The position numbers and the translations under genes are program-made. From contig WELB01000003.1 in the NCBI GenBank assembly GCA_009602725.1, positions 1,277,500 to 1,325,303 on the forward strand: DNA of 47,804 bases, given 5' to 3'. Under the pieces are notes generated by a model that saw only the letters and a program-made list of their open reading frames with translations, was not told where the DNA came from and ran no database searches. This DNA is from Spirogloea muscicola. Its lineage: Eukaryota. This document shows positions 1-47,804 of this stretch, one piece after another (position 1 is the stretch's first letter; the number at the start of each line of letters is the position of its first letter).

Positions 1-3000
1 GGTGGCCGCCGGGGCCGGCCAGGCCGGCCAGTCCCACCCGCGCCGTCCCCACCCACGCCTCAGCACTGGCAGTGGCTGGCCGGCCTCGACCTGGCAGCCG
101 TCCACCGCCAGGCGGCCCTCCCGCTCGTCCGCCACGTTCCCCGCTGGGTGCGTCCACACATTCGCCGCGCGCTTCGCCCGGCGATGCAGCGGATTGTCCG
201 AGACCATCGGGACGAGGCGGCCTGGAAGCAGTTCCTCCTCTTCCCCCGGCTACTGCTCGGGCGCGTCCCCAACGACGGCCGCCGGCAGGGCCAGCAGCCC
301 CTCCTGGAGCGCGTCCAGATGTTCGAGGGCGGCCAGTGGGAGGAGCTTCTGGTGCGCCACGATGCAGCGGTGGCCGCCTCGGCGGCAGACCATGGGGCCA
401 CGCGGGCCGCGCCAGCCGGGGCCGCCATTGTCCGCTGGGCGCTACGCTTCGACCATGCGGGCGAGTTGTCCAGGGCGGTCCAGGCCCTGGACGACTCGGT
501 GCTGGCGCCCACCAACGCCGCCACGCGGGCGGCCCTGGACTCCCTGCACCCTCCGGCGCGCAACCCCCTGCCCCCTGGGCTGGACACCTTCACCCCGCTG
601 GAGGAGGTGGTCCTCGACGCCGACGCCCTGCGGCAGGCCCTGCAGAGCAGCCGCCACGCAGCCGCTGGAGGTCCTTCCCACATGCTCACCGAGCACCACC
701 GGGAAAGCTTCTTGGAGGGGGACGCTGCCGACTTCGCGGCGCTCCACCAGGTGTGCCAGCTCCTAGCTCGCGACCAGGTCCCAGCCAGCGTTCGGGACGT
801 CCTGTGCGCCAGTACACTGCTGGCGCTCAGCAAGGCCGGCGGAGGGGTCCGGCCCATCGCCATCGGGGAGGTACTCTACCGTCTGGTGGGGCGCGCACTC
901 TGGCAACAGCACGCGGGGCAGGCCCAAGCACACCTGGCGCCCCAGCAGTTCGGCGCGGGGCTGCGGAGCGGCGGCGAGACGGTCGTGCACGGCGTACGGG
1001 CCACCCTGGACCTGCACCCCGAGTGGGTGGCTATGGCAGTCGATGTCCGCAATGCTTTCAATAGCGTTGATCGGGACTCATTGCGGAGGAGCTGAGAAAG
1101 ACCTTCCCCAGCCTTCTTCCCTTCTTCAGGCTGGGGTACGGTCGGCCAAGTGACCTGCTGTGGCGGACGGAGGGGGGAGCGGTGGAGACCCTCCACTCCA
1201 CCAGGGGTGCACGTCAAGGGGATCCACTCGCTGGATTCTACTACGCGCTGGCACACCATCGCGCGCTCCAGGCAACGGTCGCGGCTCACCCTGGCGTGCT
1301 GGTGCCGACTTACGCAGATGATACCACTCTGGTGGGACCGCCTGCAGACGTCGTGGCAGCCTTTGCTACCCTCCAGGTGCAGCTGGGCGCGATCGGCCTG
1401 GACATCAGGGCGGACAAGTGCTGTGCCTGGTCCCCGGCAGGTCCCCTGCCAGCCCACCTGGGCCTGCCCGTGGGCTGCCAGACACCGGCCGAGGGTCTCA
1501 CTCTCCTCTACGTCCCCCTGGGCGCACCTGCCTTCGTGGCGGAGCAGCTGCAGGGGCGGCTGCAGGACCACCTCCGGCCGGCGGCCCGCCTGCACACGCT
1601 GAACGACATGCAGCTGGCAACCGCCATGCTGACCCGGTGCATCACGCAGCGGCCCCACTACCTGGCCCGCACCGTCCTTCCCTCACCGGCGGTGACGGCA
1701 GCGTATGAGGCCTTCGACACTGGCATTATGGCGGCCGCAGCCTCCCTCGTGCAGCACCCGGCGTTCCTCACCACCCAAGCTGCGCAGCTGCAGGCCAGCC
1801 TGCCGATCAGTCGTGGCGGCTTGGGATGCCGCTCAGTTGCCCGCGTCTGTGAGGCGGCCTTCCTGGGAAGCTGGGCGCAGGTGGCCGCCCCCATGTGTCA
1901 GCGGTTCCTCGTGCACGGACAACGCGCCCTGGAGCGGGCGGCAGCCGATGTGGAGACAGGCCACCTCCCCTTCCAAGTCGCCCTCCGCACTGCCCGCGAC
2001 AGGCTCCTGCAGGTCCACCCCAACATGTCCGAGCAGACTGTTCCTTTCCGGCACCTCGCCCACACTCCAGACCTGCGGGCTCAGGCACGCTTCACGGCAT
2101 TGGTCGAGAAGGCGGCCTCCGACCAGGCGGTGGAGCTTCTCCCTCCGTCTGACGTTCGCGGGCGTGCTCGGCTTCTCTCCGCCTCTTCCCCTGGGGCGGC
2201 GGCGTGGCTCCAAGCGCTCCCACTCTATGCCGCACTTACCATGCCCGACGAGGTCTACCGGACGGCGGTGCATCGGCTCTTGGGGCTCCTCCCTCCCTGC
2301 CTTACAGGTGTCACACAGTGCGAGTGCGGCGCCCGGCACGCCGACCCTGCGGAGCTGGCCGCGCACATGCTCCGTTGCGCCCACGGAGGCGAGCGGACCG
2401 CTTCCCATGATCTTTCGCGCGATGGTATGCAGGGGGTGTTCATAGAGGCGGGCTTCAAGGTGGCGGTGGAGTGCTCCTCAGTCATGCCCATCCTGCCGGG
2501 CGAGGACGGCCGGTCGCACACCCGACGCGTCGACCTGGTCGCTATCCCGCCCGGCGGCGGTCCCCGCATCATCGCTGATGTGGTGACAACGGACAGCTAC
2601 GACTCCGGCAACCCCACCAGGTCGGCGTCGTTTGCAGGGCATGCAGTAGGCCTGGCAGCCCGGGCAAAAGAGAGAAAATATGCCGATCACCCGGTCGGTG
2701 ATGAGTTCGCGGCCCTGGCGATAGATGTTCACGGGGCCTTCGGCAGCCGCTGGCTGGATCTCCTCCAGCGGCTTGCTCGTCACGCTATTGATCGGCGGTC
2801 GGGTCCGCCCGGGGCGCTGCCCGGCTTCAACGCCGCCGGGTCGCTCGCCCAGGTCTTTCGCATGCGCTTGGCGGTATCGTTCCAGCGATCCCTTGCCCAC
2901 GCTGTCCACACGCGCGCAGGACGCGCTCTGGCCGCGGCCTCCGGGTCTCGGCGGAGTGCCTCCTTCCCTGCCTCGAGCTACTCGGACCTGATGTTGCTCA

Positions 3001-3014
3001 CTCGCGGGTACTGA
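1..3014 (+). pseudogene. RT-RLE polyprotein ORF of about 1000 aa within the window, broken by one 1-nt frameshift near 1073-1077
   Basis: The frame of ORF 148..1095 is open from position 1. After NAFNSVDR the homologous text continues in the other frame (LIAEELRKTFPSLLPFFRLGYG...GARQGDPL), joining ORF 1182..3014. One extra base in GATCGGGACTC restores a single frame. Confidence 0.88.
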
Positions 3015-3150
3015 GCTTCCCTAGTATGTTGTCGTGATTGGTAGAGTAGAGGAGTCCTTCCTCGGCATCTCATTCTTCGGCTTTGGACATTGTCCATTCT
3101 TTTTGGGCTGGCTTTGCCAGCCCCTCTTTCTCTATGGGCGAGCCTTCTTC
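1..3150 (+). mobile_element. Near-intact non-LTR retrotransposon of the RLE (R2-superfamily) type, CRE-clade-like; 5' end lies outside the window
   Basis: RT motifs GVRPIAIGEVLYRL, QFGAG..GGETVVH, VDVRNAFNSVDR, GARQGDPL, YADD and GGLG are followed by a CECG..H..C zinc knuckle, GGERTASHD, RRVDL, ADV, KERKY and LAIDVHGAFG (PD-(D/E)xK restriction-like endonuclease). The 3' UTR carries a hairpin module and a CTTCTTCTT tail at ~3143-3152. Confidence 0.93.
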
Positions 3151-3167
3151 TTAGAGAAAGAGGCGTC

Positions 3168-3316
3168 GGCAAAGCCAGCCCAAAAAGAATGGACAATGTC
3201 CAAAGCCAAAGAAAGAGAAGCCAGAGAAGGACTAGATGCAGAACACAAGACGATGCAGAGGGAAGCTCAGTACCCGCGAGTTAGTCAGAGTAGCTCGCTG
3301 CAGGGAAAGAGGCACT
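3168..3316 (-). mobile_element. Inverted 3'-terminal fragment of the same CRE subfamily, tail-to-tail with the long copy
   Basis: Reverse complement matches 2955-3118: the ORF end (TRGY-stop, gagcttccct) and ggctttggacattgtccattctttttgggctggctttgcc. Confidence 0.85.
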
Positions 3317-3394
3317 GAAAGGTTGTGAAAGGCCAGCCCTTGTCCATTCCTTTTGGGCTGGCTTCTCCCAGCCACCAGTCAATCTGCGCGCTTG

Positions 3395-3582
3395 CTGCTG
3401 TGAAAGGCCAGCCCAAGAAGAGTTGACAAGGTCCAAAGAGCCGAAAGGCGCCTAAACCACACAGCTATGCACGAGACTACCGCGGATGAGAGCTTAAGAA
3501 CCACGAGGTAGCGGCAGCAAGTCGGAGTAACTCGCGGCTGGGAAAGAAGCACCTCGCCGAGACCCAGAAGCAGCAGCACCGG
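3395..3582 (-). mobile_element. Degenerate CRE 3' fragment
   Basis: Minus strand reads GAAASGSRRGASFPAASYSDLLPLPRGS*, then a 3' UTR with a gggctggcctttcacagc module. The UTR resembles 30810-30897. Confidence 0.8.
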
Positions 3583-3844
3583 ACCTTGTCAGCGCTTTTC
3601 GGGCTGGCTTCTCACTCCTGGCTGATGAGTCAGATGACTACCTGGTTCACCATAATAACGAGTTTAACAGCACGACTCCCCAGCCCAAAGTCTTCACCAA
3701 ATATATCTACTGAAAGAAAAGAAGGCGTAGCATTTCGCAAGAATTGGGAGAAGCCAAGCCGAGCCAGTAAGCTGTTTAGGCGGCTTGTTTGCCCAAAGAA
3801 GGGGTGTCCTAGCAAGATGGACTTATTTCATTCTGATGTTATCT

Positions 3845-3970
3845 TAGGTACCTTAGATTAGGTCTCCGTATTATGTAGCATTGTTTAGTCTGCACTCGAC
3901 TCTGCCTGAACAATGTATTGGCTTGAATTGGCCTCCCTTTCAATTCATGCGCCCCGCGCGCCTTCTCTCT
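3845..3970 (+). repeat. Dispersed ~125-bp repeat ('type E' terminus, ends gcgccccgcgcgccttctctc); probable retroelement 3' UTR
   Basis: Near-identical copy at 26298-26421, diverged copy at 11812-11940 and partial inverted copy at 8800-8868. Confidence 0.8.
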
Positions 3971-5002
3971 GAGATGAGACCGCTGTGCTCCTTTGGTGAC
4001 TCTACCTACGATTGCCACCTACCCTGGATGTGGGCGGAGCCTGTGCTAGTCTGATCTGTGTCTGCCATTATGAGCGGATCTGCGTCTGCACCTCCGCTCC
4101 GAGGCGGGTCTAGTGAGTCTGTAAAGATGGGCAAACGCCCCAGCTGAGAATCTTCAGAAGATTGGGAAGAGGAGGCCGTCAACAACCAGTTAACCACCAT
4201 CAAGAGGTGCGACATTAGGAGTCGCCAGATCGCCAGATCTGAATCTCCAACACCTTGAAGGTGCACCATATTTCTCACACAATCACTTCCATTACATCAG
4301 GTGAAGGCCATCATTAATTAGACATGCGGCCCTCCAAGTGTCATGAATCCATAGTCATGGGCAAGGCCCTGCACTGTCTTTGGCAGATCGTCTATGGCAG
4401 CTTGCATACTGCTAATTCTAAGGATATTGTTGGCAGTGAGGCTACACCAGATCGCAGCCTCACTGTATCAGCACGCAAAGTCACTTGATCAGGCCAGATT
4501 GTTTTGCGAGGAGTCTTGCAGTCTTCTTGTGATATTTTGTCAAGACAGCCACCTCGCTGCAATTCACATCTGCAAGACCTACTCTGACATGTTTGTACTG
4601 GTCAGGGGAGCATAGGCGTAGGAACCAGTTTTGTATAAACAAAAGAGGACCAAGTCTAGGTCCAAAGTAAGAGATGGCTTCTGCAGGATGCCAATAAGAC
4701 AAGCCACTCATTTGCTTCTGAATAAGTGAGCTGTGCCTTCGGCCAGCCCAACGAAGTGCTACTTCTAAGGCGACTGCTAACCTTTGCCAAAAACTGTTTG
4801 CTAGAATTTGAGGAGTATATGCCCTGCCAAGAAAGAATGAATTAATGTTGATGCTATGGGGAGTAAGGGTGAAGCCTGAATCCTCTTGAGCACTATCAAA
4901 ATTGACTGATGTCTAGGCGAGCAGGTTGACCAAGAACATTGGGTTCCTGCCGCTCTGGTGTGCCGTGATATCCTGGTGCTGCGGCCAGCCTCCATTCCGT
5001 GG

Positions 5003-7560
5003 CTACAAAACGTCTGCCAGCTGCCTATTTACACTGTCCCGTTCCACCTTTGTCTTTATAGGCTTCAACTTGACACCCATGCCCTGGGGTGAGAGTGCCT
5101 CTGAGGAGCACAAAGGAGAGGTTGGTGATCTTGGAGCCCTCCTTAGCTCAAAGAACAAAGCCCGCTGAAAGCCAAGTCGACTCAAAAACCGCTCCATGGC
5201 TCTTTGCATCATATTTGGCCGCTCCTCGGTGACCAATGCACCGCATGTTGGAACCTGGAAGTTAACGAGTCAACATTTCCATGACACTTTAGCGGCATCA
5301 TAATTACTATAACCAACTTTAGCGGCGTCAGTGCAGTGGCAACTTACTACGCAGAAGCAATGACATTCCATACCTGCACAATAGCTACTACATACACACT
5401 GCACACACTGAAAACGGACACAATGAATACAATGAGTCCGATGGAACAATGTAGGTGGCTTGACATTTGCAAGTTAGGTACCTCAATGTATGTCACAGAG
5501 TCCTTGCTCAATTGGGTGATCATGTGCAAGCTTTCTCCAAGAAAGCTGGAATTTTGGCCACTTATGACAAGGGATGGACATTGCAATGTACGCAGATTCT
5601 CTGATATATCTCGTCGCCTGCACATTATGTAGCAATGTCCTGGTCAGCTGCTTCTCAATGAGCAGCAGGAGCAAGGAGGAGAACAAAGAAGCAGCAAATT
5701 GTTGCAATACTTACTGGGCCAAGGCTCGGACGTAGCGTGCGACGTTGTGTGGGTTTCGTCGCTCCAGATCCTGCAAGCAAACAGGTGACTATCAGAGACA
5801 AGCCATGAGATGATTCATTCATATGCATTTGCTGACATGCGTAAAATGCAGTCGCAAGGTGCACAGCGTTGTAGGTGCATACTCACCCTTCTGAATGTGC
5901 GCACTGCTTCAGGAGTGGGACCAGAATTACCATTTTCCTGTATGCAGTGAGTGAGGTCAAAAGTGAGTTTCACCATCGTGAAAGAGTTCTGCCCTTGGAT
6001 GATGTACTTGTCCAGCTTGCAGTTGTAGACTGCTTAAACTGAGGGCAGACAGCAGAGACTCATACGATCAGCACATGACGTATACCTGGCAGAAATAACG
6101 CTGCAGGAGTGTGTCTTTTGCAAATGTTGTCCATCCATAGTAATGAAGAACACTTGCAAGCGCCTGCATGGTGCAAAATTGACAAAGTCAAACACGTGTA
6201 TACTTCAAAAGCAAAGCTACCTCTAGCGAAATGTAAGAACAGTATAATAGGACAGTGAAAAGCAAGGGTAGACTGACAGGCTTCCACTGAAGGCGACATG
6301 CTGATTTGGATTCTATGAGTACCTTTGAGTAGGCCCACTCAGTCCACGTAGGTGCTTGACAGATTGGTGATACAAGAATGAGGCCCAGCACTTTCTCTGG
6401 ATATTGAATCTGTTACCACCAATACCATTTGAACGTTGCATTAGTCTCACAACTTTGGTAATGTCATCCTGTATGCTATCTGCGACTTTCCACGATAATC
6501 TGTAGTGCTCTGAGCTATATGTATTTTTGCAAATGTCCTCCCTGGACATGATAAGTATGACCTGAATTGCTTCAGGAGTGTGAAGCAAAGCACAGCAGTA
6601 AAAGCAAATGGACAGCTTCATCCATAGAAGAGTCAATAAACTCGCATCTTATAGCAATAGGGTCAGCTGCGATTCCATTACCGCATATTGAGTCAGGATG
6701 TAAGCTCCACCAGTCACGCCGAGGCTGACCATTACTTGAATCCTGTTTTAGGCAACATAGACTCAGCATCCAAGAACAAACTAGCTGCCAAGCAGCAGTT
6801 GACTGGCATTCTTCAACTCGATCTCATGGTAATTCTCAGCATCGTACCTGAAGAAGCCGACAATGTCCTTCACTTGACTTACAAGATCGTCCACACTCCA
6901 ATCTGGCCCAGACATGTCTGCAGCATTCGTCTGCAAGGTGCACAAGATCAAGTGTCCTTCAGATGGAGAGCCAAGCATAGCAAGGATAGCACTAGCCTTG
7001 TGACTTTGAGTCAGCCTGCTTGGCAAGATACTGCTGAATCATCCAGAATAAAGCTCTCCATCTGATGTACCTCATGGCCAGGCGAGTCGATATGATAGAT
7101 GCAGAAGTTGTGAAGGAGTAAAGTGGCAATATCAGCACAAAGGAATAGCCCTTGGAAACAGTTCGTATCTGCAGACAGAGTTTCAACAGGTGATCAACAC
7201 TTGATACTGGCAAAGCATGATGATATTAGTCATCGTCATCTGGGAAGGCAATGGAGGGTTTGAAAGCTTACGGTCGAGCCCTATGTCATGGTAAGTGACG
7301 AGTCCTGGCTTCCTGCGATTCCCAACAACCGTCACATTCACGTTTCCAAGCCTGGTCGGTACTACCTCAACTTGAGGCTCCTCCTCTCCACTGCTAGTGT
7401 CATCATAGGAGGAAGCTGAGCTCCAGCTTTCGCTTCGTCCAGAGAGCATGGACAACGGGTACGCCGTGGACGTTGTGATGAGGCCCGGAGGCACAGGGAG
7501 TCGCCTGAGGTCTGGAGGTGACTCCCAAGGGGGCAAGGCCTCGTCTGGACCATCTTCCAT
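5003..7560 (-). CDS. NDL: NDL / N-MYC downregulated-like (NDRG/SF21 family, alpha/beta-hydrolase fold) protein, multi-exon
   Basis: Spliced exons give [96 protein letters not shown] and the C-terminus [32 protein letters not shown], typical of plant NDL proteins. The junctions checked are GT-AG. Confidence 0.92.
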
Positions 7561-8587
7561 AGCCGTCAGCAGCACGGCCCTCCAACTCTGGTCAGCTCAT
7601 AGTGCTTCAACCCGGCGGCTGTTGAGCATGTGGAGCACGCGAGGCAGGTCGGCAACTCCGCAGCGGCACCCCGGCAAGCGCTCCCTCGACGGCCTTCCGG
7701 TGACGGCCTTCCGCTGACCACCGCGGCGGCACAAGCTTCGCGTGCCGTGGGACGGCACAGCGGTCTGCCGGCCGGAGGTAGAAGCGGAGGCGGCCAGGCG
7801 GCGCGGCCGGGCGCCGCGGCGGAGCTTGGGGACGGGGAGCCGGGGGGCGGAGTTGGTCGCAGCGGAGGACGACTGCGGGCCGCGGGGCGGGGGGGCTCGG
7901 CAGGCTGGCCGGCTGGCTACGCCGCCGCGCGGGGTTCGGAGGGGTAGCGGGGGAGTGGCGCTGGGAAGGACCAGACCTGCCGTTCGGAGAGAGCCGATAG
8001 GAGCGGTGGTCGTTGGTGTCTGCGGAACGTGGGGAAGGGCACCGTCAAACCCCACTACAGCCGTCCCACGCATGCGGGGGCCGTCCCGCCCCCCGGCCGA
8101 CGGCCCGGCCACGTGTCGGGGAGGTCAAGGCCCCGCCCAGTCGCCCGAGGCAAGGGCGCGCCTTGGTCGGGCTGACGACGATGGGCAGGGGGGTGGCCTT
8201 GGCGATCTTGGCCCCCGGTCGCCACGTGGCGGCCGACTGCCGGGCCGATGGGCCGCATCCGGCGGCGGCCGCGGGCGCAACGGTCGCGCGGCGCCGTCGG
8301 GGCGGGCCGGCCGACAGTCGGGCGACTCCGCCGGACGATCGCCGGGTCCCCGCGGACAGTGGCCATTGGAAAAAGAATTTGGGAAAAGCTTCACTTTCTC
8401 CCCATTCGTTACTTTCGCCGACGAGGCCGCCCCCGTCGGGAGCGGCGCCGGATGGTTCCGGGCGCTTTCCGGCGGCGACCAGCCGGCCGGCCCGGCGTGC
8501 GACGGCCCGTCCCTACGGGCTCCCCGTCCAGGACAACCTCCAGGACCGGAAATCCGAACGACCCGAAGGCGGAAGTTGGGCGTCGCG

Positions 8588-8795
8588 GAAGAAGAAGTGG
8601 CATTCCCAATGGGGGCAAGGGCTGCGAAAAGCCAGCCCAAAAAGAATTGACAAGGGTTTTGGAGGGGCCTACAAGCGATTAGCAGCTACAAAGGGGCCGG
8701 AAGATGCTATGTCAGAACAGGGGGAAGGATGGTTCACTCAGTAGGTACGAGTGAGTAGCCTCAGATCCGACAGACTAGTTGCCGGGAAACTATCG
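8588..8795 (-). mobile_element. CRE 3' fragment (subfamily ending LLTRTY)
   Basis: Minus strand reads DSFPATSLSDLRLLTRTY*, then a UTR and hairpin module. It parallels 39105-39310. Confidence 0.85.
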
Positions 8796-8991
8796 GGAAG
8801 AAGAGAGAAGGCGCGCGGGGCGCATGAATTGAAAGGGAGGCCAATTCAAGCCAATACATTGTTCAGGGGAAGAAGAGAAGAAGAGAAGGGGCTCGACCAT
8901 TGAGGATAGGGGCTGGACAAGCCAGCCCAAAAAAAATTTAACAAAGAGCCGCGGATCTCGTCCTCGCTGCCGGTCGCCCGACCTCCACGGC

Positions 8992-9118
8992 CAGGCCTAG
9001 CAGTCGGCCGCCCGGATGTTTCCTGTCAAGTCCTGATCGTCCTATGTTTGGGCAGGCCTAGCAGTCAGCCGCCCGGATGTTTCCTGTCAACTCCTGATCG
9101 TCCTATGTTTGGGCAGGC
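8992..9118. repeat. Tandem duplication, 2 x 61 bp
   Basis: caggcctagcagtc(g/a)gccgcccggatgtttcctgtcaa(g/c)tcctgatcgtcctatgtttggg starts at 8992 and again at 9053. Confidence 0.95.
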
Positions 9119-9199
9119 TCTTCACAGCCCACGCTTCACAACCACTTTCTTTCACTTCTATCCATGCGCTATGGATATAGCGGATCGGGCTAAGCAATG

Positions 9200-9605
9200 A
9201 TCAGTAGTCAACGATCAGCGGCGATGTAACTGTCGATGACCATTAATACCGGGCGGGTGTCACAGCCTGCGGGGTACCTAATCCGGCCTGGACCTCTTGC
9301 CCGTTACAATGTTTGCGGTGGCTACGGTATGAAATCTTCCTGACTCATCCACTCACATCTGACTGGACTGGTGGACGCGTTGACGTGATTGCATTCGGGG
9401 GGCAGCTTGGGGTACACTAGCATTCCGTAGGCATTAGTTGCAGGTTGCAGCACACGGCTCTTGCTTAGCTTACAGCGCTCCTAAGCTCTGCCTATTCATC
9501 AGCGTGCTGGGCGCGCTCTAAGTAGGCCACTGGCTTCACCGGCTGCGCTCCAGTCCACCAGGTTAGCCTGTCGGATCTGTCTGTGCTCGCCCGTGGGTAC
9601 CAATG
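9200..9605 (+). mobile_element. Heavily degraded CRE RLE/C-terminal relic
   Basis: Remnants GDVTVDD, LSLQRS*ALPIHQRAGRAL and LSDLSVLARGY, related to the minus-strand copy at 27117-27370. Confidence 0.7.
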
Positions 9606-9974
9606 TCCCGCTGTTAGCTAAGCTACCTTAGATATCCACCACCTTCGATATCCAGCCACCTTCGATATATGAAGCCCCAATTTGGCACTAGCTTTTGCTT
9701 AAACATGTATAGGCTTAAGAAGGCCACCCTTTCAATTTATGCGCACTTCGCACCTTCTCTCACAGCCCTCGCCCCGTTGCAAGAGCTGAACTGCATTAAG
9801 AGCCATCGCCCTCCTTGTGGAAGCATTTCCCTCCTTCTTTTCAAACAATTGGCTTAGATGGCCTCCCTTTCGTTTCATGAGCAATGCGCGCCTTCTCTCC
9901 ACCCCTCGGCCACTCTACTTGGCCTTTTACAGCCATCGCCGCCATATGGGAGCACTTTTACCTGAAGGATCTTC

Positions 9975-10200
9975 TATTCTCTCGTTAGGGGGCGTTGAAG
10001 TGGCTTTCTGCACTTCCCATATACGAGTCCCTTCGGCTCCCCGGGGACCGATTTTGGACTGCAGTCAACCACCACCTCGGCTTCCCCCCCTTTGCTTGGC
10101 TGGCATCCAACAGTGCAAATGTGGGCATACTTGTGATGACGACATTTTGTCAGCTGCCCACATATTTGGATGTGTTAAGGGAGGTGAGCGCATCACCTCC
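9975..10200 (+). mobile_element. Internal CRE relic (zinc-knuckle region)
   Basis: KWLSALPIYESLRLPGDRFWTAVNHHLG / LCLAGIQQCKCGH..AAHIFGCVKGGER aligns with WLQALPLYAALTMPDEVYRTAVHRLLG..CLTGVTQCECG..AAHMLRCAHGGER of the long copy, with one frameshift. Confidence 0.85.
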
Positions 10201-11279
10201 TACAGCCGTTATCCCTATCTGCACTGACCAGAGGTTAGTGAGCGTCCCTTGGCAGAAGACACGGAGAGGGGATCCCGTTCTTCTTACGAACAGTGTACTG
10301 GCTTGCTTTGGCCTCCCTCTTATTCCATCAGCCAACCTTTCTGCTTCACAGCCTTGCCCTCCTTTTATACCGGGCTGAACTTTCACAGCCATCACCCCCA
10401 TTTTTATTCTCCTTCCTCCAGCATCTTGCGCAGCAGGACGATGCCCGCCGCCAATCGGTAGGGTGCTCACTCGTGGCTACGAAGGAAGAAATGGCTCGCC
10501 CATAGGAAAAGAGGGGCTAGCAAAGCCAGCCCAGAAACGAAAGCCTACTTTAGCATTGCCCTGCTTTCTTAGCCCAATCTTAGCACAAGGCTTTTGCTTT
10601 ATGTAGTGTCTTTCTTTCTCTGCACTCCCTTTCCTTTGCCATAAGCAGTGTACTGACTCAGCTGACCTCCTCCGCACTTCAAGCGCACAACACGCCTTCT
10701 GCTTGTGGCGAAATCTCCTCCTTTAAAAGAAGAAGGCGCGCAGTGCGCATGAAATTGAAAGGGAGGCCAATCCGAGCCTTACAAATGTCCTGTTAACTGG
10801 GTAAAAGAGTATCCTCTTCTGCTCTTTCCCCTCGAGAGCATTGTCACTTACAGAAGCTTCGTCTCTTCTGTTGGGCAGGACGGTCTAGCAAAGGGGGGGG
10901 AATCTGGCAAGCGTCGAGGGTCGTGGAGAAGAGTTCTCCCAAAGATCTAGTGGCTGCAAGAACAACAAACAGCTGCAAGAGGTCAGCCCAACAGAGCGAA
11001 CGTGAAAATCTTGCTGCTCAAGTCGTCCAGGAGCTTGATTGCTTGTAGAGTAAGCATTGGTGCATCTGTGAGTACGAAACCTTCGACAGTTGGAATAATT
11101 ACTGGGCTGGCCGCCATGCTTAGCCATCTAAGCAAAGCCGCTACCTGTAGGGAGCTCTCGTTCTCTCCGTATATATGCAAAGAAGTAAGCGGACCACTGC
11201 AAAGTAAGCGAGCTCCAGCAAGACCGCAACGAGTCATGCTTCCGCACATGACTCGTTGCACTAAGAATGTACAAGTGGA

Positions 11280-11377
11280 TTACTAGTAAAGCAGTAGGTG
11301 TTGGAGCCAGCGTGAAGAGAGAAAGCATTACTGGTAAAGCAGTAGGTATTGGAGCCAGCGTGAAGAGAGAAAGCATT
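11280..11377. repeat. Tandem duplication, 2 x 48 bp
   Basis: ttact(a/g)gtaaagcagtaggt(g/a)ttggagccagcgtgaagagagaaagca starts at 11280 and again at 11328. Confidence 0.95.
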
Positions 11378-11609
11378 TCCAAAGGCTCGTGGTGGAAAGA
11401 GGGGCCAGCCAGGTCACGAGAGAATTGTCCGGGGGTTGCAATACAGCGTAATGGCGACAGATCAGGAACCACAGTCGTCCAAGGTGTAAAGAGAAAGTGT
11501 CCTCTCCGGACAACAGCCGCACGAGGTGGCCAACACCGATGAATAAATGTGTCATCTATAAAAGGGCGTAGCGCCCGGGCGCTTTCTCGAGCCCCTTCGA
11601 AACTTCGTT

Positions 11610-12165
11610 CACTCTATTTTTGGGCTGGCCACTCACAGCCATCGCCCACAACTGGAAGCGTCTCTCTCTTCAGCGTTTGTTCGGGCTGGCTTATCACAGC
11701 CCTTGCCCCCAATGGGAGAGCCACTTCTATCTCTGGTCTCTTCTTTTCCTGGTCCCTTTGCCAGCCCCTCTTCTCTCTTCTCTATGGGCGAGCCCTTTCT
11801 TTTTGTCACCTTAGGCACCTTAGTTTTGGTCTCCGTATCATGTAGCCTTGTTTAGTTTGCACTCGACTCTGCCTGTACAAAGTATTGGCTTAAATTGGCC
11901 TCCCTTTCATTCCTTGCGCCCCGCGCGCCTTCTCTCTTTTCCTGATCCCTTCGGACTTTGTCAATTCTTCTTGCTGGGCTGGCCACTCACAGCCATCGCC
12001 CACTACTGGAAGCGACTTCTCTTACATCTTTGGCAGAGAGAAGGCGCGCGGTGCGCATGAAATTGAAAGGGAGGCCAATTCTAGCCTTAACAAATGTCCT
12101 GTAAACTGGGTAATGAGCTGGCTAAGGGGGACTAGAGGCAATGACTATGAGAGGCCAGCCCAATG
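11610..12165. repeat. Stack of retroelement 3'-end modules in both orientations
   Basis: GGGCTGGC..CAGCC modules at ~11622, 11683, 11750 and 11976 (+) and ~12150 (-); type E terminus 11812-11940 (+); type F terminus 12036-12135 (-). Confidence 0.8.
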
Positions 12166-12546
12166 GCGCACACCCTGGGAACGCCCAAACTAACCGAGAG
12201 CCGCATTTTGTGATGAGCAAGCAATGCTTGCGGGACGCTAAGGAGAGTTGTGCCTGGGCGAGCCCACACCCACGCCGCTGGAGCCGCTTGGGGGCTCAAT
12301 GGCGTCGATCGACTGGGAATCGTTCCGATTGCCCCCAAGCGCAGTGCCACTGCCGCACAATTGCGCGGCAGTCCAGCCCGCTTCTGCCGTTCGCTCGCGA
12401 CGGTGGGTTCAGTGGGCGGTCGGTGGGCGTTGGAGCGCAGCCCCCCACGGCAGGGCCCCCGAGCCTCGCGCCGTCGACGCCATCGCCACAGCGGCGGCGG
12501 CGGCGGCCGCGGCGGCGGCGCGGCGNCGGCGGCGGCGGCGGCGGCA

Positions 12547-12578
<32 letters not shown>

Positions 12579-12653
12579 CACGCCTGTTCTTCAGGGAAGG
12601 GCCTCCGGCAGGTGGGCTGACTGGGCGTGCTGCGGCTCGGCTCCCGCATTCAG

Positions 12654-14337
12654 GTGAAGAAGGTGCAGGCGCAGTATGCCAGGTACGAGGCCAGCGGCGG
12701 CGGCGGCGGCGGCGGCGCCTCCGCGGCGCGGGAGCTTGCGAGCGCCTGCGACAGCGCCGAGTGGCAGGTCGGGCCTCTCGCTCACTCCGCGGCCATCGCC
12801 GGCGAATTGCGGCGCTGCTCCGGACAGGCCGACGCCGCCGCCGCCGCCATTGCGTAGATGGAGACTCATAGCCAACTGGGCTATGCCACTCTCGGGCGTA
12901 CAGTCTGAGCCGTGAAGATCAGGCTCTGGGTGCTGATGCTCGCACCCCATTGCCACCGCCGCCGCTGTTTCGTCGCTGGCGGCTCTCGTTGCCACCGCCA
13001 CGAGCAGCTGGAGGAGCTGGAGAAGGCCGTCGCCGTCGCCGAGCGCGACCCCAAGCGCTTCTGCGTGGACCCCCCCGAGATCGCGGCGCGCCGGCAATGG
13101 ATCAGCGACACCCACAACCAGGTCGATGCCGGCCCAGGGTTCGTCGGCGAGGCTGGCCGCAACCCATGAGCAGGGAGGCTCCGTGGCTGCCGCAAACTGA
13201 CAGCATTGCCCAGACACCAGGTGCCAAGTCTGTGTCCGCTTGCTGAGAATGTACCCAAGGTGCCTGCGCTTAATTTTCCTGGCCGCCAGATCCTAGGCAT
13301 CCAGAGGCGGCTGGCTGCCGCCACAGCGGAGAAGCCTGTGAGAGATGGCGTTGCCGGAGCGGCAGGCGGGACCAGGCGGGAGCTCGTGCGGCCCGCACCC
13401 GGGAAGTCGACAGCGTACCCATCCTCGGCCGCCGCCGACCTGGATGAAGACGGCTTCTCGTCGGGGGCCGCAGACCGCCAGGCACTCCTTCTGCGGTGCG
13501 AGCTTTGTCCTTGTTGGTACTGCAGCTGTGGTGTTAGCTCGTCAAGTGTTTACGTTTCCCAATGGTGCTCTTCTGCTGACCAGCTGATGTTCGAGTCTCT
13601 CCGCAGAGAGCAAGACCAAGACCTGGACGACCTGAGCGCGACGGTGGAGCGGCTCGGGGACGTGGGCTTGACCATCCACGACGAGCTTGGCAAGCAGGTG
13701 AGGCGCTCAGTCAACAGGCTCGAAGCTCTCCGCCTCCCCCCCCACCACTTCCAAGATTGCACAGCACACATCAGATACTGCGAGTTGCGCTTGTTGTCAA
13801 GGCTTGCAGGTAGGGGATTTAAGCGCGGACACCGTGGGTGGTGCATGTTTCAGGACAGAATTCTGGACGAGCTCGTCTCCGAGATGGATGTGACCAGCAG
13901 CCGCTTGGACTACGTCCAGGTGACGTTCTGCTTGCGTCATGCCCCGCTTTCTGAATGGCAACAAGAAGCATGTCACAACCTGAGCACTGATGGCATCGTG
14001 CCCCTCAGTCTATGCTGGGGTTGAGCATTAGCAGGCCGTCAGTAGGCGTGGCCCACTGCCACCCATTTCAAGGGCGTGCTACAATGCTTGTGACTTGTAT
14101 AAAAGCTAACCTGCTGGCTCTTCTGGTGCTATCCTGGGGCTCTGGCTGATCTGTGAGCTGGCATAGAGGAAGTGGTTGGCTGAGAGAAGCCATTTGTCTC
14201 AATCTCCGGCTGCTCGATGCGCGCAGAAGAAGATGGCGGCGGTGATCAAGAAGGCTGGCGTGAAGGGTCAGCTGCTCATGATTGTCTTCCTGGTCATGCT
14301 ACTCGTGTCCCTCATCGTCCTGGTGTTCTATGGGTGA
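12654..14337 (+). CDS. SYP61: Syntaxin-6 / SYP61-like Qc-SNARE; first exon not found, probably lost at the single-N gap at 12526
   Basis: Exons read VKKVQAQYARYE..ELASACDSAEWQ, LEELEKAVAVAERDPKRFCVDPPEIAARRQWI (Syntaxin-6_N), EQDQDLDDLSATVERLGDVGLTIHDELGKQ|DRILDELVSEMDVTSSRLDYVQ (SNARE) and KKMAAVIKKAGVKGQLLMIVFLVMLLVSLIVLVFYG* (C-terminal TM). Confidence 0.92.
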
Positions 14338-15211
14338 TATATGCTGGCCAGGCGCTCGTCCTGCTCCTTGTCGTTGCGTATCTCGTCATATTCTACCACC
14401 AGGGCAATTTCTGAAACTTGCTCGCGCAGCTTTGGCCGGCAATGAGAGGCACAGCCTGAAGCTCCCCCCGTCATACAGCATTGGCTGTTGATGGCTGTGC
14501 TTAAGCTGGTGTCGCCGCCACGCCACTCTCAGACTTCTTCTGCACTAGGCCCTCTGCAATGCCATGCTGGAATGGGCTTGGAAGAATGTCCCTGTGCTTG
14601 TTGCGAAACCATCAGTAGCCCTTCTGTGACACCCGTGGTCATGTACTTTAATCTGAAGTGCATATGGATCAAGACAATTGCTTCATTCATGTCAGAAAAT
14701 CCACAGCTTTGGCACATGCTCAGAGTCAGACTTCCTACTTTGCTTCCTCATGGCAAGTGAATAATGGGATGATTTGCTTGTGAGCCATCCACACTCTGGG
14801 TTTCTTGTGAGGAGCCAATGTAAGGCCGCATCGACCCCTGTCCGCTAAGTCAACGAGTGGCTACCTACAGAGTACTGCACGCACATTGTTAATGGCAGCA
14901 TACACTTGTTTAGTGATGCGTGTTGCGAGTGCTCCTCTGGTCTTTACTTCTCATATGTGGCAGCAGTTCATTCAAGTAGACGAGCTTGCAAGAGATTCTC
15001 GGTGGTAAGTATGCCTTCTTGGAGGGCAAGGCAATAGAATGCAACCGTAACAAAAGAATCAGTATAATAGCTGCAAGAAGAGTGGCAAGAAGAGACAGCC
15101 ATCACGTTGCAGCAGAGATTGCTGCAGCGCAGGCTTCGAGGTGGCTCAGCCATATTAGTCCAAGAGGTCGGCGAAGCGGCCGAGTGTGAAATGCACCATC
15201 AGGGAGCGCTG

Positions 15212-20699
<5,488 letters not shown>

Positions 20700-21034
20700 C
20701 GTCTACAGTGCGATGGTGGCAGCCCGCTCGTTTGCGGGAAGGTGCCACCCACGCGGCAAGCTGGCGGAGGGCTCCGACGGGGGAGGCCGGTGTCGGGGGC
20801 TCGAGATGAGCATGCCCCCCCACCACCACCACCCCCGGCCTCTACCAGCCTCTCAGGCGCACCTCCGCGGCGCCGCCGCCGTCGCGGCCGGCCGCAGCCA
20901 GGCGCAGGCAGGGGCCTGGGCAGTGCCGCGCCGGCCCTTCTCCACCATCGCTGGGTGGCCGGCTCGCTGCCCGCCGCGGCCGCGTCCAATGGGACACGCA
21001 CACATCCGGAGGAGCCCTGCCGGGGGTGTCTGCG

Positions 21035-21068
<34 letters not shown>

Positions 21069-21357
21069 TCTGCGGGGAGGTGCAGCTCGGGCGGCTGCTG
21101 CAGCAAGCTGGGGAGTTGGAAAAGGTCTTGTCCATTCTTCTCAAATTTGTGATTGTTTGGTCTCTACATGTTATGGTTATTCGCGTATTCTAGTGGGGCT
21201 GGCTGTTCACAGCCTCTGCCCGCTTTGGGAGAGCCACTTTCGTGGACGACGCTGGACAAATATGACCGTACAGCAGATTTGTCGGAAAACCACGCTCTGT
21301 GGAAGCCCCCGCCGCGGCACGCGGCGCGGTTGCCGGCGCGCGCGGCGGCGGCGGCGG

Positions 21358-21838
21358 NNNNNNNNNNNNNNNNNNNNNNNNNNNNNNNNNNNNNNNNNNN
21401 NNNNNNNNNNNNNNNNNNNNNNNNNNNNNNNNNNNNNNNNNNNNNNNNNNNNNNNNNNNNNNNNNNNNNNNNNNNNNNNNNNNNNNNNNNNNNNNNNNNN
21501 NNNNNNNNNNNNNNNNNNNNNNNNNNNNNNNNNNNNNNNNNNNNNNNNNNNNNNNNNNNNNNNNNNNNNNNNNNNNNNNNNNNNNNNNNNNNNNNNNNNN
21601 NNNNNNNNNNNNNNNNNNNNNNNNNNNNNNNNNNNNNNNNNNNNNNNNNNNNNNNNNNNNNNNNNNNNNNNNNNNNNNNNNNNNNNNNNNNNNNNNNNNN
21701 NNNNNNNNNNNNNNNNNNNNNNNNNNNNNNNNNNNNNNNNNNNNNNNNNNNNNNNNNNNNNNNNNNNNNNNNNNNNNNNNNNNNNNNNNNNNNNNNNNNN
21801 NNNNNNNNNNNNNNNNNNNNNNNNNNNNNNNNNNNNNN
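21358..21838. other. Assembly gap (481 N)
   Basis: Run of N flanked by a (GCG)n tract on the left and CRE RLE sequence on the right. Confidence 1.
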
Positions 21839-22369
21839 CGCGACGCTCGTCGGGCACGCGGTCGCTCTGGCGGCTCGGAGTAAGGAGCGCAAGTACTCTG
21901 ACCACCCTCCAGGCGATGCCTTCGCGGCACTGGCCATTGACGTACACGGGGCATTTGGCAGTGGCTGGTTGAATCTCCTCCAGCGGCTTGCCCGGGAGGC
22001 CATCGAGCGGCGGCAGGGTTCGCCAGGCTTCAATGCTGCCGGCTCCCTCTCGCAGGTCTTTCGGATGTGGCTGGCGGTCTCGCTGCAGCGCTCTTTGGCT
22101 CATGCGGTCCACGCGCGGGCTGGCCGTGCTATGGCTGCTGCTTCCGGGTCTCGGCAAAGTGCCGCTTCTCCTGCTCCGAGTTACTCTGATCTGCTGTTGC
22201 TCACACGTGGATACTGAGCAGCCATCTGCATCTCCCTCTGCACCATCTTGCACTTTGTAGTGTAGTCCTTTTTCAGCACCTCTTTCTTTGGCTTTGAACA
22301 TTGTCCATTCTTTTTGGGTTGGCTTTGCCAGCCCCTCTTCTCAATGGGCGAGCACCTTCTTCTTTCTTC
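21839..22369 (+). mobile_element. CRE 3' portion of the same subfamily as 1-3150; may extend into the gap
   Basis: GHAVALAARSKERKYSDHPPGDAFAALAIDVHGAFGSGW...SYSDLLLLTRGY* (stop at 22217), then UTR, hairpin module and CTTCTTCTTTCTTC tail. Confidence 0.92.
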
Positions 22370-22785
22370 GCCCGTCGCTTCCATGGTGAACCGGTAGACT
22401 TTCCTGCAGCCGGGTCGCTGGCGCAAGTGTATCGCATGCGCTTGGCCGTCTCGCTGCAGAGGTCCATGGCCCGTGCGCTGCACCTTCGTGCTGGACGAGC
22501 CCTTGCTGCTGCCTCTGGCTCTATCCAGGGGACCCACTTCCAGGACCCTAGCCTCTCTGATTTGCGGCTGCTTAGCAGGGGTTACTGAGTGATCTGTAGC
22601 TGCTTTCTTTCTTTGTGTGCTTTGGTTTCTTAGCGCTTCCTCTGGCTTCCTCTGGCCCCCTTCTGGCTGGCTTTGCCAGCCCCTCTTTCTCTATGGGCGA
22701 GCCTTCTATCTTCTCGTTCTTTGTACATTCTTTTTTGGGCTGGCTTGTCCAGCCCCTATCCTCAATGGGCGAGCCCTTTCTTTTC
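22370..22785 (+). mobile_element. 5'-truncated CRE copy (subfamily ending LLSRGY) directly abutting the previous tail
   Basis: ARRFHGEPVDFPAAGSLAQVYRMRLAVSLQRSMARALHLRAGRALAAASG..LSDLRLLSRGY* (stop at 22588); close relative of 26636-27109. Confidence 0.9.
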
Positions 22786-23230
22786 TTAGTGCTTCGCCTT
22801 AGTGCTTCGCCTGGCCCTTCTTCTTGGGCTTCTTGTACTCTGCTCATTCTTTTTTGGGCTGGCTGTTCCAGCCCCTATCCTCAATGGGCGAGCTCTTTCT
22901 TAAAAAGCGCACCCAGTGGCCGCTTGAGTCCCTGTGTGCTTAAGCGCTTTTTCTGGCTCCTTACCTCTGTTGATCACCTGTTTCTGGGCTGGCCAATCAC
23001 AGCCATCGCCCTCTACTGAGGCTTTCAACCGGCCCTTTCAGACCTTGTACAGTCCTTTGGGCTGGCCTTCCACAGCCACTGCCTTATGTTGGAAGAGCTG
23101 TCTCTTTTCCATAGTAAGAAATAGCTCTGTCAAGGTAAGGCAAAGGCTGTGAGAAGATGAAAATGTAAGCTCATTCAAAGGTGGCGAGGGCTGTGAGAGG
23201 CCAGCCCAAAGTACTGAACAAGGCCCAGAA
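22786..23230. repeat. Continuation of the head-to-tail array of 3'-end modules
   Basis: Modules at ~22856, 22986 and 23059 (+) and ~23190 (-), each preceded by a short subfamily-specific UTR piece. Confidence 0.8.
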
Positions 23231-23708
23231 GACTGCCGTCGCCGCCTCGCCAGTCGTGCCCCTGCATGGTTCGACCCCTGCCGTGGTCTGAAGAGCCCAA
23301 ATTCTTCTGTTGGCAAGACCAGCAGCAGATTCCCGCCTGTCTTCGCCTGCGCGCCGGCTCTTGCAGAGTGCAACTCTGAGAGGCCCAGCCAGGTCACTCT
23401 TTCTGCAACTGAGAGGCGAGCACCCAGTTCCTCCTGTGTCCCGACACAATGTCTCAGTCCTATGGACTGTCACACAGAGAGATCCAAGGGGTTTGCCTTG
23501 AGCCGCGGGCCAGCCAGCGGATGGATTGTCAAAGTCAGTCTAGTCAGAGTCCGACACAGTCTCTGCTGCATTGTGCATCAGTGTGATCAAAGTATCACAA
23601 GCAGACGCAGTGCCTGGTACCACAGGGGCAGGCATGCATGGATGTACAACCATATTTGGTTGCTGAGGAAGAGAGGGCCCTGGTTGTGGCACGTTGAGGA
23701 CAGGCGTC

Positions 23709-25819
23709 TTAACCACCATAGCGCTCTTGCAGTGCAGGAGGTGGTAGCTCTGTCATGATGGAGGGGTTGCTGTCCAAGTACTGGCGAATGGTAGTGGTGC
23801 GATCAGCCAGGAACGTGGCATCCAAGAATGAGTCGCAGGCCTCCTTACCAAGGGTTTCAGCTGCAAGGACGCTGCACAAACACAGCCCCCTTCTGCGGCA
23901 ATGAGGAGTACAATCCAGGCATTCACTCTGATATGTCAGGACTCCTCTACCATGTCAGGGAACAACTAACGTATGAGTCAAATATAGGAAAAGGAAGGCT
24001 CCCTGGTAACAATGTACCCTGCTCACCAGTGGCGGAGGTAAACACGGCATGGAAGTATATCGTCGATCCAGATTTTGTCAATGCCATACCGACCATATCG
24101 CCTATGGTATTCGTCCTCGCTGCCTGCAGCCGCTCCTATAGCCTTTACTTGCTGGGTTTGTGGTTTGAAAGCATGCATGCCACCATATCATCACTCCTTT
24201 TCAATGTCTACACAAAGCAACCTGTGTACGCTGTGCCTTCGTCAATCAAGGATTCTCAAGCAATGGCCAGATACGATCAGCACACCTTGGCAGCGTACTG
24301 AACGGTACTCTTCATTGCTGTAACGGCTGCACAACACCTTACAAGCATATACAGTTGTTGTCAATAATGTTGTCAGCATAAATTGTCAGAAGTTGAAGTG
24401 GAAGCCTTTAAGGCAGCGTGTGGTCACATCTGTACTACTGTTCATGTTCTTTAGTTTGGTGGAACATAAGAAGCCCTGCAGGCCGTGCAATGCATGTCCA
24501 AGTTTCTCAAGATGCCCTGGGAGCTATTAGCAGATAATAGTTGGTTAGAGGACATATTTTATGACTTACTGCCCGTCTCCCCAAGGCTTGGCCATCAAGA
24601 GATTCCGACACAACCTGAGATGTCATCGTCCAGAGTTCCCAATGTTGAAATGGAGAAAGCACTTCACAAAGCACAGAGGATTCTCCAGGTTTCTGGTACT
24701 ACGTTTGTACCAGCAATCTGATAGATGCAAATGAGCCCATGGAATTCTACTTGCAAAGGGAGGAATGAGTGACCAGATAAGAAGACTACGTTGAGGACTT
24801 GCGCTAGGAATAAGCTGATGGCGGTAAAGGCAGCCTTACAGCAAGAAAGCGGAATTCATGCTCCCTCTCAATGAATGCGGGTACCTGTGGTAACCCACGG
24901 TGTATAAGCGTGCCTCCTGAATGGAGCTCTGACATTGCTATTCAAATCCATGCAAGCTGCTAATCTACTGCGACTACTATGGTGATGCTCTGCTCAAACG
25001 AGCCCGTAAAGCCTGAAAGTAGGGATTGCAAAGTGAAAGCTGACACTTTGCAGTGGGCTGATTTTGGGGAAAGATAGAATCGTAACATCTGATTCATGAT
25101 TCAAGTGTTAGTACCTCCGACGCCTTGATCTCAAAGACCGTCACAGTTATGTTGCTATGATCTGCTGCTTCTGCACTCAGACTTGACATCTCCTGATTGT
25201 CAACCACCATCGAAGGCAGAGACAGCCACGTGAGCAAGAAGACAAGAAGCAATATCAGAAGAGCAACATCCTTACTGCTTACATGCCTTTTGACCTGCTT
25301 GCAATCTCCAATGCCTGTAAAGAGGCAAGATAAGTAAGACTTACCCTAGTGTTCATATCTGCGATGCCTCGCTGTAAGAAGACCGGTGCCACATGTGCAA
25401 ACACACGGCGAAAGCCCCTGACACGAGCAGTGCGGAAATGCTTCAGCTCCGGGAATGTGTATCTTGCACTTCTCTCTGTCAAGCAACGAGGAGCTCATCT
25501 CTCAGCAAGTTAAGCTGAAGCAAGTGAGCTTCGACGACAGGCAGGCAAATCTTGCCATGCAGCAGACCAGTTGGCGGCAAGACTAGAGCAGCTACAGTGA
25601 AGCTGACTTGACTTTCACCAACATACCTGACAGCAACGACCCAAAGCCAGCAATGGACAGGTACCCGTCCTCGTCAACGATAGTACTGAAGGCGCGAGCA
25701 TCCTCCATCTCAAAGGGAGCAGCATTGGGAGAAGTTGTTCGATCGTCGGACAGGACACCTCCAGCTCGTGGCCGCCTACCAATTGCTCCGATGGTCCGTT
25801 CAGGATGATTGCTATCCAT
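23709..25819 (-). CDS. Conserved plant/algal protein of unknown function with a GGCT (gamma-glutamylcyclotransferase)-like GFGSLL motif; a further upstream exon (to ~26151) is possible
   Basis: Exons read YLSIAGFGSLLS|ERSARYTFPELKHFRTARVRGFRRVFAHVAPVFLQRGIA, VTVFEIK, VPAFIEREHEFRFLA, VLCSRYSNEEY, RYGRYGIDKIWIDDILPCRVYLRHC and VLAAETLG..FLDATFLADRTTTIRQYL..LQERYGG*. Splice phases are consistent where checked. Confidence 0.85.
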
Positions 25820-26297
25820 CTCTTGAGAATCTGTCGCGGATGCGTTGTTGGCGGCTACTCCTTGCTACAGACCGGAAGGCAAAGCCAGAACAGAAAATTG
25901 GATTGAGCCTCCAAAGCAGAGGCTCCATCCAACTTGCTTGCATAACGAGAGATAAGCCAAAGTCACCTCATCATCGGCCTTCTTCGTGTACCTAGAGGCG
26001 TAGGCCCCACAGCCAAGCACGCCCTCGACAGGACGGCACTCCTCCCCACTGCCGCCGCAGCGGGCGTCGCAAGCACGCGGATGGTCTGCTGGGGGCAGCG
26101 CTGCAGACCGCCAGTGCAAGGGCAAGTGCGGGCGAGAGTGCGCCCGCTCATATCTCCTCAAAGAGCCAGTAGTATCCTCTCAACGGCAGCTTCGACGCCC
26201 CTGAGCCACGGCAAAGGGCGCGCCGCGCGCCTGCCGGCACAGGGCGCGCGCGGCAGCCGCGGCGGAGGCGGCGTCGGGCGCCCGCTCCCCTTCTTCA

Positions 26298-26421
26298 GAT
26301 ACCTTAGATTAGGTCTCCGTATTATGTAGCATTGTTTAGTCTGCACTCGACTCTGCCTGAACAATGTATTGGCTTGAATTGGCCTCCCTTTCAATTCATG
26401 CGCCCCGCGCGCCTTCTCTCT
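26298..26421 (+). repeat. Type E 3'-terminal repeat, flanked by CTTCTTCA direct repeats
   Basis: Near-identical to 3845-3970. CTTCTTCA occurs at 26290-26297 and 26420-26427. Confidence 0.8.
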
Positions 26422-26477
26422 TCTTCAATGACTCGCAGATGTGCTTTCCGGCTGAGATGCGCTTGCCAGCTGCACAT

Positions 26478-27370
26478 GAGAGAGAAGGCGCGCGGTGCGC
26501 ATGAAATTGAAAGGGAGGCCAATACTAGCCTTCCAAATGTCCTGTTAACTTGGTAATGAGCTGGCCAGGGGGGACACTAGTATCCCCGGGTGAGCACATG
26601 CATATCTGACAAGCTATACTGAGGAGCCCAAAACCTGCTCGGGCCAAAGAGCTGAAGTACGCGGATCATCCGCGGGAAGACGAGTTCTTCCCGTTGGCCA
26701 TCGACACACATGGGGCGCTGGGAGCTCGGTGGCTCGAGCTGCTCACCCAGCTCGCCCGCCACACCATCGCCCGGCGCTTCCATGGGGAGCCGGTTGACTT
26801 CCCTGCAGCCGGGTCGCTGGCGCAAGTGTATCGAATGCGCCTGGCCGTCTCGCTGCAGAGGTCCATGGCCCGGGCGCTGCACCTTCGTGCCGGCAGAGCC
26901 CTCGCTGCTGCCTCTGGCTCTGGCCAGGGGACCCACTTCCAGGAGCCCAGCATCTCTGATCTGCGGCTGCTTAGCAGGGGTTACTGAGTGTCTCGTAGCA
27001 GCTTTGTTTCTGTTACTTAGCGCTTCCCCTGGCCCCCTTCTCGTACTCTGTTCATTCTTTTTCGGGCTGGTTGTTCCAGCCCCTATTCTCAATGGGCGAG
27101 CACTTTCTTCAAAACCACCACCACGGAAGCCACTAGCCTGGGCTAAAGCACGACCAGCACGCTCGGGAATAGCGAGTGCTTGGGAGCGCTGCAGACTCAA
27201 TGATAGCCGCATTCTATAGCATGCCACGATGGCTTGCGGGACGCTAGAATGGCCTAAGCTACCGGCCCGAGTACGTCGGCGGGCATCAACATGCAGTGCC
27301 AGGCGATGGAGGAGGGAAGACCACTTCGTTCTGTAGCCGCCGTACATGTCCATGGCGCATATCAGTCGTT
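26478..27370 (-). mobile_element. CRE copy (subfamily ending VLTRGY with type F 3' UTR), split by a nested insertion
   Basis: MDMYGGYRTKWSSLLHRLA..YRMRLSLSLQRSQALAIPERAGRALAQASGFRGGG (27370-27117) resumes as ..PQYSLSDMHVLTRGY* plus UTR ending gcgcaccgcgcgccttctctc (26635-26478). An uninterrupted relative lies at 37745-37972. Confidence 0.88.
26636..27109 (+). mobile_element. 5'-truncated CRE copy (LLSRGY subfamily) nested in the opposite-strand copy, with a 6-7 bp TSD
   Basis: KELKYADHPREDEFFPLAIDTHGALGARW...ISDLRLLSRGY* (stop at 26987), then the hairpin module. CAAAACC occurs at 26629-26635 and 27110-27116. Confidence 0.92.
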
Positions 27371-27384
27371 CTAGCGCTGTCGAG

Positions 27385-27625
27385 TGTCGGCCTGTTTGCA
27401 GCGTGCTCAGGCTCATGCCTTGCACCAGAAAGCTGAGCTGGGCGAGCTCTAGTTGGTGGCAGAAGGCCTTGGAATTTGCCATTCGGTATTCAGGCATCCA
27501 TTAGCGACCTTTATGTGTTGACCCGTGGTTACTCAGCGGGTCAAATATGCAGTGCGTAATGTACGTCAATGTACGTCATCAGATGCTTGCCTTTGTACTT
27601 GGCCAATTCTGCCTTCGATTGAACA
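27385..27625 (+). mobile_element. CRE 3' fragment of a further subfamily, related to 31331-31935
   Basis: SACLQRAQAHALHQKA.. and ..ISDLYVLTRGY, then a UTR containing atgcttgcctttgtacttggcc. Confidence 0.8.
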
Positions 27626-28906
27626 CGAAAATATTCCTACTTCAAGTTCGTGCTATTGAAGTAAAACGAATCTTAGGCTTGGTTGTGGGAGAGCAACAAG
27701 CTCCAAGGGGCTCCTAGACAAAGCGGCTCTTTGGAGCCCTTATCATACATCTCTGGCTGCATGGGTCCTCGTTTAGATACCCTACTTGAGACATCGCAAG
27801 TCTAGGATATGCACGACGTAAGGATGCGCATCAGCCGAGATGGGCATGCCGGCAGAGTATCTTCTCCTTGCATTTACAGTGTACTTGCTCAGCTTGGCCT
27901 CCCTTCTATCATGCGCACGCGTGCCTATTCATCAGAGAAGCAGCTCCCAAAAGGGGTGCAAGTGCTGTGATAGACTGAGTAGCTCCAAAGTGCTGTGAAA
28001 GGCCAGCCCAAAAAGAATGGACATGGTCCGAAGTGGGCTGGAAAGCGCAGCCACTTGGCAAAGTAAGTGGCCACTACAAATGGCTGTTCGATATTCCCGA
28101 GTCAGCAGCCTTCATTCGCCTGCTATCCAGGTGCAAGTTGCACTGAAGGTGGTTACGAAGAAGCTGCATCAAGTGTCTGCTAGACGCACAGATAGAGCAA
28201 TTGTCAGCTTACCAGCAGATACACAGAGTATTCTGAGGTGCTGTCCAGCTGCTTCTTATGCTTCCTCCTAAGCAGGTGACAGACAGAGAGGGCCAAAGTA
28301 TGACGACGCATGTGAAGCTTCATGGATCTCAGAGATGCTCAAGTACCTGTGCTTCTGCAACAATGATGTCCACAATCTGTGAACAAGTCGAGCCCCACAC
28401 AAGGCAACATCCGCATCCTAAAGTTGCTGAGCTTGCAGGCTGTCTGGTGGGTCCTCAAGGAATGCGAAAAGTGGAGGGCATGGTGGCGGATTCTTTCTTT
28501 AGGCCGTCAAGAAATGTCCGAAATGTATCCTCGTGGACAGCAGGCAGGCAATACTGGGTCGATCTCGATGATAGAGGACAGAGTAAAGATGCTAGATGTG
28601 AAATCAAAGATTGACCGTCATTGGAAAACACCCTACTGAGGTAAGCTTGCAGCTTGCAGGTACTGCACGGGTCTTTTGTCGTTTTGGTGTGCTCATGCTA
28701 GATCAATATCCGAAGCTGCTAAACTGATACGCAGCCATTAAAGCGTTTGCAGTACTAGGTGAGAGGTGCAGCATAGATACCTGCAGCTTTCCTTTACTTA
28801 CTAAGCACAACTAGCAAACCCGAATGCGATGCACAACTAATGCATCCAGCAGGGTGGCAGCCCAGTGCAGGTGGCTCGTAGTGAAGAGACAATGGTTGTG
28901 ACCACT

Positions 28907-29852
28907 TCAGCTGTACACCTGGGGTGGTTGAGGCTGTGGCTTTGCTCGAGTTTTGACGTCCTCGTGTCGCTCAAGAACAATCATGAAGAGATAGCCTGCC
29001 GCCCAAACGGTGATGAGGGGCCAAGGAGCCCAGCACAGGCAGCCCAGGAGGGTGAGGATGGAGCCGATGTACTGCGGATCTTGAATATAGGTGAAAGGAA
29101 AGTCCACCACCCATGGCACATATTTGCCAAAGCGCACACCGTAGTATACTCCAGATTCCCCTAGCAGCTGATAGACTCTGGCAGACCACCCAAGCAATGA
29201 CAGCGTCAGTGGAATGAATGCACCCATGGCCCGCGTGTGTACAATGCAACTAAAATTTTTCGGTGTTTGTCGAGTCAAAGAGGTCATCCATGATAGGTAC
29301 ATTGCGCAGACGCTTTGAAAGTGCTCTTGGCAGCAACTATTGAGATGGCAGTAGACCGCTTGACTGAGCAAAACGTCACTGCTAAAACCCTGTCCAGGCA
29401 ACTGATGACATGTCTTCAGCCCCCTCTGCTAAGCGAGGGAGTAGCACAATGACCTCAGAGCAGAGGTGGACAGTAGTACACAACTTGTCAGCAAGTTGCA
29501 GCAGCCTGGTCAAAGTGCACCTCGCAGGGGCCCTGAGCCCGTGTTACCTGATATTAAGGGCTTGACCGGCGGCAATAGCGAGGACGCAATACCAAGGGGG
29601 CCACCGCAGCGTCGACTGGCTCAGTACTGCGGCAGCCTGCACGAGCTTGAGGACGTGCGCAGTGCGGGCCATGGTCCGGCAGGGGTCCGCCCCGCGACAC
29701 CAGGCAACCCACCGGCGGGGGTGCGTCCACAGGTACCAGTAGAAGCAGAAGGGCAGAGCGACCGCCAGGCAGAGCAGCGCCTGGGTGACAGCCGCGAGCT
29801 CCATCTCCAGGACATTGTACGCGCGCCACAGGAGCTCCGTCGCCTCCACCAT
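28907..29852 (-). CDS. PLMT: Phosphatidyl-N-methylethanolamine N-methyltransferase (PLMT); two exons, 29852-29548 and 29177-28907
   Basis: LPFCFYWYLWTHPRRWV..CRGADPCRTMA..AHVLKLVQ..WPPWY..AGQALNIR|VYQLLGESGVYYGVRFGKYVPWVVDFPFTYIQDPQYIGSIL; GT-AG intron in the correct phase. Confidence 0.94.
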
Positions 29853-30347
29853 GTTAGCTACTGGTATGCAGCGCCAGTGGCGGCAGGAGTGGCGGTAGCG
29901 GCAGTCGACTTGCAGCTCAGCCGAAGCTCTGTCACGGGAACCTCGCTGAACTGTCGACCAGAGAGCTCAGGACCGCACCACAGCAGCGTCACGAGCGCAG
30001 CCTTGCAGGGCTCGGCGGACCATTGCGGCGTGGCGCGCGACGAGGGATGGCGGCTGAGAGCCGCTCAAGCTGTCGCCGGCAGCTGAGGTGCCATGACCAG
30101 GCCGCCCCAGCCAACGCGCCGGTAGCCGTCGTGCAGAGGGATGACACTGCGGCCCCAATTCCAGGGGCCGCTTTCCGCCAGGCCCGCCTTGGCGTTCCCC
30201 GCTGGCCTTTCCGCCCTCCCGCCTGGCGCCGCGACGGCGGCGGCGGCGGCGAAGGCGGCGGCGGCAGCGGCGGCGGCGGCGTCGGGCCTCCTTGCCACGC
30301 GGCGGAGTGCAGAATTGGGCTAACCTACGCAGCCCCTGTTGCGTAGG

Positions 30348-30394
30348 CTAAACCCTAAACCCTAAACTCCTAAACTCAAAACCCGAAACCCTAA
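30348..30394. repeat. Degenerate interstitial telomere-like repeat (CCCTAAA)n
   Basis: taaaccctaaaccctaaactcctaaactcaaaacccgaaaccctaa. Confidence 0.8.
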
Positions 30395-30424
30395 GAGCGA
30401 GCAATCCTCTGTTGCGCCCTGGCC

Positions 30425-31330
30425 CTGCGCCTGGGAGCGCTATAGACTCAATGATAGCCGCATTCTGTAGCAGGCAACGATGGCTTGCGGGACGCTAGAA
30501 TGGCCTAAGCTACCATATAAAAACTGTTAGGTATAGAAATGGGCGTTCTGTTCAGGTCGGCCATCGGGCTTGGCCGTTCTCGCTTTATGGAGAGCTCACT
30601 GCCATCGAAGCCATCGCCCCTTTACGGGAAGGGTCATTCTCTCCCACATTCACTGCACTAGCTTTTGGCCTGGCCTATATTGGCTGGCTTTTGCCCTCCC
30701 TTTCAGTCAGGAAGGAAACAAGAAGAAACGGCTCTTCCAAAATTGACAGCAAGGAAACAGCTCTTCCAATGCAACTGCTGCTCAGGGACACTAAGCTCCC
30801 CTTTGCAGTAGTCTCTTGCATAGCTGTCTGGTTATGGGGCCTTTCGGCCCTTTGGACCTTGTCCATTCTTCTGGGCTGGCCAATCACAGCCCCCCCCAGA
30901 GGTCAGCCCAAACAGCTCTTCCAATGAAGGCAATGGCTGTGAGAGGCCAGCCCAAAGCAATGTACAAGGCCTGAAAGGGCCGGACGGCGCAATACAACAC
31001 GATAAGCCATGCGCGCCCCGCACATTATCCCATATTTGAGCTTGGGCTTCCCCATAGCCGTCCAGTCTTCTGGGTTAGGCCTGGCCACCGGCCACCTGTT
31101 GGAAGTGCATGGCCCCTTCAGGCCACTGGCTTCCGTGGCAGCGCTCCGGCTCCTCAAATCAGCCAGTCGGATTTGTATATGCTCACCCGTGGGTACCAAC
31201 GTCAACTTTCCTTCAGCCACCTGAGCATAGGGCTTCGTTTTGTGTTGCCCCACTCTTTTGCACTAGCTTTTGCCTGAACAATGTAATGGCTTGAATTTGC
31301 CACTTTCATATATGAGCACCGCGCGCCTTC
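30425..31330. mobile_element. Nest of short CRE 3' relics and modules
   Basis: 30430-30514 matches 27180-27263 (minus). Modules lie at ~30873 (+) and ~30915-30955 (-). 31030-31200 reads ..SDLYMLTRGY and is followed by a terminus ending gcaccgcgcgccttc at ~31330. Confidence 0.75.
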
Positions 31331-31935
31331 TTGTTAGCATCCATTGGTCCAGCATCGACGCACATCGCTGGCCACGCAGTGGGCAGTGCAGAACAAAGAA
31401 AGCTGCAGCACTATTCCGATTACCCCCAATGCGATCAGCCAGCGGCAGTCGACATCTTTGGCTGTTTAGGTCATCGTCTCCACCCTCTCCTTCAGAATAT
31501 TGCATATCTAGGCTACACACGACATGCAGATGTGTTCCCGGCTGAGATGGGCTTGCCAGCTGCATATCTGTCGTTCTTGCGACGGCGAATTTCGGCCTGT
31601 TTGCAGCGTGCTCAGGCTAATGCTTTGCACAAGAAAGCTGGGCAAGCTCTAGTTGGTGGCAGAAGGGCCTCATATCTGCCATCTAGTATTCAGGCATCAA
31701 TTAGCAACCTTTATGTTTTTGACCCGTGGTTTCTGAGCTGGTCAATCTGCTGTAATTTATGTAGGTCTTCAGATGTGCTTGCCTTTTGGCCTTGTGGTAC
31801 TTGGCCATTTGGCCTTCGTTTGTTTCAAATACACGAAACATTTTCATTGGCCACTTGAGTCGCTGTGTGCTTGGGCGCGTTTTCTGGCCCCTTCCAACTA
31901 TATTCATTCTTTTTCCAGGGCGGCCAATCACAGCT
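31331..31935 (+). mobile_element. 5'-truncated CRE copy of a divergent subfamily (RLE C-terminus plus UTR)
   Basis: IAGHAVGSAEQRKLQHYSDYP..PAAVDIFGCLG..FLRRRISACLQRAQANALHKKAGQAL is homologous to FAGHAVGLAARAKERKYADHP..ALAIDVHGAFG..FRMRLAVSFQRSLAHAVHTRAGRAL. Confidence 0.85.
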
Positions 31936-32256
31936 ATCAGGTAATAGAGTTTGAACTAAGTGATAGAGGGCCTGAGTGGCCAAGTACGAAGGCAAGCACA
32001 TTAACAGATGTACATCACCTGCTGCTAAGCTGACCTCTTCTGAGGTAAATGGCAATATTTCTTCTCTTCACAAGTACATTTTCTCCAAACCCGAGCCATC
32101 AGGTAACAGAGTTTCTACTAAGTGATGGAGGGCCTGAGTGGCCAAGTACGAAGGTAAGCACATTGACAGATGTACATCACCTGCTGCTAAGCTGACCTCT
32201 ACTGAGCTAAATGGCAAGATTTCTCCTCTTTTCGAAGTGCATTTTCTCGAAACCCC
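31936..32256. repeat. Tandem duplication, 2 x ~162 bp, immediately upstream of the quinone oxidoreductase
   Basis: atcaggtaa..agggcctgagtggccaagtacgaagg(c/t)aagcacatt..gtacatcacctgctgctaagctgacctct..aaaccc starts at 31936 and again at 32098. Confidence 0.93.
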
Positions 32257-32384
32257 ACAGACTCCTCCCTGGCCGCACTCAACCGNCGCCGCCGCCGCCG
32301 CCGCCGCTGCTGCCGCTGCCGCCGACCCTTCGCGTCGCAGGCTCGCCGTTGGAAGGCTCCATAGCCCGTGCAGCTCCGCCTTCG

Positions 32385-34317
32385 ATGAAGGCCATTGTGA
32401 TCACGCAGCCCGGCGGACCGGAGGTCCTGCAGCTGCAGGACGTGCCGGACGTGGCGCCGGCGCATGGCGAGGTCCTCATACGGGTGGCTGCCACGGCTCT
32501 CAACGGCGCGGACAAGATGCAGGTCGGGGCTGCCCCTTCCGATGAGCGCGGACGCCAAGGAATGCACAATAGTTCCGAGGTCTTGCGTCGCTGCAGAAGC
32601 AGAAATTCAGATTCTCAGAGGCTCTCTCACTCAGCACAGTGCTCTATAGCAACAGTTCTCAAGCAGATCAAGTGTCCTGTGCACGTACTCATGCTGAGCA
32701 ACTTGGCAAGGTCAATCTTGAACAGCGGCAAGGCAAGTACGCGCCTCCGCCGGGGGCGTCGGCAATACTGGGCCTGGAGTGCTCCGGAACGATCGAGCAG
32801 CTCGGTGAAGGCGTGGAAGGCTTGAACGTGGGAGACGAGGCAAGCCCCGACTGCATGCGCTGAACCTCACGCCCACTTACACTAAGCTGCTCGTATCGAG
32901 CTCGCTCCAGAAAGCTCCTTAGCAAGCAATCTGCAACTTGGCAGCCAGCTTGCTTACTGCTGGCATGGCTTGACAAAGGGGCGGCTCCTCATGGATGCTC
33001 TCTTCCATGAGTGCATAGGTGTGTGCGCTCCTTGCTGGTGGCGGTTATGCCGAGAAAGTGAACGTTCCGGCCGGGCAGGTCCTGCCAAGGCCAAAGAATG
33101 TGCCTCTGGTCGAGGCAGCGGGACTACCTGAGGTTGCCTGCACTGTGTGGTCCACAATCTTCGAGATGTCCAAACTCAAGCGTGGAGAGACCCTTCTGGT
33201 ACGCGGTTAGCCATCCTCATTAAGTACCTTCTTGACTGTTCTGCGGGACCTCAAGGTATTCCTCTCGACTTGCAGCCTTAGCCTGCAGTGAGCAATCTGC
33301 AGTTGTAAGTACGTCAACATCACATTCTCTATGCAGATACACGGGGGTTCTAGTGGAGTTGGTACTTTTGCAACCCAACTTGCGGTGGCACTTGGTTGCC
33401 GAGTGCTCATCACCGCTGGTAAGAATGCTCGTCTACCTGCTACCCTGTCAGTGCCCCGATACTTGATCAGCTCTTAATCCATCTTGTTTATGTGAAGTGC
33501 TTTGGAGCAAAATCCTGAGAAGTTCCTGCTGCTACCCTTGATCACTTTACTTTGAGTGCGGCAGGTAGCAAGGAGAAAATAGAGGCAGTGAAGAAGCTGG
33601 GAGCAGAAGTTGGCATTAATTACAAGGAGGAAGACTTTGTCCAGGTTTGCAAGGAGGTTACAAATGGCCAAGGTAAAGTGCAGCTGACTCTCCTTACAAA
33701 ATGTTTAACCACCATTTGCACTCCAGAGATGAGTGAGATTGCTATTAATAAAAGCCCTTCTGTGAACACTGAGCACAGACTGCATGATGCAGGGGTGGAT
33801 GTTGTCCTGGATCACATTGGCGGCCCTTATCTGGCAAACAATCTGGATGTGTTAGCGAAGGATGGTAGACTATTCTGCCTGTACTTTGCGGGGGGCTCAA
33901 AGGCCGAGCTGGACTTGACACCAGTATTCAAGAAGCGCTTGACCATCCAATGTTAGCAAGCTTCTATCTTCTCCCATCCGTGGTTTCAGAAAGACTAGCG
34001 CTGAGCTCATTGCAATTTTTTGACGTCTGTCATTCCAATGGTACCCAGTATGGCAAAGCATGCTCACAAATACTTGCTGTGGGCAATCTTGTCCTCCAGC
34101 TGCAGGGCTCCGAGCACGGCCACTTGACCAGAAGGCGCGGATATTGTTGGAGGTGCGCAAGAATGTGTGGCCATTGATTGAGAGTGGACAAATTAAGCCA
34201 GTCATTGACTGCATTCTTCCTCTCGCGGAGGCTGCGAAAGCACATGAGCACCTTGAGTCAAGTGCTCATATAGGCAAAATTGTCCTACAAGTGGACCGTT
34301 CGGATGGACATGCTTGA
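32385..34317 (+). CDS. NAD(P)H quinone oxidoreductase, PIG3-type (MDR / zeta-crystallin family), multi-exon
   Basis: MKAIVITQPGGPEVLQLQDVP..GEVLIRVAATALNGADKMQ|RQGKYAPPPGASAILGLECSG..|VCALLAGGGYAEKV..EAAGLPEVACTVWS|IHGGSSGVGTFA..|..AAKAHEHLESSAHIGKIVL. Confidence 0.95.
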
Positions 34318-35244
34318 GGACAGTCTGTTAGGCACTCACTTGCTGTGTGTTGGCTGCATAGACCGTGCTATGATGGAAGTGCATTGCTCACCATGCCCAA
34401 TAATTTGGCTATAGCTGGCTAGCTGCCAGGATAGCCAATCCTACATATTTATTTGGGCAATCTGTGTTTGTGCAGGTTGATCTAAGAATGACAAAGCACA
34501 TTAAATCGCAGTAGACATAGTTTGTCTGCGGCTGTAGATAATTGGTAAGCATGCAATTGCAGCACTGAAACTCTCGAATGTGGAGCTCATGTCATTGCTG
34601 GGAATGCCCCATGCTGAGGCAAGTGGGTTCCTGGCACAGCAATCACAAGCGTGTGCCACCATGCAATGCAAGGGCCACTTGATCACTGCCAACCTATGTA
34701 GCTTATAACGGAAGTTGTACTTACGAATCAAACACGTAGATGTATATTCAATGCAAGGGTCAGACAGACTGTGCAAGGGAGCAATCCGCGAATGGCTCCC
34801 TTGCTACGTGATGGTTTGCAAGTGCAAGGAAGGCCCATCGAGCCCTGCCAGGACACAGACGAATTTATGCCAATGGTTTGAGCAAACGAGCCTGCCTGCT
34901 CGTTGGCAAGGGTCTGCCACCTGCGAGGAGACTCAGTTCCTTTCGCAAGAGAATTTCCACATCGCCCTGGCTGTGGATTGCCAAGGGGGAAAGGTAGTTG
35001 CTCTGTTGCTTATCTGTGTAGACTGCAAGGCCAACACCTCCACCGAGGGTCCTGAGCAAGTGGTCAGGAAGAAGACTGCAAGGACAAAGGCTGCAACTTA
35101 TAAGCCAGATAAGGCGATCGTCCGATGAAGTGCGCGAGCTAGCCACTCTTGTGGGAGAGCCCCTCACCTTCTGTCCTTGTTCCTTGTCCGGTACCTTGTG
35201 TCAAAATCCCTTTCCGGCTGGCTGTTTGGCACAGCCCTTATTAA

Positions 35245-35397
35245 AGAAGGAAAGCAGCTGCAAATCACTCAGTAGCCCCTGCTAAGCAGCCGCAAATCAG
35301 AGAGGCTAGGGTCCTGAAAGTGGGTCCCCTGGCCAGAGCCAGAGGCAGCAGCAAGTGCCCGGCCCGGCACGAAGGTGCAGCGCAAGGACCATGGACC
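35245..35397 (-). mobile_element. CRE 3' fragment (LLSRGY subfamily)
   Basis: Reverse complement matches ~22460-22610 (ALHLRAGRALAAASGSGQGTHFQDPSLSDLRLLSRGY*). Confidence 0.88.
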
Positions 35398-35785
35398 GCT
35401 TATTTCCTTCATTGGGAGAGACACTTCTGTTGTCGCTTTTTTGGTTGCCTAGGCTGGGCAAGGGCCAAGCAGCTGGGCGCCACTTGTGACGGCTCCACCC
35501 GACGTGTGGGCCCCGCCTTCCGGCGCCCCCGGGAACCCCGTCGGCGCGTCACGCCCAGAGACGAGCTGCAGCCCCCGCCTTCCGCGCTCCCGCCGCCGCC
35601 GCCGCCACCGCCGCCGCGCCTCCCGCCGCGTGCCGCTGCGGATCACGCGCCTTGGGGCTCGCGCGACGGCGCCTCTACTTTAGCGAGAGCGGCAGCGCAA
35701 CCCCTCGCCCGTCGCCCAGCACCATCTCCGTGCAGCCGTTGGCGCCTCCTACGGCAGCAGCGCAGGAGCTCCCGGCGCGGCCGCC

Positions 35786-36565
35786 ATGGGCAAGGGGGCC
35801 GACAGGTCAGCGCAGCGACGAGCACAGTAGCTCGGAGGCTCCCCAACGAACGCACCGTGTTGGTCGTTAGAGATTCGCGTCCATGCCGCAGCTAGTGATG
35901 ACCGTTACTGCGATCTGATCGTGGAACTCAACTAGGCGTTGAGCGCTGTGGGAGGCTCCAGCGCAACGGCACCAAGCAGCGGCTGCCGTGTCGTGGCAGG
36001 GACGGCGCCGTGACCGTGTGCGGAGTGCTCCTCGCCATCCTCCTGCCGCCGCTGGGAGTCTTCGTGAAGGTCAGCGCACTCTGCTCTGGTCCTGCTGCAG
36101 TAGGCTCCCGATGGTTGGGCTCACAATCGAGAGGCAGCAGGGTGCTCATAGATGGCATGCAGCGGGTGCCTGCCAGCTGATCGTGCGTGAGCGAATGGCA
36201 AACAGGCTTAACGCCGTGCTGCTAGAGCAGTCTGAGGGCCGGCATGCATGCGCTCTTGTATCTGAGAAGCCAGCCTCTGAGCATGCCGGCGACTCCTTCA
36301 AGGTGGCGCGCGCGTTGCTGTGTCAGGAAAATTGTACGCGCGTCTTCGTCGCGCGTCTTATTAGGCGTCTTATCATGTCCGTCGCTTTTAATGCTTGTGT
36401 GCATGCAAGCCTCTGTTGACCTGATGGTCAACAGTTTGTATGTGCATGTCCCGCTTCTGGAGGTAGCGTGAGTGCCACATCGAGTTCTGGATATGCGTGC
36501 TGCTGACCATCCTAGGATACATTCCTGGAATCATATATGCCCTTTACGTGTTGATGAAATACTAA
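35786..36565 (+). CDS. RCI2: PMP3/RCI2/LTI6 small hydrophobic stress protein, three exons; absent from the ORF track
   Basis: Spliced reading MGKGADR|DGAVTVCGVLLAILLPPLGVFVK|RECHIEFWICVLLTILGYIPGIIYALYVLMKY* carries the PMP3 signature ILLPPLGV..EFWI..LTILGYIPG. Confidence 0.93.
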
Positions 36566-36689
36566 GGGTTCTTTGCTTCCCAAGACACTGTAGCGAGGGA
36601 GTCAGCAATACTACCTGCAGCAGACAATATGAGGGCTTCTGTAGCCTCTGTTGGCACATACACACTGTGATCAGCCTCAGATCCCTTAC

Positions 36690-36882
36690 TTGGCTCAGTA
36701 GAAAAGTATCAAGCTGTGCATACCAAGCCCTGGGAGCCTGTTTAATACCATGTAGTGCTTTCTTGAGCTTGCCCACCTTCATTTTCTTTGCCTGTCACTT
36801 CAAAATCTGCAGGTTGCTGCATGTAGATGTCCTCCTCTGAGTCTCCAATCAGAAAAGCTGTAGTTGACCTTTAACTGTACAC
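36690..36882 (-). mobile_element. Ty1/copia reverse-transcriptase relic
   Basis: With frameshifts: VQLKV-TAFLIGDSEEDIYMQQPADFEVTGKEN / KVGKLKKALHGIKQAPRAWYAQLDTFL, matching copia RT QMDVKTAFLNGxLxExIYMxQP...KLxKALYGLKQAPRAW. Confidence 0.88.
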
Positions 36883-37744
36883 AGTGCTCGGGAGCAGTGT
36901 CGCAGACAGCTCTTAGGGAGTACTCCGTAATACGCTTTTGTGTTGCACATTGTGACAGAAATAGTGATACTAGACACACTAGCTTGAAAACCTTGTGAGT
37001 ATGATAGTGCTGCATAAGCTAGAATTGCCTGCGATATGGAAGGGCATGGAATCAGCTAAAGTTCTGTTGGGGCTGCGTACTAAGAAGGCAGCATACCATA
37101 AGAATAAATCGGCAACTCGCAGATGATGCAGCTTGCATATTCCAAGCATGGATCTCACTGCATAGCTCGATACATGATTTGTAGCGTCTAACTTGGTAAC
37201 ATGCAACTGTGATTTACGGCTGGCCTGTTTGGATAAGCAGCTGCATGGTAGAGCAGACAACTTGCAAGCCACCCTGCTGTGCTACAGATGCGGCAGTCGC
37301 AGATGCAGCAATGGGATGGGCACATATGACCAGCCAGTGAGACAAATGTCGAGACTTAAGCTGGGCTCCTTGGCGAGCTCCAATACGAACAGACCACCTT
37401 ATTTTTAGCCTGTGGCCCTCTGGCAGCTGCTCCCTCTGTTCAATTGTGTAAGCTCGACTGGCATTCGTGGCCGCTCCTTCAATCAGCAGTCATACTCCTC
37501 ACAGATACAACTCACTACAACATAAATTGGGGATTGCTATTCCACTTTAGCTGTCCCTGTGACTTCAGCTTCACAAGTCGACCGTGGGTCAAGGCCTCCG
37601 TGCTCCTTAGTCTTTGTGTGGTTCTTCTTCAGACTACCTACACAAAAATGTGTTGGCCCAAAAAAATGTTGGCTTTTTACAGCCACCAGAATTGTCATGA
37701 AGCTGCTATGCTCCTGTGATCTAAAATATTTGTCATTTTCTAAG

Positions 37745-37972
37745 TCTATGCTCCCAGGCGCTCGCGATACCAGCGTGCTGGGTGTGCATTAGGCCAGGCT
37801 AATGGCTTCCGTGGTGGTGGTCTGGCTCCTCAGCTTAGCTTGTCAGATATATATGTGCTCACTCGAGGAATTTAGTGCCCCCCTTAGCCAACTCATTTCC
37901 CCGTTACCAGGACATGTGCAAGGCAAGAATCGGCCTCTCTCTCAATTTCATGCGCACCGCACGCCTTCTCTC
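37745..37972 (+). mobile_element. CRE 3' fragment with type F terminus
   Basis: ..GFRGGG..LSDIYVLTRGI* then a UTR ending catgcgcaccgcacgccttctctc. Confidence 0.82.
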
Positions 37973-38829
37973 TAAGAAAAAATATTTCTCACCAGTGATT
38001 TATGCAATTTATTCAGCAGGGGAAGTGGCATCGAAAAGTGCCAGTGGGCCAATAGCCCCTTTGATCTCTGTACTACCAGACTGCTTAGTACTGCTGGTTC
38101 CATTAGTTGGCCATATCAAGAAAGGGCTGGAACCAAAGAGACGGATATCTGGCAAGAAAGGACCAGAGAGATTGCAACTGATAGAGTGTTAGAGGCAAGC
38201 AAGCAAGTGAGAAGAACAAACCAGGAAAACGCTAGACAGGTTCATAGAGCAAGCAGCACGTGAGAAATTAGTTGGGAATCTCACACAGTATGACTTTGTC
38301 ACCCTATATGTCCAGTTTGGAGCACAAGTCGGTATTGGAGAAAAGCAGCACAGCGACATCGCGTCTAGTGGAATAAAGCAGACTGTTACCGGACCTGCCC
38401 CCTCAGCTACCTCTGCCATCTCCTCCGACCTTGCAGAGCACTAAATATGACATTATTCAGGTTTTCCAAGCCTGAGTTGGTGGGTCTCCTTCATGTCCTC
38501 ACCAAAGGCCGGTGCCTGGCTAGCGATCCAACTCCCACAATATCAATAAGGACGTGGTAACAACTGCCACTATCAACCCAACCAACCTAAGTACGTTGGC
38601 AGGGTACGCAGTGCACGCGGTCAACAAGCGGCCCGCGTCAACGAACAGAAATTGCTTACCACACCGCCAAAGATGGGTTTGTTGCGCTGGCCATTGACGT
38701 ACACGGGCCGTCTGAGACATGATCAGACATTCTACAAGGGCTTGCCTTGCATGCGATCACCCGATGCCAAGGAGTGAAGCTTCTTCAACCGAAGGAAGTG
38801 AGCTCGTCCAGAAAGAAAGAAAGGACGCT

Positions 38830-39720
38830 AAGAAAAGACTTTCGTGTATTTGAAACAAACGAAGCCAAGTGGCCAAGTACAAAGGCAAGCACATCTAGAG
38901 ACGCACATCACCTACAGCAGATTGACCCGCTCAGTAACCACGCGTCAAACCATAAAGGTCGCTAATCGATGCCTGAACACTAGATGGCAGATACGAAGCC
39001 CTTCTACCATCAACCATTCTTTTTGGGCTGGCTTTTCGCAGCCCTTGCCCCCATTGGGAGTGCCCCTTCTTCTCTTAACTAGAGCTTGCCCAGCTTTCTG
39101 GTGCAAAGAAGAAGTGGCACTCCCAATGGGGGCAAGGGCTGCGAAAAGCCAGGCCAAAAAGACTTCACAAAGGTTCAAAGGGGCCTAAGAGCGGTGAGCA
39201 GCTACAAAGGGGCCTGAGGATGCAATGGTAAAACAGGGGGAGGATGGATCACTCAATAAGTACGAGTGAGGAGCCTCAGATCCGACAGACTAGCTGCCGG
39301 GAAGCTATCACCCTGACGAAAGCCAGAGCCCGCAGCGAGAGCACGGCCAGCTCGCAGATGCAGAGCGTGGGCCATGGACCGCTGCAGGGATACAGAGAGG
39401 CGCATCCGATATACCTGAGCCCACGAGCCCGCGGCGTTGAAGTCGGCTGGCTCGCCGCGTCTGCGGGACACAGCCCGCCGCGCAAGCCTAGCCNCTGCTA
39501 AGCAGCCGCATAAGCTGTGTGGTTCGGGCCCTTCACTCTTCCAATGTAAGAAAGAAAGAGAAGTGGCTCTTCCCTCTCTGGCCGCGCTTCTCTTCACTAT
39601 GGGCGAGCACTTGCTCTCTGCCAAGAAGAAGGGCTCGCCCATTGAGAATATGGGCTGGAACAGCCAGCCCAAAAAAGAATGAACACAGTACAAGAAGAGG
39701 GGGGGGGAAGGGCTGCCTCT
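38830..39720 (-). mobile_element. Nest of CRE 3' fragments from several subfamilies, containing a 62-bp plus-strand module insertion
   Basis: 38840-39105 is the inverse of the 31625-31840 type. 39105-39492 reads ARRAVSRRRGEPADFNAAGSWAQVYRMRL..LSDLRLLTRTY* plus UTR. A further minus-strand module lies at ~39620-39680. Confidence 0.85.
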
Positions 39721-40180
39721 GCCAAGGGCTGTGAAAAGAAGAAAGTGCTCGTGTGTGAAAACTGTGAAAAGCCAGACCTAAGAACATGAACAAGGTCATT
39801 GTGCGGAAGAGGGGGCTGTGAAAATGAAAGAGATACGCCGAACAAGAAGGGCAGGCGATTGCAGTGCAACTAGTATCTTGCTTTTTGCGCCATCGGGCCC
39901 CTTCAGACCTTGTGAGCCCTCTCACAGCCACCAGTAAAATGTTGGAAGCGGCTGTTTCTAGTGCAAGCGGGAAGCGAATTTGTGAGACCTTCGGGTCCCC
40001 CATCCGCCCGCCCCGGCCTGATCCGCAATTCTGCCCGCCAATCGCGTGCCGCCAGGTGCAGCCTGGGGCCCCCTTCTGTGCTGCCAAGTGTAGCCGCCCG
40101 GACGCCCACTTATCCCGACACCCCCCGGACTGCCAAAAACCTTCCACCTCTCCTCCTGCCGCCGCCGCCGACGCCCCGCC

Positions 40181-41826
40181 ATGGCCGCCGCCACCGCCGC
40201 CGCCGCCGTGGTCGCCCCCGCCGCCGCGCCCGCCGCCTCCTTCGACGGCCTCCGCCGCAGCAGGTCGTCAATCTCTTTCGCGTTTTTCAACGAGCCTGTC
40301 GGTGCCCGGTTTCGCTCACCGCAGCGCAAGCATTAGCCAGCGTGGAGCGCCGTGGAGGACTCGTCAGGGGCCTAGACTTGCCGACCGGACCACTGCTAGA
40401 GTCCACCTCCGCTACGAATAGCCCTGGAAGCCGGTCCTAAGTACCATAAGTCATTTAGCTGAAGCACACACATAAGCCAAGTAGCCATCTGCACCTTGTG
40501 ACATTGTAATGTCAGAGACACGAAGGTGATCAGCGACATCTATCTTGTGTCGAGGAAGTGGAAATTCCACGCCAAGTCAGCTGTAGCTCACAGAAGCCCT
40601 CACATTACTGGCTGTGCAGCGCTGTGGCGGCCCCGCGCCTGGCTGCCAAGACTACTCGCTTCAGCACCTTGAAGGTGATAATAGCTCACTACTGACGTTA
40701 TGCGTGATGTTGCGATAGTAGAAATCTTCTATTAGCACTTGCTTGAGGTAGCACACGAATCAGAAGCTCCTGGATGAGGCCATCCAGCACGGTCTCTCAA
40801 TCAAGCAATGCTGTTGTGCAGGTCTCCTGCAGCGCTCAGGAGGAGCCAGCTTCCAGCAGGCGGGCCGTCCTCCTGACAGCGCTGGCCACCAGCGCCCTGC
40901 TTACCCGGGGCTCGCAGGCCAACGCGGCCTCTGGCCCGGGCACGCCTGGTGCCAAGCGCACTGCTGAGAAGGCCGATGATCTCAACAAGGCCGCCGATGA
41001 GCTCATCAACCAGGATTCTCCTCCCCGTTTCGGTGGGGCCAGGGAGAATGCCCCTGATGAGTCCTTCGGTTCTCTCACACAGAAGTAAGTGCTCTGTCTG
41101 GTTGGTGGCAAGTTGGCACCCCTTGAGCACTCTTCTTTCTTCCAACATCATGCATGGCTTGATCGCATTGATTGGCAATGTTGTTTTATGAGTTCCAATG
41201 CCAGCAGGACGGCGTTGGTAATGTGGCTACTTTGCAGCTTCCAATATGAGCTTTTTGAGGGCTGCAGCATTTTAGTTTATCACAAAGGTTTTCCAAGTAT
41301 GATATCCCTAGCTCAAGGCAATTGTTTGTGCTTGTTTATGTTGATCAGGGCTGGAAGCGGCCCAAAGGACGTCCAGAAGAAGATCGAGGGCTCCGGCTCT
41401 CTCTCAACTGCAGTAAGTTGGCAGATTGGTAGACCACGTGGGTTTGCTTGTCTTACATGGTCACCATCATGGAGTAGTGATCCTTGCGCCATGAAGACTG
41501 AGGTCCAGGCTTTCTGTAAGAATGGGATACTAAAGTGTACTTCATTGCTCAACCTTTTGAGCAGGGTGATATTGGCGGCGCCGCGAACATCACTGACATT
41601 GGCGAGAAGGCCCGGCAATTGTATGCCAATGCATCTGCAACCATGAAGGTAAGAAGTCTTCGCCAGGCACTCTCAAGATACCTAGATATATCTAGGTGAG
41701 TATGCATGGACAATGTGGACATGGACGTGTCAGCCAAAGCGTCTTCATCTCTTATGTCATGATTCTAAGCGTGTGTTACTTCCATGTTGTTTGCAGAGTG
41801 TGAAGGCCACCGTGAATGGCAAGTAA
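40181..41826 (+). CDS. Unrecognised 192-aa nuclear-encoded chloroplast protein with a bipartite, Tat-type lumen-targeting presequence; six exons
   Basis: Exons 40181-40263, 40620-40674, 40822-41084, 41349-41412, 41565-41648 and 41797-41826 join in phase (579 nt) with GT-AG junctions. Ala-rich transit peptide, then SSRRAVLLTALATSALL..QANA (twin Arg, hydrophobic core, AxA). Confidence 0.78.
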
Positions 41827-43127
41827 ATTGAGTTGTACTTAAGGGGGAGCAAAACAGTAACTCTTGCTACTGTGAGATAATCCTTTGGAATACCTCTGCA
41901 CATGCTATATGTGCAGCCTCAAGATGGCTGCAATCAGCCAGCTCTTGTACATCTGCGTGATTGCTTAATGTGAAACCTTTTTGCTTGATTGGCCAGCTGA
42001 TTCTCACGCAATGGTCATTAGCTGCTATGAAAAGATAGGCTCTACAGCATAAATTGTTCAGACTGTGCCCAGTTCAACAAAGAGGACATCATGAACATGC
42101 TGCACACTTTGTCCAGCGAAAGCAATGGCATCCTTAACTCACGAACTAGTGCTACACGGTCTGGAACGCTTTGCAGATAGGTTGGTAAATATATGAAACA
42201 CTAAGGGCAAGCTTAGGGCTATGCTAGTGGAGATGTGTAAGTAGTGTTCTTGACCTCACAAGCGTGCAGCACATATCTCATTTGTGGTTAGCAGATAATG
42301 TGGAAGATTGGCACAGAGGTGGATGGTACTGAGTTTTCTAAAGCAATGAGAGAGACCCAAGGCCGATGTCAATAAATTACGATACCTGAATGACAGTGGC
42401 CTGCAGGTCTTTGGCACATCCTTTTGCTAGGCTTTGCTACTATATGCCTGTGCACAGGCCTGTACACAGCTTCGCTTTGGTCCTAACCGTAGGTTCAGTG
42501 CTAATGGCTCTTTGGACTTGCCTGCATCTTGCTCTGCAGCTTCCTGCCGGTTTGTCACTGCTAACCTGCTTTCAGTCTCGCTGTATCTAGCAACTGTTCA
42601 CCGCACCACTCTTCTGCCGCCTCCTCAGGCCAGCCGCCCACACCCAATGCGCGCTTCTGTGCAGCTCGCAGCTTGCATGTTGGTGTAATGTGCTAAGTAG
42701 TTCAGGGGTCCAGGGCAGGACATGGTGTCGCAACCAATGCAACATTCCACGAACTCTTGAGTCTTTATTACTATCATCATTCATTGCATTTACCGCTACC
42801 CGCCGCTACCCGTACTAAGTACTAGTTAGCAGGGCCCTCGACTGTGCGTCACCCCTCGAGTACAAGGCTGCTGCCAGCGTCAGTCTTAGTCGTCAGCCAG
42901 GCTCGCGTCAGGCGTGGGTTTACGGAAGGGGTTTCCATAAACCCAAACCCACAACCCCGTCCGTCCCTCCCTACATCCTCATATATTTATATTATCCTCA
43001 GCGCTGGGGCCTCTCCTCTCTCCCCCTGGCCGGTAACACCACAGATGTGACCCCCTCGCCTCTCACCCCCACCCCTCCCTCATCCTCAGCCCCACACCCT
43101 CGCCGCCGCGAGCTCCGCGCCGACGCC

Positions 43128-44328
43128 ATGGCGGCGGCGGCGCCGGCGGCGGCGGCGGCGTGGACGGCGGGCGGCGGCGAGAGGAGTGTAGTCTCAAGGG
43201 TGGCTCCGAGGGTTTCATGGACCTCCTCGGAACATCCTCTCTCCCCAAAACACACATCAATGAGTTACCAGACCCCTTCCTTATTACGACAAGGGTCGTC
43301 CGAGAAACCTCCCTCCCCGCTTTTAGATCTATAACCTTACCAGCCCCTTCCCTCGGGCACCGAGGCCCCTCTGGANGCCGCCGCCGCCGCCGCCGCCGCC
43401 GCCGGGACGCCGCGAGCGAGCTTCTCAGACGAAGGCCCACAAGGGTCCGCCATTGAGCTCGAGCGCAGGCTCTCGTTAGCTAATCCTGACGTCGCCGCCG
43501 TCTCCGACGTCGTTTGCTGGTGTGGCCGCAGTCGTGGGCATCGTGAAGCTGGCGCTGGAGGCCGGCAAGGCGACGCCGGCGCCGCCAGTGGGGCCGGCGC
43601 TGGGCGCCAAGGGCGTCAACATCATGGGCTTCTGCAAGGAGTACAACGCCAAGACCGCCGACAAGGCCGGCTACGTCATCCCCGTCGAGATTACCGTCTT
43701 CGACGTGAGAGAGGCCGCCATGGCCGCCGCCCCTGCAGCTGCTGCTGCCTCTTGCGCTCTATGGCTGCGCTCACCCACTTGCTGTTAGCCCAAAAGCAAG
43801 AAAAGAGGACTGGCAGCTCTGGACTCGAGGAGGCCCGAATTGCATCTACAGTGCCACAAGTAATGCACACAACTTGGCGAGCCTCGTGCTCTGCAAGCGC
43901 ACACTGACATGGACTGCCGAGTCGCCTGCGGTGGGTGGGCGGCGCCCCTCCTCACCTGCCAGGACAAGAGCTTCACTTTCATCCTGAAAACCCCGCCGGC
44001 GTCCGTCCTCCTCAAGAAGGCTGCAGGTGCGATGCCGGTTACGCTACAGTGGCCTTGGCGTCAGCTTGGATGCCGTCGTTGCGCCCCGCCTGATGGCTGC
44101 GTGCACATGCTGCATGCAGGCATCGAGCGAGGGTCGACAAACCCGCAGACGGAGAAGGTGGGCAAGGTGACGGTGGACCAAGTACGCGCGATCGCGACCG
44201 AGAAGTTGCCCGACCTCAACTGCACGAGCATTGAGAGCGCGATGCGCATCGTCGCGGGCACCGCCGCCAACATGGGCATTGATGTCGACCCGCCGATTCT
44301 CGAGAAGAAGGCCAAGGTCGTGTACTGA
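43128..44328 (+). CDS. RPL11: Plastid 50S ribosomal protein L11; 5' transit-peptide exon uncertain because of the single-N gap at 43377
   Basis: [118 protein letters not shown]. Confidence 0.96.
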
Positions 44329-45021
44329 CCACCGCTGCCTCCACCGCTGCCGCCGCCACGAGGACCGGCGAGAGGCTGCGCCGCCAAGCCCCATCTTCCA
44401 TGTCTGCACTTTACCCATTATTTGTGGTAGCTTGTAGAGTTTGTCACTTAACCTATTGATGTGCTCTGGCAACTAGCAAGTCCAGGAATGTCATGGGGTT
44501 TGCCGCAAGCGCGCTGCGCTGAGCAACCCCCTGCATGGCACTCCGGTACGGTTGCCACTATCCAGGGGGATTCCTAGTGCACGGCACTCCTGGCCATGCA
44601 GAAGTTGCTGGCACGGGGTTTTCCAAGGAGAAGCATGATAGATTGAAGCATGCAGAAGCATTGAAGGCCTCCTTACAGAACTCCACAGATGAGCATTCAA
44701 GAAGCACGAGACCTAGGCTTTGGATTCTGGCAAGGCGTATATCGACAGTTGGGGTTCAGCAATCACCAGATTGAGGAGTTGTGCTCGAACAAGGTGTCAA
44801 GTCATCAAACAAGTCATGCTGATGCGTTGATGTTCTGTAGAGCTCACTTGGTGGAGTGAAGTGCTTGTCAGTGATTGACAGGCTTGAGACTTGCTTAGTA
44901 AGTGGCAGTTGAGCCTAGGGTCTGTGGTTCAGGGGCTAAGGCTCAGGGCTGGTGCCCCAACTTGGACTGGTGCTCGTACACACGAGCGTCCGCCTGGTGC
45001 GCAGCCGCCGAGCCGCAGGCG

Positions 45022-47611
45022 TCATGGCGTGGGGTTGGGGAAGCGAGCATGCACAGCATCAATCTCAGCGAGCGCGGCGGTTGGCACCGCAGTGCTGGCT
45101 GCTGATAGGGCCTCGGCGAGCTGCGTGGAGTTGGAGGCTCCAACGATGGCGCTGCCGACCAGCGGGTTTGCCAGCACGAAAGCGAGCGCCAGCTGCGCGG
45201 GCGTCAGGCCGTGGCGCTCCGCAATGCTGGCATAAGCCTGCACCATCAGCCGCCACACTTTCGGCAATGTCACATCTCGCCATGGCGGTTTAGGACTTGG
45301 GTTTAAGGTCTGGGATCAAGGGCCCAAGCAGGCCAAGCGGACGAGGCAGCCCTGAGGGCAGCCATGAGGGCGGCCCCGCATGCGGCTCACCAGCACAGCC
45401 TCGCGGACGTTGGGCTTGGCGAGGCCGTAGCGGCACTCCGCCTCGGCATACCGCCCGCGGTACTTGATCAGACGCGCCTCTGGCGGCGCAGCACCGCCAC
45501 GGAAGTACTTGCCGGTCAGCAGGCCCATTGCTAGCGGGCTGCACCAAGGGTCAGGAAGGAGGTGAGGAGAGGAGTGAGGAGGGCAGTACGAGCAGGGCAA
45601 TATGGGAGGGTCCAAATAAGGAGGGAGGGTGGGAGGGAGGGACGCCGCCGAGGGAGAGAGGGGGAGTTGGGAGGAGGGGGGTGAGAGGCCAGATTATGAG
45701 CAGCTAAGCTTTCAAGGTCTGGTGGTCTAGGATAATAATTTGTTCCTTTGTTGTTAAATGTCAAGCATCAGAGCAGTGCCCATGCGAAGTGCACCTGTAG
45801 GCGAGGAGGGAGACGCATTCGAGGTGGCAGACCTCCGCGAGGCCAGCGTCGAACGTGCGGCAGAGAAGGCTGTAGGCGTTCTGCACGGTCACGACGCGCG
45901 GGAAGCTGTGCGGTTGCGCCTGCGCGAGGTGCAGGCAGCTGAGCAGCCCGTATGGGGTCTCATTGCTGACGCCCACGTGCCGCACCTGCAGAGGAGGCCC
46001 GCCCGCACTAATCAGCCGGTATTGGAAGCAAATCAATATCTTTCTGTGAAAATCAACCAATAACTTGTCTTGAAGAATAAGCAAAGCCTGAAGCTTTTGT
46101 TCTACTTGTTGAGAGGGGCAGGGTCGGCGGTGCCGACTCTGGCAGCAGCCGCTCAACCAAGGGCGTGTAGCAGAGAGAAGGAGGATTCAAGACTCAGCAT
46201 CATTAGCTTCAGAAGTAACTTGATGTGGGTTGTGAGCTGATTGATATTTCATATGTCAGATTAAGTTGACTCCATGTCCTGCTTCGATCCAGGGCAAGAA
46301 GAGGGAGGGGGGGACCTTGCCTGCGGCAACGGCCTCCCCGAGCGCGCCGAGCTGCTCCTCAAGGCCAGCGGCCGCGGCGTAGCTCTGCTCTGGCCGGTAG
46401 TCGACCTCCCCAAACATGGGCACGTACCTGCAGCCCCACCTCGGCAGCTCTTGAGCCGCAGCAAGACAGTGCAGCGGCGGAAGCTACTGCAGCTTGCGAG
46501 ATGGCGAGCTTATGCTGCTGTGGCTTGCGCTAAGATTAGGCTGCGGCTGAGGCGGCGATTCAGAAGGGGCCGGAGAAAGGTGGGAGGGAGGTTGAGTTGG
46601 TTGATAAAGGATGGAGAAGCTGGAGGGAGGTAGAAGGCAGGACGAGGAGGTGGATGCGGAGGTAATGGGGATCTGAGGAGGGAGGTTGGGGTGAGACAGT
46701 GGGTTTAGCGTCACCTGTCAGGCCAATGCGTCTGATAGAGGTCGACGTAGTCGGTGCGCAGGCGCGCGAGGCTGCCGTCGAGCGCCGCCCGGATGCCGGC
46801 GCCGCTCAGCGCCGGCGGCCCGCCGCGGATCCAAGGCATCTGGCCCGATGGGCCCGTCACCTGGGCACAGCGCCAGTCCGCAAGCTTGAGATCAGAGCCA
46901 CTGCACTCATAAGAGAAAGACTTAATTAGTGGATCTTTCTTCATCTATACTAAATCCTTAAAAGTGTTCCAGTAGGCAAAGCTGACCCTCTTCCATTAGA
47001 GGGCGATGGCTGTGATTGGCCAGCCATAAAGCACCAATTGTAATGGGAGCTGCAGTTGTGGTCGCCCCAACGGCCATTTTACTGTAGAATGTGAGTAGCT
47101 CCCTCAGATTTCGAACCAGGTGTGCATTTCTCGTATCATTTTATTCATGTACCTGTGGCTCAGATGAGCTTACTCATTTCAATAATTTCTATAATAAGCA
47201 AGTGCTCCACTATCTTGCTAATTGAACACCCTAAATTCTTCTGGCGGCACCTTGGTAGCAATTATGATGCGGTCACGGCTGACACCGGCGGCGCGCATCC
47301 AGCGGCCGACGTACTCCTCGGAGCGGCCCTGCCAATGGCGCTCACACTCTCTGTCAGCAAATCCGGCAGAAAACACATTCAGGGCTTAGGGGTATGGTTT
47401 CAGGGTTTAGGGTTTCGGGTATAGGGTTGCAGAAAATTGTGAGATGCGTGGAAAGAAGACAGGTGCCTTCATGGGCGCACCTGAGTGCTGGCCCGCTGCG
47501 GCACGGGGTACATCTCGGCGGTGTCCACGAAGTTGACGCCGGCGTCGTGCGCGAGCGAGAGCTGCGCGGCTGCATCGGCGTAGCTGATGCCCTCCCCGAA
47601 CAGCATGGTGC
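45022..47611 (-). CDS. Aldo/keto reductase, Tas-like; 5' exon(s) lie beyond the visible part or window edge
   Basis: GTMLFGE..GVNFVDTAEMYPVP|GRSEEYVGRW..IIIATK|VTGPSGQMPWIRGG..DGSLARLRTDYVDLYQTHWPDR|..VRHVGVSNETPYG..VQNAYSLLCR..|SPLAMGLLTGKY..|AQLALAFV..SAIVGAS..FPNPTP*. Confidence 0.95.
47385..47428. repeat. Degenerate telomere-like (TTTAGGG)n tract in an AKR intron
   Basis: cttaggggtatggtttcagggtttagggtttcgggtatagggtt. Confidence 0.65.
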
Positions 47612-47702
47612 CTGGACATGTTTGGAGCTGCTCCTTGGCTCATGTATGTGTGCACGGGGTTGCTGGGAAGTGAGCAGGGCAGGAGAGAGCAGAGGCGTGA
47701 GG

Positions 47703-47706
<4 letters not shown>

Positions 47707-47795
<89 letters not shown>
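47707..47795. repeat. 89-nt poly(A) homopolymer
   Basis: Uninterrupted A run near the window end. Confidence 0.95.
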
Positions 47796-47797
<2 letters not shown>

Positions 47798-47804
47798 GTC
47801 GCCG

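Follow-up and report, generated by a model that had tools for sequence, protein, structure and literature searches.

A frameshifted copy of a single-ORF RT-RLE non-LTR retrotransposon, with near-identical frame-open sisters, in Spirogloea muscicola

The window, i.e., the whole stretch of DNA analyzed here, comprises 47,804 nucleotides of the Spirogloea muscicola contig WELB01000003.1. It opens with a non-LTR retrotransposon on the forward strand (Table 1), followed by relics of related elements and by genes of the host. A gene on the minus strand (5252-7071), interrupted by seven GT-AG introns of 105 to 272 nt, was confirmed by spliced joints in two public sequencing runs (X1 and X2). Intron-rich genes identified by eye between 12600 and 47700 were syntaxin-like, alpha-mannosidase-like, phospholipid methyltransferase-like, and PMP3-like genes, a quinone oxidoreductase, the plastid ribosomal protein L11, and an aldo-keto reductase, and many genes in this part begin with GCC runs. 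Short plant-type telomere-like repeats appeared at 30348-30394 and 47396-47432, internal and away from the element junctions.

The element is read in two frames. Frame +1 is open from 1 to 1095 (364 codons), without a stop back to base 1, as the original prediction had it, and frame +3 is open from 1071 to 3014 (647 codons). Together they encode one protein with reverse transcriptase (RT) and restriction-like endonuclease (RLE) in which all catalytic residues are kept, and restoring a single base gives 1,004 codons within the window (359 + 1 + 644, calculated from the coordinates), in line with the predicted ORF of ca. 1,000 amino acids or longer one base away. The Pfam RVT_1 profile was divided over both frames (profile positions 3 to 88 and 108 to 192 of 205, each under the curated cutoff), and intact relatives of 1,017 to 1,096 amino acids matched both halves collinearly from end to end, with 37 to 42% identity. 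The QGD and YADD motifs, the CCHC knuckle (C414, C416, H429, and C433 of the C-terminal half), and the RLE residues (H443, E464, D485, D500, and K530, same numbering) had all been predicted, and in an alignment of 88 sequences they were confirmed as conserved columns, RT, knuckle, and RLE residues being kept in 77 to 87 of 84 to 87 relatives. As window residue 16 pairs with residue 74 of the relative P0003, ca. 58 N-terminal residues would precede base 1, a part that would include the zinc finger found in relatives.

Table 1. Positions of the element, its parts, and selected relics within the window
Feature	Position	Strand	Basis
N-terminal ORF half: helical region ahead of the RT, then RT motifs as far as the first catalytic Asp (1042-1044)	1..1077	+	Frames, Pfam, relatives
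One-base deletion (frameshift), private to the window copy; one more base in sister contigs	1077..1078	+	Contig comparison
C-terminal ORF half: remaining RT, thumb, linker, zinc knuckle, RLE; stop at 3012-3014	1080..3014	+	Frames, relatives, model
RT motifs QGD (1215-1223) and YADD (1311-1322)	1215..1322	+	Alignment
Tyr instead of the Gly of sister contigs and 84/85 relatives	1509..1511	+	Alignment, contigs
CCHC zinc knuckle, C-x1-C-x12-H-x3-C	2319..2378	+	Alignment
RLE core: HD (2406-2411), E (2469), D (2532), D (2577), K (2667), KY	2406..2681	+	Alignment, published motif
3' UTR, with (CTT)3 tail at its end (3144-3152)	3015..3152	+	Sequence
5-bp stem GGCTG/CAGCC	3106..3122	+	Nearly invariant across 21 related 3' ends of the window
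3' flank: older relic of a related subfamily, antisense, cut in its own 3' UTR, 75.7% identical to the element 3' end	3153..3316	-	Sequence comparison
Longest related relic: RLE end and 3' UTR, 73% DNA identity; adjoins scaffold gap	21840..22362	+	Sequence comparison
Relic of another subfamily, 65% DNA identity across the RLE end	26637..27110	+	Sequence comparison
Relic of another subfamily, 71% DNA identity	39104..39471	-	Sequence comparison

The AlphaFold model of the C-terminal half reached a mean pLDDT of 93 and a pTM of 0.90. All seven Foldseek matches of this model at E ≤ 0.001 were R2 proteins, with LINE-1 appearing from E 0.04, and R2 was also the best match of the family profile in the PDB (197 bits across RT and RLE); the C-terminal half as a single sequence had no match among PDB sequences. 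A profile of six sequences retrieved 5,418 representative proteins at E < 1e-30. The nearest named relatives were gene models of Klebsormidium nitens, Closterium spp., and S. muscicola itself, RT proteins that have in common with the element 29 to 60% identity, YADD, and a similar C terminus; they are annotated only as hypothetical, unnamed, or RT-like, and several are intact single ORFs of ca. 1,020 to 1,100 amino acids. This set of relatives indicates a streptophyte algal host. In a midpoint-rooted FastTree phylogeny of 128 C-half regions and 571 columns, with no named reference or outgroup and a sampling biased toward matches of our own profile, the window copy clustered with Klebsormidium-type proteins (0.959) inside a clade of 18 that includes Closterium proteins (0.985). 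The full-length relatives P0002 and P0003 carry RVT_1 only, with ca. 60 to 75 residues ahead of the aligned part and no N-terminal APE domain. A metagenome scan found no near copy, its best locus (L001) being 42% identical; this locus, like six of the nine relatives tested, has an N-terminal zinc finger. In the 546 nt before the start codon of the relative at L001, neither Rfam nor a simple descriptor, both insensitive, detected a ribozyme, and Rfam on 13 loci gave one chance-level hit in 10 of them. No named CRE, SLACS, Cnl1, MoTeR, NeSL, R4, or HERO protein was found among the homologs, representatives, cluster members (24 proteins), or atlas matches.

Passages of PMC3636483 define the R2 group by one ORF in which the RT precedes a PD-(D/E)xK-type endonuclease. 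In sisters and relatives the element is read in a single frame, which is interrupted once in the window copy; it has an R2-like predicted fold, together with the RT motifs, the C-terminal CCHC knuckle, and the acidic and lysine residues of the RLE, and it lacks an N-terminal APE domain, as judged on P0002 and P0003. R2 proteins (R2Bm, 8gh6/8ibw; R2Tg, 9dou/9nl3; Platysternon R2, 9nl2) ranked first in the PDB by structure and by profile, with a TM-score of ca. 0.5 and E values of 3e-11 to 2e-8 against the C-terminal half, yet at 14 to 17% identity. The R2 clade targets 28S rDNA; the window element sits in a cluster of relics, and the window contains no rDNA (Rfam, 0 hits of any kind). A 5' HDV-like ribozyme is a further feature of the R2 clade, and the RLE motif is common to CRE and R2 and diagnostic of neither clade.

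The CRE clade (CRE1/CRE2, SLACS, and CZAR, with the related MoTeR, FoTeR, and Cnl1) is described in passages of PMC12278014 as having a single ORF with RT followed by RLE and one or two N-terminal zinc fingers. Our element has this single-ORF order, and six of the nine relatives tested have an N-terminal finger. According to passages of PMC12857005, the CRE RLE motif is C-x1-3-C-x7-8-H-x3-4-C-x9-10-RHD/N-x19-33-E-x9-21-R/KPD-x12-14-D/E. The core HD-x19-E-x18-RxD-x14-D of the element fits the SLACS/CRE spacing, and the sister contigs have a MoTeR-like RAD; in contrast, the knuckle spacing is C-x12-H and C-x8 (x7-8 and x9-10 in CRE), and the Arg of RHD is Ser in the element and Thr in five of its nine closest relatives. 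As far as passages of the same two sources describe them (PMC12278014, PMC12857005), CRE members have a 3' poly(A) in general (trypanosomatid) and a fixed spliced-leader or telomere target. The element ends in (CTT)n where the trypanosomatid members have poly(A), and neither spliced-leader genes nor telomere repeats were seen as its target (3' flank, 23 related ends, and Rfam with 0 hits). Compared with CRE members by their published descriptions, the element works like a CRE-type element and is a candidate member of that clade. By description too, it resembles the HERO clade, characterized in passages of PMC4640811 as RLE elements that are mostly non-specific, in being an RLE element without a strict target. 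The telomeric Zepp1 was the only green-algal element named in passages of PMC10088271, and the titles and abstracts searched gave no description of RLE or CRE elements in streptophyte algae, which by itself does not establish absence from print; the lineage of the element may be undescribed.

The 3' end lies at ca. 3152 (CTTCTTCTT, with a (CTT)3 tail and no poly(A)), and most related 3' ends carry pyrimidine tails. In the stem GGCTG/CAGCC, none of the five pairs showed a compensatory change, so that conservation of sequence and of structure are indistinguishable. Folding of the whole 3' UTR gave a z of -1.8. A second 3' hairpin was rejected, being no better than shuffles (combined z of -1.6 over 20 ends, three of them with p < 0.05).

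A model built from 21 related 3' ends matched 33 places at E < 0.01 in the 48 kb, the training 21 included. Related 3' ends occur about once every 1.5 kb (3153-47030), almost all of them intergenic and often nested. Relic DNA beyond the element amounts to ca. 7.4 kb, of which 47 bp fall inside rough gene spans, and makes up 37% of the rough intergenic DNA. Most relics are 65 to 78% identical to the element and each ends in its own copy of the ORF C terminus, which identifies them as 5'-truncated copies of other subfamilies and indicates that several subfamilies exist. On these grounds, it is doubtful that the family of the element supplied the enzyme for the surrounding relics, as had been suggested. 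Site specificity, which the original prediction cited as frequent among CRE-type elements, is unsupported in its classic form, since the 3' flank is an antisense relic and the 23 complete related 3' ends have differing flanks. Another relic follows 16 of these 23 ends (binomial p of 0.002, with non-independent clusters), which selection could explain.

Relic ends often abut head-to-tail or tail-to-tail, for instance at 8590-8947, 11617-12132, 21840-23210, and 38840-39674; this arrangement may result from self-targeting, from template jumping of the RT, or from selection. A clear nested insertion is seen at 39014-39108, where a short 3' end lies antisense within an older relic, both parts of which match 31623-31838. 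Copies of a second 3'-end family (3842-3970, 8797-8867, and 26292-26426) are 98 to 100% identical over 66 to 130 nt, so that this family is young as well.

We then compared the element with contigs from four public runs (X1, X2, X5, and X6) of four studies. Assembled contigs are majority paths that drop rare variants, so that they show the family majority and not the window locus, and the window copy's own alleles are absent from them for this reason; nor do they prove that a single intact full-length locus exists. Within the four runs, no single contig spanned the whole element. One base is indeed missing near the G-run where the original prediction had placed the loss, but not from the run itself: sister contigs keep the three G's at 1073-1075, without the fourth that had been suggested as a check at 1070-1080, and carry a lone extra G after 1077. 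Contig depth at 1077 was all frame-open in 4/4 runs, namely, 10.8 of 10.8 in X5, 17.1 of 17.1 in X6, 63.8 plus 23.9 of 87.6 in X2 (the second value from a divergent contig with a base added at 1073), and 167.4 of 439.6 spanning in X1, where the remainder belongs to two contigs whose ends fall at this point, on the additional G. The G-less junction of the window was not found in any contig of the four runs. Because the lost base is a lone G and the contigs are frame-open in four runs, we rejected a homopolymer sequencing slip.

The longest X6 contig (1,881 nt) differed from the window element by 22 substitutions and one gap (ca. 1.2%), and this frame-open sister sequence, ca. 98.8% identical, bears out the prediction that this plant-lineage genome contains a young non-LTR retrotransposon of the RT-RLE type. 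Among the 40 of 147 recorded differences that were used, one in the UTR was dropped and five polymorphic ones were set aside, leaving 34 near-fixed changes. Of these, 15 were synonymous, and the other 19 altered the amino acid, in 17 codons; 20 were transitions, and seven corresponded to CpG-type decay on the window side. Their synonymous share (15/34, 44%, among the differences used) compares with 27 to 31% expected (p of 0.02 to 0.07). A share somewhat above the neutral one implies that part of the divergence came from a working sub-lineage and, with divergence partly inherited, the window copy may be younger than 1.2% suggests.

Five of the 17 changed codons give, at a conserved site, a residue never seen in the family alignment. 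These are Tyr for Gly, in what is presumably the RT primer-grip region (Tyr in 0/85 and Gly in 84/85 relatives); Ser for Leu (Ser in 0/87; V, L, or I in 84/87); Trp for Arg (Trp in 0/76, Arg in 47/76); Gly for Trp (Gly in 0/82, with Trp in 8/8 of the closest relatives); and His for Leu (His in 0/84). The missing base was therefore not the only lesion, contrary to what had been proposed. Nor does a master-like role fit a copy with a deletion and conserved-site missense changes absent from its sisters, at ca. 1.2% divergence; judged by its sequence, it is best read as recently dead.

No run is recorded as RNA; what makes X1 and X2 look like RNA are spliced joints of the flanking gene: seven of the 10 joints listed in these two runs skip CT..AC segments of the neighboring minus-strand gene, at a depth of 26 to 115, next to two unspliced X1 contigs listed with depths of 7.5 and 11. 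Three bins of unique sequence were without cover in X1/X2, and X5 and X6 covered repeats only. Both X1 and X2 covered 30/30 bins of the element, in the frame-open form only, which makes it likely that the family is transcribed, from sister copies and not from the window copy. Contig depth gives neither strand nor expression level, and the element signal in these RNA-like runs could also be DNA carry-over multiplied by copy number, antisense transcription, or read-through.

Altogether, we consider the window element a decaying copy, disrupted by a frameshift, of an R2-group non-LTR retrotransposon with a single RT-RLE ORF. Its near-identical frame-open sisters are probably transcribed and probably still mobile; to this reading as a whole we give a probability of about 0.8. 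An intact copy elsewhere would produce one protein of ca. 1,060 amino acids that, by analogy with R2 biochemistry, would bind its own RNA near the 3' end, the candidate signal being the GGCTG/CAGCC stem before the CUU tail. The RLE would nick DNA, reverse transcription would be primed at the nick, and its early stop would leave 5'-truncated copies, the proposed reason for the many short 3' ends. The window copy would have inserted into the relic cluster and decayed afterwards, through the loss of one base and of several conserved residues. With these lesions it is unable to produce the complete protein and could act at most as a passenger RNA. The choice of target appears relaxed, with copies either surviving in or preferring the intergenic clusters of relics.

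Among other explanations, the least improbable, although still unlikely, is that the family died recently, the frame-open contigs being a majority path through many broken copies and the RNA signal passive. This would agree with the lack of a contig spanning the element, with depth that carries neither level nor strand, and with the high X1/X2 depth of other relic families too. It sits poorly with long contigs of low difference (728, 1,411, and 1,881 nt) that have the same letters across four studies, with an RT core that is absent from the short relics of the window and deep in both RNA-like runs, and with several unique stretches without cover in those runs.

Slightly less probable still is an intact, master-like locus whose frameshift and substitutions are assembly errors. 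The G-less junction seen in no contig would be expected then, and the region is repetitive, rich in GC, and located at the end of a sequence, in an assembly with gaps and single Ns. Nevertheless, the lost base lies outside a homopolymer, and the 34 further near-fixed changes among the differences used, with their 20 transitions and seven CpG-type changes, have to be explained as well. As a control, two intron-containing X1 flank contigs had 0 differences in 283 and 331 nt (614 nt in all); one exon contig had four differences in 264 nt, which shows that alleles or paralogs exist. The share of 31-mers (0.69) equals 0.988^31, as expected if contigs drop single-copy alleles. Programmed -1 frameshifting, known from some retroelements with two ORFs, would suit the 25-nt overlap of the frames in a -1 relation, but the break falls inside the RT, there is no slippery heptamer in 1001-1110, and sisters and relatives have one continuous frame; we rejected it as scarcely credible.

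The LINEs described from the plant lineage are usually of the APE-type L1 and RTE. As a tentative idea that is rather doubtful in its full extent, streptophyte algae, from Klebsormidium to the Zygnematophyceae, might carry their own old and still active CRE-like RLE lineage. This lineage would have given up gene and telomere targets and would insert preferentially into its own relics, and the RT of its divergent subfamilies would load on one 3' stem that has stayed invariant among them; the lineage would fill more than one-third of the intergenic DNA here and spare genes. A plentiful and probably transcribed RLE family in algae close to land plants would mean a wider distribution of the R2 group, and one may then ask at what point it was lost in land plants. 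Compact single-ORF RLE enzymes are potential tools for gene insertion; an enzyme that recognized a short, defined 3' signal and spared genes when inserting would merit an assay. The window copy by itself is an ordinary broken element.

Traces of related elements were also seen in public data. Three gene models (P0001, P0005, and P0006) join relic ORF ends to host exons, with Pfam accessions that we take to be aquaporin and armadillo-repeat domains; these fusions are likely annotation artifacts due to the element family. In another locus (L011), a single contig carries two tandem RT-like ORFs of a distant relative (1-6030), possibly as an array.

Follow-up and report, generated by a model that had tools for sequence, protein, structure and literature searches.

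The window, i.e. the whole stretch of 47,804 nucleotides from Spirogloea muscicola that was analysed, holds a long copy of a retrotransposon at its 5' edge, followed by solitary, paired and nested remains of related elements (Table 1). Fragments of these elements are spliced into the predicted host genes P0001, P0004, P0008 and P0009.

Table 1. Retrotransposon-derived features of the window
Feature	Position	Strand	Details
Subfamily A retrotransposon ORF, long copy	1..3014	+	open at the window's 5' edge
3' UTR of the subfamily A long copy, module and TTC tail	3015..3150	+	hairpin 3105-3123
Nest of broken copies	3151..3604	-	ORF ends at ~3284 and ~3500; modules cut in or after the hairpin
Fragment inside the nest 3151..3604	3339-3376	+	
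Three head-to-tail insertions	8590..8947	-	module copy 8881-8945; G-type end 8797-8867; subfamily D ORF end and module 8590-8794; inner two flanked by duplication TCTTCTTCC
Solitary 5'-truncated module, A type	10484..10551	-	
Nest	11575..12166	+	modules 11614-11671, 11676-11730, 11960-12023; fragment at 11757; G-type ends 11804-11937 (+), 12035-12130 (-)
Solitary 5'-truncated module	21182..21242	+	
Largest nest	21840..23225	+	ORF end A (to 22217) with module 22297-22363; ORF end B (to 22588) with own module 22721-22784; further modules 22836-22901, 22968-23020, 23042-23109 (+), 23160-23219 (-)
50-nt A-type insertion splitting the UTR behind ORF end B	22664-22712		duplication CTTCT
Mixed-strand nest	26292..27621	.	
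G-type copy in this nest	26292-26421	+	duplication CTTCTTCA
G-type element	26479-27386	-	split by the subfamily B copy
Subfamily B copy	26629-27110	+	module 27044-27111; duplication CAAAACC
H-type element	27333-27621	+	
Two module fragments	27935..28025	-	
Tail-to-tail pair	30792..30994		+ copy cut after hairpin 30858-30894; complete - copy 30907-30970
Group of ends and fragments	31119..32255	.	G-type end 31119-31331; H-type element 31355-31845; module fragment 31909-31934; two H-like fragments (-)
Group with H-type element (-)	38840..39795	.	H-type element carries + module 39005-39073
Subfamily D ORF end and module in this group	39107-39492	-	
Module among fragments in this group	39625-39690	-	duplication CTTGGCAGAG
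Solitary module	46988..47037	-	

The ORF of the long copy is interrupted by one frameshift near 1071-1095 and carries the RT motifs GDPL at 1218 and YADD at 1311, a CCHC finger at 2319 and the RLE-like motifs RVDL, DVVT and KERKY at 2526, 2577 and 2667, with finger and RLE-like motifs together spanning 2319-2680. Pfam RVT_1 matched weakly on both of its frames and above the cut-off on the intact relatives P0005 and P0006, in which Pfam returned no family besides RVT_1 and no APE. When profiles were ranked for the element protein, R2 proteins came first, followed by L1. The predicted structure of the element protein (model pLDDT 92.6) gave seven Foldseek matches at E ≤ 0.001, all of them to R2 proteins, and the R2 match spans the whole model; P0006 alone, searched by sequence, found no solved structure. 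Near-invariant positions in 55 homologs are C417, C419, H432, C436, D488, D503 and K533. The element is an RLE-type non-LTR retrotransposon of the R2 group in the wide sense, with an RT, a CCHC finger, a PD-(D/E)xK-type endonuclease after the RT and no APE, and, as is expected of this type, its copies are 5'-truncated, possess a 3' tail and have no LTRs. The R2 clade proper is defined by insertion into rRNA genes; no rRNA family was found in the window, and the copies lie between host genes. Presumably, the RT and C-terminal motifs resemble those of Cre elements, and no named CRE member was present among the 30 homolog clusters that were looked up.

The sequence-only reading had described a recurrent motif of about 30 copies, which was borne out. 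GGGCTG-N5-10-CAGCC has 33 matches in the window (both strands, self-complementary copies counted twice) compared to 0.91 expected, a count reached by none of 100 shuffles. A module profile built from 20 window copies gave 57 hits in the window at E ≤ 5, comprising 21 near-complete copies (E ≤ 1e-7), 20 of which had gone into the profile itself, as well as 16 fragments (E ≤ 0.05) and 20 weaker hits; the reversed window, used as a control, gave none. All 25 coordinates listed earlier have at least the 5' hairpin arm, but only 20 are complete: the copies at 30873, 3405 and 27995 end after the hairpin, and the break lies in the 3' arm at 3170 and in the 3' segment at 22986. The GGGCTG/CAGCC stem is indeed near-invariant, with 95% of cells paired, and the conserved region reaches about 20 nt farther upstream than had been described (YYTGTYCATT). 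An Rfam scan of the window returned no family at gathering score and weak matches below threshold, which indicates that the module is not one of the known ribozymes or riboswitches. An HDV-like fold was rejected by eye, as the hairpin arms are merely 7-8 nt apart.

Eight ORF C-termini lead to a module, broken in two cases, 75-105 nt behind the stop codon. In eight pairwise comparisons of subfamilies A, B and D, identity was 0.70-0.88 in the module, 0.42-0.61 in the upstream UTR (shuffles 0.44-0.53) and 0.38-0.44 at third codon positions. Judged by these comparisons, the module is conserved between subfamilies, whereas the UTR before it is not. Among 4372 contigs of run X6 on one copy, the summed depth, which is not a copy number, drops from 1.18 million to 831 within 10 nt behind the TTC tail. 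The proposal of a 3' terminal module under constraint in an RLE-type non-LTR retrotransposon therefore agrees with its position, the sequence constraint, the fold matches and the end of the shared sequence. It was also claimed that several divergent subfamilies share the module. This holds for A, B and D, but two other tail types, G and H, follow the same ORF end, and these subfamilies have spread without it, so the module is not family-wide.

Many copies comprise just 50-80 nt, and several are cut in the hairpin loop or right after the hairpin, as could be expected if the short copies were a separate SINE with the tail of the LINE, or if the hairpin were the DNA target of the endonuclease. 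Both are very improbable, since the ragged 5' ends of the short copies run on into the UTR and ORF of the matching subfamily, Rfam gave no family at gathering score, most target-site duplications lie in tails and UTRs instead of the hairpin, and the flanks lack a consensus. These duplications, which were read by eye, measure 5-10 bp at six insertions, with weaker candidates at three more and one imperfect case of about 17 bp; such variable sizes are characteristic of CRE elements. Two of them, CAAAACC and AAC, are rich in A and have no more than one base in common with the tail. The uninterrupted form of 26628-27112 and 22659-22710 was found in four of four runs. Site-specific insertion, which is typical of described CRE members and not required of them, was not observed: agreement of the flanks behind the tail was 0.37-0.43 in 127, 64 and 38 contigs.

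The high copy density in the window is due to 5'-truncated copies nesting in each other's tails. Related element DNA lies directly behind 15 of the 21 modules, compared to a coverage of 18-23% in the window overall; the count is not independent, as there are about 11 clusters and genes restrict where insertions survive. Head-to-tail arrays may also stem from template jumping, which could account for junctions lacking a duplication. At 8590-8867, serial insertion is favoured because the duplications end at the same flank base.

The GGCTG/CAGCC hairpin is present in the consensus fold and has a probability above 0.5 in 14 of the 21 copies when 40 nt upstream are included; in longer context, it is outcompeted in seven of the 21. 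Copies within the window show no compensatory change in the five core pairs of the stem, and invariant pairs are no evidence for structure. Loop and linker vary by subfamily on the constant stem; in subfamily A, the GC of the loop pairs inside the hairpin, and a 3-nt loop remains. Relatives were obtained from 4 of 55 metagenomic candidates, and none were found among 35 candidates in viral contigs and 18 in prokaryote genomes. One relative (L004) was dropped as it ends before the stop codon. All three related loci reaching the stop codon (L001-L003), two of them Klebsormidium-like, bear a GGC-N3-GCC hairpin with three outer pairs in a short UTR. It was matched by 3, 0 and 3 of 5000 shuffles, with the hairpins first found by eye and the motif chosen after the loci had been seen. 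One pair occurs as C-G, U-G and U-A. The window module profile does not find these hairpins, and in the cross-species alignment (seven rows, about three lineages) covariation did not exceed the shuffle control, 104-353 of 500 being as high.

A stem without compensatory change could be conserved for another reason, namely RNA 3'-end formation or protection, or template switching or conversion spreading one 3' end. That one ORF family is followed by three tail types suggests that 3' ends can be swapped, and many joints between subfamily ends occur in other genomic copies. Nevertheless, we consider this explanation unlikely, as the subfamily-specific loop and linker on a constant stem look like selection and not like recent copying, and a matching hairpin persists in distant relatives. 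An invariant stem with a variable loop is also found in zebrafish L2 tails, as described in PMC4176376.

The sequence-only reading had further proposed an H-type pseudoknot, in which the module loop pairs with the GGGCGAGC segment. Pseudoknots have a precedent in avian and turtle R2 3' UTRs, according to bioRxiv 10.1101/2024.11.11.623112. The pairings at 22737 and 23059 can be drawn, with 7-8 pairs, and at -12.2 and -11.0 kcal/mol they are the two strongest among 20 copies, but they are atypical, the median copy being near -5 kcal/mol. Of the proposed stem, the outer pairs (G-C and C-G at one end, C-G at the other) persist in 18-20 of 20 copies, but the middle pairs are broken in 6-13. The compensatory change suggested for CTTCC/GGAAG at 23059 could not be confirmed: covariation of the pseudoknot stem in window copies was as high in 201-309 and 322-357 of 500 shuffles. 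A pseudoknot with a 3' stem can likewise be drawn for the sister G-type end, where 75% of cells in the second helix are paired, yet 218-312 of 500 shuffles covary as highly. Loops pair no better with their own 3' segment than with those of other subfamilies (p = 0.85 for nine subfamilies, p = 0.57 for six). At 22747, the showcase G is replaced by T in 78% of the summed depth of run X6 (2.85 of 3.68 million) and in most depth of runs X2, X5 and X8. In subfamily A the GC of the loop is used inside the hairpin, and L001-L003, with a 3-nt loop, have no partner segment. A pseudoknot is therefore improbable. A second hairpin of the C-rich linker with the 3' segment was rejected, as it fails the own-partner test as well (p = 0.81).

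An outer stem, formed by the upstream UUGUYCAU with AUGGGCGA, is part of the lowest-energy fold in seven of 14 copies, as judged by eye, and in L003. Its covariation score is reached by 13 of 500 shuffles and is within what relatedness alone can give; it fails the own-partner test (p = 0.16, 14 copies) and is absent from the consensus fold. By covariation, the outer stem does somewhat better than the pseudoknot, although it is unproven. These comparisons are affected by the alignments used: copy 22986, whose 3' segment is cut, was excluded from alignments A4 and A9, A9 contains the 13 of 21 copies with intact upstream sequence, and two E1 rows in both (plus 47026 in A4) are out of register at the 3' end, which slightly lowers the pair counts for every structure. 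The module most likely folds into the hairpin, either by itself or enclosed by the outer stem (the latter with a somewhat less than even chance), and not into the pseudoknot.

The motif is best explained as the 3' end of a high-copy R2/CRE-type non-LTR retrotransposon, with the hairpin as the signal for protein-RNA binding and the start of target-primed reverse transcription, an explanation that we consider probable. Judging from R2 and fish L2 elements, template recognition by the hairpin is likely. The element protein would bind the last 60-70 nt of its own RNA, with the invariant stem and the subfamily-specific loop, and its endonuclease would nick a chromosomal site of no fixed sequence. 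Where sites are rich in CTT, the UUC tail would often pair with the nicked strand. Copying would mostly halt after 50-500 nt, leaving little beyond the module. Since older tails and UTRs are CTT-rich, new copies would land there and build nests. A more speculative and rather unlikely extension is that a streptophyte-algal R2-like lineage lost its site specificity and relies on a tail of less than 70 nt, built around a GGC-N3-GCC hairpin that has persisted between Klebsormidium and the land plants' sister group; its subfamilies would switch the 3' purine segment between outer stem and pseudoknot and home into each other's UUC tails. If true, few known template signals of R2-type enzymes would be as small, and CRE-like elements would have their first defined one.

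As structured LINE 3' tails are familiar, there is nothing unusual in the finding itself, and 3' RNA recognition has already been dissected for R2 and L2 elements. A literature search found no work on 3' RNA recognition in CRE-like elements or in these algae. The short candidate signal, natural loop variants and intact relatives (P0006, P0170-P0172, 1015-1068 aa) make testing easy. For the annotation of the genome, it is also relevant that a close algal relative of land plants carries an RLE family with a very high copy number and no site specificity.

Trypanosomatid CRE members target spliced-leader genes and have poly(A) ends, whereas the algal family is dispersed, has a very high copy number and ends in TTC. 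Like the CRE clade (CRE1/2, SLACS, CZAR; MoTeR is related), it combines RT and RLE in one ORF with duplications of variable size, as described in PMC12278014 and PMC3636483. HERO, EhRLE3 and YURECi are likewise RLE elements without a fixed target, according to PMC4640811 and PMC3636483. With R2 (Bombyx mori, Taeniopygia guttata, Platysternon; PDB 8GH6, 9DOU, 9NL2, 9NL3), it shares a single ORF with RT, CCHC finger and C-terminal restriction-like endonuclease, the same overall fold and a short structured 3' RNA, which is the template signal in R2 and, by analogy, may have this role in the alga. In contrast to R2, the algal protein shows 14-16% identity, and the element lies outside rDNA with no fixed target and has a TTC tail, target-site duplications and no supported pseudoknot. 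In stringent-type L2 elements, the stem-loop is followed by a short-repeat tail. A conserved terminal stem-loop before such a tail, by which stringent-type tails are recognised, is also found in the algal element. The fish L2 elements are APE-type with tested binding, whereas the algal element is RLE-type, with recognition proposed by analogy. Both have a short terminal stem-loop with a conserved stem and a lineage-specific loop, as PMC4176376 describes for eel UnaL2 and zebrafish ZfL2-1 and ZfL2-2.

The GGCTG/CAGCC hairpin motif was matched 33 times in the window, against 0.91 expected, and a profile of the module that carries it with a TTC tail (type M end) retrieved 21 copies that are nearly complete, together with 16 fragments (E<=0.05) and 20 weaker matches, with 0 matches in the reversed window. 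This agrees with the roughly 30 copies counted in the sequence-only reading, although 5 of the 25 positions listed there are cut copies and 20 are complete modules. The Rfam search of the window gave no match for the module.

The module had also been placed at the 3' end of the elements, and this position holds, because the depth of 4372 contigs from sequencing run X6 aligned to one copy collapses within 10 nt past the tail. A fixed target site is ruled out, since the flanks beyond the tail in the same contigs show no consensus. The module is under constraint. Among five ORF-linked copies, which give 8 between-subfamily pairs among subfamilies A, B and D, identity is 0.70-0.88 in the module and 0.65-0.80 in the 20 nt upstream, while the rest of the UTR is at shuffle level and third codon positions reach 0.38-0.44.

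A search of the window with the element's C-terminus recovered many ORF ends that fit L-[TS]-R-[GT]-Y-stop. The module follows eight of them and one breaks off ahead of any end; behind the others stands type G (about 12 copies aligned) or type H (5 aligned). Because of these other ends behind related ORFs, the module, noted as shared by several divergent subfamilies, is carried by some subfamilies but does not mark the whole family. Element-like DNA accounts for 23% of the window, or for 18% if the long copy is set aside. Summed depth in X6, which is not equal to copy number, reaches 1.1 million in bins with these ends compared to about 100-460 in unique bins, and shows that the element family is a very abundant repeat.

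The region with the reverse transcriptase (RT) contains a CCHC finger and an RLE-like domain. The second-frame protein model is confident (pLDDT 92.6), and all 7 matches at E<=0.001 in a fold search with it were R2 proteins. By test, the module-bearing element is an RLE-type non-LTR element. Its RT and C-terminal motifs resemble those of Cre elements, and it is a candidate member of the CRE clade on the basis of these motifs and its target-site duplications. The nearest named homologs of its protein are EukProt gene models from an id series labelled Spirogloea muscicola, one of which shares 98% identity with the query across 26% of its length, and the host is accordingly probably this zygnematophyte alga or one closely related to it. 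Remoter relatives occur in Klebsormidium nitens and Closterium. Strings of fragments from the element's C-terminus occur in the predicted gene models P0001, P0004, P0008, P0009 and P0011, in some cases joined to host domains, and P0011 is made of an 83-residue piece repeated nine times in tandem. The window itself is eukaryotic, and the host genes in it contain introns (Ndr, GH47 mannosidase, PEMT, zinc dehydrogenase, ribosomal L11 and aldo-keto reductase).

The hairpin is the only consensus helix of the module. Its stem proved near-invariant among the window copies, as had been noticed, and the window alone therefore provides no compensatory evidence; in longer context, other folds win over it in 7 of 21 copies. 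Outside support comes from three loci in metagenomes whose ORF ends are complete: L003, which encodes the C-terminus of the intact relative P0006, whose cluster includes a K. nitens protein; its close relative L001; and L002, which matches the intact relative P0005. Their short UTRs each carry a 6-pair hairpin with a GGC-N3-GCC top 35-42 nt past the stop. In the three loci, 13, 11 and 13 of 15 bases agree with those of subfamily A, levels reached by 0, 17 and 1 of 3000 shuffles, for a motif chosen after inspection of the loci. One pair varies as C-G, U-G and U-A across the species alignment, and covariation of the hairpin in this sample, which is too small, does not beat the shuffle control.

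The H-type pseudoknot proposed between the hairpin loop and the downstream 3' segment is not supported. Loops pair with their own 3' segment at -5.4 kcal/mol compared to -5.9 with those of other subfamilies (p=0.85), pair counts in the covariation check match shuffles, and the two examples offered are the best two of 20 copies, the 8-pair one relying on a G for which 78% of X6 depth has T. Pseudoknot-like pairing arises because the loop is pyrimidine-rich and the 3' segment purine-rich. A protein-stabilised contact between them is still conceivable, and the end pairs of the proposed stem are well kept. The same 3' segment, ATGGGCGA, is complementary to the conserved upstream YYTGTYCATT. An outer stem formed by these two and enclosing the hairpin is plausible, if slightly less probable than its absence, and might, with similar reserve, be the competing partner of the 3' segment. 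It is part of the lowest-energy fold in A, in most B, in one F copy and in L003, and its pairs vary as U-G, U-A and C-G without a break. In covariation, 13 of 500 shuffles score as high as this stem, compared to 357 of 500 for the pseudoknot on the same 13 rows. However, it fails its own-partner test (p=0.16), is weak in D, E and F, and is better in energy than the pseudoknot stem in just 6 of 14 copies.

Copies are truncated at their 5' ends. Element DNA lies directly downstream of 15 of the 21 modules, and several insertions are nested, with target-site duplications that were all read by eye. For two split elements, uninterrupted forms are present in 4 of 4 runs and are probably other genomic copies. 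Most duplications begin with tail-like CTT or TCT and two do not; such starts fit priming by the UUC tail, which would pair with the target and prime insertion at tail-like sites. Closely spaced inverted copies may have arisen by 5' inversion or fold-back deletion, and one such pair scores weakly as a miRNA-like hairpin.

Coordinates of element ends, insertions and other features (window positions unless a locus is named)
Feature	Position	Remark
RT region	1-3014	one frameshift near 1071-1095
Type G ends	3837-3974, 8797-8867, 9660-9761, 10731-10810, 11804-11937, 12035-12130, 26292-26421, 26479-26628, 31211-31331, 37830-37973	GGC...GCC, loop able to pair with downstream CAATT, then GCGC hairpin and CTTCTCT tail
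Type H ends	27333-27621, 31355-31845, 38840-39121, 31932-32255	behind more divergent ORF end; 31932-32255 is two tandem H-like fragments of 162 nt each
Nested insertions	8590-8947	G-type copy, then D copy, each in the preceding tail; both flanked by TCTTCTTCC
50-nt A-type copy	22664	splits B UTR; CTTCT duplicated
G copy	26292	duplication CTTCTTCA
B copy	26629-27110	duplication CAAAACC
Further copy	39670	duplication CTTGGCAGAG
Inverted copies	3151-3431, 23042-23219, 30858-30970	several cut directly after hairpin or in loop
Ends of Klebsormidium-like relatives	L001:1882-1970, L003:1885-1985	TTG/TTA repeats, not TTC; second small hairpin immediately past stop codon
Degenerate TTTAGGG-type repeats	30348-30394, 47385-47432	short, beside likely 5' ends of host genes
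GCC/GGC triplet runs	12491-12578, 21035-21068, 30231-30285, 32283-32324, 35590-35629, 40158-40237, 43130-43179, 43377-43404	many, close to gene starts; single N bases in or adjoining three runs
Uninterrupted run of 90 A	47707-47796	possibly an intronic assembly artefact

The literature searched gave no description of this algal family or of its tail, which may already be recorded in Repbase, in Dfam or in supplements to the genome papers. Target-site duplications are a point of comparison with the CRE clade and RLE elements (PMC12278014, PMC3636483, PMC4640811). The type G end can be drawn as a pseudoknot and a 3' stem in a layout like that of avian R2, with covariation no better than shuffles for the pseudoknot. 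By analogy, the module probably acts as a template-recognition signal, that is, as a structured 3' RNA that the element protein would select. R2 proteins are described as selecting structured 3' UTR RNA (PMC11194090; bioRxiv 10.1101/2024.11.11.623112), and zebrafish L2 proteins as reading a conserved stem and a specific loop (PMC4176376).

Follow-up and report, generated by a model that had tools for sequence, protein, structure and literature searches.

Between positions 21187 and 23237 of the window, that is, the whole stretch of 47,804 nucleotides of Spirogloea muscicola DNA analyzed here, retroelement 3′ ends follow one another at short distances, and the question is how such an array is built. 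The sequence-only reading had taken it for a head-to-tail array of elements that insert into the tails or UTRs of their relatives, an interpretation which is partly supported. The account that we regard as probable is that of a stack of 5′-truncated 3′ ends that arose through separate target-primed insertions at CTT/TCT-rich sites and survived mainly between genes.

The retrotransposon family of the array

Every part of the array is the 5′-truncated 3′ end of an element, and all belong to a single family of non-LTR retrotransposons whose endonuclease is restriction-like (RLE, restriction-like endonuclease). The reference copy, a near-complete member of this family located at 1–3152 on the plus strand, carries reverse transcriptase (RT), CCHC, and RLE motifs and one terminal module. 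Its long ORF (bases 1–3014) bears one frameshift near 1090 and terminates in LLTRGY*, and its tail abuts an older copy in the opposite orientation. Both frameshifted halves match RVT_1 (E values of 2.5e-5 and 6.5e-4, each match being below the curated cut-off), QGDP and YADD motifs are present in the RT of the long copy, and PF00078 is found in intact relatives. A relaxed version of the published CCHC/PD-(D/E)xK pattern recovered two of four proteins, P0001 (from residue 417) and P0003, and missed P0004 and P0023; residues C417, C419, H432, C436, H446, D488, and K533 are invariant across 10 relatives. Furthermore, the hallmarks of non-LTR elements are present, namely 5′ truncation, a short-repeat tail, and target-site duplications of variable length. 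As regards the N-terminal C2H2 zinc finger of the CRE clade, a C2H2-like pattern was recognized by eye in the relatives P0004 and P0176, and the window copy begins inside the ORF.

The nearest named proteins to the long ORF are gene models of Spirogloea muscicola, followed by proteins of Klebsormidium and Closterium. In P0006, a translated UTR stretch is the window sequence, letter for letter across 19 residues. A PDB search with an intact relative as query returned no match. From the appearance of its motifs, the family may be CRE-like. It is apparently undescribed: our literature search found no description of it in Spirogloea, and the genome paper, its supplements, or Repbase may cover it.

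Anatomy of the array

To the left of an assembly gap lies a type I terminal module (21187–21241, plus strand, 42.6 bits), and the gap itself, an N run of 481 nt (21358–21838), conceals the 5′ end of element A. This element, on the plus strand, shows the end of the RT/endonuclease ORF (21840–22217, stop at 22215–22217), with 78% amino acid identity to the long ORF and the ending LLTRGY*, followed by a 3′ UTR with hairpin module 22317 and a CTT tail (22218–22369). It belongs to the subfamily of the 1–3152 copy, and 66 of its 96 differences from the long ORF fall on third codon positions. Next comes element B (22368–22782, plus strand), also 5′-truncated, with the ending LLSRGY* (stop at 22586–22588). 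Translation (…LLLTRGY* and …LLSRGY*) confirmed the reported succession of an LLTRGY and an LLSRGY copy, both on the plus strand, and the spacerless join described between them was found as well: the tail of A ends at 22369 and the homology of B to another copy runs from 22368, with 2 nt (TC) shared.

Element B aligns with the single-module copy at 26767–27109 with 311 of 342 aligned bases matching, unbroken through the terminus and module 22738, so this module is B's own terminus. B is bounded by CTTTCTT repeats, the upstream copy lying within the tail of A (22362–22368) and the downstream one at 22776–22782; the chance of a 7-bp repeat is about 3%, and B is probably younger than A. Where this alignment has a gap, the 3′ UTR of B is interrupted by an inserted terminus of 45 nt that belongs to the A subfamily (22665–22709, plus strand). 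This insert, with 47/47 identity to the terminus at 3106, is younger than B; its CTTCT/CTTCT flanks form a 5-bp repeat, which alone is at chance level (23%).

Element D, of a B-like subfamily, begins at the tail of B and comprises UTR and module 22857 (22786–22901, plus strand); its duplication is not distinguishable from terminus homology. The 12 nt between D and E (22902–22913) begin a 9-bp inverted repeat with 22944–22952, as read from the sequence. Element E (22914–23018, plus strand) represents another subfamily, with UTR and module 22987 and no tail, and matches 31845–31938 at 74 of 92 positions. Element F (23029–23106, plus strand), consisting of UTR and module 23060, matches 30912–30983 at 65 of 71 positions and possibly starts as early as 23017; its best flanking repeat, of 4 bp, makes no convincing duplication. 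A search for usable flanking duplications of D, E, and F found none. Tail-to-tail with F lies element H (23116–23237, minus strand), a degenerate inverted module (10.2 bits for its 3′ part) with a partial module at 23116–23156; its 5′ arm, as read from the sequence, lies upstream of the duplication. It is split by element G, a 69-nt insert in its loop (23158–23226, minus strand, module 23206, 38.2 bits). G is flanked by TCTTCT/TCTTCT, a 6-bp repeat expected by chance in about 8.5% of cases, and is probably younger than H. A weak match of the F/H inverted repeat to the known RNA family mir-515 (26 bits, the cut-off being 68) was rejected.

The array thus holds at least five subfamilies of one family. 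The reported series of modules was found at 22317, 22665, 22738, 22857, 22987, and 23060 on the plus strand and at 23206 on the minus strand; this last one had been given as the single inverted module, the partial one at 23116–23156 having been overlooked. That modules start at the previous tail is true for B and D only, since 22665 and 22738 do not, G lies within H's loop, and E is tailless. Considering how 22665 relates to B, B to A, and G to H, the order of the array is nested and not left to right: the relative order of nested insertions is readable from the duplications, and from them alone, and the idea of a linear record is not supported.

The 481-nt gap adjoining the array raises the suspicion of an assembly artefact or of a local tandem duplication, and so does P0021, a Spirogloea model of an 8-kb locus in which the element C-terminus is present in nine identical repeats; these may be genuinely arrayed in tandem, as copies of a single subfamily, or have arisen through misassembly. 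We hold this explanation to be very improbable for the array. Its units are diverse (best neighbor match 65/73) and dispersed copies match better: D matches dispersed copies at 68/73 and 67/73 versus 65/73 for its neighbor, and each array neighbor is closest to dispersed copies except the module labeled C, whose best match is its neighbor D (65/73) by a small margin. Best-match analysis led us to reject local tandem duplication for D, E, F, and G. Furthermore, nesting bounded by duplications is unlike the product of collapsed repeats, and the same architecture occurs at a distance from gaps (8587–8955 and 11615–12163).

To the right of the array, open exon-like frames on the minus strand (23300–26280) suggest a multi-exon host gene; the frames tested gave no Pfam match.

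Terminal modules across the window

A profile of the type I module, built on 19 modules, gave 54 matches at E values up to 5; modules of the array score 30–53 bits, and the best score in 10 shuffled windows is 6.4 bits. The type II terminus, which likewise ends with a CTT/CT tail, has 18 matches in the window. With 56 modules of both types passing the cut-offs in 47.8 kb, the array is not special within the window. The latter is a piece of a gene-dense scaffold on which 10 host genes were outlined, seven of them with Pfam support; 53 of the 56 modules are intergenic, gene spans making up 26.3 of 47.3 kb, with the proviso that these spans are approximate and that three of the 10 genes were delimited from sequence reading alone. 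Family DNA occupies seven of the 10 intergenic intervals and neither of the convergent ones. The sole strong module within a gene span (46989–47033, minus strand) apparently lies in an aldo-keto reductase intron, on the gene's own strand. Two-copy tandem repeats of 162 nt (31932–32255) and 61 nt (8992–9118) start at or include degenerate modules.

Were several modules native to one 3′ UTR, the array would be a single UTR. The four copies with ORF ends that bear on this point (1–3152, 26637–27110, 39105–39471, and 8587–8794) carry one module apiece past the end of the ORF, and the single-UTR reading was rejected. As for the hairpin described as constant, its 6-bp stem is indeed nearly so, with pairing in 95.6% of cells across 19 copies, and the loop and the 3′ half of the module differ between subfamilies. 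A search for covariation of the stem in these 19 copies found none (term 0.05, with 49 of 500 shuffles reaching the score); the stem is nearly invariant, with a two-sided change in one of its six pairs and in one sequence only. Folding of single modules is modest (z from −0.06 to −2.05), and a second small hairpin in the module, 61% paired, was considered and found unsupported. Modules were also sought in 80 metagenome loci of distant relatives (22–42% identity), where type I gave one weak match (E 0.56) and type II none. The grounds for a putative role of the module as an RNA signal are therefore conservation and analogy. An Rfam scan of the window found no family reaching its gathering score.

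Insertion sites in the window

In a second head-to-tail array (8587–8955, minus strand), duplications of a CTT tail, 12 bp and 9 bp long, separate three subfamilies, and an outer 6-bp repeat lies in host DNA; this is the clearest case of one site re-used. Among the other inserts, one in a UTR is flanked by a 17-bp repeat with a single mismatch, one in a hairpin on the opposite strand by a 16-bp repeat, and three in loops or modules by repeats of 11, 10, and 10 bp; an insert in host DNA has a repeat of 8 bp and another in unclassified DNA one of 7 bp. Insertion into the tails, UTRs, and hairpins of relatives is thus borne out by target-site duplications. It is not restricted to relatives: host DNA, with 8-bp CTTCTTCA repeats on either side, surrounds a young type II copy at 26290–26427 (plus strand, element from 26298) that matches the copy at 3842 at 122/122 positions.

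This copy belongs to the youngest subfamily, found at 3842–3970 (plus), 26298–26421 (plus), 8802–8867 (minus), and 11804–11937 (plus); three copies are identical (122/122 and 66/66) and the fourth is at 91%. The repeats of all four begin with TCT or CTT, two being at tails and two elsewhere. Two of them share a 5′ start base, which could reflect a non-autonomous element of about 130 nt or a recurrent stop. A piece of the B subfamily (35243–35400, minus strand) ends at an internal CTT-rich UTR stretch instead of a module and has a 6-bp repeat; internal priming is possible there.

Spacerless joins of a tail to a 5′ end would also be expected if several RNA 3′ ends were copied serially in one insertion, as R2 does in vitro and in vivo (PMC3414825). 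Such template jumping would suit 11742–11951, where two subfamily ends lie within one 17-bp repeat pair, and the B–D and D–E joins, which have no separate duplications. We nonetheless consider it improbable for the array as a whole, given that inner repeats of 6–12 bp part the neighbors at 8587–8955, at 11798/11935, and at the A/B join, and that serial copying cannot yield inserts within a UTR or a loop, nor inverted neighbors.

Preference of insertion

All preference statistics derive from this one window, and insertions and nested events were classified by hand after an unbiased scan of 40 termini. In that scan, eight of the 40 termini had a repeat of at least 7 bp near the 5′ boundary, of which five were accepted. 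Junction searches covered 21 candidates, 12 of which gave at least 7 bp; two were dropped (D as terminus homology, B + D as an alternative reading of B), which leaves 10 hand-curated insertions with flanking direct repeats of 7–17 bp, eight of them inside relatives. Among 2661 random position pairs inside clusters, 3.2% had a chance repeat of at least 7 bp and 0.5% one of at least 10 bp.

The nested events fall in the terminal ~65 nt of their targets more often than expected, these termini making up 27% of family DNA, or 37% when the long ORF is left out. This holds for seven of the eight events with repeats of at least 7 bp (p 0.0007 and 0.006, respectively) and for 12 of the 17 hand-classified events (p 0.0002 and 0.006). 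The unbiased flank test is more modest: family DNA follows 24 of 39 termini, compared with 45% of intergenic positions (p 0.026). Orientation is free of bias. The 24 comprise 13 same-strand and 11 opposite-strand cases (p 0.84), 16 of 31 module pairs within 150 nt are on the same strand, and the longest same-strand run, of seven modules, has a p of 0.48, so the proposed head-to-tail rule is not supported. Of the spacing and orientation statistics suggested earlier, that on spacing alone departs from the null within the window: the median distance between neighbors is 81 nt, whereas uniform placement between genes gives 166–188 nt (0 of 2000 simulations), split modules being counted twice.

The composition of the repeats is instructive as well. 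In 10 of the 11 nested events of like orientation they open with CTT/TCT-like bases, as against one of the five opposite ones (p 0.013). The density of CTT/TCT/TTC trinucleotides per base amounts to 0.178 in sense UTRs and termini, 0.011 in antisense, and about 0.05 in genes; sense UTRs and termini thus exceed genes about 4-fold and the antisense strand 16-fold. Alignment of 18 target sites, a check proposed with the original interpretation, revealed no fixed motif beyond a pyrimidine bias.

These figures bear on the idea that insertion is random, without sequence preference, and that selection alone limits the surviving copies to the little space between genes, crowding making them overlap. 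Family DNA already accounts for 45% of intergenic bases, orientation is unbiased, and the flank test is modest, as this idea would predict. The short spacing, the enrichment at termini, the CTT-start bias, and the repeated use of one site at 8587–8955 argue against it, and we judge it as improbable as template jumping.

A probable mechanism for the growth of the array

In target-primed reverse transcription, DNA is nicked, synthesis is primed on the RNA 3′ end and stops early, and the site is duplicated. For the present family, by analogy with other elements, the protein may bind the 3′ stem-loop of its own RNA, after which a loosely specific endonuclease would nick the target DNA. Priming would work best where the (CUU)n tail pairs with the nicked strand, that is, at CTT microhomology, and reverse transcription would mostly halt after 45–400 nt. 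Every insert would bring a fresh CTT-rich tail and UTR, the duplication would preserve the old site, and selection against genic insertions would confine the piles to spacers. The array is thus likely to have grown because new copies tend toward CTT-rich spots in older tails, and with new tails added and old sites preserved, such piles would be self-reinforcing.

The five opposite-orientation events are mostly without CTT; three of them nevertheless lie in the terminal module, and opposite-strand insertions in the module are beyond the tail-pairing account. They would be explained if the protein recognized the terminal hairpin as DNA on either strand, so that one module of ~50 nt were both the RNA start signal for reverse transcription and the preferred DNA site of the endonuclease. 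This true self-targeting we deem unlikely, though somewhat less so than the other alternatives. It agrees with the concentration of nested events in the terminal ~65 nt (12/17, and 7/8 with repeats of at least 7 bp, against 27–37% of family DNA), with the 16-bp repeat of one of the three opposite-orientation events without CTT pairing (3324/3399), and with three more inserts within hairpin loops. However, the hairpin arm, tried as a fixed-distance target, found no support: GGCTG/CAGCC lies within 15 nt of six of the 18 sites only (25% background, p 0.28), and no motif past the pyrimidine bias emerges. In addition, the cut points differ along the module, host or unclassified DNA is also hit (26290, 8955, and 10808), and 15 of 39 termini have no recognizable family DNA following. 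Separate insertion at CTT/TCT-rich sites is accordingly the reading that we retain.

Comparison with known systems

The array shows a known kind of self-nesting and is not a new system, with Zepp, R1, and Cnl1 arrays as precedents; a novelty of self-made arrays at internal sites does not withstand the case of Zepp, whose arrays, composed mostly of 3′ ends, form at internal sites by nested insertion into existing copies (PMC8226300, PMC3446292). As in Zepp and ZeppL of the green algae Coccomyxa and Chlamydomonas, nesting in Spirogloea gives internal arrays of 5′-truncated 3′ ends. In contrast, Zepp belongs to the L1 clade and forms one cluster per chromosome, whereas the Spirogloea family has a C-terminal RLE motif and its piles, found in seven of 10 intergenic intervals, mix many subfamilies and both orientations. 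R1 in Drosophila 28S genes forms tandem copies split by the target-site duplication, with non-autonomous copies interspersed (PMC3414825). The likeness resides in tandem copies at one site with target-site duplications between them; R1 uses a single fixed target, with a duplication always of 14 bp, as opposed to repeats of 3–17 bp and loose targets in Spirogloea.

The CRE-group RLE elements carry a C-terminal CCHC and RLE pattern (PMC12857005), and one of them, Cnl1, forms subtelomeric arrays (bioRxiv 2021.08.11.455996). The layout of the Spirogloea family is near the pattern of this group (CRE1/2, SLACS, CZAR, MoTeR, FoTeR, and Cnl1), a likeness drawn from motifs, and differs from it by a C-to-H spacing of 12 instead of 7–8 and by SHD in place of RHD. 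CRE-group elements target the spliced leader or telomeres, and no such target was seen among the 18 aligned sites. Most RLE elements have specific targets, in some cases microsatellites, and HERO is largely non-specific (PMC4640811). Finally, in stringent-type LINEs a conserved 3′ stem-loop is recognized and followed by a short-repeat tail (PMC3747384). The Spirogloea module resembles them with its conserved stem-loop and short-repeat tail at the 3′ end, by analogy a putative RNA signal, and differs in that two module types are common to many subfamilies and that no compensatory changes were found in the stem.

Beyond the window

Gene models from other scaffolds (P0002, P0006, P0028, P0069, P0076, P0077, and P0176) stitch together C-termini of different subfamilies, with translated module sequence between the joined C-termini in P0006, P0077, and P0176, and P0038 has sense pieces followed by antisense pieces. 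As these models are spliced predictions that favor same-strand pieces, they inform on clustering elsewhere and not on junction detail. On the reading retained, the analysis accounts for a dense layer of repeats next to genes, by which the gene models of Spirogloea muscicola are corrupted, and extends self-nesting, known from Zepp and R1, to an RLE family with loose targets. If the hairpin were a DNA target, a retrotransposon protein would read one sequence as both RNA and DNA, which would bear on the origin of target specificity in R2-like elements. A radiation of subfamilies would then share a dispersed landing pad of its own making, next to gene promoters and with no host repeat targeted, in a sister lineage of land plants.

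Several features of the surroundings deserve mention. Several genes have family DNA next to their GC-rich 5′ ends (8587, 21187, 26290, 35430, and 39830), and neither the two convergent spacers nor the one preceding the L11 gene contain any; a promoter-side bias is possible, the intervals being too few for statistics. Tail-to-tail pairs, 12 of which lie within 150 nt, form imperfect inverted repeats at 3153, 12023–12035, 23106–23116, 30893–30909, and 39612–39623, and could give hairpin RNA if transcribed. A 90-nt A run at the window end (47707–47796) is possibly an assembly artefact. Short, degenerate, internal 7-mer repeats at 30348–30394 and 47396–47432, one of them beside a family cluster, resemble the plant telomere repeat.
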